A DNA stretch of 64,000 nucleotides from Mobula hypostoma. Its lineage: Eukaryota. Of this stretch, positions 1-64,000 are shown piece after piece (positions within the stretch are counted from its first letter, which is position 1; each line of letters starts with the position of its first letter). The stretch covers positions 131,504,001 through 131,568,000 of the forward strand of contig NC_086097.1 of assembly GCF_963921235.1 (NCBI RefSeq), read 5' to 3'. A program made the position numbers and the translations under genes. The notes under the pieces were generated by a model. The model was not told the origin of the DNA and made no database searches. It worked only from the letters and a program-made list of their open reading frames with translations.

Positions 1-1458
1 AACTAAAGGTGTAGCCATGGGCACCCGTATGCCTTTACCTCATCCATTTCCGACACCTCCCTCTCCTTTCTTGATCTTTCTGTCTCTATCTCTGGAGACA
101 GCTTATCTACTGATGTTTACTATAAGCCTACGAACTCTCACAGCTACCTGGACTATTCCTCTTCCCACCCTGTCTCTTGCAAAAATGCCATCCCCTTCTC
201 ACAATTCCTCTGTCTCCGCCGCATCGGTTCTCAGGATGAGGCTTTTCTTTCCATGATGAAGGAGATGTCTTCCTTTTTTAAAGAAAGGGGCTTCCCTTCC
301 TCCACCATCAACTCTGCTCTCAAATGCATCTCTCTCATTTCACACACATCTGCTCTCACCCCATCCTCCTGCCACCCCACTAGGGATAGGGTTCCCCTTG
401 TCCTCACCAACCACCCAACCAGCCTCCGGGTCCAACATATAATTCTCCATAACTTCTGCCACCTCCAACGGGATCTCACCACCAAGCACATCTTTCCCTC
501 CCCCCCTTTCTGCTTCCTGCAGGAATCGCTCCCTACGCAACTCCCTTGTCCATTCGTCCCCCGCATCCCTCCGCACTGATCTCCCTCCTGGCACTTATCC
601 TTGTAAGCGGAACAAGTGCTACACATGTCCTTACACTTCCTCCCTCACCACTATTCAGGGCCTCAGAGAGTCCATCCACAGTCCTTCCAGGTGAGGCGAC
701 ACTTCACCTGTGAGTCGGCTGGGGTGATATACTGCGTCCGGTGCTCCCGGTGCGGCCTTCTATATATTGGCGAAACCCGACGCAGGCTGGGAGACCGTTT
801 CGCTGAACACCTACATTCTGTCCACCGGAGAAAGCAGGATCCCCTAGTGGCCACACATTTTAATTCCACGTCCCATTCCCATTCTGATATGTCTATCCAC
901 GGCCTCCTCTACTGTCAAGATGAAGCCACACTCAGGTTGGAGGAACAACACCTTATATTCTGTCTGGGTTGCCTCCAACCTGATGACATGAACATTAACT
1001 TCTCTAACTTCCATTAATGCCCCTCCTCCCCTTCTTACCCCATCCCTTATTTATCTATTATCTATCTATTATTTTTAATTTTTTTATTTTTCCCCTTTTT
1101 TCTCTCTCTCTTTTTTCTCCCTCTGTCCCTCTCACTATAACTCCTTGCCTACTCTCCATCTTCTTCTGGTGCTCGCCTCCCCCTTTCTTTCTCTCTAGGC
1201 CACCCATCCCATGATCCTTTCCCTTCTCCCGACTTGTATCCCTTTTGCCAATCAACTTTCCAGCTCTTGGCTCCATCCCTCCCCCTCCTGTCTTCTCTAT
1301 CATTTCGGATCTCCCCCTCCCCCTCCCACTTTCAAATCTCTTACTAGCTCTTCTTTCAGTTAGTCCTGACAAAGTGTCTCGGCCCGAAACATCGACTGTA
1401 CCTCTTCCTAGAGACGCTGCCTGGCCTGCTGAGTTCCACCAGCATTTTGTATGTACTG
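1..1458 (+). mobile_element. Penelope-like element (Neptune-type), decayed 3' part: RT C-terminus, GIY-YIG endonuclease and 3' terminus with degenerate hammerhead
   Basis: TKGVAMGTRM at 2-31; Cys-rich linker PCKRNKCYTCP near 598-630; VIYCVRCSRCGLLYIGETRRRLGDRFAEHL...NINFSNF in ORF 616-1017; collinear with the PLE at 9222-11546 but frameshifted and lacking the YIDD region; hammerhead-like motif at 1361-1398. Confidence 0.93.
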
Positions 1459-1547
1459 ATTATAGCCAGGTTGCAAGCCTCTGATTTAAAGTTGCCTAAC
1501 TCTTGGGAATCTTGGCAGCTGAAGAGCGAAGAAGATAATAAAAAGTT

Positions 1548-1840
1548 GAGGTGATGCCTCAAGAAGGTGGCATCCATCCCTAAGGACTCTCATCATCGGG
1601 GACATGCCCTCTTCTTGTTACTACAAAGGTACAGGACCCTGAAGATCCACTCTCAACAATTCAGAAATGGCTTCTTTCTCTCCACCATCAGATCTCTGAA
1701 AAGTTCATGAAACTCATGAACACTATTTTATTACTCCTGTTTTTTTTTAACAATATTTATTCATTTTTGTAAAATATGGAAGTTTATATCTTTGCACTGT
1801 ATTTACTGCCACTAGTCAGTGATAATAAATTTAATCTGAA
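1548..1840 (+). mobile_element. Rex1/Babar-type LINE 3' fragment
   Basis: tgcctcaagaaggtggcatccatc...ggacatgccctcttc (CLKKVASI...GHALF), matching the C-terminus of the other Rex1-type copies in this window, followed by an AT-rich tail. Confidence 0.7.
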
Positions 1841-2460
1841 GAAGGGAGGTTTCAGTGCGATCCCTTCACTCTCCAAGCACAACCAACCCTCGATTCAGAG
1901 GTCGGCATCTGAGATGATGTCCTCTAAGCTTGGTGTTACCCCATACTAGTAGGTGATTTACCTGACCATGCAGCTTTGCCTGGAGTGTCCTCCACCCCCA
2001 GTGGGAGCTGACATTAGGAGAGGAATCCATCATCAGAGCTCTGTTGCATCTACGGTAACACACACTTCAGGGTTTCTTGTCATTTATTATTGCTTGCTAA
2101 CATTAAAAATGCAAGATCAGCCAAACTTTCATGTGAAATATATAAGATCTAAGTATTCTCCTTAAAGTAATGTTCAGGTCTCAGATTCTGTTTCCAAGCT
2201 CCATTTGATGATCACTTTAGTACAACTGATGTGCTCATAAACTGCATTTTATTTAATTCAAACTGTGACAGTGGCTGCATATGATTGAACTGCTTATGAT
2301 GATTGGCCAGATATTTCCATTATTTGTAGTTGCACATGGTAGTAAGGTTGCAATGGTTGTGGGGGGTTGAGATAGGACGGCCAGGTTAGCCTTGTCCCAC
2401 TCCGCTGCAGTCCTTGAGAAACTTGCTCTATCATTCTGCATCTCCCTGTGTTTCCTCAGT

Positions 2461-2713
2461 CACACACAGCAGCTAAAGAGAATCAGGGAGAACTCACCAG
2501 GCCAGGTAACATCTATGGAAAAGAGTACGGTCAATGTTTTGGGCAGAACTTATCTCTACACCTCAGCTTTTTTGTCTCTACTCCTATTGAAGGATCTCAG
2601 CCTGAAATATCGACTGTACTCTTTTCCGTAGATGCTGCCTGGCCTGCAGAGTTGCTCCAGCATTTTATGTGGGCTGCTTGGATTTCCAGCATCTGCAGAT
2701 TTTCTCTTGCTTG
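2461..2713. repeat. Head-to-head inverted pair of PLE 3'-terminal (hammerhead-region) sequences
   Basis: caggccaggtaacatctatggaaaagagtacggtc on the left mirrors gactgtactcttttccgtagatgctgcctggcctg on the right; same sequence family as 1390-1450. Confidence 0.8.
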
Positions 2714-4250
2714 AGAGTTAGGAGCACCAAGTTTCTGGGAGTGCACATAACAGATGATCTTACCTGGTCCTTCAACACCACCTCTTTGGTCAAGAAAGCA
2801 TGGTACCATCTCTGCATCCTGATGAGATTGAGGAGAGTGAGGCTCCTCCCACCCCTAGTTCTGACCAATTTTTACAAGAGCTCCATCAAGTGTGTCCTGA
2901 CCAGCTGCACTACTGACTGACAAGGCATATGACTGCACATCCCTACAAAGGATTGCGAGGACTGCTGAGAGGATAATCGGCATCTCTCTTCCACCCATCA
3001 GAGATATTTATCAGGACTGCTGTGTTCACAGGGCCCTTGGCATAGTCAATGATCCCTGCCATCCTTCCAAAAATCTTTATGACCCACAACCATCAGGCTG
3101 TAGCATTAGAACAAGGAATGTTAGAATGGGAAACAATTTCTTCCCCAGGCCGTAAGACTACCAAACTCCCTGCCACCAGCCGGGTCTCATCATATATGAA
3201 GTGCCAGGTGTGTTCTACTTTTTACTTTTTATCTTGTGTCATAAATGCACCTTATTATTTGTTAATTTACTCATAGTAACACAGTGGATTGTGGCTTATT
3301 GGGACACATCAGGACCAATTCATTTTGTCCCAATTAAGTGGGCTGGCCCAATTAGATGAAGTTTCATGGAAATAGTTAAAAAGTTATAAAAGGACAAACT
3401 ACCATTTAACTGAGTAATAAATTATGTATTTAAGTGGAATACAAAACAAATTAGAACATTATCAACCCTACTACAGTAACATAAATTTGTGCGTTGGTTC
3501 CTAGTATTTATCGGTGGGGGAATTCATATCATGTACGCTGCTGTGTTCTTTTGATTGACTGTAAATGAACAAAATTAGTGCAGACACCTTGTGTAGACAA
3601 TGAACTGCCCTCATATAATGCTATCGATTGCATCCTCCAAATCTTCATTTTCATTGTAACATTCCAAATGATTGTTGACCTCTTCAAATTATTTGTAGTT
3701 CCTAACTTATTGAAAGTAGTGAAATCATTTCATTTTCACTCCCAACTGTTTCTGGCATCTCCACACTTGAATGCTTGAAACCGCAGTGAACAAAACAGTT
3801 CTGAATTGTCTAACTGCTTATTCCTTGCTAACTATCAATGACAAAAATCATTGCTTTTTGAACACAAGCACACGTGATAACACTATTTAAAAACAGTTTG
3901 CTCTAAGCACAGTGTAAAGTCTAAAGGCTACACATGCATGCATTTGTTGCTAGTTAGAAGCTATTCAGCAACATTATCCTGGCCCAATTAAGTGGCATAG
4001 TGTCCCAAGTAAACAAAGGGAATCCCAACCATTTTCTTCATTAGTGTTTGTTCTTCAAGATTTGTCCCAAATAACTGGCTGTCCTGATTAATAGATGGGC
4101 CAATTAACTGGAATCTGCTGTATTACTTCATATGTTAAGTGGGTGAGTTACATGTACTGTGTTGCACACCTGGATCCGAAGGAATGTTGTTTTGTTTGGC
4201 AATATACATGTGTGTGGTTGAATGACAATAAACTGAACTTGAACTTGGAC
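2714..4250 (+). mobile_element. Rex1/Babar-type LINE 3' fragment, split by a DNA transposon at 3282-4120
   Basis: KFLGVHITDDLTWSFNTTSLVKKA...LTNFYKSSIKCVLTSC in ORF 2669-2920; the 3' UTR resumes at 4121 and ends in caataaactgaacttgaacttg. Confidence 0.85.
3282..4120. mobile_element. Non-autonomous Tigger/pogo-like (Tc1/mariner) DNA transposon
   Basis: Imperfect terminal inverted repeats: cagtggattgtggcttattgggac vs reverse complement of the right end, cagcagattccagttaattggccc; subterminal gtcccaa/cccaattaa repeats at both ends; right flank TA, left flank CA (probably a mutated TA); interrupts a LINE tail. Confidence 0.75.
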
Positions 4251-4789
4251 ATATCACTATCCGACTCCACACAGTTTTCTTTTGCTGGACCTAAAGCTTC
4301 CTCTTGCTTCTGAAAGGCTTTTCCCTCTTCCGAGTTCTTTCCTAATGTTTTACCAATCAAGTTAAGTTACCCTCTGTGGGAGAAGCTTTGAAGGATCATT
4401 CTGTTTTCCAGTTCAGTGGATCATTGTGATGCAGCTTTCAAACTAATGATGGATACATACACACCTCACGTTCTGGAGCTGAGGTTTCCTGTGATTTCAC
4501 TACTGGTCTGGCATAAGGGAAAACTTAATTGCTCACTGACCCCCCCCGCCCCACAGCATATTATTTCCAGCACCAAAATGTTAAAATTAGAAAGTGATTT
4601 GTATTTTTCTTCCATTTAGACTGATTTTTATCTCTCTAAACTGCTTATGCAGTGAAAATTTGGTGTTCTTACTCTGTTGCATCAACATAGGCACCATAAA
4701 GTTTACACTCAAAATGTCAAAGGATGGAAAAATAATCCTATTTCTCGCCCACTGAAAATCAGAATTTCTGTAATGACCTGACCTCTGCC

Positions 4790-5070
4790 AGCACTAACAC
4801 CTTGCAAGGTCTGCACACTCCTCCAATATTTTCTGACCGTCAATGGCGATTGTGCCTTCCGCTGCCAGTGTCCCAAGCTTTGGGATCATCTCCCTTAAAC
4901 TCCCTACCTCACTTCCTTCCTTTAAGATTCACCTTAAACTCTGCCGCTTTGACCAAGTTTTTGTTCACCATCTAGTATCATTTATGTAGCAGCATCGATT
5001 TTTGTTTGATGGCAGAGTTGTGAAGCAACTTAAGATGTTTTTGCTAAATTATAGGCACCATAAAATGGAT
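4790..5070 (+). mobile_element. Old L2-type / DeuSINE-type 3' tail
   Basis: ccttaaactctgccgctttgaccaagttttt...tgtgaagcaacttaagatgtt...ggcaccataaaatg resembles the L2-derived tail of shark SINEs (recognition by eye). Confidence 0.5.
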
Positions 5071-5712
5071 ATTGTTGAATCCATATTAATAGCAGAGAAA
5101 AGAAGGATGTCTGGAGAAGGAGAAAAGCCTTGGGAAAAAGAATTCTGAAAAAGCTTAAGATTATACAACGCGCCTATTCTAAACTGATTTTTTTTCTTTC
5201 TCCACAATCCGGTGTTGTGTTCACAACACAAAATCAGAGAATACTTCCCAGTACAGAATACAAAAGGGCAGCTCTACCCATACATCTGTGAGTTCTTAAA
5301 CAAAGGTTTGTTTGTATGCCTCAATCACTCCTGCTCATGAAAGTGGACTCTTTACTTGAAAAACATTTCAGGGAAACACTCTAAACCAACATCCTGGTAT
5401 AAATTTGCAAAATGCAATACAGGCCCGATTGTCTTTAGAGTGGATGCAGGTTGCATACGAATAGTCCTTTCAGAAATGTAATGTTCTTTGCATGGCTCAC
5501 TGGCTAATGTACAATAAATCAACAAAGACAAGCTTCAGTTCCGCTATTGGGCAGTAAAGCCACTGTTATTTTATCTTTTTACAGTATTTAATTGGAAGGT
5601 GCTTCCCCATCAACTCCCTTACTGAAACATAACCCAGCTTTCAAATGAGTTCTTCTCTTAAGAGATTAGAAAGATAACTTTTTTCTCTCTTTTGCACTCA
5701 TGCACACACTCA

Positions 5713-5728
5713 TACAGACACAGACAGA

Positions 5729-5787
<59 letters not shown>

Positions 5788-5796
5788 ACACACATA
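5713..5796. repeat. (CA)n microsatellite
   Basis: Directly visible CA dinucleotide run. Confidence 0.97.
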
Positions 5797-6949
5797 CTTT
5801 AACAAGACTTTTTTCAGACTGAGAATAAAGTTACAAGTGTCTCGCTTTTTTTGGTGAAGGAGATTGAAATTAGATGCTGAATGAGCCATAGAAGGCAAGG
5901 CTGGGAAAATGTGAATTTGGCAACTTTTACTGGTTAGACTGGAGCTTCCAATTCCCTGCTTACTGCACCAGGTGTCCATTGCATTCAAATGATACTATTA
6001 TTCATAGCACTCTGAGAACTAAAGTATTAAAGTACAAAAAAAAATTTGCAACTGAATAAAGATATAATCCTGAAAATATAACTCACAATTTAGACCTTTG
6101 ACTGACCAGCACAAATGCTCCATTGTTTGTGAGTAATGTATATTTATCAACCTTTTCCCTTCTGTTTCCAGACTGTTAACATGTTAATGGAAAACTTCTA
6201 TTTCTAACAGGCATAGCTGAGGAATCTGGTTATGCATAAAACTCAGTACAGAGATGTATTAGTTTTCAGACCTCTTAGTAAAGCTGACATGTGTACTTCA
6301 AAATGGTCAGAGTTTATTCAAGATTAGCAATTATTTCTTTATTGCATTAAAGTTGCCCAGGTAGAACCACTGAGATTAAAATAACAGAAAGAGAACAAAA
6401 CCCTCCTTGGGCTGCAGAGGAGAGGTTATTTTCTGGATATCCAGCTGTGTTAATAGTTTACCTTAAAAGTTGTAAAGACGAAAGAACGCCGCATTTTTAC
6501 AGTGCACTTCAGAAGTTAAATTATTTCTGCAATGGGGGAGATATAATGCAATGTAAATGCAGCTAGGCATCTAAAGCAAGAGAAAAAGCATTTAATAATA
6601 AAAATGGGCTCAAAATATGGACATTAGCCTCAGAAGCCAATTTGGCAGTGAATCCCATGTCTACATAGAACTAGCCTGCCAATATAGGCTGTAAATGAAC
6701 AGCATTATTGTTCTGGTATTTGATCAATTTAATTAGTGATTTGCTTTCACAAATTGCCATTTGAATGATATTTGGATATCAGTGTTGGCAAAGTTACAGT
6801 AAATGATAAAAAAAATAATTTTGTACAGAAATAAATGGTAAACATCATTGCCAAAAAGATTAAAAGTAAGTGTGATTATTGGACATGAATGAACATAGAG
6901 CAATGCTGTAGGACTGGGCTCCAAATTTCACATAGTACTGGCCTCCTTA

Positions 6950-7190
6950 CAACTCTTGAAAGAACTCCTAGTATGATTCGATGGACTCTTGACCTCATAA
7001 TCTACCTTGCTCTAATGGTGCACCTAACTGTCTATCTGCATTGCACTTTCAGTGTAACTTTAAGACTTCATTCTGCATTCTGTTGTTATTTTACCTCACT
7101 GCATTGTTGCAATGAATTGATCTGTATGAATGTTATGTGAGACAGTTTCCGTAGTAGCTCAGCGCTTGTGACAACAATAAACCAATTTAA
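6950..7190 (+). mobile_element. Rex1-type LINE 3' UTR fragment
   Basis: gatggactcttgacctcataatctaccttg...ctgcattgcactttc...gtgacaacaataaaccaatt; same family as 12460-12690 and 31970-32190. Confidence 0.6.
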
Positions 7191-9228
7191 TTTACTAGCT
7201 TGCCTTTCAAGTTCCTTGCAGGATCTCTCAAACTGCAGCGAATGAGATATTTTAATATAAACTCTTCCTGTAACATTGGATACACAGCAGCCCATATATA
7301 CACAGCAAAGTTCCAAAGCAGCAGTATGATATTAACCTGATAAACTCCTTTTTAGTGGTTTTGATTGAGGATTAAATATTAATCAGGGCTTGGTAGAATA
7401 CCTGCTGTCCAAATGAGATAACAGATACGACTTCATAGATAATGTCATTACCATCTTTGAGAGAACAGTACAGGATTATCAGCTGAGGAAATTGTGCTTC
7501 GGGGATCCAGCACAGGGGCTTTGGCTGCACATCTCCCAAATGAAATAATTTTTTTTCAGCAGACTTCATCGTTGCTACACGGAGCGAGGAGTGGGGAGGA
7601 GAGGAGAGGACAAATTAGTAGACCTGCGCGTGGAATGTCCATTCAGTGGACTTCTGAAGTATTAGTTCAAATACAAGGTTTAAGGAGAGAAGGAGCAGGT
7701 TGGCTGTGTATCTTAGTCTAGCTACTAAGGATTGGAGAGCAGGTTCAACGTTCAAAGTAAAATTTATTATCAGAGTACATGCATGTCATCCCATACATCC
7801 CTGAGGTTCTTTTTCTGTGGGCATACTTAGCAAATCTATAGAACAGTAACTGTAAACTATAAACAAACTGTGCAAGTGCAGATATAAATAAATAGCAATA
7901 AATAACAAGCATGAAGTAACAATGTAAAAGAGTCCTTAAATGAGTGCAGCTATCCCTTTTTGTTAAAGAATCTGATGGCTGGGGGATAGTAACTGTTTTT
8001 GAACCTGGTGTGGCAAGTCCTTCTGTACCTTCTACCTGATGGCAACAATAAGAAAAGAGCGTGTCCTGGGCAGTGAATTCTTTGATGATGGATGCTACTA
8101 TTCTACAGCAACCTTTCGTGTAGATGTGCTCAATGGTTGGGAGGGTTTTAGCCATGATGTACTGGGCCAAATCCACTATCTTTTGTAGGATTTTCTGCTC
8201 AAAGGCATTGGTGTTCCCATGCCAGCCATAATACAGCCGATCAGCACACTTTCCATCACACATCTATAAAGTTTGCCAAGGTTTTTTGATGACATTCTGA
8301 ACCTCTGCAGACTCCTGAGGAAGTAGAGGTTCGATCGTGCTTTCTTTGCAATAATATTTATATGATAGGTCCAGGATATGTCCTCTGAGATGGTGACACC
8401 CAGAAATTTAAAGTTACTGACCCTCTCCACCTCTGATAATTGCTGGCTCATGGACCTTTGGTTCCCCTCTTCTGAAGTCTACAATCAATTCCTGGGTCTT
8501 ATTGACATTGAGTAGGAGGTTGTTGTCATTACACCACTCAGACAAATTTTCATTCTTCCCTCCTGTATGCCAATTCATCACCTCCTTTGATAAAGCCCAC
8601 AACAGTGGTGTCACCTACAAACTTGTATCTGGTGTTGGAGCTTTACTTAGCCACAGAATCATAGGTGTAAAGTGAGTAGAGCAGGGGACTAAGTACACAT
8701 CCCTGTGGTGCTCCTGTGCTGATGGAGATTGTGGAGGAGATATTTTTGCCAATTGACACTGATTGGGGTCTACAAGTGAGGAAATCCAGGATCCAACTGC
8801 ATAATGGGGAATTGAGGCTCATGTCTTGGAGTTTATTGAGGGGATGATGGTGTTAAATGCTGAGCTGTAATCGATGAAGAGCATCCAGATGTATGCATCG
8901 TTGCTGTCCAGATGTGTGAAGAGCCAACAAGATACCACCTGCTGTAGACCTGTTGCTTCAATAGGCGAATTGAAGTGGATCCAAATCGAGATTCAGACAG
9001 GAGCTGATTTACTTCAACACCAACCTCTCATAACACTTCATCACTGTGGATGTAGATGTCACTGGGTGATCGTCACTTAAACAAGTTACCATACTCTTCC
9101 TGGGCACCAGTATGATTGAAGCCTGATTGAAGTAGATGGGTGCCACACACAGCCGAAGCGAGAGATTGAAAATATTCGTGAATACACTAGTCAGTTGGTT
9201 GGCACAGTTCTTCAATACTCCAAGGATT

Positions 9229-10848
9229 GGCAAGGATTCCCCTCCCGCTACAGATGACCCCTTCTCTTGTCTTCAACCTTCCTCCTCCTCCTCCTGGACA
9301 CCCCGCCCGGGCCTTCTACCTGCACTTGATCTCTTCATCTCCAACTGTCCCCGAGACATCAACCGTCTCAACTTCACCACTCCTCTCTCCTGTTCTAACC
9401 TCACTCCCTCTGAACGCACTACCCTCCACTCTCTCCGCACTAGTCCCAACCTCACCATCAAACCTGCTGACAAAGGTGGTGCCGTAGTAGTCTGGCGGAT
9501 GGACCTCTACCTCACTGAGGCCAAATGGCAGCTCTCTGACACCTCCTCTTACTTACCACTGGAACAGGACCCCACCAAAGAACATCAAACCATTGTCTCC
9601 CACACCATCACTGCCCTTATCAACTCCAGAGACCTTCCATCCTCAGCTGCTAAACTTACTATTCCCACACCCCGTACCGCTCAGTTTTACCTCCTCCCAA
9701 AGATACACAAGCCTGACTGTCCTGGTAGACTCATAGTTTCTGCCTGCTCCTATCCCACTGAACTTGTATCTGCCTACCTGGATTCCATTTTGTCACCCAT
9801 AGTTCAGTCCCTCCCCACCTACATCTGGGATGCATCCCATGCCCTCCACCTCTTCAATAACTTCCAATTCCCCGGTCCCAACTGCTACATTTTTACTATG
9901 GATGTCCAATCCTTATACACCTCCATTCCCCATCAAGAAGGCCTCAAAGCCCTCCGCTACTTCCTGGATAATAAACCTCACCAGTTCCCCACCACCACTA
10001 CCCTCCTCCGGTTGGTGGAACTGGTTCTCACACTTAATAACTTCTCTTTTGGCTCTTCCCACTTTCTTCTGACTAAGGGTGTAGCTATGGGAACTCGCAT
10101 GGGCCCCAGCTATGCCTGCCTCTTCGCTGGTTATGTGGAACAGTCTGCGCTCCAGACCTATTCTGGTACTGTTCCCCAATTTTTCCTTTGGTACATTGAT
10201 GACTACATTGGTGATGCTTCGTGCACCCATGCTGAGCTCATCAAATTCATCGACTTTACTTCAAACTTCCACCCAGCCCTCAAATTCACTTGGTCTATAT
10301 CTGACACTTCTCTCCCCTTTCTTGATGTCTCGGTCTCCATCTCTGGAGACAGACTGTCCACTGACATCTTCTACAAGCCCACTGACTCTCATAACTACCT
10401 CGACTATACCTCTTCCTACCCCGCCACATGCAAAAATGCCATTCCCTATTCCCAGCTCCTCCGTCTCCGCCGCATCTGCTCCGAGGATGAGGCTTTCCGT
10501 TCCAGGACATCTCAAATGTCCTCCTTCTTTAAGGATCGTTGTTTCCCTTCTACCGTCATCAATGATGCCCTCACCCGCATCTCCTCCATTTCCCGCACTT
10601 CGACCCTTACCCCATCCTCCCGTAACCACAACAGGGACAGAGTTCCCCTTGTCCTTACCTACCACCCCACCAGCCTCCGGATCCAGCTCATTATCCTCCA
10701 CAATTTCTGCCACCTTCAACAGGACCCCACCACTAAGCACATCTTTCCCTCTCAACTCCTCTCTGCTTTCCACAGGGATTGGTCCCTCCGCGACTCCCTT
10801 ATCCACACTTCCATCCCCACTGATCTCCCACCCGGCACATTCCTGTAA
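9229..10848 (+). CDS. PLE reverse transcriptase (open frame, N-terminally truncated)
   Basis: Motifs IKPADKGGAVVV, FYLLPKIHKP, MDVQSLYTSIP, KGVAMGTRMGPSYA, YIDDY, LPFLDVSV, KPTDSHNYLDYTS; the first ~31 aa of the tracked ORF (from 9136) are antisense Rex1 sequence, not part of the element. Confidence 0.9.
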   Translation, partial: GKDSPPATDDPFSCLQPSSSSSWTPRPGLLPALDLFISNCPRDINRLNFTTPLSCSNLTPSERTTLHSLRTSPNLTIKPADKGGAVVVWRMDLYLTEAKWQLSDTSSYLPLEQDPTKEHQTIVSHTITALINSRDLPSSAAKLTIPTPRTAQFYLLPKIHKPDCPGRLIVSACSYPTELVSAYLDSILSPIVQSLPTYIWDASHALHLFNNFQFPGPNCYIFTMDVQSLYTSIPHQEGLKALRYFLDNKPHQFPTTTTLLRLVELVLTLNNFSFGSSHFLLTKGVAMGTRMGPSYACLFAGYVEQSALQTYSGTVPQFFLWYIDDYIGDASCTHAELIKFIDFTSNFHPALKFTWSISDTSLPFLDVSVSISGDRLSTDIFYKPTDSHNYLDYTSSYPATCKNAIPYSQLLRLRRICSEDEAFRSRTSQMSSFFKDRCFPSTVINDALTRISSISRTSTLTPSSRNHNRDRVPLVLTYHPTSLRIQLIILHNFCHLQQDPTTKHIFPSQLLSAFHRDWSLRDSLIHTSIPTDLPPGTFL

Positions 10849-10849
10849 G

Positions 10850-11245
10850 CGTTAAGTGCTACACCTGTCCCTACACCTCATCTCTTGCAACCATTCAGGG
10901 CCCCAAACAGTCCTTCCAGGTGAGACAACACTTCACTTGTGAGTCTGTTGGGGTCATCTATTGCATCCGATGCTCCCGGTGCGGCCTCCTCTACATCGAT
11001 GAAACCCGACGCAGATTGAGGGACCGCTTCGTTGTGCGCCTCCACTCCGTCCGCCACAACAGACAGGATCTCCCGGTAGCCACCCACTTCAACTCTGCTT
11101 TCCATTCCCATTCAGATATGTCCATACATGGCCTCTTCTACTGCCATGATGAGGCTAAACTCAAGTTGCAGGAGCAACACCTCATATACCGTCTAGGTAG
11201 TCTCCAGCCCCTTGGTATGAACATAGAATTCTCCAACTTCCGAAA
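10850..11245 (+). pseudogene. PLE GIY-YIG endonuclease domain, separated from the RT by small indels and a stop near 10840-10855
   Basis: HFTCESVGVIYCIRCSRCGLLYIDETRRRLRDRF...HFNS...EQHLIYRLGSLQPLGMNIEF; YIG is changed to YID. Confidence 0.88.
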
Positions 11246-11452
11246 TTCCCTCCCCCTCCCTTCCTCTATCCCTATTTCATTCTATCCCCTCCCCCAGCTC
11301 CCTCATGTTTCCGCCTCCTTCTTCTACCACCCATTGTTTTCAGGGCTATGACGTCAATGCTGCCCCTCTCCCACCCCTTTGTCTTTCAAATTACTGGTCT
11401 TTCAACTGACGCTACAAGCATTCTTCAAATCCGTCCCCATCTTTCATTCTTC

Positions 11453-11488
11453 AGTCCTGACGAAGGGTTCCGGCCCGAAACGTCGACT
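11453..11488 (+). ncRNA. Minimal type I hammerhead ribozyme motif in the PLE 3' terminus (predicted cleavage after C11484)
   Basis: Stem I AGTC/GACT; core CTGACGA (11457-11463); extra A; stem II GGGT-TCCG-GCCC; GAAA (11477-11480); GTC triplet; stem III reduced to the ACGT palindrome. PLEs are known to carry minimal hammerheads. Confidence 0.82.
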
Positions 11489-12269
11489 CATCATTTCTGA
11501 CTGATGCTACCCGACCTGCTGAGTTCATCCAGTGTACTGAAAGTGTTTCTTCAATACTCCCCCAGGTACTCTATCTGGACCAGATGTTTTCATTGGATTC
11601 ACTCTCTTGAAGGCAGCCCGCATGTCATCTTCAAATACTGAGACCAAAGGATCATTGGAAGACAAGGGGGTGTGTGACGATTCTTCCCTGTTCTGGTGGT
11701 CAAAGCAAGCATAGAAGGGCTGTTATGGAAGTGAAGCTCTGTTGTCGTAAGATTTAACTTTGTAGGCAGTTTTGGCATTCAAACCCTGCCACAGCCACCA
11801 AGCATCCTTCAATGCCGGTCCAGTCCACAATCTCCACTTCGCCCGAGAGATGGCTTTCTGGAGATCATACCGGCACCTCTTGTAGCATTCTTGTTCTCCA
11901 GATTAGTAATGAAAAGTAGTGTTGGTCTCTTGATGCTGAGATGCCACTCTGTGTATTGCTCAGGGGACACCTTGCAATTGTCTCTATGTATTTATGGAGA
12001 CTTCATTGTCCTGCACTCCATGTAACACAACACTGAAAACCATAGGGGAGCAGACAGTGCTGCAGGAAGAGCAGTGAAAAGACTCCGAGCCTGACGGCCA
12101 GGAAGAACATCCCGAGAGCAGCAGGAGCAGGGCAAGCCAGAGGGAGAGGGTGGTTCCCAGGCAGATATCAACTGTCTCATCTCTGAAATAATCAGGGAGG
12201 GAGACATTCGAGTCTTGAGATTTTGGGAAGTCCTGAATGCAGAGTTGTTTCTCCTAAGGAAACTACTAT

Positions 12270-12690
12270 GTCTGCACTTCTTTCTGCCTTAGAAAAGTAG
12301 CCAATATCATCAAAGACCCTTTCCACCTCATTCATTCTCTCTTCTACATCCTTCCATCGGGCAGAAGATAGAAAAGCTTGAAAATGTGCTGCACCAGACT
12401 CAAGGATAGTTTCTATTACGTTGTTATAAGGCTATTGAATAAACCTCCTGTACAATAAAGATGAACTCGGGACCTTACAATCCAACTTATTATGGTCCTT
12501 GCACATTACTGCCCACCTGCACTGTACTTTCTCCGTAACTGTAATGGTAACACCATATTCTGCATTCTGTTATTACTTTTCCCTTGTGCTAGTTCCATGT
12601 CAATCAATAATGCAATGAAGGCATGCAAAATAAAGATTTTCACTGTATCTCAGTGCATGTGACAATATTAAAGCAATTGTTAATTCACAA
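12270..12690 (+). mobile_element. Rex1-type LINE 3' fragment
   Basis: aaagtagccaatatcatcaaagaccct...ccatcgggcagaagat...agactcaaggatagtttct (IIKDP...PSGRR...RLKDSF) plus tail. Confidence 0.75.
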
Positions 12691-13282
12691 TTCAAGTGAT
12701 ATCTTCAGCACTCCAATCATTATATATTAATAATCAGGTGTGGGAGCAATAATGCTTCTCATTCTGCTTTGCCTATCCATCTACACTGATTATAACTCAC
12801 AAATGAATCAATCAAATCTGATTTCTGAGATACCTTGTTACATCTCTGTATTTTGATGAGTGAAACCTCATTTTAAGGATGCAGTCCTCTGCACCTAATT
12901 CACTTTGCTGGGAGGACCTTTGTGTAAACAGTGGTCGAGAGGATGAGTGTTTTGTAATGCCCAACATAGAAGGCAGGTTTTTGACTATGAAGCAAATACA
13001 GCTTTGGGCAGATACTTGTGCTATTGGGTGGGGAGTGCACAGAAGGGCAAAAACGTCAAGGCAATGAAGTCCATCCATATCCAGCAATGGAGCTTCATAT
13101 GATATTTCTTTAAACCAATTGTACTGATTGATAATTCTGAGTAGTAGAGCACCCAGTTAACTGTACGTGAAGTCAATACCATAATGGGAAGTCTGATGTG
13201 AGGTATTGGTTGATGGAAAAGAACATTACTTCTGCAAAATAATATTCTTGTGATTTTTTTATGTATTTAATCTCATTGGGAA

Positions 13283-14030
13283 TTCAAAGTCGAAGTCAAG
13301 TTTATTGCCACATGCACCAGTACATTTATGCACAGGTGCAATGAAAAATTTACTTGCAACAACATTGCTGCTACATCGCACAGCATTCTCAAGAAAACAT
13401 AAATTAACGTAAATAACACACAATTATATAATAGAATATATTTAGAACAAAAAATATCCATTGTAGTAGGAAAGGAAAGGTACGTCACATCCGGAATTCC
13501 TCCAGTTAGTGGACAATTTCCCTCCATGCCTCTCTGACGTAATGGGGAACTGCGTATGAGGCAAGTTACAGCAGTGGGTTGCCCCATTGCCTTTTGCAGG
13601 GTGAGTTTCCAAAGAGATCACCAGCTCGTAACCCAGCACGGATGGAAAGCATGCAGGGGAGCCGACTGGACTCGAACTTGGGACCTTTCATCCCGAAGTC
13701 CGGCACTGATGTCACTACGCCACCAGCCGGGTCCCATTGTAGTAGAAAGTGGTAAAAATGGTGATAGCGTCGCTATATTGAGGTAGTGATAGGAGTTGTG
13801 CAGGTTGGTTGAAGAACTGAATGGCTGAATGGAAATAGCTGTTCTTGAATCTGATGTGTGGGACTTCAGTCTTCTGTACATCCTGTCCAATGGTAGCTGC
13901 GAGAAGAAGGCTTGGCCCAGATGGTGGGAATCTTTGAAAATAGCGGGTTTTATTCTGGAGTTAGCACCTCATACAGATACTACCATTGGTGGGGAGGCAC
14001 ACGTTCATGATGTTTTGGGCAGAGTGCACC
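13283..14030 (-). mobile_element. Rex1-type LINE 3' fragment, interrupted by a SINE
   Basis: Tail aagtcaagtttattgcc at the left end; gctgttcttgaatctgatgtgtgggacttcagtcttctgtacatcctg is the reverse complement of the C-terminus. Confidence 0.75.
13470..13733 (-). mobile_element. tRNA-derived SINE with RTE-type body and tail, 12-bp TSD
   Basis: Minus strand: A-box-like TGGCGTAGTGA, B-box-like GTTCGAGTCC, ggcaatggggcaacccactgctgtaacttgcc (Bov-A/RTE-like motif), cctttcctttc tail; TSD CCATTGTAGTAG at 13458-13469 and 13734-13745. Confidence 0.85.
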
Positions 14031-14807
14031 CTTGTGAGTGTGTGTGTTGTTTCAATCTCGCAGTCTGCATGTTGTGCTCAAGCACATGAGCGTTAAGCTT
14101 TGTGCTTTGTCTCACTCCTATCTAGTCCTTCTATAAGAGGGTAAGGTTGAACTGAGCAGCCTGTTGTCAGCTGTTTTCACATAAGAATTGCTTGAAGATA
14201 TGATCAGTCCCACTGAACAGAAGGGATTACCTGTCTCAGGAGAATTAGGTGAATACTACATCAAATACATTATGTGGCAGCTTTCCGGCGATTTCCCTGA
14301 GTTTTTCTTGTCTGTCTGCCTCTCTCTCTCTCATCTGGAACTGTCTCAGTCCTCCAGATTGGTTAGGCGAAGTTCGCATTGTTGAGGGAACACGAGGCAG
14401 GCAGAAGAAAATTATGAAATCTTGGTGGTCGTACCATGGCAACCAAGCAAAGAGTTCTTGCAAAGAAAGCAGCTCGCAGAAAATAGCAATATTTCTCTTT
14501 GTGTTTCCCCACTTGACATTTTTATCCCTCCATCTGTTTCACGCTGACTGCATGATAGGCTTACTCTGTTTCTAAAGTATTCTTCCCCCAGAAAGGGCAA
14601 AAAAAAACCCTCAAAAGATTTACTTTAAAACTCCTGTCATTCCCCAAAGTTAAATGAATACTGTACTATTTCCAAGTAGCAAATTGCATAGTGGATTGTT
14701 AGCTAATGTTTTGTTGAAATGTGGTGCGGTGCTTCCTTTCAATCGTTTCTAATTGAAAGGAATTAGAAATGATTGAGTCCTTTCTCTCTGCAGTACATAT
14801 CTTTTAG

Positions 14808-14816
14808 CAAGCAGCG
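14808..14816 (+). other. Candidate 9-nt microexon CAAGCAGCG (or 23 nt from 14794)
   Basis: tcctttctctctgcagtacatatcttttAG|caagcagcg|GTGAGT in a repeat-free island; gene not identified. Confidence 0.3.
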
Positions 14817-15504
14817 GTGAGTAGACGGGGCACTGCTGTTATCACTTGGGGGTAATTGGGAGCTGTGTGGAAGTTTCATGTCTGCGTTCTGTGTCTTCCA
14901 TCTCTCTGGGTTTCCTTGTGAAAGGACTTTCTTTTGTGCTTTTCAGTTCAGTTCTTGTACAGAGAGTCACAAGTGTATGAAATGGCCACTACATGACCTT
15001 TGAGATTTGGACGATCCTGTTGACATTACGGGAATAATGGGCTAAATATTATTCATTCAGTTTAAAAAGCAAAACAAGGAGGATTTACATTCTAACTTCA
15101 GAATAGAAGCCTGCATTTATATAACATCTGTAGCAACCAAAGGCCATCCTATAATACTTCACACCCAATAAACTACTTCTTAATTCATTCATGGAATGAT
15201 GGCTGAGTCAATGTTCATTGTGCATCACCGACAATTTCCTGAGCTGTTTCTCATTTGGGTGTATTGCAATGGTTTGGAGTCACATGTAGGTCAGAATGTC
15301 TAAACTCAGCAGCATTCCTTCTTAAGGGGCACCAGGGAAACATAATAGGTTTTTAACAACGATCTTGTAGTTTGCTGGTTGCTATAATTTTTATGCCAGA
15401 TTTACTTAAACAACTGAATTTAACTCTCTTCTCTGACTATGGGATTTGAATTTGCTACATTGGATCTTAGACTGGATCTCTGGATCACTAGACAAGGACT
15501 CATA

Positions 15505-16075
15505 AAGTCATAGAATTGTAGAGCAGAATGAATCAGGCCCTTGGGCCCAACATGTCCACGGTGACCAAGCTGCCTACATGAGCTAATCCCATTTTCCTGC
15601 ATTTGTTCCCAGCTCCCTCTAAACTTTTCCTATCCTTGTACTTGCCTTTTAAATGTTGTAATTTTACCTGCCTCTTCCATTGTTACACTTCCTTTGGCAG
15701 AGCTCATCCCAGCTCCCACCACCTTCTGCATGACAAATAAATAAATCTTTCACAACCCCTTTAAATCCTTTTGCTTTCACCTTAAACCTTTGCCCTCTCC
15801 TTTCTTAATTTCCTTTGCTGTGTAAAAAAAAACTGTGCACTCATCCTTTCTATCTTCCTAATGATTTTATCCACCTTTTAAGATCACATCTCAGTTTCCT
15901 ACACTACAGTGAATAAAGTCCTAGTCTGCCCAATCTCTTCCTATAACTCAGGCACAGGCAACATTCTTGTAAATCTTCTTTGCAGTTTTCCAGTGTAATG
16001 ACGTATTTCCTATAACAGGTTAACCAAAACTGTGTACAATACTTAGGAGCATCCTCACCGATGTCTTGTGCATTG
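15505..16075 (-). mobile_element. CR1 LINE 3' fragment
   Basis: catagaatt...caggcccttgggcccaac...gagctaatcccatt...caaaactgtgtacaatact; resembles the 3' end of the CR1 at 49196. Confidence 0.75.
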
Positions 16076-16093
16076 GGAAGATACCAAGGAACT

Positions 16094-16254
16094 ATTTCTT
16101 ACTATCCCTTCTTTCAATTAGTCCTGACGAAGGATTCTGGCCTGAAACGTCAACTGTACCTCTTCCTATAGATGCTGCCTGGCCTGCTGCGTTCACCAGC
16201 ATTTTTTGTGTGTGTTGCTTGAATTTCCAGCATCTGCATATTTCCTCGTGTCTG
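16094..16254 (+). mobile_element. Solo PLE 3'-terminal copy with near-intact hammerhead core
   Basis: ttagtcCTGACGAaggattctggcctGAAACGTCaactgtacc...; possible TSD aggaact at 16087-16093 and 16255-16261. Confidence 0.8.
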
Positions 16255-19200
16255 AGGAACTCAGGAGTCTAGTTTTGAGGTTAGAATCAGATCGGCCACC
16301 ATTTCATTGGCTTAAATTGTTGAACAGCCTATCCCAGCTCTTAATTCATATATTTATATGTGTGACTGCGCTGGGAGCAACAGCCCTAATTAAATGCTGA
16401 AGTTTCTGATTTGGGCCACAGCCTTGTTGCAGGGTTTGGAGGCTTGTGTGTCCAGAGAATTATGTTGGCTGGAATCAGGACATTATGCTTTGGCTCTTGG
16501 TGGGGTCACCTATGGCCTCGAGGTGCAGTGTCAAAAGTACTACCTCCTGAAATGTTATACTGAGTTTCAGTAAATTATCCATTTAAAATAAATGGATACG
16601 GTTGTCACAAATCTGAGCTCATTCAAGGTCAAGTTGTTACATGCAAATTTTGTAAAGATGAGCAATTTTAATTCCATGTAGGAGAAACAAGACTTCAAGG
16701 AATGGGATATTTTGATCTCTACCTATATTGTAAATTTTTAGTGAATTATGGAAATATCTGATATATCTGGCCTACCTTATTTACTATATAACTAGTGAAT
16801 TAAACTGTAGGGACTGCAAACATTATTGGGTTTTAATGGTATGTAACTCTGGGTATCCAAAGGGCCTACTTGTTTTGGTGATAGGTACTTTGAATATGGA
16901 AATCAGCTCCCAAAAGCCAAAGTTAAGGCACAACTGAAGCAGTGCATCATTTCCTAATCTCCTGCACTTTGGAAGGAAATACTTGTCTTCGAGAGAGCAC
17001 AGCACAATTTGATCAGAACATTATCAGCCCTTGACCATGAGGAAAGATTACATAACTCAGGATTTTTTTTCCCTGGAGTTTCATGCGATTACATGGTGCA
17101 TGAGCTAATCTTTGTTGTTTTTTTCTAATGGCTTGGGGTGTTTTTAACCACAAATCTCGCTATATTCCAATCTCATGAACAGCTTGGTTTTGCAAGGGGA
17201 GAATGACATCTTTAATCTTCCTGACTTAAAAATACATCACTGTTCCTTCACCATCGCTGGGGCAAAACTCTCTCGCTAACAGCACTGTGGATATACCCAC
17301 ATATCAAGGATGGTAGCAGTTCAAAAAGACAGCTCGCCACTTCCTCCTCAAGGGCAACCTGGGATTGGTATGCCACATTCCTTGAATGAATAAAAAGAAC
17401 GAATGTATGACCTCACATACATGTATGTTTGCTAATTAGATTCTCATTCTGTGAGCTTATTAATATTTTCATGTATTCGGGCCGCCTCTGTGCTAATTAC
17501 ATCCCTCAAATTAGCCTTAACCCTTAAATGAAAAGTTTGAAGTTGTTCTTCTATCTTCCTCTCTGCCCAATTAAGTGACGAATATCAGTCATCCATGCTG
17601 CCAGCCTTTGAAAGTACTCCTTCCTCCATTTAACATTGTATGTATCTACTGTTAACCGCAGCTCTGGTTTCTGTGCGGTCGGCATCTTATTACCCATTCA
17701 TTTACTTAGTGCTTGACTCCCTGTGCAGAAGAAATTCACGGGTCAGCTATCCATTCTAATATCCTCCTTAAAGCGTTTGGAAATTAACAGATTTTTGGCT
17801 GTTGAGGGAATCAAGTGATATGATAGTAGGCAGGAAAGGGATATGCATCAGGAAATGTAGAGGAAGCTTGACCCAAATGCAGAGCAGCAGAAGCAATTTA
17901 GTGGTGGGCAAATACTTTAGTAATAAATTGCAAAATAACAAGTGATGAGTGGCCCACAGACCAAGAGAAAATGGATACTGAACATAACAAGGTAACCAAA
18001 GGCTAGGAGCAACTGGTTGGGGCTGGCTGATTCAATGGGTGAACAAGGACTGTCCTTGAGAGCTGGGTTTAATAGGCTGCAGGTGTTGAGTTGGAAATGA
18101 GTGATGGGTGACTACTGTCAGCTAGGTGGGAAGAGCCTGCCTATGTGGACCTGACAATATGGTGTAGGCTAGGTGAGTAGGTACTAAAGCTGAGGGAAGT
18201 CAATGGGAATGTGGGGAGAATAAAATGGGATTGGTATAGATAAGTACTTGCTGGTTGGTGCAAATTTGTTGGGTTGAAAGTCCTACATCCCTGCCATATA
18301 ACTCTATGAGCAAGCTAATATGCAGTTCAGGCCTTGTATCAAATAGTGACAAAACAGAATCAAAGTTGTTGAATAGCCTCCTTCTGTAAGAATGACATAA
18401 CCAGGAGCCTGTGTGCTAACTTGGATCAAATTTGGAATCTCATCTGGGGTGGGGGGGAATGGATACCCCTTTGAAGAAAGGAGTTAGCCTTAATTTACTG
18501 TCCCTTTATTCACTTCAAGTCATCTAATATATTTAAAGGCAAAGGTTGATAGATTCATGATTAGTCAGGGCATGAAGGGATAGGAGGCTGAGAGGAAAAA
18601 TGGATCAGCTGTGATGAAATGCTGGAGCAGATGCGATGGGCCAAATGGCTTAATTCTGCTTCTATAACTTATGGCCTTTAGTTCTTCTGTTGATGAATCT
18701 TGTAAACAATACCCCATGCACAGAGTGCTGAGCAGTCATGTAAAGCTCAATTCTAGTATTGCAGGCACCTGCCATGTTGTTGAAATGAAGCTCTTCCAAG
18801 CAACATGCTGAAAATTTCTCTCAACAGCCCTGCGGAAGTACCCTTGTCAAAGGAACTGCATCGGTTTAGGAGGCAGTTGACGACCACCTCCTCAACAGCA
18901 CTGAGGGATGGGTAATAAAGGCTGACATCGTCAGCAACACCAACAGTGAGAAAGAAGTAATTGTCCCAATAATCTGTTTTCTGTCGAAGGATGTTGTCCA
19001 TAATTTCCTCATTTTACAATTGCTCCTTCATTTGATAAAAGTCATTTTCTGACATTTGGCCAGCCAACTCAATTTTGGTGATTTTTCATTTGAAGATGTT
19101 TCTGCTGTGAAGTACTGTCTATTGTTTGTCAGATCATATAGTTGAGCGTTTTTGAAAACATTTGCTTCCTCCGTCACATAATTCAAGTGCTTTAGAATTA

Positions 19201-20189
19201 TATTGCCTCTACCAACTTGTCCAAGTTATTCCAGATAATCAATCACCTTGTGAATGAAGTATGCCCTGCCATTTGTTCCGAACTTGCTTTCTTTTTTACC
19301 AGCAGTACCTCCAACCTGGTTTAATTTTTATTTCTTTGGATGAGTTGCATCACCCTGTTGTTGAAGTATTAAAAGATCTGTCAAAATACCCAGGCAGGGA
19401 TGAGTGAACAATCTCTGAGAACTCAGTTGATTCAATTCACTGTTATCTCATCTAATGGTTTTGAATTTGAACGGGGCACAAGGTGATTGAAGGAGTTTCT
19501 CTTCCCCTCCCTCTGAATGTGGCTCTGCACTGAGCCTGAGAATGAAATAATTCAAACTTTTTCAAGCTTGTACCATGAAAAGTTGATGCTGTGTTGAGCA
19601 GATAAAATCCATTGTCTTTCAAATGAGAGAACTGTGATCCTTTGGTCCTGTGATAGAGGGAACACACCTTATTTTTTCATTTCCCCAGCTTCCTCATAAA
19701 TCCTTCAATACTTTTTGCCCCAGGCATTGCTGGAGTGAGCTCCACTTTGGCATCAGAGTGAAGAAATAACCATGAATTTCTTATGGAAGTTATGAGTAAC
19801 TGTTTTATATATAAGGTAGGATGGGGGAAAAATTCTTTCCCATCTTTCTTTTTGTCATTTACTCAGTCTCATTCCATCGATTTCATCCCTCCATTGAATC
19901 CTCTCTCACTCTCTGTTTTCCTCTAATCATCCCTTCCTCCATCCATGTGTCCAAGAAGGCACAACCCTTTCCTCCATCAAGGACATCTTCAAAAGGCGGT
20001 GATTTACTAATTCCATTATTAAGGATCCTCACCATCATGAACATATCCCTTTTCTCCTTACTCATATTGGGGAGGAGGTAGAGGAGATTGGACACCCACA
20101 CTCAGAACTTCAGGAACAGCTTCTCACCCTCTGCCATCAGATTCATGAATGGTTCATGAACCCCTGAACACTATCTCACTATTCTCAAT

Positions 20190-21030
20190 TAGAATCAGAA
20201 TCAGATTTCTTATCATCAGGCCAGGCAGCATCTATGGAAAAGAGTAAACAGTTGGCATTTTGGACTGAGCCCCTTCATCAAGTCCTGAAGAAGGCTTTTG
20301 GCCCAAATCATCGACAGTTTACTCCTTTCCATGGATACTGCCTGGCCTGCTGAGTTCTTCCAGCATTTTGTGAGTGTAGCTTGGATTTCCAGCATCTGGA
20401 GATTTTCTCGTCTTAGAATTATTATCATTGTCTTTTTGACGTGAAATATGTTTTTTGGCGACCACAGTACAGTCTAAAGATATAAAATACTATAAATTAC
20501 ATAGTATATAGGATCTAAAAAGGAATAATGAGGTTCTGTTCATCATCCTGTGCATTGGAGGCTCCATAACACACTGTGATGCAAACAGTCAGAATACTCT
20601 TTAGTATACATCTGTAGAAATTTGCAAGTCTTTTGCAGCATATCATATCTCTTCTAACTCCTATTGAAGAGTTGCTGGTGTGTCTTCTTCATGATTGCGT
20701 CAATGTCTTAGTCTTAAGATAGATCCTCTGAGATGTTGAACCCAGGATCTCTCATCTCCTGTACACCTCCTCATTACCATGTGAGATTTTACCAACAACT
20801 GTGGTGTCATTTGCAAATTTATGCTAGATGGTGTTTGAGCTGTATTTAGCCACACAGTTGTGAGTATATAAAGAGTGGAACAGTGGGCTAAGCGTGAATC
20901 CTTGAGATGCATCTGTGTTGATTGTCATGAGGAGGAGATATTAACACTGATCCATACTGCCTGTTTTCTCCTGATGAGGAAGTTAAGGATCTAGTTGCAG
21001 TGGTACAACAGGCCCAGGTTTAGAAGTTTG
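20190..21030 (-). mobile_element. Deleted Rex1-type LINE (minus), with a PLE palindrome inserted in its tail
   Basis: (aatcag)n tail; gtggtgtcatttgcaaatttatg is the reverse complement of KFA(N/D)DTT; same layout as 42690-43680. Confidence 0.7.
20216..20412. repeat. Head-to-head palindromic PLE-terminus element centred on the hammerhead
   Basis: caggccaggcagcatctatggaaaagagtaaacagttg...ccccttcatca|agtcctgaagaagg...gacagtttactcctttccatggatactgcctggcctg; flanks agatttcttatcat / agaattattatcat. Confidence 0.82.
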
Positions 21031-21404
21031 GTAATTAATATTTTCCATGCATCCTCTCTCTCTCGCTCCCTCTACCTAGTGTATCTCTCTATCGCTGTCT
21101 CTTCCCTCTTTTCTCTATCCTTTCCCCCTTTTTTCTATACCTCCATCTCTCCCTCCTATTTTTACACCTTTCTTTTTCTCCCTTTCTCCTTGGTTTCTTG
21201 ACACAATGGATTATCTCAGCCATGGCTGGTACTTAACATGTGAACCCTTGACACAGAAGCCAACAGCTTCAAGTTTCACTTCAGAAACTTAAGTACTAAT
21301 TGAATACTGGACTGTCATAGCTCTGATTTTTTTTAGAAACAATGATAAAATAAGAACTGTGACCTCACAGTCAGAGATAACTCTGAGATATATTAGAATT
21401 CATA

Positions 21405-21552
21405 CACACAAGCAACACACACAAAATGCTGGAGGAATTCAGCAGGCCAGACTGCATCTATGGAAAAGAGTACAGTCGACGTTTCTGGCCAAGATCCTCC
21501 AGCATTTTGTGTGCCTTGCTCGGATTTCCAGCATCTGCTGGTTTTCTCTTAT
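21405..21552. repeat. Inverted, internally deleted pair of PLE termini
   Basis: caagcaacacacacaaaatgctggagg...gtcgacgtttc on the left; cctccagcattttgtgtg...gatttccagcatctgc on the right. Confidence 0.75.
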
Positions 21553-21569
21553 TAAATAGTTAAAACAGA

Positions 21570-22070
21570 GTCAAAAGCCCTATAGTGCAACTTGTCCACA
21601 CCAACCAAGATGCCCACCTAAGCTAGTCCTCTTTCACTGTGTTTAGACCATATTCCTTTAAATTTTGGTATCCACATACCTGTCCAAATATCTTTCAAAT
21701 GTTGATATTGTACCTGCCTCAACCATTTCATCTGGATGCTCTTTCCATGGACATGCTACCTACTGCATGAAGGTTTTGCCTTCGGGTCCTTTGTAAATGT
21801 TTTCCTTCTTGCCTGAAGCCCAAGCCCTCTAGTTTTTGTTTCTCTTTCCTTGGGAAAATGTCTGTCTGCATTTACCCTATCTATACCCGTCATGATATTT
21901 CACAAATTTGTAAGCTTACCCATCATTCTCCCATGATCCTGAGAATAAAGTCCTAGCCCACACAACATTTCAATATAACTCGAATCCAGAAAACATCATT
22001 GCAATCTTTTCAGATTGATGACATCTTTCCAATAACAGGATGACCAAAATTGTACGTAGTACTCCATATA
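21570..22070 (-). mobile_element. CR1 LINE 3' fragment
   Basis: ccaaccaagatgccc...agctagtcc...ctgtccaaatatcttt...catttaccctatctatacc...gaccaaaattgtac. Confidence 0.72.
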
Positions 22071-22869
22071 TTATGAAAAAGAATAGGGAATTATTAAGAA
22101 AATCACTGACTACTTTATTAATTACACATTTTTATGGCACATGATCACTGCAGTCAATAGTGTCTAACTACCCTTTTGGAGTTGAGCTTTTGAACTACAA
22201 ACATTGTACTTGCATGAGTGGAGGAGAGATAGAGTCAAGGCAGCATCCGAGATTGAGGCAAGACCCAGGTTTGATTAATATATCAGTGTGGGGCCGAATT
22301 GGAAAGTTCGGGTACGTGCTGAATCGAGGTGGCAGGGCCCTGGCGAGAGGGTGTATCGAAGCAGTGGGGTTCAGCTCCGAGAGCCAGGAATGACCCAAGG
22401 TTTGGACATTTTAAGCGCCAAACCAGATTGAAAAGGTCAGGGTGTCGGGACTGGAGGAGAGGGATGGGCCTGTTCTGCTCGCGCCTCTGTGAGGTTTACT
22501 TGTTTCTGCGCTGAACTGAGGCTGTGGACTGCGACTAACCAGCTGTGGACTCACTTTTGTAAACTTCAGTTCTGAATGCTATTTGCTTACTTTTACTGTC
22601 AGCGTGATTTGTTACTTTTTCTGTACAACTTGGCGTTTGATAGTCTTTGTTTTTTAAATGGGTTATATTATTTTGTAGCTGCCTGTAAGGAGTTGAATCT
22701 CAAGGCTGTATATAGTAAATCTGATAATAAGTGTCTACAATAAATTTGATAATAATTGAGCTTTGAACTTTGAACTTCTGAACTTTGATCTCTTGGCGCA
22801 TGCTTATCCTCAATCAACATTAAGAAAAACAGATTTTCTTGTTATTATCACATCTACTTTCTCATTATT

Positions 22870-23405
22870 GTCAGCAGCCTACTTTGATAGGAGTTTGAGG
22901 AAATTTGGCAGGTCACCAATGCTTCTTAAAAATTTCTGTAGACATATGGTGGGAGAGCATTCTGTCTGGTTGCAACAAAGCCTGTTATGGAGGCTCCAGT
23001 GCAGAGCATTGTAAGAGGCTCTCCAGGGCTGTAGGCTCTGCTAGCTCAAACACGGGCACAACTTTCCCTGCCATCTATGACATCTTCAGGAGGTGCTGCC
23101 TCAAGAAGGTGGCATCCATTATCAAGGACCCATATCACCTAGGACATGCACTCTTTTCACGATTACCATCGGAGTGTATGCATATGAGCCTGAATATCCA
23201 CACTCAATGATCCAACAGCAGCTTCTTCCCCTCTGCCATCAGATTACTGAACTCTCCTTGAACCCTTGAACATGACCTCATTATTCCTTCATTTTGCACG
23301 ATGAAAAAAATTTTTTGTAATTTATAGCGATTTTATCTCTTTGCACTGTACTGCTGTTGAAAAACAAAAAATTTCATTCATCTAAGTCAGTAATAATAAA
23401 TTTGA
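22870..23405 (+). mobile_element. Rex1-type LINE 3' fragment
   Basis: ESILSGC...CCLKKVASIIKDPYHLGHALFSRLPS in ORF 22905-23210. Confidence 0.85.
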
Positions 23406-24408
23406 ACAAACTGGTGAATGAACTAGCAAAATAGGCATAATCTTATAAAATGGCAGAACAGGTTTCGGGAATCATAGGCCCCCCTGCCTTCTCCTCATAT
23501 GTATGTTTGTATGTAACATAACATAACACGCTTTCATTGCAGTTCAAGACACATTCTACGTTCTATGTTCTATATCAGTGCACTTTAAGGTGTAAACGTG
23601 AGTTAATTTGTTGGAATAAAACTAAACTGCCGTCCATCCATTTGAGAGAGAAGGGAGACCCTCAATAGACAGCATTCACACCAGTGTAGCTTTCCCTCAC
23701 TAGTCCACAGTGACAGCTTGGAGATTACTTACTCAAGTCTGTGGATAGGGCTTGAACGCAGAGATTTCTCACTCAGGGGCTGGGTGCCCATCTGCAAAGG
23801 CTGACATCTCAGTGGTAGACTTCCGCTTGTGTAGTTCAAACTGATTTATTGTTATCATTGTAATATCACAGTCAGCAGAGGGGACAGGAAATGGCTCTGA
23901 CAGTATGGGGGTAGAAGGGGAGAACTGTTCCAAAAGAAGAGGCAAACTAATCTCATTCAAAATCATGCCGTGAGGGAGTGCGGTTACCTGAATTATGCAT
24001 GTCCATTGTGTTGCAATATCATTAAGCAGTGAATGCCTCAGAAGCCTTTGCAATACTTCGACATCTATTGACACTCAGCTGAGTACAATGTCTCCACTGC
24101 GAAAGACAATTAGTCATATTTGTGTGTTAGAATTAATTGAGAGTGAGATGCAGGAGGCATAAAGAGAGAACAAAGAATTCCTTTTTTTGTCAATTCTTCT
24201 AACTGACAGCGATAATTAGATATATGAAATTGAAATTCCTCAGCAGGAGGCTTCTGTTGACAATGAATTTGCTTTTACTCTGCTCTGTAATTCTTTTGTG
24301 CTGTCATTTGTGGTCATTTGTTATTCAGCCTGAAATATACTGTATATGTAAGTAAAAAGACATCTGAGTTTAAGAGTAAAGGAAACAGACAGGCTCACAT
24401 GTCAATAT

Positions 24409-24410
<2 letters not shown>

Positions 24411-24466
<56 letters not shown>
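24411..24466. repeat. (CA)n microsatellite
   Basis: Directly visible. Confidence 0.97.
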
Positions 24467-24467
<1 letters not shown>

Positions 24468-24919
24468 AGATATGATGAGGATTGCATCTGCTACCACTTC
24501 TCTTCCAGAAATGCCCATCTTGGATTAACTCCTCTTTCAGACTGGATTTCCAGTCTGTTCTTCTTCAATACTTTCTGTTTTCCAGTGTTTCTGACAAGTT
24601 ATTTATTAAAACTCACTTTCACGTCCACATCCTCTCCTTTGCAACTATTTCTGAAGATGTTATTAACAGTCATTGACCTTAAGTTTTAACTCTCTTTTCC
24701 TGGGAGATCTGCTGAATATTTCCAGCACCTGCAGCTATTTTTGCTTTTAGATTACACAGCAGTAGGGTTTGCTGCGTAGAAGCTGTCCACAGTGATCTGT
24801 AGCCTTAAAATCCTTCTCCGTTCCTGCCAACTCACTATCTCCTTCCTTCCTCTTCTTCTTTAAATTGCACAATTTTCATAGCATACAGCACACTCACATT
24901 CACTGAGGCAGTGAGTGTT

Positions 24920-25480
24920 AGAGCAAGAAGTCATGTTGCAGTTGTATAAAACTTAGGTTAGGTTGCACTTGGGGCATTGAGTGCATTCATGATTACTCCA
25001 TTGTAAAAAGGACGGGGAGCCTTCGGAAAGAGTACAGAAGAGGTTTACCAGAATGTTGCCTGGATCAGAGACTTTGAGCTAAAAGAGGAGGTTGAGCAAA
25101 CTTGGAATGTCATCTCCAGAGACTGAGGGGACATCTGATAGAAGTTTATAAAATTATCAGTGGCATCGATAGGCTGGACAGTCCGAATCTTTCTCTGAGA
25201 GTAGAAATTTCAAATTCTAGAGTACATGCGGTTCAGGTTCAGGTGACAGAGGAAGGTTTAAAGGAGTTGGGAAGCAAATATTGTAGAAAGTGGCAGGTGC
25301 CTGAAACAAGCTGCCAATGCCAATGGTGGATATAATAATGGCATTTAAGAGGCTTTTAAATAGGCACATGAATATGTATGGATTGGGGGACATGGCTCAT
25401 GCACAGGCAGAAGGGATTAGTTGGCATTGTGTTTGGCACTGAGGTTGTGGGCCATGGGGTTTCCTGTGGTGTTCTATGTT
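24920..25480 (+). mobile_element. CR1 LINE 3' fragment
   Basis: QRLRGHLIEVYKIISGIDRLDS in ORF 25102-25335; gagtacagaagaggtttaccagaatgttgcctgg (RVQKRFTRMLPG). Confidence 0.85.
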
Positions 25481-25950
25481 CATCCAGAGTTTGGTTTGAA
25501 GATTCTTGTGGTCAATACTTGTTGAAGGTCAGATACTTTTGTCAGGAATACAAGCACGAATTTGAGCTGTGTTACAATGGCACTGTTATTAATCTTTCCT
25601 ACTCGGTCAGAATGAATGCACCCATGTGGGCTCCGCTGGGTCAGGTGTAGAAGAAACAGTGACTCTATCCGAGAAGCAGCATTTAAGTGAGGCGTGATTA
25701 AGTTTTTAATAAACTAGAAGGTAAATTTTGTTCCTTATTGTCGTCATAACTGTTTTAGTACATTTTTAAAAATCTATTCAAAATACGTAATTGATTTACT
25801 TGTTTATTTATTATTATGTTTTATTTCATTTTATTAATTATTATTACTTTTTTCTCTCTCTGCTGGATTATGTATTGCATTGAGCTGTTGCTGTGAAGGT
25901 AACAAATTTCACGTCATATGTCGGTGATAATAAACCTGATTCTGATTCTG

Positions 25951-26470
25951 AGTGGTAGTGGGGATAAGCTCCCACTACCTATTAAATGCTCCCCATGGTA
26001 CGTAACCATAAAGATGTTCTGGTAACCAAGTCCATCTCCTGGCCTTCACGTGTGGCTTAGCTACTAAGCCCAGTGGATCCATTTCTACTGCAAGCAGAAG
26101 GGGCAAAGGTGTGTTACCGGCGCCTCAAAACTAGTCACACGCTGTGGACAGATGGGACTTGTCAGCCCTGGTTGGCAGCTAATCTAGGAGAAGGAAAACT
26201 GATCTCAACTCCCTGCTGCCTTCTGGCTATACCTGCTCATGGGAAAGGCTCAGGAGTAAACCCCAAAGAAAAATCTGGAGTTGGAGTCCCTACAGTAGTC
26301 CTATGTTGAGTTCAATTCTGATGCGCAACTCTTGCAACACTGCTGCTGCCAAACTGTGTTGATCTCTGCCGTTCCTTTAGATTCATCATCTGCGTGGAGA
26401 GGAGCAGCCTACTACATGGGCAATAGCTTGCTCTCCATATTGTACTGGCTTGGCTTGCATTCTGGCTTGC
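25951..26470 (+). mobile_element. Non-autonomous RTE-derived element, copy 1
   Basis: Homologous to the reverse complement of 27854-28446 (gtggtagtggggataagctcccacta, tgtggcttagc, ggcagct...ggagaaggaaaact). Confidence 0.7.
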
Positions 26471-27519
26471 ATATCACATAGACAGTACCCATGGACCTCA
26501 GAAGGTCATTGAATGCAACTGATTCAGTGAGATGCAACATATCCCATTGAAGCATAAGCTTTCCGCTAGGGGTAGAAGTTTGCTGAGTTTGTGAAGCAGC
26601 GTGGCAACTTTGCATTTTGGATCTTGGAGTTTTGAAGGGAAGATTTGTCCTTGCACAGGGGGTGACCTGGATTTGATCCTGACCTCTTGTGGAATCTGTG
26701 TGGAGTTTTTAACCACTTCCCTGTGGATTTCCTCCAGGTCCTCTGTGTCCTCCCATCTCCCAAAACATTTCCCTCGGCACTGTCGGAGAGCTACCCTGGT
26801 GTTGTAGCTGATTGGTAGATCTGGAGAGAATGAATCAGGGTATAAGAGATATAAGCTGTAAGATGAGGTTGTGCAAACTTGTGTTGTTTTCTCTGGAGTT
26901 TCAGAGACCAGTGAGTGACCTGATAGAAGTTCATAAAATTATGAGAGGTGAGAGCAAAGATATGGTAGATAGTTCGAGTTATTTCCTAGGTAAGAAATCT
27001 CAAACATGAAAATGCTTAGCTTTAAGATGGGAGGGAGAAAGTTTAAAGGAGATTTAATGTTGCAGTTTCAGGAACACACTGCTGGGGAAGGTAGGGGAAG
27101 CAACATTGAAGAGGCACATGAACATGCAGGGAATGAAAGTATACAGACCACAGCATAGATACCGCGGGCGGAAGTGCCTGTTCCATATTCTATCTTCTAA
27201 AGTGGGGAGAGTAAAATGGGATTGGTAGGTAAGTAGTCTCAATGGGCTGACAAGATTGCTTCTGTGCTGTATGACTCTAGGATTCTGGAAATGTGGGATA
27301 TATCATCCCTCTAGGATTCTGGAAATGTGAGATAGTGCAGATACATACTTGATTGCCAGCATGATGGTGTGATTCTCGATGGATCTATGTTTCAGATTAC
27401 GTAACATCTTTCACCTTCCTGTCAAGGAATCCCACAGCACTTTAATAATAACTGATGCATTTTTTGAAACTGTAGCTGCATTAGAACCATGGCAACCAAT
27501 TTCCGTGCAGAAGGACAAC

Positions 27520-28680
27520 TTCTACAGATGTATTATTATGAGACTTTTGACTGGTTGCGTCATTGTGTGATGCAGCAAGAACACGAGAGGCTGCAGAGAG
27601 CCTGGTCCATCATAGATATAGCCCTCCCCACCATTGAAAGCATCTACAGGAGGCATAACCCCAAGTAAATGGCATCTATCATCCCGAATCTCCACTATCC
27701 AGGTCATGTCTTCTTCTCGTTGCTACCAGCAGGCTGGAGGTAGGAAAGCTTGCAGTCCCACACCACCAGGTTCAGGGACAGATCTTTCCGACAACCATCA
27801 GATTCTTGAACTGACCTCACAACCATAATCTTATCGCAGTAACTTAACACTAATTGTAGGCAGCCGTCGATTCCAGGGGAACATAGGTTTGTGCCTCTGG
27901 TGGAATGTGTGCAAGCCTGGGTGGGAAGGTTTGACGAACCGGCTGTTGCCCATGCAGTGGGTTCCCCCTCTCCACGTCACTGATGTAGTCCAGGGGAAGG
28001 GCAAGCGCCGATACAGCTTGGCACCAGTTTCATTGTAGAGGTTGCCAGAGTGAAGTTGTAAACAACATCAAACTGACTTAGGGATCCTGGCTCCAGATTT
28101 CTTCCTCAGGGTATACTGCTGAAGCCTTTCCCATGGTTGGGTATGGCCATAAGGCAGCAGAAGTTTAAAATCAGAGTTTTCCTTCTCCTGGGTGAGCTGC
28201 CGTCCAAGGCTGACGAGCCCCACCTGCCCGAAGAACTGGATTTGAGGTGCCAGTGGTCTGCCTTTGTCCCTTCTCTTGTCGGTAGAAACAGTTCTGCATA
28301 GCGTAGTGGCTAAGCCACACATGAAATCCAAGAGTTGGACTTGGTTGTCAGAGGCCTTTAGAGTTGCACACCATTTGGAGCACTTTACAGATAGTGGGAG
28401 CTTATCCCCACTACCACCCCTGGCTATGACAACTTTAGGAACCACATAACACTAAGGGCCATCTTTAGTACTTGTTTCTGATTGTGTGTCTCTTTTGCAT
28501 TAATGTTGTTTTTCACAGCCCATTTTCTTCACTGCCTGGTGTATTTTTATATGTAATTTATATTCAGAGTGTTGTCTGAACCTACGTGCCTGCAGTGAAG
28601 CTGCGAGCAAGTTTTTCATTGTTGCTACACCTCACTGTACTTGTGCACATGACAATGAACTGAACTTGACTTGACTTGCC
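27520..28680 (+). mobile_element. Rex1-type LINE 3' fragment, split by the element at 27854-28446
   Basis: FYRCIIMRLLTGCVIV; ccaggtcatgtcttcttctcg; tail tgacaatgaactgaacttgacttgacttg. Confidence 0.7.
27854..28446 (-). mobile_element. Non-autonomous RTE-derived element, copy 2, with 9-bp TSD, inserted in a Rex1 tail
   Basis: TSD TAACACTAA at 27845-27853 and 28447-28455; its 3' end (...gacggctgcc) resembles the RTE 3' end at 33510-33545 (...gacagatgcc). Confidence 0.78.
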
Positions 28681-28846
28681 CTACAGTGCAGAATCCGCAA
28701 GAGAAATTGCTTATAGTCCTATTGAGCAAGGGATACACATTGGGCAGCTTACGGGGAAAAACTCTTTTATGCTTGCCCAAAGCAAAGACACGATATTTTT
28801 TTCATAAGTGCCTTTGAGAACAGAACATTTATTTTCTCACTTCAAG

Positions 28847-28858
28847 CATGGCAACTCT
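28847..28858 (+). other. Candidate 12-nt microexon CATGGCAACTCT
   Basis: atttattttctcacttcaAG|catggcaactct|GTGAGT in unique sequence; could instead be an RFX half-site or chance. Confidence 0.25.
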
Positions 28859-29435
28859 GTGAGTGTACGCCCTTCTCTTCCCCTTAACACCCTCTCCTTG
28901 CTCACAACCTTAGCATCTCTAAGTGCTTTACACCCAATGAAGACAATGAACCCAATTATACCCAAGTGTAGTTGCTGCTGCTGTGCAAAAAAATGCTTTT
29001 GGCAATTGTGTGCAGAGGAAGGTCCCAAAACTACTCTTGTTCTCGTTGTTCACTTGTTCTTGTATAAGACCATGACAACTAGTCGAGAGTGTTGCAATGT
29101 GTGTGGAGCTGACTAATTAGACCAACCTGCGCTTGAAGGATCCTTTTATACATTTGGCAGAGGTGTTATGATGCTGTGGCATCTGTGGTACTTCATTATT
29201 GAGACTGCCTTTTCTTCTTTGTTTCCTCATTTGAATGAGTACCGCTTTCAAAGCAGGTATGCCAAACGGGGCAATCCAATGCTTGTTTAAGTGGTATGTG
29301 CTGAAGCTGAAGCTCGTCAGGAGTGTCCTAAAAGAGTCTTTACACCTCTTTTTCTGCTCATATGATCATTTGCTCTCGGTCAGCTCTCCATAAAATAGTT
29401 GCCTTGGTATTCTGGCATCACACACTCTTCTAACA

Positions 29436-29665
29436 AAACAAAAAGCAGACTGCTGGAGGAATTCAGCAGGTCAGCAACATCTATAGAAGAAAAATGGATA
29501 GTTGACATTTTGGGTTGAGACCCTTCATCTGGATTGGATGAAGGGTCTTGATCTGAAATGTTGCCTTTCCGCTTCCCTCCACAGATGCTGCTCGTCCCAC
29601 TGGGTTCTTCCACCAGAATGTTAGCTGCTCCAGATTCCACAGTCTGCAGTTCTTGTGTCTCTATT
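29436..29665. repeat. Head-to-head palindromic PLE-terminus element (older subfamily), centred on the hammerhead core
   Basis: ...gagacccttcatc|tggattg|gatgaagggtcttg...; arms ctgctggaggaattcagcagg...atctatag vs cacagatgctgc...ttcttccaccag. Confidence 0.8.
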
Positions 29666-29951
29666 CTTCTGACATGTCCTGCCTAACGGATCTGCGATTC
29701 TTTTAGCAATGTATAAATGCTAGAGAGGTTTGTTGCTCTGTGACTGGAACCCAGCTTTACCACTTGATATGGAGTAATCTTCCCAGATGATTTATGTCTG
29801 TAATAACGACCTGATAATTTTTGTCAGGGTACCTGGACACTGGGGATAAGCACTTAGCTCTTTTTTGAAACTGTTGGCTCTGACCAGCACTGCCTTAGAG
29901 GAGTGGGGAAAGCGAGAGAAGCAATCGTATTTCTCAATTTCTACATCCCAG

Positions 29952-29990
29952 GCGCTGGGCTCTGGGTCATCAGCTGTGGCTGAAACACTG
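29952..29990 (+). other. Candidate 39-nt exon (ALGSGSSAVAETL in phase 0)
   Basis: atttctcaatttctacatcccAG|gcgctg...acactg|GTAGGT; length divisible by 3; unique sequence. Confidence 0.3.
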
Positions 29991-31599
29991 GTAGGTGTGC
30001 TGGCTTGTCGCTCAATCACACGGCAAGGATGAAAGAGCAGGAAATGGCTGACATAACCCTCCAGGAAATATTTGTTGAAGAACAGCACAACATCAAATAG
30101 TGCTAATTAATTCTCAGTTTCCTTAAATGGTTGAGACCACAGGAGTAGCACAAACCCTGTGGAGTTGCCATTGGCCATTTTGTCCCAGACACTAAGCATC
30201 TATTAAAGGTGGTCTTTTCTTTCTCACAAGTTCCTCCTCAAGGTACAACAAAATACTGGGACACTTGCTGGAGTGCCATAATATACTGTCAGATGAACTC
30301 AAGAAAATAGGAGCAGGAATAGGTCACTTGGCCCTTCAATCCTGCCCTGCCACTCAGTATGATCAAGGCTGATCTGTCAAAGGCCTACACTCCTCCCCTG
30401 TGCCAGTTCTGCATAAGTATCAACACCCAAATTTTTGGACTTTAAGTATTTTTTCAAAGAATACAGACTCATCCTATCTTGAAGGGACAATCCTTTCACC
30501 CCAGCCAGCTGAATTTCCTTTAAATTGCTCTTAAAGCTGCTTATATGGTTTCTTAAATTGGTGTAATATGTACAGTACTGTGGTACAGTGAAAAACGGTC
30601 CACACAGATGGATTAATTACGACAGTGCATTGAGATAGTATGAGGTAAAATGGTAACAGAATATAGAATAAAATGTTACAGTGTAGAGCAGGTAGACAGT
30701 AAGGTGAAAGTCAGTACTCAGCATGTTCCATCATTGGGGTAGAGGTACAACGCCCCCAGCATTGAGGACATTTATAAGACGTCACTAAGAGGTGATGCCT
30801 CAGGAATGCAACACCCATCACCAGGTAGCCCCACTATCCAGACCATGTCCTCTTCTTGATGTTTCCCTCAGACAGGAGGTACAGGATCCTGAAGACCTAC
30901 ACCTCAAGGTTCAACAAAGGCTTCTTCCGAAATGCTAAGGGGTTTTTGAACTGACCTGAAAAACCATAATACTCTACCTTGGACTATATTTCATTTTCTT
31001 CCTCTCAACTTGAATTAATGTCACTATGTCAATTCTGCCATATAAATATGATTTATGTTGCTTTTGGTAAGTTTGTCATGTTTGTAATGTATGTGCTACT
31101 GCTGCAAAAAGCTAATTATGGCATTTTTACCCCGTAAAAAAATATATATACTTATGACAATAAATTTCAACAAAACTGTCCACAGTGCTCTAGCACCCTG
31201 TCATCCTTGTACACCAACTATGTGATTGGGGAAGATCTCAGTCTGAATTCAATCCTATCCTCATCTGTTATTCAGTCCAGCAAGTGTTACATATTTCCAT
31301 TTGTAAAGCCACTTTTACTCTTTGCTGTAAAAGACAAATGATTGGAAGAACCCAATGAATTGATCAGCATCTATGGATGCAATGGTTTATAGATGGTTGA
31401 AGACTTGGGTCAAGACCCTGCATCAAGAGCCAAATGTAGGAGCTTTTAAGCCTCAGCTACAGAATTTGCACCTCCGATGGAAAACTGGAATCAGGTTGTA
31501 AACTAATTTTTGTGAAGTTGCTGTTGTTTTAGTTTTGCATTATGCCATGTTGGACTATTGTCATTAACTGCTCTGGAAATTTGGAAATATACTGATGCA

Positions 31600-32190
31600 A
31601 TGGTCAAGAAAACTCCTGTGCCTCCCCAGGAGGCTGAAGAAATTTGACATGTCCCTTTTGGCCCTCACTATTTTTTTATAGATGCACATTAGAAAGCATA
31701 ACAACTCGATGCATCACAACTCGGTATGACCCAAGACCTTAAACTGTAAAGAGTTGTGAGTGTTAGGAAAAGAAGCCTCCCCTCCAGAACGTTGTCTACA
31801 TTTACTAAAGCATCCAACATAATCAAAGACCCCTCCCAGCATGAACACCCTCTCTTCTCCCTGTCCTATCAGGCAGAAGATACAAAAGTCTGAAAGCACG
31901 TACTGTCAGGCTCAAGGCGAGTTTCTATCCTGCTGTTACAAGACTACAGGAATGGAAGTTTTGGATGATAATACAGACTCGATCTCACAATCCACCTTGT
32001 TATGGCCTTGAACTTTATTGTCCGGCTGCACTGCACTTTCTCTGTAACTGTAATGCTTTATTCTGCAATCTGTTTTTGCCCTTCTTTGTACTACCTAAAT
32101 GTACTGATGTAATGAAATGATCTGTCTGCATGGCAAACAAAGCAAAGTTTTTCACTGTACCTGTGTTCATCTGACAATAATACACAAATT
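31600..32190 (+). mobile_element. Rex1-type LINE 3' fragment
   Basis: aggaggctgaagaaatttgacatgtcc...aagcatccaacataatcaaagaccc...aggctcaaggcgagtttctatcc plus tail. Confidence 0.75.
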
Positions 32191-33507
32191 ACCAGCTCCA
32201 TGCCATGGAGAATACATGATTGAGACAGACTGGTGAAATAAGTCCCGGATGTTTTTGTACTCTCTGACCCCTGCCCTGATCTGATATCCAGAGTATGGTA
32301 ATTTCCCCAGTAACTGTAAGTATCTGACATACAAACTATAGGCAACTTGCTGTAGTTGTCCCATTAAATGAGGCTGCAGTGCATTTTGTGTGCTAACTTA
32401 CTTGGGGTGAAGGGTGGTAAATGTGAAAGAATGTGTTTGATGAATGCATGCAGTAGGATTGTGGAGTCATACATCATGATAATGGGCTCTTCAACTCAAG
32501 GAGTCCATTCTGACTATCAAGTACCCATTTGTAATCCTACTCAAATCCCATTTTATTCTCTGTACATTGCCCCCTACTGTCCATATGCTGACATGTTTGA
32601 CGCAACTTGGAGGCTATTAACCAATCAGGTTGTTTTTTTGGATGTCGGTTGAAACAGGAACATCCAGAGGACTACCAAGAAGAAGGTTTCTAGCTCCACG
32701 TGGATGAGAGGGCAGATTGCAGTGGGATCTCTGGGGCTGTGAGACAACAGCTCTACCACTGCATCACTGTCCCACCTATTACAGCAAGACAAGCAAATGA
32801 AAGATAAAACAAAGATTAGGTTTATTTGTCATAGGTACATTGAAACATGGAAACATACAGTGAAATGTGTTGTTTGCATCACCAACCAACACTGTCCAAA
32901 TATACGCTATGGACAGCCTGCGAGTGTCGCCCTGCTTTCGGTGCCAACGTAGCATGCCGGGAACTTACTAACTCTAACTTATATGTGTTTTTGAACGAAG
33001 GAAGAAACTGGAGCACTTGGAGAAAACCAACAAACCCAGGTGGTCTTTAGGAAAATATACAAACTCCTTGCAGACAGCAGTGGGAAATGAACCCCAATCT
33101 TATAGCTGGTGCTATATGCTGACAGCTTCGCTCCCATTCTGCCCAAATGCAATGCTCTACTTGCCCACCAACTGACTTGTATGCATTAGTCAGTGATCAG
33201 ACTGATAGCTGGCTCACAAGGGCAACAAAAATGCATTAAAGAATTTGCAATCCCAAATGTGGCTTCAGGAAGATCTGGAGGAGTTTTAAACCAAGAGTTG
33301 TGGTCACACATTTCTGCAATGTACTCTTAGTAAGACAGTAGCACATGATAACATACACAGGAACTGTTTGAGAGTGAAATAAATGTAATTAATTTTAGTC
33401 TGTCAGAACCTGTGATCCCTCAGTCCCACTATGAGCAGAATCTAAGGAGGCAATTCAGTGAGATACCATGACAGTGGTGTTCCACTGTGTTTTCTTGTGG
33501 CAATGCA

Positions 33508-34143
33508 TATGGTGGTGGCATCTGTCAGTCTCGCGAGACCATGGATCTGCGCCTGGAAAGTCTTGCTTCAGTCTGTGTTAGAGCGACGTCTGTTGTGGCT
33601 GTAGAGGCCCATACGGGAGTGACAGTCTCGGCTGGAACGACTGCACTCCAGTGTTGTCTTGGCACTGTTTTTCCGACGAGTGCGCTTTTCTTCAGCAGCA
33701 AGCCTCAGCTTCTCCTCTCCTCTTTTTAGATCTCTGCGTAGTTTCAGCCTCCAGTGAGAGCAATCGCTTGCGATGTCCTCCCACCTCTCGACGTTCATTT
33801 TCAGTGACTTCATGTCTCTCTTGCAAACGTCTTTGAAACGAAGATGGGGCCGCCCCTGTGCTCTCTTGCCGGAGGCCAGTTCCCCATACAGCAGGTCTTT
33901 CGGGATCCTCCCGTCTGACATGCGGTGTACGTGGCCCAGCCAGCGGAGATGGCGTTGTTGGAGCAGGGTGAAGAGGCTGGGTTTTTGGGCGCAGACCAGG
34001 ACCTCATTGTTGGTGACTCGGTCAGTCCACATGATGTCCAGGATGCGTCACAGGCTGCGAAGGTGGAAGGCGTTGAGACGCTGCTCTTGTCTGTAGTAGA
34101 GGCTCCAGGTCTCACTGCTGTAAAGCATACATTTAGGCAAAAT
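33508..34143 (-). mobile_element. RTE-clade (BovB-like) LINE 3' fragment
   Basis: WTDRVTNNEVL...LRWLGHVHRMSDGRIPKDLLYGELASGKRAQGRPHLRFKD in ORF 33568-34032. Confidence 0.92.
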
Positions 34144-34144
34144 T

Positions 34145-34600
34145 GAGGGGGGGTGGTGGTGGAGGGAGCTGAGAGAGAAGGGTAGCTGGGACAGAGATGG
34201 GCTACAGGGAGAACAGAGTCAGGGAAAGAAGGACATCTACCTGCATGTGTAAGTAAATGAGAGAGATAAAGTGTGTGTGTGTGTGTGTATGTGTGTGTGT
34301 GAGGGGGGGGGAGGAGGGAGAGAGAGGAGAAATGAGAGAGAGAGAAGGAGCAAGGAGAGATGGGACATAGAGGGGGGGAAGTGAGAGGGTATGGAGAACG
34401 GGAGGAAGAGGGGAGTGTGAAAGTTGATGGGGAGAGAGAGAGGGGTAGAGAGGGGGCAAAGCAATGAGGGAGAGGCTGATAGAACAAGGAGCAAGGATGA
34501 AGTACAGGTTGAGAGATAAGGGAAACTGTGAAAGATGGCTTCAAGGAAGGGAAGAGAAGTAATAAAAGAGAGGAGGAGGGCAGGAAGAGAAAAGGCTGCA
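34145..34600. repeat. GA-rich low-complexity tract with embedded (GT)n
   Basis: Strong purine bias on the plus strand; GT run at 34271-34300. Confidence 0.85.
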
Positions 34601-35191
34601 CAGATTGAAGGGAATGTGAGTATGGCAGGGAGTTCAGTTAAATAGAATAGATTCATGGAATATGTAGCAGAGAAAATTAGAATAACCTCTCCATGACCTG
34701 GATTGGTCATTTCATATTTGTGAATCTGAGGTGATCTAAAATTTGAAAGTTGTTTATAAGATGGTAAGCAGCATAGATAGGATAGACAGCCAACACCTTT
34801 TTCCTACGATTGAAACATTCCAGTTCAATTCAATTTATTGTAGTTCAACTATACGCATGTATATTGCCAAACGAAACAACATTCCTCCAGGCCAAGGTGC
34901 ACAATACGGTCCTTATAACTTACACACACAACACATAAAGTAACATTACCACAAATAAACTATCAAATAATAAGGTAGATTTGCTTCACAAGTTAAAAAA
35001 TAAATGGTGTAATGTTTCTGCCTCTTCATACGTAATGAGACCTGAGTGGTGTCAGGGAGTTCAGTAGTCTTACGGCCTGGGGAAAAAGATGCTTCTTATC
35101 CCAGCAGTTCTTGTCTTAATGTTATGGTACCTCCTGCTGGTAGTAGGGAGTCAGCGATTGTTGGATGGAAGGGAGGGGTCTTTGAAAATGA

Positions 35192-35910
35192 TCGGGTTGG
35201 AAGATGTTGAATCATTGTAGGTAGAGCTAAAGAATTGCTTGGCTAAAAGGAACCTGATGGGAGTTTTATACAGAACCCCAAACAGTAGCAAGGATGTAGT
35301 CTACAAATTACAATGGGAGATAGGAAATGCATGCCAAAAGGGCAATGTTACAATAGTCATAGGAGATTTCAATATGCTGGTAGATTGGGGAAAATCGGAT
35401 TGGTGCTGAATCCCAAGAGGAGGAGTTTCTATAATGCCTACGAGATGGCTTTTTAGAGCAACTCGCAGTTGACCCCAGTAAGGATTCAGCTATTCTGGGT
35501 GTTGTGCAATGAACCGGAATTGATTAGAGACCTTAAGGTAAAAGAACCCTTAAGGGTAAGTGATCATAATATGATCAAATTCACCTTGAAATTTGAGAAG
35601 GAGAAGCTAACATCAGATATATCAGTGCAAACAGTGGAATAAAGGAAATTACAGAGGCATGAGAGAGGATTTGGACAGAATTCATTGGTAAAGAACACTG
35701 ACAGGGATGATGGGAGAGCAGCTATGGCTGGAATTTCTGGAAGCAATTTGGAACGCACAGGATTTATACATCCCAAAGAGTAAGAAGTACTTGAAAGGCA
35801 AGATGACACACAAGAGAAGTCAAAGCCAACATAAAAGCCAGAGCTGGCCCAGATAAAGATAGAACAAAAATTAGTAGGAAGTTAGAGGATTGGGAAGCTT
35901 TTAAAACCAA
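35192..35910 (+). mobile_element. CR1 ORF2 internal fragment (APE endonuclease region), degenerate
   Basis: ctgatgggagttttatacagaaccccaaacagt (LMGVLYRTPNS), ggagatttcaat (GDFN), ggtaagtgatcataatatg (SDHNM). Confidence 0.82.
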
Positions 35911-35911
35911 C

Positions 35912-37211
35912 GTTTACAATGTGAAGACTAACAAGAGACATGCATTATGGTTTACACCTGAAGTGAGCGGCAAATTAATTAAAATGGAATTGGATACTGA
36001 CACAGCTGTTTCAGTTGTGACACAAAATTAGTTTGAAAGGCATTTCAAAGATATTGAACTGAAGCCCACAAATATTCAGCAATAACCTTTACTGGAGAAA
36101 AGATAACTTTTGTGGGAATGGCACCAACAACAGAAGCACAAACGCAGAGATGGGGTCTGTTTCTCGGAGGTCACCATTACAAGATTGAATTCAAGAGGAT
36201 GACTAATGATGGATTGTCCTGTTTAGGCTCGGAAAAGGAAATACTTGAAAAATTTACATCAGAGGACACTGCTCTTGACTTAGTCTCGCGACTGCAAATT
36301 GAAAGTCTCTCCATTACGGTAGAGATGTTCTAGAGGGAAATTAGAAAAACACCCCACACTGTCTCCAATCTACATGGCCACCCAAAATGGCTGGAATGCA
36401 CAGCAGAAATCCCAGTCTCTACATTTTACCAAGGCCGGGATGAATTTGCCCTTGACAGGGGTTACCTTATGTGGGAATTGAGAGCTGTATCGTCCATGCT
36501 GAGAGCTAAAACGTTGGAGGAGCTACATACTGGTCATCTAGGTGTGGTCAAAATGAACGTGTTGGCTCAAAGCTTTGTATGGTGGCCTGTGATAGATCAG
36601 CAGATCGAGCAACTTGCCGTGCACAGCCTGGGATGCCAGCACATCCAGAAGAAAGGTGTCCAGGGCTGTCAGAACCACTTCCTGCAGTCCCAGAGGCAAC
36701 TCTTACAACCGCCAGAGGAGGAGGCCCCAGAATCTGAGATTGTTTCACAGCCACAAGTCTCTCCTGCCATGCAGAGTGACTCCCCCTTATCAAGAAAGCT
36801 CTTATGCCACAAGAGTAAGAAATCCTCCACAGCAATGAAATCTTTAGGCCTGAGTGGGACAATTTAAAATTTACTATCATGTGGATGTCTGTGTAGCTGT
36901 TGTATTACATAGTATACTGTGTATATGTTGAGATATATTCTATATTGAATTGGAGTTTATAACTAAGCTGGGAGGAGTGTTGTGTATTTAATATTTCAGT
37001 AATATTTGAGTAATATTGTAAATATATTGTTTGATTAAGCATTCTTGTTCGTTTAATTCATTACAGTTTTATATAAAAGTATGTGAATGATGTATGTCAT
37101 GCCATATATGCCTGTCTTGCTAAAAGTAAAAATGAAACTAAGACATGTATTCAGGACTCTTCATGCTTTGCTTCTGATTAGTTTTATGTTTTGAAGTTAC
37201 AAAACATAACA
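35912..37211 (+). mobile_element. Internally deleted Ty3/Gypsy LTR retrotransposon (protease, integrase zinc-binding region, polypurine tract, 3' LTR)
   Basis: aaaatggaattggatactgacacagctgtttcagtt (KMELDTDTAVSV, aspartic protease); LEELHTGHLGVVKMNVLAQSFVWWPVIDQQIEQL...GCQ; purine tract gggaggag directly before TGTTGTGT. Confidence 0.85.
36978..37211 (+). repeat. Gypsy 3' LTR (about 234 bp)
   Basis: Starts TGTTGTGT right after the polypurine tract and ends ACATAACA (7/8 inverted termini, TG...CA). Confidence 0.75.
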
Positions 37212-37811
37212 AAAACTGTGGCAAAAGGGTATTTTAAAGCAGTAAAGAGAGATGGAGATGTTTGGGAAGGGATTTCCAGAGCTTAGCTGAAGTTCTGTGA
37301 CTGGAATCACAGATGTAAGACAGAGTGGAATTAATGAAGAAATCCTGGAGGGATTTGAGGCTTGAACTTGAGGGTTGCAGGATGCTCACAGCAGGAGGGA
37401 GGAAAACTGAGGAAGTGTACTCTTTATCTTCAGCTCCTTGGTTAAGTTCAGTTCAACTCCCAGATGACTGAAGTTTGTAAAATTATGAGAGGTATAGATA
37501 GTCAGAATATATTTTTCACGGGTGGAAATGTCAGGTACTAGAGGATATTCATTTAAGCTGTGAGGGGAAAATTTAAAGGGAATATGCAAGGCAAGTATTT
37601 TTTTACACAGAGACTAGTGGATGGTGGTGGAAGCAGATGTGGTTGAGGTATTTAAGAGATTGTTAGATAGAGACATGAGTGTGTGGGGAATGGTGGGATC
37701 TGGATCATGTACAGGCAGAAGAAATTTTTTTTTAATTCAGCGTTCAGTGCAGACACATTGGGCCAAAAGACCTGTACTTATGCTCTACCATTCCTCATTC
37801 TATATCTTCAA

Positions 37812-38105
37812 GAGCGTCACGGTAGCGTAGTACGACACTATTACAGCTCGGGGCGTTGGAGTTTGGAGTTCAATCCCAGTGTCCAGTGTAAGGAGTCTCT
37901 GTACATCCTCCCCATGGAATGCACGGGTTTCCACTTAGTGATCCAATTTCCTTCCATGCTCCAAAGTTAATTGGTCATTTTAAATTGTCCCGTAATTCGG
38001 GGAAAATCAGGGCCGTCAGAGGTTGCTGGGCAGCCTGTCTTGAAGGGCCGAAAGGGCCTATTCTGCACTGTATCTCTAAACAGACAAACAAACAAACAAG
38101 TAAAT
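37812..38105 (+). mobile_element. V-SINE-type tRNA-derived SINE
   Basis: cacggtagcgtagt (A box), ggagttcaatccc (B box), gtaaggagtctctgtacatcctccccatgga...gggtttcc (V-domain-like), gggccgaaagggcct CR1-like tail, (aaac)n end. Confidence 0.75.
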
Positions 38106-40484
38106 AAAAGAACAAGAATAAGTGCACAAAGAATGCCTGCTCACAAATCACATCTAACAAAATGTCTGCACAGCAAGCAGAATAGGAGAACTTTAGTCAC
38201 AACCGTTTTAGTTTGATGCTGGAATTGTGAAGGAGGCTCCAAGTCCTCCAGTTTGACCTTTACTGGTTGTCATTCCAATACACTGTGCAAATGATTTATG
38301 CTTTTGACCACATTATTGATTGAGTGCACTAAATTTTTCAGATTACTGTACTGAAGAGAGTATATTCTACAGAGACCAAACAAAAGAGACCAATCCCAAA
38401 GTGATATCATGTTCAGCATGAAGCAGCTCCACTTAATGCTTTCTTTCAGTGAGAATTTATGGACTGTGATACTATTATATTATTACATTACATTAACTTA
38501 TGCTATTGAGTTAAAAAGCCCTTGGTAGCTCTTAATTTTTAGGTAGATTGTGAGTTTTTTTTAATATCGGAAGTACTTGAAATAATAGACTAGCTAAATC
38601 CCAACAGCTGAAACTTGTAAAATAAATTCTGACTCCCTCTAAGGGAGATTACTAGGGTCACATGAGTACAGAGAATATTGGAAAATCATGGAATCAGAGG
38701 TTAGAGTGCATGGAAGGAAATTTAAACAGGTTTATTTATCGGGATAGGACTATTTTGCAGTCTGGCTGAATTTCCATTTTTTCAGTATCTTAGCAAACTG
38801 CTGAGTTTAGCCTCCGATCCAGAAATGCTTCCCCTATCACATTTCTCCTGTATACTTCAAATGGATTCACTTTAATTTTAAAATTAGCTTGCATTTATGT
38901 AGCATGTTCCACATTTTCGGCACCTCACCCATGTGTTTCCAAATCATCTTGAGGTCAATGGTATCCTCATACAACCCAAAACATCAACATTTCCCTTCCT
39001 CCCACTGATGTTGGTCAACCCACTGAATTCCTCTTGTAAATTGTTGCTCCAGAACCCATTTTCTGCAGTCTCTTGTGTCTCTATCTTGAAGTCAATGTTG
39101 TGATGTAGGAAATATTACACAAATTAATTTTAAAACAATAATTTCGTAGCTTATAAATTACAAGTATCCCAAATGCTTTGCATAATCAGTTATCAAAGTA
39201 AATTTATTATTAGCTTACAGGAGGGGAGGATAGAATCAGATTCGGATTTATTTATCCTAAGCACATTGAAACTTGCAGTGAAATGTATTGTTTGTGTTAA
39301 CAACCAACACAACCCAAGAATGTGCTGGGGGCAGTCACAAGCATTGCCACATATCCTGGCTCCAAAAGAGCATACCCACAACACATAACACAATAATCAA
39401 CAAAACTACAACAGCAAAACAAGCCCCATTCGATCCTCCCACCCACACACATATACACAGTCCCTTAACCCCAGGACAAACTGTCTTCTTCAGCCTCCAG
39501 CAGACTTGGACTTGGAGACATTGGGCCTTCAACCTCCCCAGTGGACTCACACAGATTCATGGACTCGAGGCTTCGGCCACTAGGCCTCAACTTCTGGACT
39601 TCCAAATGAAGACCCCCGATGATGACTCCAAACACTCGGCCTCGAACTCCAGACTTACCTATGACAGGACCCTGAACACTAGGCCTTGAACTCAGGCATA
39701 CCTAGGAGGTCACCTGCCCACACAGAATTCTGATCCAGAACCTGCCAACGACTCGATGACCCTGGGAAGGCCACCAGCCTTGCTAGTCTGACAGAGTGAT
39801 ATCCAACCACGGATGTCCTACATCAGCATCACCAACCTTTGAATGCTCTGACCTTTGTCCTTGTCTGAGATTCCTGTCCCTAAACCTGATCCTGACACTA
39901 ACCTCTTCCTCTGTTCCAAAACGATCCCTACGAAACAAAAACAGTTTGAGCTGTGACCTCGAAGTCACAGTTTGAGCTGTGACGGAAGCTAGCTCAGTGC
40001 CATCATGACATGCCAAAAGTGTTTAGCTCAAGAAAAAAAGAATTGTTTTAAGCAGAGAAAAATCACTGAAATCTATGGTACCAATGGAAGCTATTTGACC
40101 CCAGGTGTCCGTCCTCTCTCAGGAAGAGCTTTAGATTAATTCTTCTTTCCAACTCACTATCCCCGGACTCCTTGAAGTCTCATCCAGGGACTTATAAATA
40201 TGAGTGTTTCAGCCTCCCCCACCCTCTCAGGTAATGAATTATGTACTGGTGGTCTTGGCCCGAAATGTCTACTGTTTACTCATTTCCACAGATGCTACCT
40301 GACTTGACGAGTTCCTCCAGCATTTTGTGCATATCACAACTTATCTTGGGTGACATCATCAGGGAAATGGGTGGTGTAAGCTGAAAGAATATTTGCTTTG
40401 TGTGAATTTATAGCTAAGAAAAGTGGGCCATAGCTAGCTAAGGCAATGGTCAGTTCAACCTGATGAGGCATATTAGGGAGACCA

Positions 40485-41375
40485 TAAGAAATAGGAGAAG
40501 AATTAGACCATTCGGCCCATTGATGCTGCTCCTCCATCCCATCTCCCTCAATTGCAGGACTCTGCAGAGAGTGGTGCGGACAGCCCAGTGCATCTGTAGT
40601 TGTGAACTTCCCATGATGCAGGACATTTACAAAGACTGGTGTAGTAAAAGGGCCCGAAGGATCACTGGGGACCTGAATCACCCCAACCACAATCTGTTCC
40701 AGCTGCTACCATCCGGGAAACGGTACCACGGCAAAAAAGCCAGGACCAACAGGCTCTGGGACAGCTTCTTCCACCAGGCCATCAGACTGATTAGCTCATG
40801 CTGATTTGAGTGTATTTCTATGTTATATTGATTATTCTATTTGTTATAAATTATTATAAATTACTATGATTGCACATTGCACATTTAGACAGAGATGTAA
40901 CGTAATGATTTTTACTCCTCACATATGTGAAGGATGTAAGAAATAGAGTCAATTCAATTCATGACTGATTTACTATCTGTCTCAACACCATTCTCCTGCC
41001 TTCTCCCCATAACCTTTCATGCCCTGACTAATCAAGAACCTATCCACCTCCGCTTTAAGTATACCCAAATGACTTGGCCCCCACAGTCATCTGTAGCAAT
41101 GAATTCCACAGATTTACCACTCTCTAGCTAAAGAAATTCCTCCTCATCTCTATTCTAAAGGGAGGTCCTTCTACTCTGTGGCTGTGCCCTCTGGTCCTAG
41201 TTTCCCCCACTATAGGAAACATCCTTTCCATGACCATTCTATCAGGACCTTTCAATATTTGATAGGTTTCATTGAGTTCCTCCTCCTCGTTCTTCTGAAC
41301 TCCAGTGATTACAGGCCCAGAGCTATCAAATGTTTCTCGTATCATTCTTGGGATCAGTCTTGTGAACCTCCTCTG
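40485..41375 (-). mobile_element. CR1 LINE 3' fragment, interrupted by a Rex1 fragment
   Basis: ccataagaaataggag...ccattcggccc tail; ETYQILKGPDR...GETRTRGHS in ORF 41124-41345. Confidence 0.82.
40541..40961 (+). mobile_element. Rex1-type LINE 3' end nested in a CR1 tail
   Basis: LQRVVRTAQCI...HPNHNLFQLLPSGKRY...RTNRLWDSFFHQAIRL; (caatt)n tail. Confidence 0.88.
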
Positions 41376-42689
41376 GCAAGTGTGATTAGCTACACTTTTA
41401 TGAGAATCACATCCTGACTTTTAGTAATTTTGTACAATCTTTGATAAACTTGCATAATCTACAATGATATGGGATACCGAAAAGTGTGGGAGAGGCTGGA
41501 AGGAAGACAACCAAAAGAATGCAATGCGATGTGATACAATCAATGTCACTGCTGTTTAATTCTGCCCAAACTTCATCTGATCTCTGATACCTGTCAAAGT
41601 GGTTGGTTATGTCTCCAGGATCTTAAAGAAATGAAATTAAAATCCATGAGGCTCATCATTACTGATTTGTCCCTAATTAGACAAATGGACCCTGATGTTT
41701 CTGATAGCATGCCTTCTTTTCCATTGATGCGTCGATGTTGCATTAAAAAATAGTAGAAATATGCTGCAATAATACGGTGGTGTTTACCCTGCCTTGTGTT
41801 TGAGACAATGTCCTGTTAGATCTGGGGTGAGAAGACATGCTGTGTTTACCTTCCCTGATTTGGTCAGCTGTTGAGTTGAATAAGAGCTTAGTTAAAACAA
41901 GCAAACATTTGCTTTCTCTTCCATAATGCTGTTTTTTTTCACTTTGCTTAGCCTGAGACATAAATCTTTCCTCTGTGTTAAACAAATAAACCTTCAAGCC
42001 AAGACGAGCCCTCACAGGACATCAGCCCAGCTTGTATGACCTCTTCCCCAGTCTGTGGTAAAGAAAGCGTCCTCAATCCATCTGAAATAAAAGGGACATA
42101 GTACTAAAACGGTTGAGCGAAAAACAATAAAGGGCTATCATTCCTCCTGTGAACTAGCCTCTAACTAACTATCTGCTGTACAAATGACTTCCTACCCATT
42201 GTGTTGCTTACAAAGTGGAATATGGGAATGATCAACAGCTGAGTAATGAATGAATGCACTAGTTACAGCATGAGTGAGCCTGTAACTGGTGCTAAACAAC
42301 AGGTGTAGGCAGCACAGGGATACAAACAAAAAAGTTTCTGCAAAGTAACTCCAATGATTTATTGTTTGAGTGATATTTTTGGACATGTTTCAAAATATCG
42401 ATTTGATTTTGAAAGAATGCATGCAATAATCATTTAAAAATCCTTTAGGAATGATAATTTTCATTTTAACTATGACAATGATCAAAAATCTTGCTAATTG
42501 ACCTTGGAGATTGTGATAACACTTGCTAAACCTATCTATTAGATGGTTGGCAATTTAACTAGCTTAAAAAAGAGCCTTGTACTTTATTGCATTATAAGGG
42601 ACAATTGAGGATTATCCTTTCCCAACCCCATCATGTAAGTTCAACCTCTTTTTTTTTCATAACAGTATGTTGTGATGTTGGATGGTATT

Positions 42690-43680
42690 AATCAGAATCA
42701 GAAACAGATTTAATATCACCGGCATATGTCCTGAAATTTGTTAACTTCATTGCAGCAGTACAATGAAATATATGATAAATAAATATAGAGAAAAATACTG
42801 AGTTACATTAAGTATATATATGTATATTAAATAGCTAAGTTAAAATACGTAGTGCAAAATAACAGAAATAAAAAAGTAGAGAGGCAGTGCTCATGGGTTC
42901 AATATCCATTTAGAAGTTAGATGACAGAGGGGAAGAAGCAGTTCCTGAATCACTGAGCGTGTGCCTTCAGCCTTCTGAACCTCCTTCCTGACAGTAACAG
43001 TGAGACCAGGGCATGTCCATGGGGATGGGGATCCTTAATGATAGACGCTGCCTTCCTAAGGCACAGCTCCCTGAGGATGACTTGGATACTATGGGGGCCA
43101 ATACCCATGTTAGAGCTGACTAATATTACAAGTTTCTGCAACTTATTTCGGTGTTGTGCAGTGGCAACCCCCTCCCCCATACTAGATGGTGATGCAGCCG
43201 GTCAGAATGCTCTCCAAGCTACATTTGTAGAAGTTTTCAGGTGCTTTAGTTGACAAACCAAATCTCCTCAACTTCCTAAAGAAATATAGCTGCTGTCTTG
43301 TCTTGTTTATAGGTGCATCAATATGTTGGGTCCAGGTTAGGTCCTCGGAGATATTGACACCCAGGAAATTGAAATTGCTCACTCTCTCCACTCTGATGTC
43401 CCTGTGAGGATTGGTTTGTTTTCCTTTGTCTTACCCTTCCTGAAGTCCACAATCAGCTGTTTGGTCTTGCTGACGTTGAGTGAAAGGTTGTAGCTGTGAC
43501 AGCATTCAACTAACTGATATATCTCACTCCTGTATGCCCTTCTGTCACCATCTGAATTTCTGACATCAACGGTTATATCATCAGCAAATTTATAGATGCT
43601 GTTTGAGCTATGCCTAGCCCCACCATCATGGGTGCAGAGAGAGTAGAGCAATGGGCCAAGCACACATCCCTGTGGAGTGG
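42690..43680 (-). mobile_element. Rex1-type LINE RT and C-terminal fragment
   Basis: PQGCVLGPLLYSLCTHD, YKFADDITV, LNVSKTKQLIVDFRK, ERVSNFNFLGVNISEDLTW. Confidence 0.92.
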
Positions 43681-44349
43681 CACTTTTCAATAAAAGTTGT
43701 TGATACACTGATTTAATCAGATCAAGTTTGTCATATGCACAAGAATATGTGTCCACAGGTGTAATGAAAAGGTTACTTGCAGCAGCATCACATGCATATG
43801 GCATTAAAGACGTGACATTCATAAGAAAAGCTTTGAATGTAACCGATACAATATCACCCAAGAAAAAGCAACAGTAGAACAAGTAAAACAAAGTCCACTG
43901 TGCTGAAAAGCGACCAAAGTGTTTTTTCTATTGTGAAGTTGTACGGTTTGGTTGAAGAACTGAATTGTTGAAGGGAAGAAGCTGTTCTTGAACCTTGTAG
44001 GGGTGCGACTTCAGGCTTCTGAGTTTTCTGCCTGATGGTGACAGTGAATAGATGGCATGGTTGGGATTTTTTAACGAAAGATATTCCCTTCTTGAAGCAG
44101 CAGCTCTTGTTTTCCAGAAACTCATCCCTGCCAACTTTTAGACTTAAAATGTCGGCAGAATATGGGTAACTACATCTCAGAATGGGTAGAAGGCCGGGTA
44201 GGTTTGACTGAAGCAGAAATTTATTGACGCAGAGGATGGTGAAACTTTGAAATTCTCTCCTCCATAGCGCCTGGAAGCTCAGATGCTGAATTCATTCATA
44301 CTAGTGGCCAATAGATTTCTGGACATTTGGATATGCGGATAATTCAGAG

Positions 44350-45090
44350 CTCAAAGTTCAAAGTAAATTTATCATCAAGGTACACCATATACAACACTGA
44401 TATTCGTTTTCTGGGGACATACACAGTAAATTCAAGAAATACGATGGAATTAATGCAAGACTGCACCCAACAAGATGGACCAGCAAATCATGTGCAAAAA
44501 AATACAAAGTGTGCAAAAACAAAAGAGGAAGAAACAATAACTAAATAAACAATAAATATTGAGACCATGAAATAAAGAGTCATGTCCTTGAAAGTGATTC
44601 TTTAGGTTGTAGGAACAATTCAGAGGTGGGGAAATTGAAGTGAGTGAAGTTATCCACTCTGATTCAAGAGCCTGATGGCTGAGGGGTAATAACTGTTCCT
44701 GAACCTGATGACGTGGCTTCTGAGGCTCCTTTACATTCTTCCTGATGACACCAGCAAGAAGAGAGCATTACCTGGGAGTTGGAGGTTCTTGATATTGGAT
44801 ACTGCTTTCCTGCGACAGCACTCCATGTAGATGTGCTCAATGGTGGGGTGGTCTTTACCCGTGATGGACTAGGCCATATCCATTACTTTTTGTACGATTT
44901 TCCATTCAAGGTCATTGTTGTTTTCATACCAGACCATAATGCAACCTGTCAATAAGCTCTCCATTGTGCGTCTATAGAAGTTGTGGATGTTGTGCCGAAC
45001 ATTCGCAGACCTTTAAGGAGATGCTGCTGTTCTTTTTTCGTAATTGCGCTTACATACCAGGCCCAGGACAGAGCCTCCAAAACACTGAAG
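44350..45090 (-). mobile_element. Rex1-type LINE 3' fragment
   Basis: Same subfamily as 7744-8400 (ttcaaagtaaattt tail; gagcctgatggctgaggggtaataactgttcctgaacctg). Confidence 0.8.
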
Positions 45091-47735
45091 TGCTGGAAGA
45101 CGGAGCTGTGGTCAATATCTTTATCTTGATCTTGATGAATGGTGGGACAGGAATGAAGGTCAGGCACTAATTCCTGCTCCTACTTATTCTGTTCTCGCCT
45201 TCTTATATAAGGTTACCTTCATTGTAACTTCAATAATGAGTCCAATACTTAAAAGTACATTTGCAGCTTATTAATGAAGTGTATTTTGAATGGGAATTAT
45301 ATTTGTGTACATACACTCCTCTTCGTAGAGTTTATTAACTTATCACATCATTCATGAATTGTACCATCCTAGACACAGTCTGCTATGTCTGCCCACTTAT
45401 ATTTTCCCAAGACAGTGCATTGGAAGACTTGATGATCTACATTTGATTCCTGTCCTGTTTGGTAGAATAAACTCTGGGTAGGGACTTGGGTTCATAGGTT
45501 AATTAGCCATCGTAAATTTCCCATGTGAAACATTAACTCTGTTTTTCTTTACAGACTCCACTGACCACAATTTTTGCTTTTTATTTCAGATTTCCAGCAT
45601 CTATACCTATTGTTTTGATTTTTGCAGTTCAAGGTATTGTGAATTAGTGCATTGATCAGAAATGTATAATTATGGATTATTCAGCCCTGATCCCATTCAG
45701 CTTTCAAATAGGTCAAAATGGATTGATACTTTTAATCCATTTATCTACCTTCCTTTACTGTGCCAAATATCATTTGCACTAACTTTACATTAAAACCATT
45801 TTTTACTCTGCCTAGATTCTCATCAACTCCCCCCCACCCCCCCACCATCAAATTTTACTTCTCACCAGCACACGGGGGAAAGTTTACAGCAGCCCTTTTA
45901 ACCCACCATCCTGTGTGAAGTGAGGGAGGAAACCTGTGCAGTCAAGAGAATGTGCAGACTCTGTATAGACCGCACCTAAGATCGGGATTGATCGCGGGGT
46001 CTCCGGCACAGTAAGGCAGTAGTTTCACCAGTTGTGCCAAAGTGCTGTCCTTCGAGACTAACGTGCTAAACCAATGTGTTAAACAATGGGACAAAACCCG
46101 CATTTTCTTTGATAGATACTTTTCATTTATGTTGAAGCAGTTCAGCTTACTTGCACGTAATGACTTACATTATTGGTCAGATCACAATCTGAACTGATTC
46201 AAGATAGCTTTGCCGACAACATGATGGGAGGAAGAGGAAAGCAAGGAGCCTATCACAATCACCAAATCACCAGGTTTTGATCCCACCTGGGTCTCAGAAT
46301 ACACAATCTTCCCAGGTCGCTATACATATGAGGGAAAAGAAAGTTGAACACATGTGTACCTGCTTTTTTTAAAATTCCACAAGCACAATAAACATGTCCA
46401 TCTTTCCTGATGGCTTTGGTATCACAGATATTTTGATCTGCTCTCATATATTGTCATTTGCTTATGGGCAAAGTGATTGTTTTAGATTTCCAGCATCTGC
46501 AGATTTTCTCATATTTGTGATTATCTTGGTTGCCTGATAACAAAACATTGATTAAGGAATCCAATGGCAAGACAGGAGAAACTGTACTTTCATGACTGCA
46601 TTTGACTGTGAAAGAATCCTTGCAAAACTGGACATTGGGAGTCAAGATGAAAGCGCTACTGCCAGCCATGGGTTATGACAGCCTGAAGTCCCATACAGCT
46701 TATTCAATAATATTTGCCTGTGATGCTGCTGTAATAAAGTTTTTAATACACATGTGCATATTTGTGATTGTGCATATGGCCATAAATTCAATTAAACTTT
46801 GACTTTGATCAGAATACTCATAAACTCTATTACTTAGATGGAAAGGATCAGAGGCTTTTAGGGTAGCATCATCTCTACATTTCCATACAAATTCCACACC
46901 ATGCTGTCTAATAGTACCATTCCTTTATGATCTTAATCTCTGAACTCCCTACTCAGCAGTTTTCTGCAAGTGCCTGCACAGTAAAGACTTAGTGGTGAAA
47001 AGTGGAAGCTCACCACTGAATTTACAATGGCCATCAAGGATGTGCATTAAATGCCTCCTTCTGCTAAGGACATTATTTACAATTTTCCTTCCTCCGTTGC
47101 CATTAATTCAAAATCATTTTCTAATCTTCTTCAGAGGCATTGAAACAGAAAACTCAGTCAGAGGTTGGCATTAAGAAGAAAAAGGAAGAGGTAGGATTAT
47201 AGGTTTACATTACAGAAGGAGTCTATTCATTTTGAAGTATCCATCCATAATGGCCTAAACCATGGACATTAGTGTAATAATATCACAAACAAGACAGAAT
47301 CTACAAATGCTGGAAATCTAAGCAACACACTCAAAATGCTGGAGAAGCTCAGCAGGCCAGGGAGCATCTATAGAAAAAATGTACAGTTAACGTTTTGGAC
47401 TGAGATCCTTCAGATGAACTGAAGCTTCACAGATGCGTAACTAAAAATCCTTAGTGTTTGTTGGGTTTTTTTTGGATTTAGGACATAGTAAACATTGACT
47501 TCAGCAAACAGCCTTCAGCTCTGAAGAGGCATTGAAGATTAAACCTAAAATGTAACTCTGAACAATGGGTTCCTAAGAACCATGAACCATTAATTGGAAG
47601 AGACTGCAGTTAATTGGAAGATCAAACAGCGCTGCTTTAAGATCATTATTTGTGTGTATTTGGGTGTCAGTAGTATGGGTGCGAAGGAGGGAGGAGTGAA
47701 GGTGTTGTGTAGATCAAAGAAAGCATTGTATTTGT

Positions 47736-47890
47736 GGACAAGAGAAAATCTACAGATGCTGGAAATCCAAGCAACACACACAAAATGCTGGAGCAACTCA
47801 GCAGGCAAGGCAGCGTCTATGGAAATGTCGACTGTACTCTTTTCCATAGATGCTATTGTTCCTGCTGAGCTCCTCCTGTATTTTATGCAG
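47736..47890. repeat. Head-to-head palindromic PLE-terminus element joined next to the GTCGAC cleavage-site palindrome
   Basis: ctcagcaggcaaggcagcgtctatggaaat|gtcgactgtactcttttccatagatgct...cctgctgag. Confidence 0.78.
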
Positions 47891-49317
47891 ATTGTAAATA
47901 TGGAATTGTCCTCGATTTTCTTTGATCTTTAGCACCTAAAATGTTGTGTAATGCTGGGTCAAGCAGGCCGTTTCCCCCCTTAAGGGGTCACAATCTGACT
48001 CCTGTTGTACCTCATTTTGCCGAATAAAGAGGCAGTTTCATAACTACCAGTACTTCTCTTTGGTGACTTCATTCACGTAAGAACAGCGTTTATAGAATGA
48101 AAGTAGAATACCATACAGATGGAGCTATTCAGCTGTTTGAGCCTGTACCAACTTTCCTAAGGAGCTTTCCCATTAATCTCACTCCCTGTTTTATTTCCTC
48201 CAAAACCCCACACTTTTTTTCCAATCTACTTTTTTAATAACAAATCTCTTTTAAAATTTGGCATCAGATATACTTCTTTCTCTCTTTCAGGCAGAGCATT
48301 CCTGATCATTGCAAAACTACTGCTCATTCTCTACATAAACAGTCTATCGAAGAAAAATTTCCACACAAGTCTAACTCATTTGCCTCTCACCCTAAATCTC
48401 TATCCTCTGGTTACAAAATCTCCTGGCACTTGAATTAATTCCTCAATTGTTCAGTTACATCTTTCAGTGGTTTTCCTCTTTACATAACTTTCCTAAGTGC
48501 GGAATAAACCACAGAAGAGAAGTCCCTTATCTCTGGGACCATTCTGGTGAAAAGAAACCAATGAACTATTAACTCTGTTTCTCTCTTCAAGGTGCTGCCT
48601 GCCCTGCTGACAATTTTTAGTTTCACCAGTATTTATTTCAGATTCCCAACATCTGCTGTTATTTTTGCTTTTTGACCATTCACATCTCTGAATTCATTTC
48701 GGCACTATAAACGTGGTCTGTATTGTGAAATCTGAGCATGTTCAGAGATTTGCTAAACTGTCTCCAAGCAAGTGCATATTTGTCACTATTACCCCAGGAA
48801 ATTGATCTTGCGCCTTTGGCTATCCATTGAAGAACTGGAAATGAAGCAAAGCTACCAGAGAAGAATGGGCAAAGGCATGCTACCGAAGGGTTTTGTCTTG
48901 AAATGTCAACCGTACTTTTTTCCACAGATGCTGATTTCCTCCAGCATTTTGTGTGTGTTGCTTGGATTTCCAGCATCTGAAGATTTTCCCTTGTTTGCAT
49001 CCTTGTTATTCCTACTTCCTCAGGAGGCCAAAGAAATTTGACATGACCCTTTTGACCCCAAGCAATTTTTATCGATGCACCATAGAAACCACTCTATCCA
49101 GATGCATCACAGTTTGGTGTGGCAACTGTCCTTCCTGAGATGGCGAGGTGTGCAGAGAGTGTGAATGCAGTTCAGCAATCATGGAAACCGGTCTTAGAAA
49201 CATAGAAACATAGAAAACCCACAGCACAATACAGGCCCTTCGGCCCACAAAGTTGTGCCGAACATGTCCCTACCTTAGAAATTACTAGGCTTACCTATAG
49301 CCCTCTATTTTACTAAG

Positions 49318-52140
49318 CTACATGTACTTAACTAAAAGTCTCTTAAAAGACCCTATCATATCCACCTCCACCACCATTGCTGGCAGCCCATTCCATGCAC
49401 TCACCACTCTCTGAGTAAAAAACTTACCCCTGACATCTCCTCTGCACCTACTCCCCAGGCACGTTAAACCTGTGTCCTCTTGTGGCAACCATTTCAGCCC
49501 TGGGAAAAAGCCTCTGACTATCCACACGATCAATGCCTCTCATCATCTTATACACCTCTATCAGGTCACCTCTCATCCTTTGTTGCTCCAAGGAGAAAAG
49601 GCTGAGTTCACTCAATCTATTCTCATTAGGCATGCTCCCCAATCCAGGCAACGTCCTTGTAAATCTCCTCTGCGCCCTTTCTATGATTTCCACATCCTTC
49701 CTGTAGTGAGGCGACCAGAACTGAGCACAGTACTCCAAGTGGGGTCTGACCAGAGTCCTAGATAGCTGCAACATTACCTCTCGGCTCCTAAATTCAGTTC
49801 CATGATTGATGAAGGCCAATACACCATACGCCTTCTTAACCACAGTGTCAATATGTGCAGCTGCTTTGAGTATTCTATGGACTCGGACTCCAAGATCCCT
49901 CTGATCCTCCACACTGCCAAGAGTCTGACTATTAACACTACATTCTGCCATCATATTTGACCTACCAAAATGAACCAATTCACACTTATTTGGGTTGAAC
50001 TCCATCTGCCACTTCTCAGTCCAGTTTTGCATCCTACCAATGTCCCACTGTAACTTCTGACATCCCTCCACACTATCCACAGCACCTCCAAACTTTGTGT
50101 CATCAGCAAACTTACCAACCCATCTCTCCACTTCCTCATCCAGGTCATTTATAAAAATCATGAAGAGTAAGGGTCCCAGAACAGATCCTTGAGACACACT
50201 ACTGGTCACCGGCCTCCATGCAGAATATGACCTGTCCACAACTACTCTTTACCTTCTGTGGGCAAGCCAGTTCTGGATCCACAAAGCAATGTCCCCTTCG
50301 ATCCCAAGCTTCCTTACTTTCTCAATAAGCCTTGCGTGGGGTACCTTATCAAATGCCTTGCTGAAATCCATATACACTACATCTACTGCTCTTCCTTCAT
50401 CAAGGTGTTTAGTCACATCCTCAAAAAATTCAATCAGGCTCGTAAGACATGACCTGCCTTTGACAAAGCAATGCTGACTACTCCTAATCATATTATACCT
50501 CTCTAAATATTCATAAATCCTGCCTCTCAGGATCTTCTCCAACAACTTACCAACCACTGAGGTAAGACTCACTGGTCTGTAATTTCCTGGGCTATCTCTA
50601 CTCCCTTTCTTGAATAAAGGAACAATATCCGCAACCCTTCAATCCTCCGGAACCTCTCCCGTCCCCATTGATGATGCAAAGATCATCGCCAGAGGCTCAG
50701 CAATCTCCTTCCTCGCCTCCCACAGTAGCCTGGGGTACACCTCATCCAGCCCTGTCGACCTACCCAACTTGATGCTTTACAAAAGCTCCAGCACATCCTC
50801 CTTCTTAATAGCTACATGCTTAAGCTTTTCAGTCTGCTGCAAGTCATCACTACAATCACCAAGATCCTTTTCCATAGTGAATACTGAAGTAAAGTATTCA
50901 TTAAATACCTCTGCTATTTGCTCCAGTTCCATACATACTTTCCCACTGTCACACTTCATAGGTCCTATTCTTTCATGTCTTATCCTCTTGCTGTTCACAT
51001 ACTTGTAGAATGCCCTGGGGTTTTCCTTAATCCTGCCCGCCAAGGCCTTCTCATGGCCCCTTCTGGCTCTCTTAATTTCCTTCTTAAACTCATTCCTATT
51101 AGCCTTATAATCTTCTAGATCTCCAACATTACCTAGCTCTCTGAACCTTTTGCAAGCTTTTCTTTTCTTCTTGACTAGATCTATTACAACCTTTGTACAC
51201 CATGGTTCCTGTACCCTACCATAACTTCCCTGTCTCATTGGATCGTACCTATGCAGAACTCCACAAAAATACCTCCTGAATATTTGCCACATTTCTTCCC
51301 CACTTTTCCCTGAGAACATCTGTTTCCAATTTAAGCCTCCGATTTCCTGCCTGATAGCCTCATAACTCCCCTTACTCCAATTAAATGCTTTTCTAACTTG
51401 TCTGTTCCTATCTCTCTCCAATGTTATTGTAAAGGAGATAGGATTATGATCACTATCTCCAAAATGTTCTCCCACTGAGAGATCTGACACCTGACCGGGT
51501 TCATTTCCCAATACCAAATCAAGTACAGCCTCTCCTCTTGTCAGATTATCTTCATATTGTGTCAAGAAACCTTCCTGAACACACCTAACAAACTCTACCC
51601 CATCTAAACCCCTTGCTCTAGGGAGATGCCGATCAATATTTGGGAAATTAACATCTCCCATCACGTCAACTCTGTTACTATTACACCTTTCCAGGATCTG
51701 TTTCCCTCTTGGCTCTCGATATCCCTGTTACTATTGGGCGGCCTATAAAAAACACCCAATAAAGTTATTGACCCCTTCCTGTTCCTAACCTCCACCCACA
51801 GAGACTCCGTAGACAATCCCTCCATGGCGTCCAGCTTTTCTGCAGCTATGACACTATCTCTGATCAACCGTGCCACGCCCCCCACCTCTTTTGCCTCCCT
51901 CACTGTCCATTCTGAAACATCTAAAACCCGGCACTTGAAGTAACAATTCCTGTCCCTGAGCCATCCAAGTCTCTGTGATGGTCACCACGTCGTATCTCCA
52001 AGTGCTGATCCACGCTCTAAGCTCATCCGCTTTGTTCACAACACTCCTTGCGTTAAAATAGACGCAACTCAAACCTTCGGTCTGAGTGCATCCCTTCTCT
52101 ATCACCTGCCCATCCTCCCTCTCGCACTGTCTACAAGCTT
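49318..52140 (-). pseudogene. CR1 ORF2 (endonuclease and reverse transcriptase), broken into several frames
   Basis: Tracked ORFs 51854-52204, 51661-51903, 50777-51664, 50249-50572, 49448-50239 and 49318-49533 are consecutive pieces of one APE-RT polyprotein. Confidence 0.93.
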
Positions 52141-52204
52141 TCTCTATTTGTGAGCAAACCTCCTCTTCCCTATTCGCTTCAGTTTGGCTCCCACACCCCA
52201 ACAA

Positions 52205-53045
52205 TTCTAGTTTAAACTCTCACAGTAGCCTTAGCAAACCTCCCCGCTAGGATATTCGTTCCCCTGGGATTCAAGTGCAACCCGTCCTTTTTTTACAGGT
52301 CACACCTGCCCCAAAAGAGGTCCCAATGATCCAAAAATCTGAATCCCTGCCCCCTGCTCCAATCCCTCAGCCACACGTTTATCCTCCACCTCATTCTATT
52401 CCTATTCTTACGGTCACGTGGCACAGGCAGTAATCCCGAGATTAATACCTTTGAGGTTCTGCTTCTCAACTTCTTTTCTAACTCCCTGTGGTCTGTTTTC
52501 AGGACCTCTTCCCTTTTCCTAGCTTATGTCATTGGTACCAGTATGTACCACGACCTCTGGCTGTTCTCCCTCCCACTGCAGGATATCTTGGACGCGATCT
52601 GAAACATCCAGACCCTGGCACCTGGGAGGCAAACTACCTTCCAAGTTTCTTTCCTGCATCCACAGAACCGCCTGTCTGATCCCCTGACTATAGTCCCTTA
52701 TCTCTATGGCTGTCCCCCCAACAGTACTCAAACAGGAGTACTTATTGTCAAGGGGTACAGCCACAGGGGTACTCTCTAATACCTGACTCTTCCCATCCCC
52801 CTCCTGACTGTGACCCACTTGTCTGTCTGCCATGGCCCCGGTGTGACCACCTGCATATAACTCCTTTCTATCACCTCCTTGCTCTCCCTGACCAGACGAA
52901 GGTCATCAAGCTGCATCTCCAGTTCCCTAACCCAATCCCTTAGGAGCTCCAGCTCGACACACCTAGTGCAGATATGGCCATCCGGGAGGTTGGGAGGCTC
53001 CAGGACCTCCCACATCTGACACCGAGCACAGAAAACTGGCCTCAC
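52205..53045 (-). pseudogene. CR1 ORF1 (zinc finger, leucine zipper, SGNH esterase-like domain), disrupted
   Basis: ORFs 52776-53045 and 52519-52833; GTND block-III-like motif of SGNH esterases. Confidence 0.8.
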
Positions 53046-53446
53046 ACTCGTACTACTTCATTTCCGCGTCTGTCTGCACTTCTTGCTGCCTCAGTCAAAC
53101 AGCCCACTTAATCAAAGACTGCACCCATGCTGGATATTTTCTCCTCTCCCTCCTCCCATCAAGCAGAAGACCGAAGAAGTTTGAAAGTGCAGGCCATCTG
53201 ACTCAAGGAAAGCTACTACCGTACTGTTAAAACACGTCTATTGTATTGTCTCCTCTACTGCCCCTAGTAGCGTATTCCTCTCACTTTAAATGCATGCCCT
53301 CTGGTATTACATATTTTGACCCTGCAGGAAAGATACCAGCTATTTACTCTGGCAGTGGCTCTCTTCATTACAAACTTCTGTCAAGTCTCCTCTCATCCTC
53401 CACTGCTCCAGAGCAAACAACCCAAGCTTGTCCAACCACTCCTTAT

Positions 53447-53800
53447 AGCAACACACACAAAGTGCTGGAGGAACTCAGCAGGCCGGGCAGCATCTGTGGA
53501 AAAGAGTAAACAGTCAACATTTCCAGCTGAGACCCTTCACCAGGACTGATTTGAACTTTTTCAGGGTAGGCATTCCTGGAAGAGACTTCATGATGTAGTA
53601 CCCCATTCGTGAACAAGAGAAAATCTGCAGATGCTGGAAATCCAATGCACTCACACAAAATGCTGGAGGAACTCAGCAGGCCAGCCTGCATCGATGGAGA
53701 GTACAGTCGAAGTTTCGGGCCGAGACCCTTCGCCAGGACTGGGAAGGAAAGGGGAAGAAGTCAGAATAAGAAGTGGGGGGGGGGTGCGCAGATGGGAGGA
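53447..53800 (-). repeat. Two tandem minus-strand PLE 3'-terminal copies with mutated hammerheads
   Basis: Reverse complements read cagtcCTGGTGAagggtctcagctgGAAATGTTgactg (53511-53548) and cagtcCTGGCGAagggtctcggcccGAAACTTCgactg (53704-53741). Confidence 0.82.
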
Positions 53801-54369
53801 AGACATACACGGCCACATCCAGGCCACATCCTGGTACCCTTCTGCATCCCCTCCAAAACTTCCACACCTTTCCTATAATGTAGCAACCAAATATAATGTG
53901 TTCAAACCCCAGTCTGAATCTAAATGAATTGCAATATTCTTTCTTAGTTCACAGGCTATTTTAAAGTACCTATTTATATATCAGAGTTCCTTCATGCTGT
54001 TCAATACTACCTTCATTTATATTGCAGTAATTATATTTCGAAGCACTTTCAAAATACGGTTCATTCAAAGGCCACTTTAACTGTATCCCTTTTATAAAGA
54101 TAAACTACTTTCTTCATTAATTTCTAAGACAGTCTGTTCAGTTTAGTGCATAATAGTAAAAGTCATTTTCATTTCTGTGTCTAGTTTATAGTCTTCACAC
54201 ACAGAGCAGATGTATGAAGTAGATTAATTGCCCCATTTTCATTTATACAAATAGTAATTTGTTAATTGTTTATCTAAACAGGTTGTTTTAACAGCTCATT
54301 ATTCACTAACTAGTCCAACATCCTTGTCACTGTCATTCCTCAAACTTCTATAAGCTGTCGTGTTTTTGT

Positions 54370-55232
54370 AAAGCTTTAACAAAGAGGTAGCTGAAGTGAT
54401 TGTGGAGGCATCAGTAATGATCTTTCAAGAATCACCAGATCTGGAATGGTTCCTGAGGATGGGAAAATTGTAAATAAAGGTGTAGAGTATTTTCTAATTG
54501 AGGAGAAAATTCAAAAATCAGAGATGCAGAGGGGCTTGGGAGTCCTCACACAGCATTTCCTAAAGGTTAACTTGAAGGCTGAGTTTGTGGTAAGGAAGGC
54601 AAATGCAACGTTGCATTCATATTGAGAGGATTAGAATACAAAAGCAACTATGTAATGCTAAGTCTTTATAAGGCATTAGTCAGACCACACTTGGAGTATT
54701 GTGAGTAGTTTTGGGCCTCTTATCAAGAAAAGGTGTGTTGTCATTGGATAGGGTCCGGGGGAGGTTCATGAGAATTATCCCAGGAATTAAAGTATTAACA
54801 TATGAGGAGTGACTGACAGCACTGGGCCTGTACTCACTGGAGTTCAGAAAAATCAGGGGTGAATCTCATTGCAACCTATCGAATATTGAAAGGTCTGGCT
54901 AAAGTGGATGGGAGAGTATGTTTCCTATAATGGGGGAGTCCAGAACCAGAGGGTTCAGACTCAGAATTGAGGGACATCCATTTAGAACGGAGATGTGGAT
55001 AAATTTCTTTAGCCAGAGGGTGGTGAACCAGTAGAATTCATTGCCACGGACAGCTTGCAGACCAAATCATTGCAGGCAGTGGTTGATAGATCCTGATTAA
55101 TTACGGAGTCAAAGGTTACGGGGAAAAGGCAGCAGAATGGGGTAGAGATGGATAATATATCGGCCATGATGAAATGGCAGAGCACACTTGATGGCCAAAT
55201 GGCCAATTCTGCTCCTATGCTTTATGGTCTAT
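54370..55232 (+). mobile_element. CR1 LINE 3' fragment with internal deletions
   Basis: ctttataaggcattagtcagaccacacttggagtattgt (LYKALVRPHLEYC); ttctttagccagagggtggtgaa; ctgctcctatgctttatggtct tail. Confidence 0.88.
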
Positions 55233-55254
55233 GTGCGATATGATATGTTGCACA

Positions 55255-55530
55255 TTTAGAGATAAAGCACACAATAGGCCCTTCCAACCTTTCAAACCAC
55301 ACTGTTCAGCAACCCCTGATTTAAACCTAGCCTAATCATGGGACAATTTATAGTGAGCAATTAACCTACTAACCAGTATGGCTTTGGACTGTGAGATGAA
55401 ACTGGAGCACCCACACATTCCACGGGGAGGATATAAAGGCTCCTGACAGGGGATGCCGGGATTGAACTCCAAGCTCTGACACCCCGAGTTGTAACAGTGT
55501 CGAGCTAACCACTACACTGCCAAGGCCCAA
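55255..55530 (-). mobile_element. V-SINE-type SINE
   Basis: Minus-strand counterpart of 37812-38105 (gggattgaactcc B box; tttggactgtgagatgaaactggagcaccc V-domain-like). Confidence 0.7.
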
Positions 55531-55836
55531 CTAGTCTTTTTCCTCCTCTGCCTTCTCCCATCCCCACCACCCACAAAGACTATTCCTATTTTCTCTGCTG
55601 GTCCAGATACTTTTTGCCTCAGCCTCCCCCTGTGAGAGTGAGTTCCTCATTCTTACCATTCCCTGTTGATCTTTAATTCTCTGCTGGATCGCTTGGTCAT
55701 TCTATTGTGTTGACAGTCTCTTGTTAGTACCTTACCTCAGAAGTGGAAATATTCTCTCTGCCTACACCCTGCTTCCATCATTTTTAAGAACTCCATGAGT
55801 TTCTCAAGAGAATTCAGACCTACTTTATTCAAATCT

Positions 55837-56060
55837 CAAACACGAGAAATTCTGCAGATGCTGGAAATTCAAGCAACACACATCAAAGTAGCTGGTGAAT
55901 GCAACAGGCCAGGCAGCATCTCTAGGAAGAGGTACAGTCGACGATTCAGGCCGAGACCCTTCGTCAGGACTGGGGTCTCGGCCTGAAACGTCGACTGTAC
56001 CTCTTCCTAGAGATGCTGCCTGGCCTGCTGCGTTCACCAGCAACTTTGATATGTGTTGCC
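55837..56060. repeat. Young head-to-head palindromic PLE-terminus element (87-bp arms, 13-bp spacer on the hammerhead core)
   Basis: Arms 55873-55959 and 55973-56059 differ at 5 positions; flanks tttattcaa-atct / tttattcaacatct. Confidence 0.92.
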
Positions 56061-56139
56061 TGTTTATTCAACATCTACACATTTCTGGAATCATTCTTGT
56101 GCATTTTCATGCTCTTTCTTCAGTACCTCTTTACCTTAG

Positions 56140-57090
56140 GTCACTGTTACAGAAAAGATGTAGTTAAATTGAAAAAAGTGCAGAATGGTTTATGAGGATG
56201 TTGTCAGAATGAGAGGGCTGGAAATAGGGAGAGGCTGGCCAGGCTAGGAGTTCCTTGGAATGTAGGTGAATGGAGTGGGGTGGGTGGGCGACCTTATAGA
56301 ATTTTTTTTAAGTTATGAGAGTGATAGATAAGGTGAATGCTAACAGACTCTTTCCCAGGATAGGAGAATCCAGGACAAGGGTGCATAGGTTTAGGGTAAA
56401 AGGGGAAAGATTTAAAAGCTTCTTGAGGGGCAACTTTTCAATGCAGATGGAAGTGAGTGTATGGAATGAGCTGTCTGAGGAAGTATTTGAGGCATATGTC
56501 CTTGGATAGCACTTCAACAGGTACATGGAGAGGTGGAGTTTAGAGGAATATGGGCCAAAGCAGGTAATTGGGATTAGCTCTAGGCAAAGGTTCAAAGGTT
56601 AATTTTTTATCAAAGTATACAACTCTGAAATTCTTCAGTTCTCCGGGTAGCTATGAAACCAAGAAAAAAGAAGAAAGGTTGTATGATCATCAACCCCCAA
56701 ATTCCTCCTCTTGCACAAAAACTGAGCAAAACGGATCAGATACAATGACCCTCAAATCCTTCCTACCACACAAAAAGATAATGAACAAAACAGATCAGGC
56801 GTATCAACTCCCAAATCCCTCCTCCCAGACAAGAAACAAGCAAAACAGATCAGGCACAGCGACCCCCAAGTCCCTTTTCCCACACAAAAAAAACACAAAC
56901 AGAACTGATCAGGCACATTGACCCCCGCCGCCCCCCCCCCCAAATCCTCCTCCCCGCACAAAAAAAAAGAAGATTGGGCGAAGAAAAAACAGAATTTCAA
57001 AACTATAAGACTGAAAAAGAGAGTCTGTGGTTGACATAGACTGGATGGGCTGAGTGGCCAGTGTCCATGGTGTATTATTTATGGCTCTAT
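56140..57090 (+). mobile_element. CR1 3' fragment, interrupted at about 56585-57030 by a minus-strand LINE tail containing a minisatellite
   Basis: MRVIDKVNANRLFPRIGESRTRVHRFRVKGERFK in ORF 56315-56509; CR1 tail resumes at ggttgacatagactggatgggctga. Confidence 0.75.
56684..56975. repeat. Degenerate minisatellite, about 5 units of 55-62 bp
   Basis: Recurring (aaaca)gatcag...acccccaaatcc..ctccc.cacaaaaa unit. Confidence 0.8.
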
Positions 57091-58584
57091 CTATATATGC
57101 AGTAGTATGGCAACCAGAACTGTTATCCAAGCGTGTTAAATATAGTTTTAGCATGACTTTCCTAATGTTCATTTCTTTCCCTCTAGAAACAAACCATAGT
57201 TCTTGATTTGCTTCCTTTCTGGCCTTGCTAACCTATGGTGTTAACTTGTAGAGTCTGCTATAGATGTATCCTGAGAACCATTTGTTCTCTTCCTAATCTA
57301 CACTCACAACTTTCTAAGTTTTATTTTTCCAATTGAATGAACATCACACTTATCTGTACTGAACTTCTTTTGTCAGTTATTTGCCCATTCTTCAGTGCAG
57401 GGTGATGGGTTTAATATGGAAGGGTGACTATTGGTTGGCATGGACTCGTTGCCCTGGATTTCCAGCATCTGCAGAATCTTTTGTGTTTACTTCTCCTCAT
57501 TTCTGTCTTCTTTGGTCTATCCTGTGCACTGAGATTGTGACCGCTGGTTCATGACATTTTGCCAAGGGAAACTTCCTGCTCTCATCCACCCTGTCACCCT
57601 GTCAAGTCATCAAGAATTTTTATAAGTTTAATGAGATCTCTTCTCATTCATTGAAATGTTAGCTGTTTGTTTTTTTGAGACTGGTATTTTCCTTTGATCT
57701 CAAATGTATTATATTTAATTACTTGAATTTATGTCCCAGCTGCTGTGGTGGGATTTGAACTCATGTCTTACAGTCAATGGCCTAAAATCTTGGCTGCTAA
57801 ACCGGTAACCACACCCCTTTCATGTCTCCATTATAACACTTTGCATTAGAAACTTTGTAATATAATCAACAGCTAATCAAGGAGAAATGTATCTTTGGAT
57901 GGCAGTGCTGAACATATGTGAATATTTTGCCCTGTGGCTGTCTTCACCTCTACATATTTTGTTCTGCTGAAGCCAATGCATTTCCATTTTAACTACTTTT
58001 AAGTATTCTTAATGACGTTAGACAAGATCAATATTAAGCAGAACACAATATAACTGTTATGTTTTAAGAATAATTATAGTCTATGTGTGACTAAATATAA
58101 CTGAGATATAAGGAAAACCTATGAACTATTTAAAAGCACTAATGCTGGTTCACAAGGGAGCAGAAATTACTAAGTTTCTCCTCTTGCTCCACAAGTGCAC
58201 CCGGTCCTCAGGCGAGCCACAAGTTGACCATATGGTGTTTGCTTGAAAATAGGCAGTGTCTCAGCCATCATCAATTCCCTCTCAACCCTTGCAGGACACT
58301 GAAGTAAAGATGTTAGGGAAGACAAGGGGGACTCTCGGCCTGGAGTTAATCAACATCTGTTGAACTTCGTTAACGCAGATCCTGAGATGCACACGCAAGC
58401 CAATGCTGACAGCCATCGCCTCACCTCCCCCAGCAGGCAAACACTCCAATCTACCATTGTCAACAAAGGATTCTCTTCCCCCAATAAAGACGTTTCCATG
58501 TATGTCCATTGATACTGCAATGGTCTGGTAAAGGAAGTGCCCTTTCTATCAGGAGATTTGGGGGTGGCTAGTATCCACTCATGA

Positions 58585-59130
58585 AGTCATAGAAAAGTAC
58601 AGCACAGAAACAGGCCCTTCTGCCCATCAAGTCTGCGCAGAACCATTTAAACTGCCTACTCCATCGACCTGCACTGGGACAGTAGCCCTTCATAACCCTA
58701 CTATCCATGTACCTATCTAAATTTCTCTTGAATGTTGAAACCGAGCTTGCATGCACCACTTGTGTTGGCAGTGCTCGTTCCACGCTCTCACAACCCACTA
58801 AGTGAAGAAGTATCCCCTTGTGTGTCCCTTAAATGTTTCACCTTTCATCCTTAACCCATGACCTCTAGTTGTAGTTCCACCCAATCTCAGTGGAAAAAAG
58901 CCTGCTTGCATTTACCCTATCTATGCCTTGCATAATTTTTGTATACCTCTACCAAATCTCTTCTCAATCATCTACGTTCCAAGGAATAAAGTCCAAACCT
59001 TTTCAATCTTAATCCCTATTCCTGGCAACATCCTTGTAAATTTTCTCTGCACTCTTTCAACCTTATTTACATCTTTCCTGTAGGCAGGTCACCAAAGCTG
59101 CACACAATACTCCAAATTAGGCCTCACTCA
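58585..59130 (-). mobile_element. CR1 LINE 3' fragment
   Basis: gtcatagaaaagtacagcacagaaacaggcccttc tail; TFKRNLDRYMD in ORF 58568-58798. Confidence 0.85.
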
Positions 59131-59559
59131 TACAAAGCCCTGTATTGAAAGCTTCAGTGCTGGTTGTCTAGCCTTTACAGAACCCTGTTCCATCACTTCG
59201 TGCTGAGGCACCTCAAGCTGCACCATTACGTACTCAGATCTTCCTGTTGCATCCCAGAAACCTACGAAACGTCCACGTGGGCGACATTCACCTTATAAGC
59301 AGAAGTAGTGTTTTCTTGTGAAGTACATTTTCAGTTACAACTGCTTTCAGGAAATAGCTGAGCTACATTTATAAAAAGTCATCACAGCATCTTCAAATTG
59401 CAAATGACAAGTGTAGTCCACCTTCTAAAGTGGGAAACATGAAAGCTAATTTGCACAGCAAAGAAGAGGACCATTTATATTTCGGTGTTGGTTAAGGACC
59501 TCCATCAGGACACCCAGGAGAAACCCTTGCCCTTCTTTACCCGAGAAAGAGCAAAGACT

Positions 59560-60262
59560 AAAAATCAAGTTTATTGTTCATATGCTCAAATACATGTATG
59601 CATAGGTGCAATGAAAAACTGACTTGCAGCATCATCACAGATACATAGCATAAGATGAGCAGCATTCACATGGAAAACAAATTCAGCATAAAACATACAG
59701 AATAGTTACAAGGAAGAATGCAATTAGGACAAAAAAAAACAAAGCAATGTAGTCAAGTGATTGTAGTGTTGCTCTACTGAGGTAGTGATTAGGATGGTGC
59801 AGGTTTGGCCAAGAATGGAAAGGCTGAAGAGCAGTAGCTGCTCTTGAACCTGTTGGTGTAGATGTCTGGCTTCAGTACTTTCTGCTCAATGGTAGCTGTG
59901 AGAAGATGTCACGGCCTAGTTGCTTTGGAATCTTTGATGATGTATGTTGCCTTCTTGAGGCAGAGCATCATGTAGATAGTACCAATGGTGGGAAAGGAAA
60001 TGTCCATGATGTATTGGACAGAGTCTATGACTCTCTGCAGCTTGTTACATTCCTGTGCATTTGAACTGCTGAACCAGATCTTGAGGCAACCAGTCAGGAT
60101 ACCTACAATAACACACCTGTGGAAGTTTGTTAACAGCTTCAATGACATTCTGAGCTTCCTGAACCTTCGAAGAGAGAAAAGTTTCTGGCATACTGTGCTT
60201 GTGATTGCATCTATGTGCTGTGCCCGGGATAGGTTACCTGATATGTTAGTGCTCAGGAATAT
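59560..60262 (-). mobile_element. Rex1-type LINE 3' fragment
   Basis: LTNFHRCVIVGILTGC...KLQRVIDSVQYI...CLKKATYIIKD in ORF 59909-60148. Confidence 0.85.
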
Positions 60263-60564
60263 AAAGTATGTCCAACAATGCAGAGTAGACTCAGGCTAGA
60301 TTCTTGGTCTGTGGCAAAGAACGTTTAAATGTGCAACCTGTTGACTTAAAGCTGAGGTTGCTGCCAACTAGGGCAGACATTGACTTTTCTTCTTATTTTG
60401 GGAAACAGCTAATGAATTTTTAATGAATCATATTTGGAAAACAAAGTTGTTCACAGAGTAACTTGCAGCAATGAAACAGCTTTCTGTCTGGCATGATGCT
60501 TCAGCTCTTGTGAAATAGTCTCTCGAGAGTTTGTCTTGTCTGGTATGATAATAGGTGTCAGCTG

Positions 60565-60810
60565 CAGATCTGAGTCAGAAGTTCATGGGTTCAAGCTACA
60601 CTCCAGAAGCGAAATCCATGCAGATTCCTATGCAATACCAAGGGAAATCTGCAGTTTTGGAGGTTCCAGTTTCCAGATCAGATGTTGAACTGAGACCCAA
60701 CTGTGATGTCAAATGTAAATGATCACCTGGCATTATTTTGAAGGAGAGTATAGACCTTCTCTATACTATTCTGGGACCAATAGTTGTTCCTTAGCCAACA
60801 CCTATCATTT
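60565..60810 (+). mobile_element. Old DeuSINE-type (SacSINE1/AmnSINE1-like) SINE
   Basis: tctgagtcagaagttcatgggttcaagc..actccaga; gatgttgaactgagaccc; tggcattattttgaagga; recognised by eye. Confidence 0.55.
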
Positions 60811-60814
60811 TCTC

Positions 60815-60950
60815 ATGAGTCCAGATGAAGAGTCTCAATCTGAAACGTTGACTGTACATTTCCTGCCACAGATGCTACTTGACCTGTTGAATTCCTGCAG
60901 CAGTTTGTTTTTTTTTGCTCCAGCTTCCAGCACCTGCAGTCTCCGTGTCA
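60815..60950 (+). repeat. Solo PLE 3'-terminal copy, older subfamily
   Basis: agtcCAGATGAagagtctcaatctGAAACGTTgactg...cacagatgct... Confidence 0.72.
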
Positions 60951-61872
60951 TCATTTTCTCAATCCTGATTGGACGACTTTGTAATACACACATTGGCTGC
61001 TGCTTTTCCTCAGTTAAAACAGAGACTACACTCCCCTGGTTGTGAAGCTTATTGGCACATCCAGGCATCAAGCAAGACCCACTTTAAAGGCTCTGTTATC
61101 ATTCATTTCCTGTAAGGTCACCAGGTTTGAACATGCACTGGTAGTACACTCATTGATATTTTTGGCTCTGTGGTAAAACACCTTGACTTGATGTTCAGAG
61201 ATTACAATAACCTCATGTAACAGCTTGATCTTTGACACCCATTTCTTTGTCTATGTGCTGTGTGTTCAGGCCTGTACATAATCATGACTGCCTCACAGGT
61301 CAGTCTGCCAGCAATCAGGTTGAGACAGGGCTTCCAGAGACTGAGCATGTCGCCATCCTCTGACTGCAGCAGACTTACCTTTAAGGTAAAACTGATTTCC
61401 ATTAATGACTGTACTAAGTCCTGCAGTCTCCTTCCCATCAGATGGGAGCATACAGGACTTCAGTTTTCTCCCACTCTCCTGCTCAGGATCTGGGAGGTTG
61501 CTTCATATGATTTTAATATACGAAGTAACAATTTTGGGTTAAGAACAATTTTAATGATGTTACTGTTATAACGAAGTTTAAGATAGGAAGCTAGTTTCAG
61601 TGGAGTTGCATCTTCAATAGGGGTATGGGGTATGGTTCATGTAGGAGAATGCAAACTCTGAAGTGTTTTCATTTACTTCGTTATTTAAGCCAACTATCAG
61701 CATACATGCAATGCTCCATGTATGAATAAACAAGTTGTTCAGATTTTCAATCATGGCATTTTAGTTGAAGTACTCTTTCTGATGGGATTTACGTAACAAT
61801 TCCTGACCATGGAGGCTATGCCTATAAAAAATTATGAGCGGTATAGCCTCAAAAATAGTCAAAGAGTAGATG

Positions 61873-61905
<33 letters not shown>

Positions 61906-61918
61906 ACACACACACACA
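61873..61918. repeat. (CT)n(CA)n compound microsatellite
   Basis: Directly visible. Confidence 0.95.
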
Positions 61919-63139
61919 AATACATACAATGTTCTCATCTCTTGTTATGTTATGGAGCACTTGATGATATCATGGTATGATATGCTGGGATAATTAAACA
62001 TTTGGCTAAATTCTAGATTTGTGGGCATAAACTTCCTTCATCATACGATAGTACAGATCAGTTAACATAAATCATTTCTGGTGGATGTAATCATCCATCT
62101 ACAGACTTTGGCCAGGGAACTTTCAAGGCCAGTATGGCTATCCTCCTGGGCCTCCGCTATAACTTCCCAGGTTGCAACATATAGCATTGATAACTGTAGT
62201 AAACTGCTTTCATGTGCAGTCAGAAGGAGGGTCATGGGACATTCACTTATCCCATTATCATTAAGAAGCCAAATGATCTTATTCTTGCTACTGAAGCCTA
62301 GCCCATGAAGGTAACATCCTTCTTTTCCTTTCCAGAAGTGTAGCCGTCTCTTCGTTATCTGAACTGGGCATCTCCTCCCCAGTGTGTCTCAGTCAGGATG
62401 GCGATATCAATGACTCAACATCCCAATTCTCAGGCTATGATCCAGCAGCTCTACTTTATTAGGGTGAATCACCAACAACGTTAAAAAATCTTTGTAGACG
62501 TGTGCTAGAGAGCATTCTGATGGGTTGCATTACAGCCTAGCATGGAGTCTCCAAAGCACAGGATGGCAAGAGGCTGAAGAGGTTTAAAATCGCAGCCATC
62601 TCCATCGTCCAATCCTCCCCACTATCCAGGACATGCCTTTTTGTTACTACCATTGGGGAGGAGACTGAGGAGGCTGAAAACACACTCAATGACTCAGGAA
62701 CAAATTCTTCCCCTCCACCATCTGATTTCTGAATGGACCCACCAACATGATCTTCACATTCTTTTGTTTGCACTATTAACTTATTTTGTAATTTATAGTA
62801 ATTTTATGTTGGTGCACTGTACTTGTAGCACAAAACAACAATGTTCATGTCATGTTAACCAGCGATTGAAAAAAAATTGATTCTGATAATGGAGTGATGT
62901 TCAGATCTGTCCTTATTTAGATTGTCCGTGAAGCGTCTGAAAAAAATTGCCTATAACATTATCTATGAAGATGGGAAGTTGCTTGTCCAAAACGCACTTT
63001 AACATTAAGTAACAATCAGATATCAGGCACCAAATTATAGAACGAGGAACTGGTTAGTGATGAGGAAGTCCAAGACTTTTGAAAGCCAGACTCTGTTGCA
63101 TAGAGCTCAACAAGTAAACCTAAGTGAATGAACACAAAA

Positions 63140-63800
63140 TTAGATTAGATTCAACTTTATTGTCATTGTGCCAAGTACAGATACAAAGCCAATGAAATGC
63201 ATTTAGCATCTGACCAGAAGTGCAAAGGATAGTGTTATTTACAAAATAACTGCAAATAAAAAAAGTGCTACAGCACACAAATATAAAAGTACTGAGACAG
63301 TACAATACGGATGCAATACTGCTTAGCGCTGTGTTGAGAGGTTCAGCAGTGTCACAGCCTCAGAGAAGAAGCTGTTCCTGTGCCTGCTGGTGCGGGAGCG
63401 GAGGCTCCCGTAGTGCCTTCTGGATGGGAGGAGAGTAAAAAGTCCATGGTTAGGGTGAGATGCATCCTTGATGATGCTTTTCACCCTGCCCAGGCAGTGT
63501 TTATGGTAGATGTTCTCAATGGTGGACAATTGGGTGCTGATAATCCGCTGGGCAGTTTTCACCACACTCTGGAGTGCTTTGCGCTCCAATACGGGACAAT
63601 TGCCATACCACACTGAGATGCAGTTGGTGAGTATGCTCTCAATGGTACAGCGGTAAAATTCCGTCAGTATCCTGGGACAGAGGTGAGCTTTCTTCATGCT
63701 CTGCAGGAAATAAAGGTGCTGTTGTGCCTTTTTGATCAGGATGGAGGAGTTCAGGGACCAGGTGAGATCCTCAGAAATGTGGACACCAAGGAATTTGAAG
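63140..63800 (-). mobile_element. Young Rex1-type LINE 3' fragment with open C-terminal frame
   Basis: FKFLGVHISEDLTWSLNSSILIKKAQQHLYFL...FYRCTIESILTNCISVWYGNC...IIKDASHPNHGLFTLLPS in ORF 63323-63847; (aatct)n tail. Confidence 0.92.
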
Positions 63801-64000
63801 CCTGAAAAGTGCATGCCAGCACACACACAGGATGGACTTGGGCCCAAGTGCCCTTGTCTCTGCCGTCCCCTGGCTTATCCCCTTTTCACTCTCCTTTTGG
63901 TCCTTCACATCAGAAGTGTTGGCTACTCCGTGCGTATTAAGTCCCACTCTGGGACCTTGGTGGATCCAAAGGGATGGTGACAGACGTACATCGCAAGACA

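Follow-up and report, generated by a model that had tools for sequence, protein, structure and literature searches.

The window analyzed here, a stretch of 64,000 nucleotides of the Mobula hypostoma genome, contains six head-to-head pairs that we confirmed as real and separate insertions of a Penelope-like element (PLE). Positions on the element are given relative to the predicted hammerhead cut, GAAACGUC^GACUG, where +1 is the first base 3' of the cut and the hammerhead spans -33 to +5; the pairs are named by the starts reported in an earlier note on this DNA. The 2461 pair (family A3, 2461-2713) has a left arm on the minus strand (2490-2547) that ends at -15 and a tailed right arm (2555-2713) that starts at -56; positions 2461-2490 are its decayed outer end. 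The arms of the 20216 pair (family A2, 20213-20414; right arm tailed) end at -27 and -32, and its target duplication measures 14 nt with two mismatches. In the 21405 pair (A3, 21409-21553) the ends lie at -17 and +42 and the short right arm carries the tail. The 29436 pair (29436-29665) is old, matching the family models at 79-85%, with ends at -35 and -26 and a tailed right arm. The ends of the 47736 pair (A3, 47738-47887; left arm tailed) lie at +12 and -8 and overlap by 4 nt; as this overlap is GAAA, the right arm begins 5 nt ahead of GTCGAC and not at GTCGAC itself, as had been claimed. The 55837 pair (A1, 55839-56060) is young; its tailed left arm ends at -32, its tail-less right arm starts at -20, and its target duplication has an exact 9-nt core.

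Split alignments placed at least one end within the hammerhead in all six pairs and 8/12 arm ends inside the motif, while none of the 12 fell within 3 nt of the predicted cut. Junctions and flanks differ among all six pairs, implying independent events, and the pairs are distributed over three family models (A1, A2 and A3); the earlier claim of independent pairs from at least two subfamilies was therefore correct. A separate repeat search recovered the inverted arms of five of the six, missing the 47736 pair. Each pair has a 35-40-nt tail confined to one arm. Target duplications were clear or near-clear at the 55837 and 20216 pairs and weak at the 47736 and 29436 pairs; none was found in the flanks of the 2461 and 21405 pairs.

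Other PLE copies lie in the same window. A long single-direction A1 copy (34-1454, plus strand) runs off the window edge and comprises the ORF end, a pyrimidine-rich 3' UTR and the hammerhead, the tail being absent, and a decayed family C copy (9136-11551, plus) retains an RT reading frame and a 3' hammerhead at 11452-11489. Single copies start at -58 (16094-16254, plus, tailed), -19 (40251-40329, plus, without tail), about -36 (47285-47424, minus, tailed), -23 (48885-48997, plus, tailed) and, in an old copy, -32 (60818-60939, plus). A partial tandem on the minus strand (53447-53784) consists of a copy that begins at -77 and continues past the tail into about 60 nt of the element body, followed by a second, tail-less copy from -33.

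Judged from their sequence, the pairs are two-armed insertions of an endonuclease-bearing PLE. Locus L190 holds a single frame encoding a putative RT followed by a C-terminal GIY-YIG domain (RVT_1 E 4e-4 and GIY-YIG E 0.015, both below the Pfam cut-offs) with the motif YCVWC..C..LYIGET, and the window copy is 65% identical to it. Besides RT and GIY-YIG in one frame, we found the other properties of endonuclease-positive PLEs, namely an inverted 5'-truncated arm, a tail, a target duplication and a pseudo-LTR, whose terminal segment doubles as the element front, the tail continuing into the open frame of the ORF region in L055 and 39 further copies. A CxxxxCxxC motif lies ahead of the putative EN domain; PMC8557442 lists this type of feature for Neptune and Nematis, and it would fit the Neptune clade. 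Two other identities were rejected: a MITE or palindromic family derived from one master, because junctions vary by locus (29 near-identical loci and the sample described below), and a non-LTR retrozyme, defined by head-to-tail arrays of hammerhead units (10.64898/2026.07.22.740005), because such arrays were absent, 259/263 sampled arms being single or inverted and 4 tandem.

The predicted motif combines the CUGANGA and GAAA core, stems I and II and an NUH site, as in a minimal type I hammerhead. A complete example by the definition in PMC4209133 lies in the left arm of the 55837 pair (55934-55972, minus), with stem I CAGUC/GACUG, CUGACGA, stem II, GAA and GUC; an Rfam scan of the window gave no match at the gathering score. 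The first in-frame ATG was observed about 135 nt 3' of the cut. In all five family models, T-30 is immediately preceded by a pyrimidine run and YAG. The landmark discussed below, the 5' boundary of the motif, is also an initiator-like and splice-acceptor-like sequence.

Position statistics were obtained from 1.46 Mb of other stretches of the same genome, in which pairs occur at about 35 per Mb; the window, with six short pairs against 1.5 expected from this sample, is richer than average. Arms cut by a stretch edge or a model end were treated as censored. Loci L002-L030, retrieved with a whole-pair query, were excluded from these statistics, as were two junction rows (the second of L126, and L134), while L031, possibly two unrelated copies, was kept. 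An end lay in the hammerhead in 31/51 sampled pairs, 20/51 had no end between -45 and +15, and 17/51 were long. The claim that all pairs break at or next to the hammerhead thus holds for the window and, as a strong enrichment, for the sample, but not as a rule; given that both ends lie beyond -100 in 14/51 sampled pairs, "all" reflects the picking of short pairs. Among pair-arm ends passing +5, 48/87 stop in the motif, compared with 4.5 expected from the upstream stop rate or 7.9 from the rate just downstream. The proposed junction enrichment was therefore found, with its peak at the 5' edge and not at the cut site.

This peak is sharp, extending from -33 to -29, where stops are about 40 times as frequent as they are upstream. 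Per 100 nt, the stop rate of pair arms was 6.1 at -29 to -33 versus 0.14 beyond -100 (102 arms), and that of single copies 4.8 versus 0.12 (144 arms); the peak was as strong in single copies (24/120) as in pair arms (15/87; Fisher p 0.72). Consequently, hammerhead ends are not special to inversions, as the earlier note had supposed: at the edge, junctions follow the general truncation distribution, yet that distribution itself peaks at the motif. Only the ends inside the motif (-28 to -9) are pair-specific, with 25/87 pair arms versus 7/120 single copies. The edge peak was seen in families A1 (17/90), A2 (30/100), A3 (6/29) and A4 (3/6), the 3' UTRs of which differ, but not in family C (0/6); A3 keeps it even though core position 6 is C instead of A in 13/25 copies. 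A target duplication was found in just 11/136 sampled single copies, so the primary nature of most single-copy ends is unconfirmed; of the confirmed single copies, 4/21 end at -33 to -29. A search of seven young single copies for a distant-upstream target duplication gave a convincing case only at L205 (30 nt off, with a short inverted arm).

The layout of the pairs is regular. Leaving aside pairs lacking an outer end and the sole family C pair, exactly one tail was present in 104/107 pairs, while 91/196 single copies were tailed. The two arms have different starts, one near +68 and the other, which includes the tail, near +105. Target duplications flanked 24/44 sampled and 42/53 targeted pairs, compared with 6/600 swapped controls, and measured about 13 bp (53/66 being 12-15 bp). 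L020, a duplicate of L008, was kept in the tail and target-duplication counts and left out of those of mate divergence and of joins and overlaps. Arm lengths are coupled: among 88 pairs, 18 were both long (4.7 expected), 5 mixed and 65 both short, and when one arm ended at the edge its mate lay beyond -45 in 1/27 pairs versus 8.0 expected (p 0.0009). Within long pairs there was no arm-length correlation (Spearman 0.13, n 16). Mates diverged by 2.8%, compared with 5.4% for other loci (8 long pairs), a likeness that may also stem from equal age or gene conversion. The joins show short overlaps or extra bases.

Our preferred explanation, to which we give about an even chance of being correct, is that arms stop far more frequently at the hammerhead 5' edge than elsewhere because the two ends of a staggered target cut each prime reverse transcription on a shared RNA whose 5' end often lies at that edge. 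A dimeric element protein would nick both target strands about 13 nt apart, and each 3'-OH would prime at one of two RT start sites on the same RNA. With an RNA 5' end at about A-32, the cDNAs would run off after 100-140 nt; their two 3' ends would be joined head to head via end joining, one cDNA usually being trimmed back into the motif (-28 to -9), and RNAs extending further upstream would give rise to the long-armed pairs. Some observations count against this scheme. A cap-copying signature of an extra G was not apparent (G before AG in 6/64), and 26/28 ORF-bearing copies pass the edge, implying that most of them do not begin at -32. Moreover, the mapped transcription start of the D. virilis element lies 46 nt ahead of a 75-nt intron (PMC2377424), and PMC4209133 places the 3' end of this intron where helix I begins; the one landmark tested at this position is thus a splice acceptor and not a start site. 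Two mappings of six contig-only runs of guessed RNA origin, out of 22 such runs, cannot show starts; no GT..AG joint to the hammerhead was seen among the 15 joints listed of 45 in one and of 74 in the other, an outcome that speaks for neither side.

A further reading, which we advance tentatively and consider unlikely, is that PLEs make strong-stop DNA: both strands would be primed at two fixed sites by a dimeric protein bound close to the RNA 5' end, synthesis would run off at the hammerhead edge, and copying the remainder of the element would require a jump to the 3' pseudo-LTR, short pairs being failed jumps. If true, this would account at once for the tail, the inverted arm and the partial tandems, and also for the genomic retention of the pre-hammerhead sequence (an intron in Drosophila).

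Among the rival explanations, the one that survives best, possible although we would not expect it to prevail, retains twin priming and places a roadblock at -32 on a longer RNA, formed by splicing factors at the pyrimidine run and AG or by an element protein on the folded motif. The 3'-splice-site-like sequence before T-30 in all five models and the D. virilis intron end at the same spot (PMC4209133) are in line with it, as are ends scattered across -33 to -30; a shared block would couple both arms too. However, copies that had already crossed the element stop there less: 2/28 ORF-region copies stopped at -29 to -37, against 21/85 A1 terminal arms (p 0.058) and 66/231 overall (p 0.012), which is not what a fixed roadblock would give. 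Nor was a spliced copy found: a GT donor was present at 0/7 jump junctions among 334 motif sites, and 0/92 copies with the best donor-like site were joined to the hammerhead, which led us to reject splicing to an element-internal donor. The RNA fold by itself, invoked in the earlier note as an obstacle to RT, should stop synthesis on the 3' side of stem I (+4 to +9), where only 4/164 pair ends lie.

It is improbable, in our view, that the cDNA of the hammerhead folds into a hairpin, with the mirror of stem I as its closing helix, and thereby brings synthesis to a halt, restricts trimming or self-primes the second arm, self-priming having also been proposed in PMC3846280. The stem I 5' strand occupies exactly -33 to -29, the predicted cDNA folds reach -3.3 to -5.9 kcal/mol with stem I closing in 3/5 models, mates are alike, and 19/36 flush or overlapping joins have a 2-4 nt overlap versus 6.4 expected. 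Nevertheless, a self-copied arm cannot gain a tail or outreach its template, and the tail-less arm extends further in 44/75 pairs and ends at a fixed +68, which argues against fold-back as the general route that had been suggested; the joins are also imperfect as hairpins (1-6 extra bases in 38/74) and the predicted hairpins weak.

That the clustering is post-insertional or a detection artefact, through loss of palindrome centres, easier recognition of short pairs or models failing on diverged 3' UTRs, we regard as quite improbable. The pairs first noticed were all short whereas 17/51 sampled pairs are long, and centre loss could yield the pair-specific ends at -28 to -9; but single copies show the edge peak too, and so do copies matching their model at 90% or more (12 pair and 12 single ends), family A1, for which the upstream model measures 2.2 kb, and copies that a target duplication directly adjoins. 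Finally, the idea that RT stops at an RNA 5' end generated by hammerhead self-cleavage is barely credible and, for the bulk of ends, largely refuted: 3/82 pairs lie wholly downstream of the cut, but there is no peak at the cut site (ends within 3 nt in 5/87 pair arms, 2/120 single copies and 0/121 A1 arms), the actual peak sits 30 nt upstream of it, in a segment that would be lost on cleavage, and cleavage is dispensable in vitro (PMC11167929). On our preferred reading the junction is not made by ribozyme cleavage, and a role of the cut site is not supported.

Inverted one-tailed PLE insertions are already known; for the edge peak, our literature search, which covered main texts and few subscription papers, found no published account. 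Our counts place three constraints on any model of PLE integration and of the role of the hammerhead: one tail per pair, coupled arms, and a stop at the 5' edge of the motif with none at the cut. All three are accessible to 5'-end sequencing and to the in vitro system already established, and at the density found in the sample the data set available genome-wide is very large. If true, an RNA starting at the hammerhead edge would give a lead, open to testing, on the mobility of these poorly understood elements.

In L1 twin priming, the RNA is primed a second time from another target nick, giving a 5' inversion joined via short overlaps; the second primer has a variable internal start, and the two segments cover different stretches of the element. 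Here, in contrast, there are two fixed start sites 35-40 nt apart and both arms copy one segment. The minus-strand strong-stop DNA of LTR retroelements is likewise primed near the RNA 5' end, from a tRNA, and yields a short run-off product and terminal redundancy, whereas the primer here would be target DNA and strand transfer is hypothetical. A further likeness is offered by Poseidon of Anolis, for which in vitro work reports nicking and extension of both strands, RT starts at two adjacent sites that match and bound the tail, a predicted dimer and no need for hammerhead cleavage (PMC11167929). That study saw no start-site difference between strands, so the one-tail rule is still unexplained in vitro. 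Poseidon belongs to another clade and its ORF starts in stem II, unlike the downstream ATG seen here; the portions of the study that we consulted contain no analysis of inverted joins or 5' ends. The minimal type I hammerheads described in pLTRs, many as single motifs and some as dual motifs on opposite strands with a spacing of 100-700 bp, have the same motif as the present elements (PMC4209133); self-cleavage and circularisation were proposed for them, while the genomic ends that we mapped avoid the cut site. In endonuclease-positive PLEs, an insertion unit consists of a pLTR, an adjoining inverted 5'-truncated copy and a 30-40-bp tail at one end (PMC8557442, PMC3846280), sharing with our pairs the head-to-head layout, the one-sided tail, the target duplication and partial tandems. 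EN-mediated resolution or antisense self-priming was proposed for those units, and the portions of these reports that we consulted give no map of junctions against the hammerhead; to that description our analysis adds a counted one-tail rule (104/107) and a stop peak mapped to -33 to -29.

Positions are counted from the predicted hammerhead cut, GAAACGUC^GACUG, with +1 as the first base after it; the motif spans -33 to +5. Five family models (A1-A4 and C), taken from real copies, share this motif and differ in their pyrimidine-rich 3' UTR. The terminal segment of the Penelope-like element (PLE) doubles as its front, as its 35-40-nt tail continues into the open frame at one locus (L055) and in 39 further copies.

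All six head-to-head pairs listed in the earlier note exist. Their inner ends lie at -15/-56 in the pair starting at 2461, -27/-32 at 20216, -17/+42 at 21405, -35/-26 at 29436, +12/-8 at 47736 and -32/-20 at 55837. Each pair has at least one end inside the motif (8 of 12 ends), none of the 12 ends lies within 3 nt of the predicted cut, and each carries a tail on one arm only. As their junctions and flanks differ, the six represent separate events.

Outside the window, we sampled 1.46 Mb of the 3.48-Gb genome as 146 stretches of 10 kb at round coordinates on 23 contigs, 25 of them adjoining the window; an additional 58 loci were retrieved using only the segment downstream of the cut as query. 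Ten seeming single copies had a short inverted arm and were reclassified as pairs. Among the 51 pairs in the 1.46 Mb, 31 had an end inside the motif and 17 had both. The claim that all pairs break at the hammerhead did not hold, since 20/51 lacked any end in -45 to +15 (14 had both ends beyond -100); it arose because short pairs were what was seen. The predicted enrichment was nevertheless borne out in this sample: 48 of the 87 pair-arm ends passing +5 stopped in the motif, where the upstream rate would predict 4.5 and the downstream rate 7.9.

Stops per 100 nt in pair arms and single copies, respectively, were 0.28 and 0.58 at +25 to +6, 0.74 and 0.26 at +5 to -8, 1.81 and 0.31 at -9 to -28, 6.12 and 4.82 at -29 to -33, 0.68 and 1.76 at -34 to -45, and 0.14 and 0.12 beyond -100. 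The inner-motif excess (-28 to -9) was specific to pairs (25/87 vs. 7/120, p = 1e-5), whereas the peak at the edge was common to pair arms (15/87) and single copies (24/120; p = 0.72), a class in which only 11/136 sampled copies showed a target duplication. The hammerhead marks the right place, but the landmark is its 5' boundary, common to ordinary truncated copies. The edge peak was present in A1, A2, A3 and A4 and absent from 6 arms of family C; in A1, 0/121 ends lay at the cut.

Exactly one tail was found in 104/107 pairs and in about half of single copies (91/196). Target duplications, mostly of 12-15 bp, flanked 66/97 pairs (6/600 controls). Joins showed 0-4 nt of overlap (at least 2 nt in 19/36 flush or overlapping joins, 6.4 expected) or 1-6 extra bases (38/74), as in end joining. 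At joins with an arm ending at -36 to -29 the extra bases were C-rich on the sense strand (23/65 letters, p = 0.005), a possible mark of untemplated addition; some joins (L040:1073-1263, L054:565-1732, L208:4135-5194 and L043:8300-8574) hold 7-27 nt matching neither arm, possibly repair filler. With the window included, arms were coupled (both long in 18 of 88 pairs, mixed in 5, both short in 65), and an edge-ending arm had a far-reaching mate in 1/27 pairs (8.0 expected). Mates resembled each other more than other copies, a likeness that equal age or conversion might produce as well. We infer that pairs are made by twin priming on one RNA.

There is about an even chance that the stop near -32 is the RNA 5' end: an RNA beginning at about A-32 would set the edge where copying stops, and the sharp edge and arm coupling fit such a start. 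A sequence resembling YYANWYY, the consensus used, surrounds A-32 in 5/5 models. Against it, no cap-G signature was seen, 26/28 ORF-bearing copies extend past the edge, and in D. virilis the available text of PMC2377424 and PMC4209133 places the start 121 nt upstream, with a splice acceptor at the spot equivalent to -32. That acceptor favors a block by a splice site or protein, which we consider rather unlikely: a fixed block would also halt copies that crossed the whole element, yet only 2/28 stop there (vs. 21/85 A1 terminal arms, p = 0.058; 66/231 arms overall, p = 0.012), and no spliced copy was found among those here. A hairpin or fold-back, the latter having been proposed earlier, is more doubtful still, since under fold-back the tailed arm would always have the further reach, and it had this in 30/75 pairs and the tail-less arm in 44/75. 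An RNA fold stopping reverse transcriptase should act at +4 to +9, where just 4/164 pair ends lie. Hammerhead cleavage is excluded for the bulk because the edge peak sits on sequence that cleavage would remove.

In family A3, core position 6 is C rather than A in 13/25 copies (e.g., L075:8803, L137:7289 and L126:7716); judging from the wide spread of such copies, an intact core may be dispensable for transposition. Some copies end at the edge or 3' UTR and continue in another element part (window 53447-53784, L234:1463-1822, L285 and L311), which we read as template jumps giving partial tandems. Loci L008 and L020, on contigs C137 and C136, are one insertion with shared flanks, 97% alike, and represent a segmental or haplotype duplicate. 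The window also holds an LTR retroelement remnant (integrase zinc-binding domain fragment, PF17921, 36334-36867) and pieces of other elements, LINE-like ones (RVT_1; PF09004), at 43379-43927, 49448-50248 and 63323-63874.

The edge is real and can be quantified, in a class of elements that is already known, and no published map of pair junctions against the motif was found in the literature searched. PMC8557442 and PMC3846280 already describe copies that are inverted and 5'-truncated, tails on one side only and joins that are palindromic; PMC4209133 describes hammerheads on opposite strands, and tandem retrozymes are the subject of a bioRxiv preprint (10.64898/2026.07.22.740005). Pairs have their outer ends at two fixed sites, one near +68 and one near +105, resembling the two reverse transcriptase start sites of the anole PLE; in vitro, that element nicks both strands and extends them (PMC11167929).

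Follow-up and report, generated by a model that had tools for sequence, protein, structure and literature searches.

Within a 64,000-nt stretch of the Mobula hypostoma genome (the window), 36 nt on the forward strand at 11453-11488 had been read as an intact minimal hammerhead ribozyme that can fold only as a dimer, which raises the questions of whether the motif is real, whether its active fold needs two copies, and whether this particular copy matters. The sequence divides into AGTC / CTGACGA / A / GGGT TCCG GCCC / GAAA / CG TC / GACT, and the proposed parse (core, stem I, extra A, and GUC) was correct. It describes a minimal type I hammerhead with a full core and two 4-bp stems: stem I pairs 11453-56 with 11485-88, the CUGACGA core strand occupies 11457-63, the extra A lies at 11464, stem II (4 bp) spans 11465-76, and GAAA at 11477-80 ends on A15.1 (11480). 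The ACGU palindrome (11480-83) is self-complementary, as claimed, and only a C and a G separate A15.1 from U16.1, leaving no stem III loop in the motif. Cleavage is predicted after C11484 (C17 of the GUC triplet). Every element of the consensus given for minimal hammerheads of Penelope-like elements (PLEs) by Cervera & de la Peña 2014 (PMC4209133) is present, i.e., CUGANGA with one extra base, a stem II opening with G and closing with C, GAAA, no stem III loop, palindromic 15.2-16.2, an NUH cut site, and a stem I of 3-5 bp.

A hammerhead look-alike arising by chance might be suspected from the fold energy, which is ordinary (the monomer fold was not more stable than shuffles, z -0.93), and from Rfam, where no hammerhead covariance model matched the motif at E<=10. 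This search had been proposed as a check and was negative; the motif lacks stem III. A minimal-hammerhead descriptor for which core, both stems, and NUH were obligatory gave 48 matches in a 1.464-Mb sample of 13 genome blocks, one of them centred on the window, compared to 0 matches in each of five dinucleotide shuffles, and 47 of the 48 belonged to the PLE family of 11453-11488. The descriptor matched exactly once within the window, at 11453-11488, in line with the original prediction that core and stem I are both intact in no other copy there. With as many as 3 mismatches allowed, a pattern search returned five related sites from the window, and 100 shuffles gave none. With the position in a pLTR and all consensus features in agreement, and with the core conserved among copies (see below), a chance origin was excluded, its probability being close to nil.

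The motif was less surprising than it had been taken to be. Minimal hammerheads in the pLTRs of metazoan PLEs, with their palindrome, extra base, and dimer model, were defined in 2014 (PMC4209133), and Lünse et al. 2017 (PMC5785218) name dimer cleavage in their title. The observation is thus confirmed and its interpretation is right in kind, the kind being already published. Cartilaginous fish appear in neither Table S1 nor Fig. S3 of PMC4209133, and one chondrichthyan with retrozymes is included in a preprint (bioRxiv 10.64898/2026.07.22.740005). By title or abstract, we found no paper on the present PLE family, which the supplements of that preprint may list.

The motif sits in a 5'-truncated PLE at 9222..11546 (+), subfamily A of this analysis, in which the 5' pLTR and about 1.1 kb of 5' ORF are missing. 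A 14-bp target-site duplication borders it (9208..9221 and 11547..11560, +; the first T of the right copy may instead be the last base of the element). The insertion lies in an older, decayed LINE on the minus strand, whose left part with RT motifs covers 7743..9221 and which resumes from 11547 to about 11715; a relative of this LINE spans the insertion point. The RT-coding frame, with a DKG motif and YIDD (9222..10848, +; RVT_1 E=1.1e-5, under the Pfam cut-off), was aligned to 19 relatives and ends where the RT-EN linker carries a net 1-nt frameshift (10838-10852). The frame for the zinc-finger linker and GIY-YIG endonuclease (10824..11243, +; C-x3-C-x2-C in relatives) has YID in place of YIG, is missing about 2 nt around the stop codon, and had no Pfam match. 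A pyrimidine-rich 3' UTR/pLTR part follows (11244..11452, +), highly variable among subfamilies, in which the core lies about 198, 216, 273, or 303 nt from the stop. Beyond the cut site lies the pLTR end (11489..11546, +). Recurring 3' ends fall at two points, and this copy terminates at the first of them (about +63 to +70), without the optional tail that reaches about +100. Truncated, frameshifted, and with YID for YIG, this element cannot be a source element.

In its relatives, the family has a single ORF with an RT carrying DKG plus a GIY-YIG at the C terminus, the frame running unbroken over the linker, as in EN+ PLEs. It also shows 5' truncation, partial tandems, inverted 5' copies, and an optional 30-40 bp tail, which are among the PLE features listed in PMC8557442. 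The RT-EN linker reads CKRKCYTC in relatives, a CX2-5CxxC zinc finger of the type described for Neptune and Nematis and as missing in Penelope/Poseidon (PMC8557442), and the preprint cited above lists no clades other than Neptune and Poseidon for its vertebrates. Judged by this linker, shared with Nematis, the family likely belongs to the Neptune clade.

Compared to the majority of the 19 relatives, the element carries 84 substitutions in 2,007 columns (4.2%; relatives 3.1-5.6%). The claim that it is the youngest PLE held in part: it is the longest and least-decayed long copy in the window, but a short inverted pair at 55835-56084 matches its relatives equally well (95.6% identity to the best fetched relatives versus 94.7% for the element, in a comparison that flatters the latter because its relatives were the best genome-wide matches). 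This pair consists of two folded-back pLTR ends with 112-nt arms and a junction inside the hammerhead, and such junctions cluster at the 5' edge of the hairpin. An Rfam mir-789 match at 55919-56013 (52.7 bits, gathering 100) was rejected as false, being this same fold-back pair. Elsewhere in the window, a second and older PLE of subfamily B occupies 1-1445 (GIY-YIG match at 607-1014, E=1.4e-4), its hammerhead damaged at G8 and 16.2. An integrase zinc-binding (H2C2) fragment at 36334-36867 is likely an LTR-retrotransposon remnant, and LINE remnants on the minus strand (43379-43927, 49448-51727, and 63323-63874) include RT, endonuclease, and a C-terminal piece matching ALKBH8_N. No host exon was identified in the 64,000 nt.

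Full elements of the family carry a hammerhead at both ends, in their pLTRs. Loci L159/L171 and L165/L172, found via the RT region, have another hammerhead, located about 1.28 kb upstream of the point where the window copy starts; L171, a partial-tandem copy, has two same-strand motifs 3,549 nt apart, and in L172 the 5' motif is present. An inverted 5' partner accompanies many insertions, as described for PLEs (PMC8557442). For the window motif, the nearest intact motif on the same strand lies 132 kb downstream, and the descriptor found none within 111 kb upstream; a same-strand copy at 16120 has kept core and palindrome and has damaged stems. One exact form of the intact motif was counted 12,813 times across the assembly of 3.48 Gb (6,344 + 6,469; reversed control 0). 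A profile search of the 1.464-Mb sample found 300 related remnants, which extrapolates to about 700,000 genome-wide. Positions 15.2/16.2 were CG in 34 of the 48 descriptor matches and CA or TG in the other 14, and the 34 CG-type motifs per 1.464 Mb extrapolate to some 80,000 intact ones in the genome. A different arrangement was seen at L175 (2268-3025; G000:C5), where a 56-nt unit is repeated 13.5 times in tandem about 250 nt upstream of a near-full PLE; every unit is a hammerhead in decay whose palindrome has mostly gone (ACAT). This is either a micro-retrozyme-like array or a minisatellite, and no array of its type was present among the 300 motif matches of the sample.

The active fold of the motif is expected to require two copies, in agreement with the published PLE consensus and with the Schistosoma minimal hammerhead, for which no activity as a monomer and low activity as a dimer are reported (PMC4209133). 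Modelling of the active dimer amends the stem I of the original prediction, in which each motif closed its own: with the A15.1-U16.1 geometry formed across copies, stem I would pair between them, and each copy would thus be the enzyme strand for the other's cut site. The isolated 36-mer was predicted to form a hairpin of -11.9 kcal/mol, with G5-A6-C7-G8 paired to C15.2-G16.2-U16.1-C17 at a probability of 0.99. The probability of this off-helix was 0.73 in 117 nt and 0.91 in 161 nt of context, and in 301 nt the off-helix, stem I, and stem II were all absent from the prediction. For two copies, predicted energies were -14.7 kcal/mol for the double hammerhead, -23.8 for two off-hairpins, and -28.9 for an inactive dimer that uses the GUCGAC palindrome spanning the cut site, under a nearest-neighbour model that omits Mg2+ and tertiary or core contacts. 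Naked RNA of a lone copy is therefore predicted to bury both core and cut site in the hairpin, and the modelled energies fit the low or protein-assisted activity reported for PLE hammerheads.

Conservation was assessed in 69 copies chosen by at least 130 nt of upstream homology and in four subfamily consensuses. The 36 nt of the motif were 92-100% identical among the four consensuses, compared to 49-74% for the upstream 80 nt, 47-79% for the next 14 nt, and 71-90% for the following 40 nt, the stretch beyond +18 thus also being fairly conserved. Non-CpG variants shared by lineages (in at least 2 copies) were found at 0/621 core, 7/949 stem, and 310/9,667 flank positions, counts of non-independent events for which p=7e-9 is descriptive only; singletons made up 1.1% in the core versus 2.2% in the flank (p=0.08; 69 copies). 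The excess conservation of the core, whose absence would have spoken against the original prediction, was thus observed. The identity of the motif against that of the upstream 80 nt suggests that source elements likely kept it under purifying selection, and the pattern of variants fits near-neutral decay of inserted copies, mostly at CpG. The 11-nt core was kept in 70 of 147 motif-covering copies of all ages. Coding through the motif was rejected as the reason for its conservation since the reading frame differs between subfamilies: counted from C3, the first conserved ATG comes after about 162 nt here and after 163, 160, and 161 nt in the other subfamilies, and D has an in-frame TGA.

Stems I and II were invariant, without covariation, in the four young consensuses, except for C11.1U in subfamily B, which is largely fixed (25/35 copies), weakens stem II, and replaces the canonical G10.1-C11.1 pair. 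As the stems do not covary, structure and sequence recognition are not separable from the Mobula hypostoma genome alone. B is the most abundant young subfamily, and the window contains C11.1U examples at 55941-55967 (-) and 16124-16150 (+). Of the 147 copies that cover the motif, 8 older ones have an A at core position 4, owing in one case to an alignment shift (e.g., 60818-60853 and 29510-29545 (-)); these copies are possibly an old subfamily with an altered core. Subfamilies A, C, and D have ORFs about 96% identical and different pLTRs, and L195 (C5 block, - strand, near 45540) is a chimera of C-type upstream and B-type downstream sequence that switches at the hammerhead.

If cut RNA served as the template for insertion, copies would be expected to end at C17 or to start at G1.1. 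Among 36 copies picked by upstream sequence alone, the window copy included, none ended at the cut site; 33 reached +60 or beyond, and the other three stopped at +45, +22, and -33. The 3' ends of 64 young copies, which were selected for downstream cover, formed by eye two groups near +63-70 and +100-105. At the 5' side, 20 of 30 near-full copies (16/26 with shared flanks collapsed) read across the 5' cut site, and a single one started within 4 nt of it, at +4. Near-full copies with shared flanks were L267, L272, L273, and L274, whose flanks are identical on different, small contigs, and L255 and L275, both on C82; these are segmental duplicates or assembly redundancy. Most young B copies (57/66) start upstream of the cut. 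For the 37 young B 5' ends between -60 and +15, two were at the cut site versus 3.9 expected, both of them inverted-pair partners, and 17 were at the 5' edge of the hairpin versus 6.8 expected (p=1e-4; -42 to -29, an interval picked after inspecting the data). For copies without inverted partners, the numbers were 8/16 at the hairpin edge versus 0/16 at the cut site. These junction counts are based on the 1.464-Mb sample and 30 loci. With no 5' peak at the cut site and no 3' ends there, cut RNA as the insertion template was rejected. Since inserted copies read across the cut site, the templates of those measured were likely uncut, or else religated, and the junction peak at the 5' edge likely reflects fold-back of a cDNA hairpin.

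The region upstream of the motif also has features reminiscent of splicing. A pyrimidine tract and a YAG ending in stem I are found in every subfamily (window 11430-11454 and equivalents), a TACTAAC-like element is present in subfamily B, and A, C, and D, unlike B, have a donor-like site (G|GTAAT) at the stop codon. The tract with its YAG is possibly a splice acceptor like that of the D. virilis Penelope. Copies lacking the stretch between ORF end and hammerhead, as expected for an intron ending at the motif, numbered 0 of 129 measurable ones (151 ORF ends, 22 without a measurable motif), and no GT..AG joint onto the hammerhead site was present among the joints listed, the 1196-1500 joint beginning at a non-donor.

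We consider it very probable that the motif is a passenger, namely the pLTR hammerhead of a PLE, likely of the Neptune clade, within a truncated insertion, that it is likely inert here, and that pairs of such motifs in source elements cut as double hammerheads. Source elements stand in partial tandem with one hammerhead per end, about 3.5 kb apart. Their two motifs would likely join through ACGU, each lending its stem I strand to the other, and the resulting double hammerhead would cut slowly after C17, probably helped by the element's own protein, as Schistosoma and Anolis data suggest. In a lone copy, G5-G8 of the core, predicted to fold onto the cut site, would keep the motif off. Reverse transcription would begin past the cut site, 63-105 nt downstream, and its template is likely uncut RNA, so that each new insertion would carry the whole motif along. 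A single motif in a broken, shortened element, among many thousands of genome copies, is then ordinary, and the idea that the copy at 11453-11488 matters as a dimer-dependent cutter is not supported: a partner is missing, the element around it is dead, and copies in the genome read across the cut site.

Two other readings weigh the same evidence differently. What is conserved could be a signal to the PLE protein, for recognition or folding, with cleavage vestigial or incidental in the family; variants of this reading include RNA binding, positioning of the RT start site, an endonuclease target, and a promoter or splice signal. It would account for the uncut templates of inserted copies, for the lack of stem covariation, and for C11.1U in the commonest young subfamily. 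It also agrees with the Poseidon element of Anolis carolinensis (Frangieh et al. 2024, PMC11167929), whose hammerhead is dispensable for insertion in vitro, mutants inserting normally, with uncut RNA as the main substrate and no RNA ends at the cut site, and with Naiad and most Chlamys elements, which are without the motif, a motif that may 'parasitize' PLEs (Craig 2021, PMC8557442). However, the invariant positions are precisely the catalytic core and the palindrome, and across the 40 animal species of PMC4209133 (Fig. S3) the stems vary but core, extra base, and palindrome stay constant. In Anolis, moreover, core mutants abolish cleavage and a double mutant partly rescues it (PMC11167929), and we regard the signal reading as unlikely. 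The original prediction, in its strong form, makes the copy at 11453-11488 itself functional through concentration-dependent pairing in trans with transcripts of other motifs. Its core, stems, and palindrome are all intact, and the extrapolated CG-type copies would make partners plentiful if transcribed. Such pairing would nevertheless have just 4+4+4 bp to set against a stronger intramolecular off-hairpin, the element is without its 5' part, and an intact motif at 4% divergence is common, given how many copies of all ages keep the core; this strong form is highly improbable.

A further reading, which we hold to be a long shot, gives the predicted GACG:CGUC hairpin a role as an off-switch that would leave the template uncut until the PLE protein joins two copies, with cutting in trans of host transcripts that contain passenger motifs, some 80,000 intact and mutually compatible copies being available, and with the hairpin setting the place where RT stalls or folds back; this last part draws on the 5' junctions piling up at the 5' edge of the hairpin and not at the cut site. 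If true, it would amount to an RNA cutter that acts across the genome and is triggered by a transposon. What PLE hammerheads do in cells (PMC8557442, PMC7761336) is not settled by the copy at 11453-11488. As a data point, the passenger reading leaves a family whose motif was likely selected in source lineages, yet whose insertions are without trace of cut templates, and these genome footprints would carry the Anolis in vitro result over to a second clade. With so very many copies, cyclic-phosphate sequencing in Mobula hypostoma would be a sensitive test of in vivo cutting.

Double hammerheads that rescue a weak stem III are described for newt satellite 2 and avocado sunblotch viroid (PMC4209133, PMC6765202, PMC7761336), and these two share this fold with non-LTR retrozymes and with the motif studied here, for which it is predicted. 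All three differ in consisting of tandem repeats or circles that are short, non-coding, and have canonical stems, whereas here a single motif ends a coding element; the tandem non-coding units, each with a hammerhead, that define non-LTR retrozymes are not seen at 11453-11488. Also comparable is the Anolis Poseidon (PMC11167929), with its hammerhead in the pLTR, two downstream RT start points with an optional tail, and insertion from an uncut RNA template, the last being read here from copy ends alone. Its cleavage needs the element's protein. It belongs to another clade, without a zinc-finger linker, and its ORF begins inside the hammerhead, in contrast to the present family with its first conserved ATG well downstream and its frame through the motif not conserved. 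The closest likeness is to the metazoan minimal hammerheads, which are also type I, without a stem III loop, with palindromic 15.2/16.2, an extra base after A9, G10.1-C11.1, a short stem I, and U-rich upstream sequence, and which likewise occur as two copies in full elements and as the 3' one alone in truncated copies. A Neptune example from Acropora given in PMC4209133 has the same layout (CUGACGAA / 4-bp stem II / CGUC). Stem II has 4 bp here compared to 7-8 bp in the assayed Schistosoma type, and the 12,813 exact copies are far more than the approximately 4,000-9,000 given for coelacanth and Xenopus (PMC4209133).

Follow-up and report, generated by a model that had tools for sequence, protein, structure and literature searches.

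Units of EN+ PLEs, such as Pen2a_Av of Adineta vaga, are described in the available text of two reports as carrying an inverted, 5′-truncated pLTR together with a one-sided tail of 30-40 bp (PMC3846280, PMC8557442). In the accessible part of a third report, this tail is the interval between two RT start sites, and the protein of an anole PLE was seen in vitro to cut and extend both strands, extension beginning at two start sites, one at either boundary of the tail (PMC11167929). How the inverted repeats and the one-sided tail originate is called unresolved where the accessible passages of these sources take up the question (PMC8557442, PMC11167929). The inverted-copy-plus-tail layout of the locus considered here is already published for EN+ PLEs.

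Twin priming in L1 offers another point of reference. There, the second target strand primes a second cDNA, the inverted junction carries microhomology, and the product has one TSD; the second primer anneals upstream on the RNA, inverting a different segment.

Here we consider a palindromic stub derived from a PLE, which lies in a window of 64,000 nucleotides (the whole stretch of DNA that was analyzed; contig C1, 131504001-131568000), together with its relatives throughout the 3.48 Gb genome, whose repeats resemble those of a cartilaginous fish. As a single locus the stub is ordinary, being one of more than 10,000 such stubs, each of which was likely built anew at its landing site; as a class, the stubs are useful as in vivo evidence on PLE integration. 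Our literature search, outside of which most subscription papers lay, found neither a paper that treats mini-palindromes of PLEs as a class nor one that describes twin priming in these elements.

Anatomy of the stub in the window

Arm alignment within the window places the stub at 55837-56059 (223 bp) and shows a head-to-head palindrome of PLE origin. Its inverted arms, 55873-55959 and 55973-56059, are 87 nt each, are separated by a 13-nt spacer and mismatch at five pairs of positions (55944/55988, 55904/56028, 55900/56032, 55890/56042 and 55881/56051); the initial annotation had likewise given 87-bp copies with 5 mismatches and a 13-bp spacer. The same annotation gave the whole as a 224-bp palindrome. 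The palindrome is real, but the actual unit is one base shorter and asymmetric: the left arm is longer by 36 bases (55837-55872), which are the PLE tail, while the right arm is tail-less. When positions are numbered from the hammerhead cleavage site, 0 being the first base after GUC, the left arm covers -32 to +102 on the minus strand and the right arm covers -20 to +66, with one filler base at the join. The features of the locus, and the coding PLE found elsewhere in the window, are as follows.

55824-55836, plus strand: left TSD copy, 13 nt, which may extend to 55819 (flank alignment)
55837-55872, minus strand: PLE tail, 36 nt, element positions +67 to +102, on the left arm only (arm alignment and parent)
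55873-55959, minus strand: left palindrome arm, positions -20 to +66, with 4 private substitutions (alignment)
55935-55971, minus strand: the only complete minimal type I hammerhead motif in the stub, GAAA changed to GAAT, predicted to be inactive
55960-55971, minus strand: templated spacer, positions -32 to -21, helix I 5′ strand and CUGANGA box, ending at the -32 stop hot spot
55972, plus strand: filler base joining the arms, absent from the parent
55973-56059, plus strand: right arm, positions -20 to +66, tail-less, with only the 3′ half of the hammerhead and 1 private substitution
56060-56062, plus strand: 3 bases, possibly part of a longer, decayed TSD
56063-56076, plus strand: right TSD copy, 14 nt (flank alignment)
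9222-11546, plus strand: coding PLE, 5′-truncated, belonging to a different though related subfamily, with a TSD of 14 bp

The spacer (55960-55972) is the reverse complement of CAGTCCTGACGAA and had been read throughout as the reverse complement of stem I and the CUGANGA box. This is right for 12 of its bases; only these are templated, because the parent subfamily reads TTAGTCC and not CAGTCC (its base at -33 is T instead of C); the remaining base, 55972, is a 1-nt filler. The flanks, TTTATTCAAATCT (55824-55836) and TTTATTCAACATCT (56063-56076), align with one indel and so bear out the proposed TSD of 13-14 bp as one of 13/14 bp, with a match that extends to 18-19 nt if looser matching is allowed. 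No empty site for the stub was found among the other loci examined in the same genome. The stub had been called non-coding, and none of the ORFs of at least 150 aa in the window's ORF list overlaps it.

The stub's only complete hammerhead lies on the minus strand, where GAAA is changed to GAAT at 55944. A minimal hammerhead can be read by eye in both the parent and the left arm, in the minimal type I layout given in the available text of PMC4209133; an Rfam scan of the stub returned no match to a hammerhead model. By folding computation the stub forms a hairpin of -197.7 kcal/mol (z of -24.8 relative to shuffled sequences), and the core mutation at 55944, together with burial inside this long hairpin, is predicted to leave the ribozyme inactive. 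A match to the mir-789 precursor (Rfam RF00905), at 52.7 bits as against a gathering score of 100, was set aside as a generic hairpin match.

Judged from its sequence, the stub derives from the terminal repeat of an element with RT plus a GIY-YIG domain at its C terminus, that is, of an EN+ PLE. In L060, a near-intact parent copy, the terminus continues beyond +102 into a 1,043-codon open frame with matches to RVT_1 (E 0.005) and, at the C terminus, GIY-YIG (E 0.001), both Pfam matches lying under the curated cut-offs; the L060 ORF has 72% aa identity to that of the coding PLE in the window. Since the parent terminus runs past +102 into the ORF, both +66 and +102 fall within the RNA and precede the ORF, and they are best read as putative internal start sites of the parent. 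The element itself (L060:5137-8860; contig C1, about 16.88 Mb) is a near-full-length young PLE that was apparently inserted within an older palindromic stub, and part of its RT region appears to be shifted out of frame and then back. The coding PLE of the window has no inverted arm and a frameshift between its RT and endonuclease regions; its TSD is of 14 bp (9208-9221 / 11547-11560), as had been stated before.

Three further PLE palindromic stubs, of older subfamilies, were seen in the window at 20214-20414, 21409-21548 and 47738-47860; all three are single-tailed, each with a different junction. A degenerate tandem array with units of about 55-59 nt occupies 56689-56970, and stop-to-stop frames with retroelement fragments occur at 36334-36867, 49448-51727 and 33568-34047. 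We take the fragment at 36334-36867 to resemble a Gypsy-type integrase region, and those at 49448-51727 and 33568-34047 to be CR1-like and RTE-like LINE fragments.

Junctions, tails and arm ends across the genome

Genome-wide pattern searches found 4,227 palindromes with an identical 10+10-nt core, 7,128 with 12+12 anchors and a gap of up to 150, and 10,926 with 16+16 outer anchors, while reversed-pattern control searches of the genome gave 0 matches. Single PLE termini number 47,562 when counted as exact 17-mers. From the palindromes we assembled 161 unique ones, a non-random sample taken mostly from the start of contig C1 and in part picked by junction pattern. Junctions could be mapped in 155 of the 161, and 130 were left once loci retrieved for their junction had been removed. 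These 130 loci have 98 junction types. Fillers are present at 46 of the 130 junctions, and microhomology of at least 2 nt is found at 56 of the 84 filler-free ones, as compared with 17% for random blunt joins.

Exactly one tail is carried by 158 of the 161 palindromes; the three exceptions comprise a duplicated end, a compound insertion and an artifact of mapping. The center lies at +64 to +68 for short ends and at +101/+102 for long ends (+102 being where the reference stops), and both classes are seen on unpaired copies as well. Inverted pairs that lie 0.8-2.7 kb apart are single-tailed in all four cases. As these pairs and the palindromes of other subfamilies obey the one-tail rule, the stubs are the short end of a size continuum that reaches kilobase inverted pairs.

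The tabulation of TSD lengths proposed in the initial annotation found a TSD at 130 of the 161 palindromes as against 1 in the shifted control, with a mode of 14 bp and a length of 13-15 bp in 98 of the 130. For 42 of the 161, another repeat copy holds the two flanks in collinear order, with the flanks overlapping there in 39 of the 42, which matches the empty-site prediction. Random post-insertion rearrangement had been tied in advance to unique junctions, no clustering and no TSDs; with junctions that recur and cluster, and with TSDs, the stubs are instead insertion products.

The two arms of a stub tend to agree. At the four most variable subfamily sites, arm discordance is 4-7%, compared with 48-60% expected if the arms were independent and a background of 2.9%. 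When five subfamily sites were compared in 156 elements, the arms differed at none of them in 121 elements, at one in 32, at two in 2 and at four in 1. The last of these, L295 (around 1515), which differs at 4 of the 5 sites, is a candidate two-template insertion, or else a product of later conversion. Shared variants thus suggest that, as a rule with occasional exceptions, a single RNA or a single source locus gave rise to both arms.

Arm ends are concentrated where helix I has its 5′ edge, some 32 nt upstream of the cleavage site. Exact-match counts by reach are 43,466 at -25, 33,469 at -32, 30,670 at -33 and 26,526 at -39, which corresponds to a loss per base of 3.7% from -25 to -32, 8.4% at -32 and 2.4% from -33 to -39; the loss in the far zone (-60 to -320) is about 0.08% per base in a 53-copy sample, a rate obtained by a different method from the near-zone rates, whose exact-match counts include point mutations. 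Among 90 sampled non-T loci, only 4 were long copies with a point change. The 53 copies were chosen regardless of arrangement, and 21 of them end between -13 and -59, 6 between -60 and -320, and 26 further out. In 24 of 88 pairs, the longer arm ends at -31/-32. It had been claimed that the palindrome is folded on the ribozyme core: junctions do cluster near the hammerhead, but the center lies about 20-32 nt upstream of the cleavage site, in the helix I 5′ strand. Few junctions lie at the ribozyme cleavage site itself: of 88 shorter arms, 8 end at -2 to +1. The helix I peak is in line with the independence of the in vitro PLE reaction from ribozyme cleavage that is reported in the available text of PMC11167929.

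In 90 loci ending at -32, we looked for traces of a capped or spliced template. No excess of G was found before the stop, the preceding base being A in 16, G in 10 and C in 9 of 35 unpaired copies and C in 19, A in 17 and G in 15 of the palindromes, a division in which L155, L237 and L250 are labeled unpaired but are palindromic or compound. An excess of 'TG' that was apparent in the first 30 loci came down to 8 of the 35 unpaired copies in the larger set. For splicing upstream of helix I, the 90 loci contained no shared upstream-exon filler and no spliced copy. In the parent, the region upstream of helix I (about -51 to -31) contains a branch-point-like motif, a pyrimidine tract and tandem AG acceptors; this splice-like sequence is located at L124:1450-1475 and likewise at L182:1475-1505, with TACTAAC in some variants. 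At the 5′ edge of helix I, the sequence resembles both an initiator motif and a splice acceptor. An intron end of Penelope in D. virilis maps to the helix I 5′ end, the same position as the acceptor-like sequence here, according to the accessible part of PMC4209133.

Possible origins of the stubs

The stubs are insertions made in one event. They have a TSD, a common source for both arms, a long end opposite a short one, and junctions that vary, and their arms stop in a zone at helix I. Each is a very short EN+ PLE insertion, and we consider it probable that it was formed by twin priming from both ends of a staggered cut. The endonuclease would make this cut, with a stagger of about 14 bp, and each DNA 3′ end would prime reverse transcription on the element RNA, from the far site (+102) in one case, which gives the tail, and from the near site (about +66) in the other. 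Shortly past the hammerhead, at -32 and -20 in the window stub, both cDNAs would stop and would then be end-joined, with one filler base in the window stub, after which gap filling or repair would create the TSD. The occurrence of two priming events, the order of the steps and the cause of the stop near helix I are what we infer from these products. The initial annotation held that the element was generated or mobilized by a PLE; its terminus, TSD and single tail support its having been made by PLE machinery, but not a separate mobilization, and the stub itself is predicted to be unable to move again.

As to why the arms end near helix I, most likely the template RNA begins there and the cDNAs are run-off products that failed to jump. 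This is our best guess, and pausing of the RT is the rival explanation of the stop.

The agreement between arms fits one RNA copied twice, and it equally fits fold-back copying, in which a tail-primed cDNA snaps back on microhomology near helix I to serve as its own template, after which the hairpin is cut or joined about 36 nt short. As arm agreement is compatible with both models, it is the tail side that separates them, unless spacers flip after insertion; recombination between arms could cause such flips and randomize the tail side, and the fold-back account would invoke them to randomize the loop-bearing arm. The enrichment of microhomology at junctions would suit fold-back, as do the shared subfamily variants, and the idea has precedents in the available text of two reports, one proposing self-priming for the inverted junctions of rotifer PLEs (PMC3846280) and the other ascribing the tail to endonuclease resolution of an intermediate (PMC8557442). 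In the window stub the tail is on the loop-bearing arm, an arrangement that fold-back could also give for a single copy. However, of 146 elements, 80 carry the tail on the nearer arm and 66 on the further-reaching one, and self-copying of a tail-less strand cannot yield the former. The nearer-arm position is seen even where the arms have remained identical over positions 0-55, in 4 of 12 such copies of the commonest junction. Short ends on unpaired copies, and the arms of L295 from two subfamilies, also speak against fold-back, which we therefore hold to be unlikely.

We see still less reason to believe that one or a few master palindromes were transcribed and re-inserted whole by PLE proteins, as a MITE-like or retrozyme-like family. 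This possibility, which in its MITE-like, non-autonomous form was favored by the initial annotation, might draw on the recurrence of some junctions, at 355 loci for the commonest one counted and at 4 for that of the window stub (with the same filler base), and on the PLE-type TSDs carried by all recurrent-junction copies. Yet the suggested check, whether identical junctions recur at many loci, went against it, as the 4 loci with the exact junction of the window stub amount to about 0.1% of the 4,227 same-core palindromes. These four copies have different subfamily variants, and the tail is on the spacer-bearing arm in two of them and on the other arm in two. The commonest junction has 3-nt microhomology, occurs on several subfamily backgrounds and has its tail on either arm (13 vs 14 of 28 copies). 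With 98 types in 130 loci, there is no uniform junction or length; the terminal repeats are not symmetric, one end being 36 nt longer; and the size series extends to kilobase inverted pairs. Moreover, the ORF sequence that follows downstream of the start sites is missing from a stub; from the available text of PMC11167929, the anole protein needs this sequence in vitro, and by analogy a stub RNA might need it as well. For the bulk of the stubs, a master-copied family is largely refuted.

Virtually no credence is due to rearrangement after insertion, whether by inversion or by two chance head-to-head insertions, which might be invoked given the great density of PLE termini (47,562 exact 17-mers) and the existence of nested insertions (L060), but which is refuted by the one TSD that encloses the entire unit in 130 of 161 palindromes and by the one-tail statistics, and which is also at odds with arms that share variants and with anchor gaps of which 44% (3,159 of the 7,128 12+12-anchor palindromes, at 50-75) fall within 17% of the range.

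It would be tempting to go beyond twin priming and to read the stubs as a genome-wide fossil record, in which the two target ends are primed on a single RNA by a dimer of the protein, the start sites being strictly divided so that every insertion has one tail and one short end, and the cDNAs run off at the RNA 5′ end at the helix I edge, like a retroviral strong-stop. On this wider reading our own opinion is evenly divided. If true, it would account at once for the inverted pLTR and for the one-sided tail, and it would map the start of the element RNA from DNA alone.

Implications and comparison with known systems

The one-tail rule (158 of 161) and the free choice of tail side yield predictions that can be tested in the existing anole in vitro system. 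The stubs also matter for annotation, as they could be misfiled as MITEs or, as the sub-threshold Rfam match illustrates, as miRNA hairpins. Furthermore, the near-perfect hairpins, which number more than 10,000 and measure about 200 bp, are predicted to be dsRNA wherever they are transcribed. Palindromic repeats are reported as heavy targets of A-to-I editing in frog, and Penelope in lizard, in the accessible part of PMC5625713.

With EN+ PLE units, as far as their published descriptions are available, the stub shares the head-to-head inverted copy, the tail at one end, the TSD around the unit and the hammerhead in the terminal repeat, and the 36 nt between +66 and +102 match the described PLE tail (PMC3846280, PMC8557442). 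Unlike those units, the window stub has a direct copy as truncated as the inverted one, with no ORF left, and its class, within one subfamily group, numbers more than 10,000 loci, whose junctions are concentrated near helix I.

The likeness to PAc (Poseidon of Anolis carolinensis) in vitro extends to the cutting and extension of both strands, to two internal RT start sites that bound the tail and to a reaction in which ribozyme cleavage is not needed (PMC11167929). Palindromic products and the assignment of one start site to each DNA end are not described in the accessible text of that account; the one-tail rule implies, in vivo, such a division of start sites between DNA ends.

Minimal hammerheads of metazoan PLEs have the same minimal type I layout, and in Schistosoma they occur as opposite-strand pairs 100-700 bp apart, inverted pairs that the available text notes without junction mapping or a mechanism (PMC4209133). 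Like the non-LTR retrozymes of animals, as portrayed in the accessible portions of PMC7229834 and bioRxiv 10.64898/2026.07.22.740005, the stub is small, non-coding, hammerhead-bearing and PLE-related. Retrozymes are, however, head-to-tail tandem repeats yielding circular RNAs in those sources, whereas the stub is a single head-to-head unit whose ribozyme is mutated and sequestered. Retrozyme identity was rejected for the stub, in which head-to-tail tandem monomer repeats are absent.

The comparison with L1 twin priming turns on where the two cDNAs begin. In contrast to the L1 case, both arms of a PLE stub start within 36 nt of each other, so that the same segment is duplicated.
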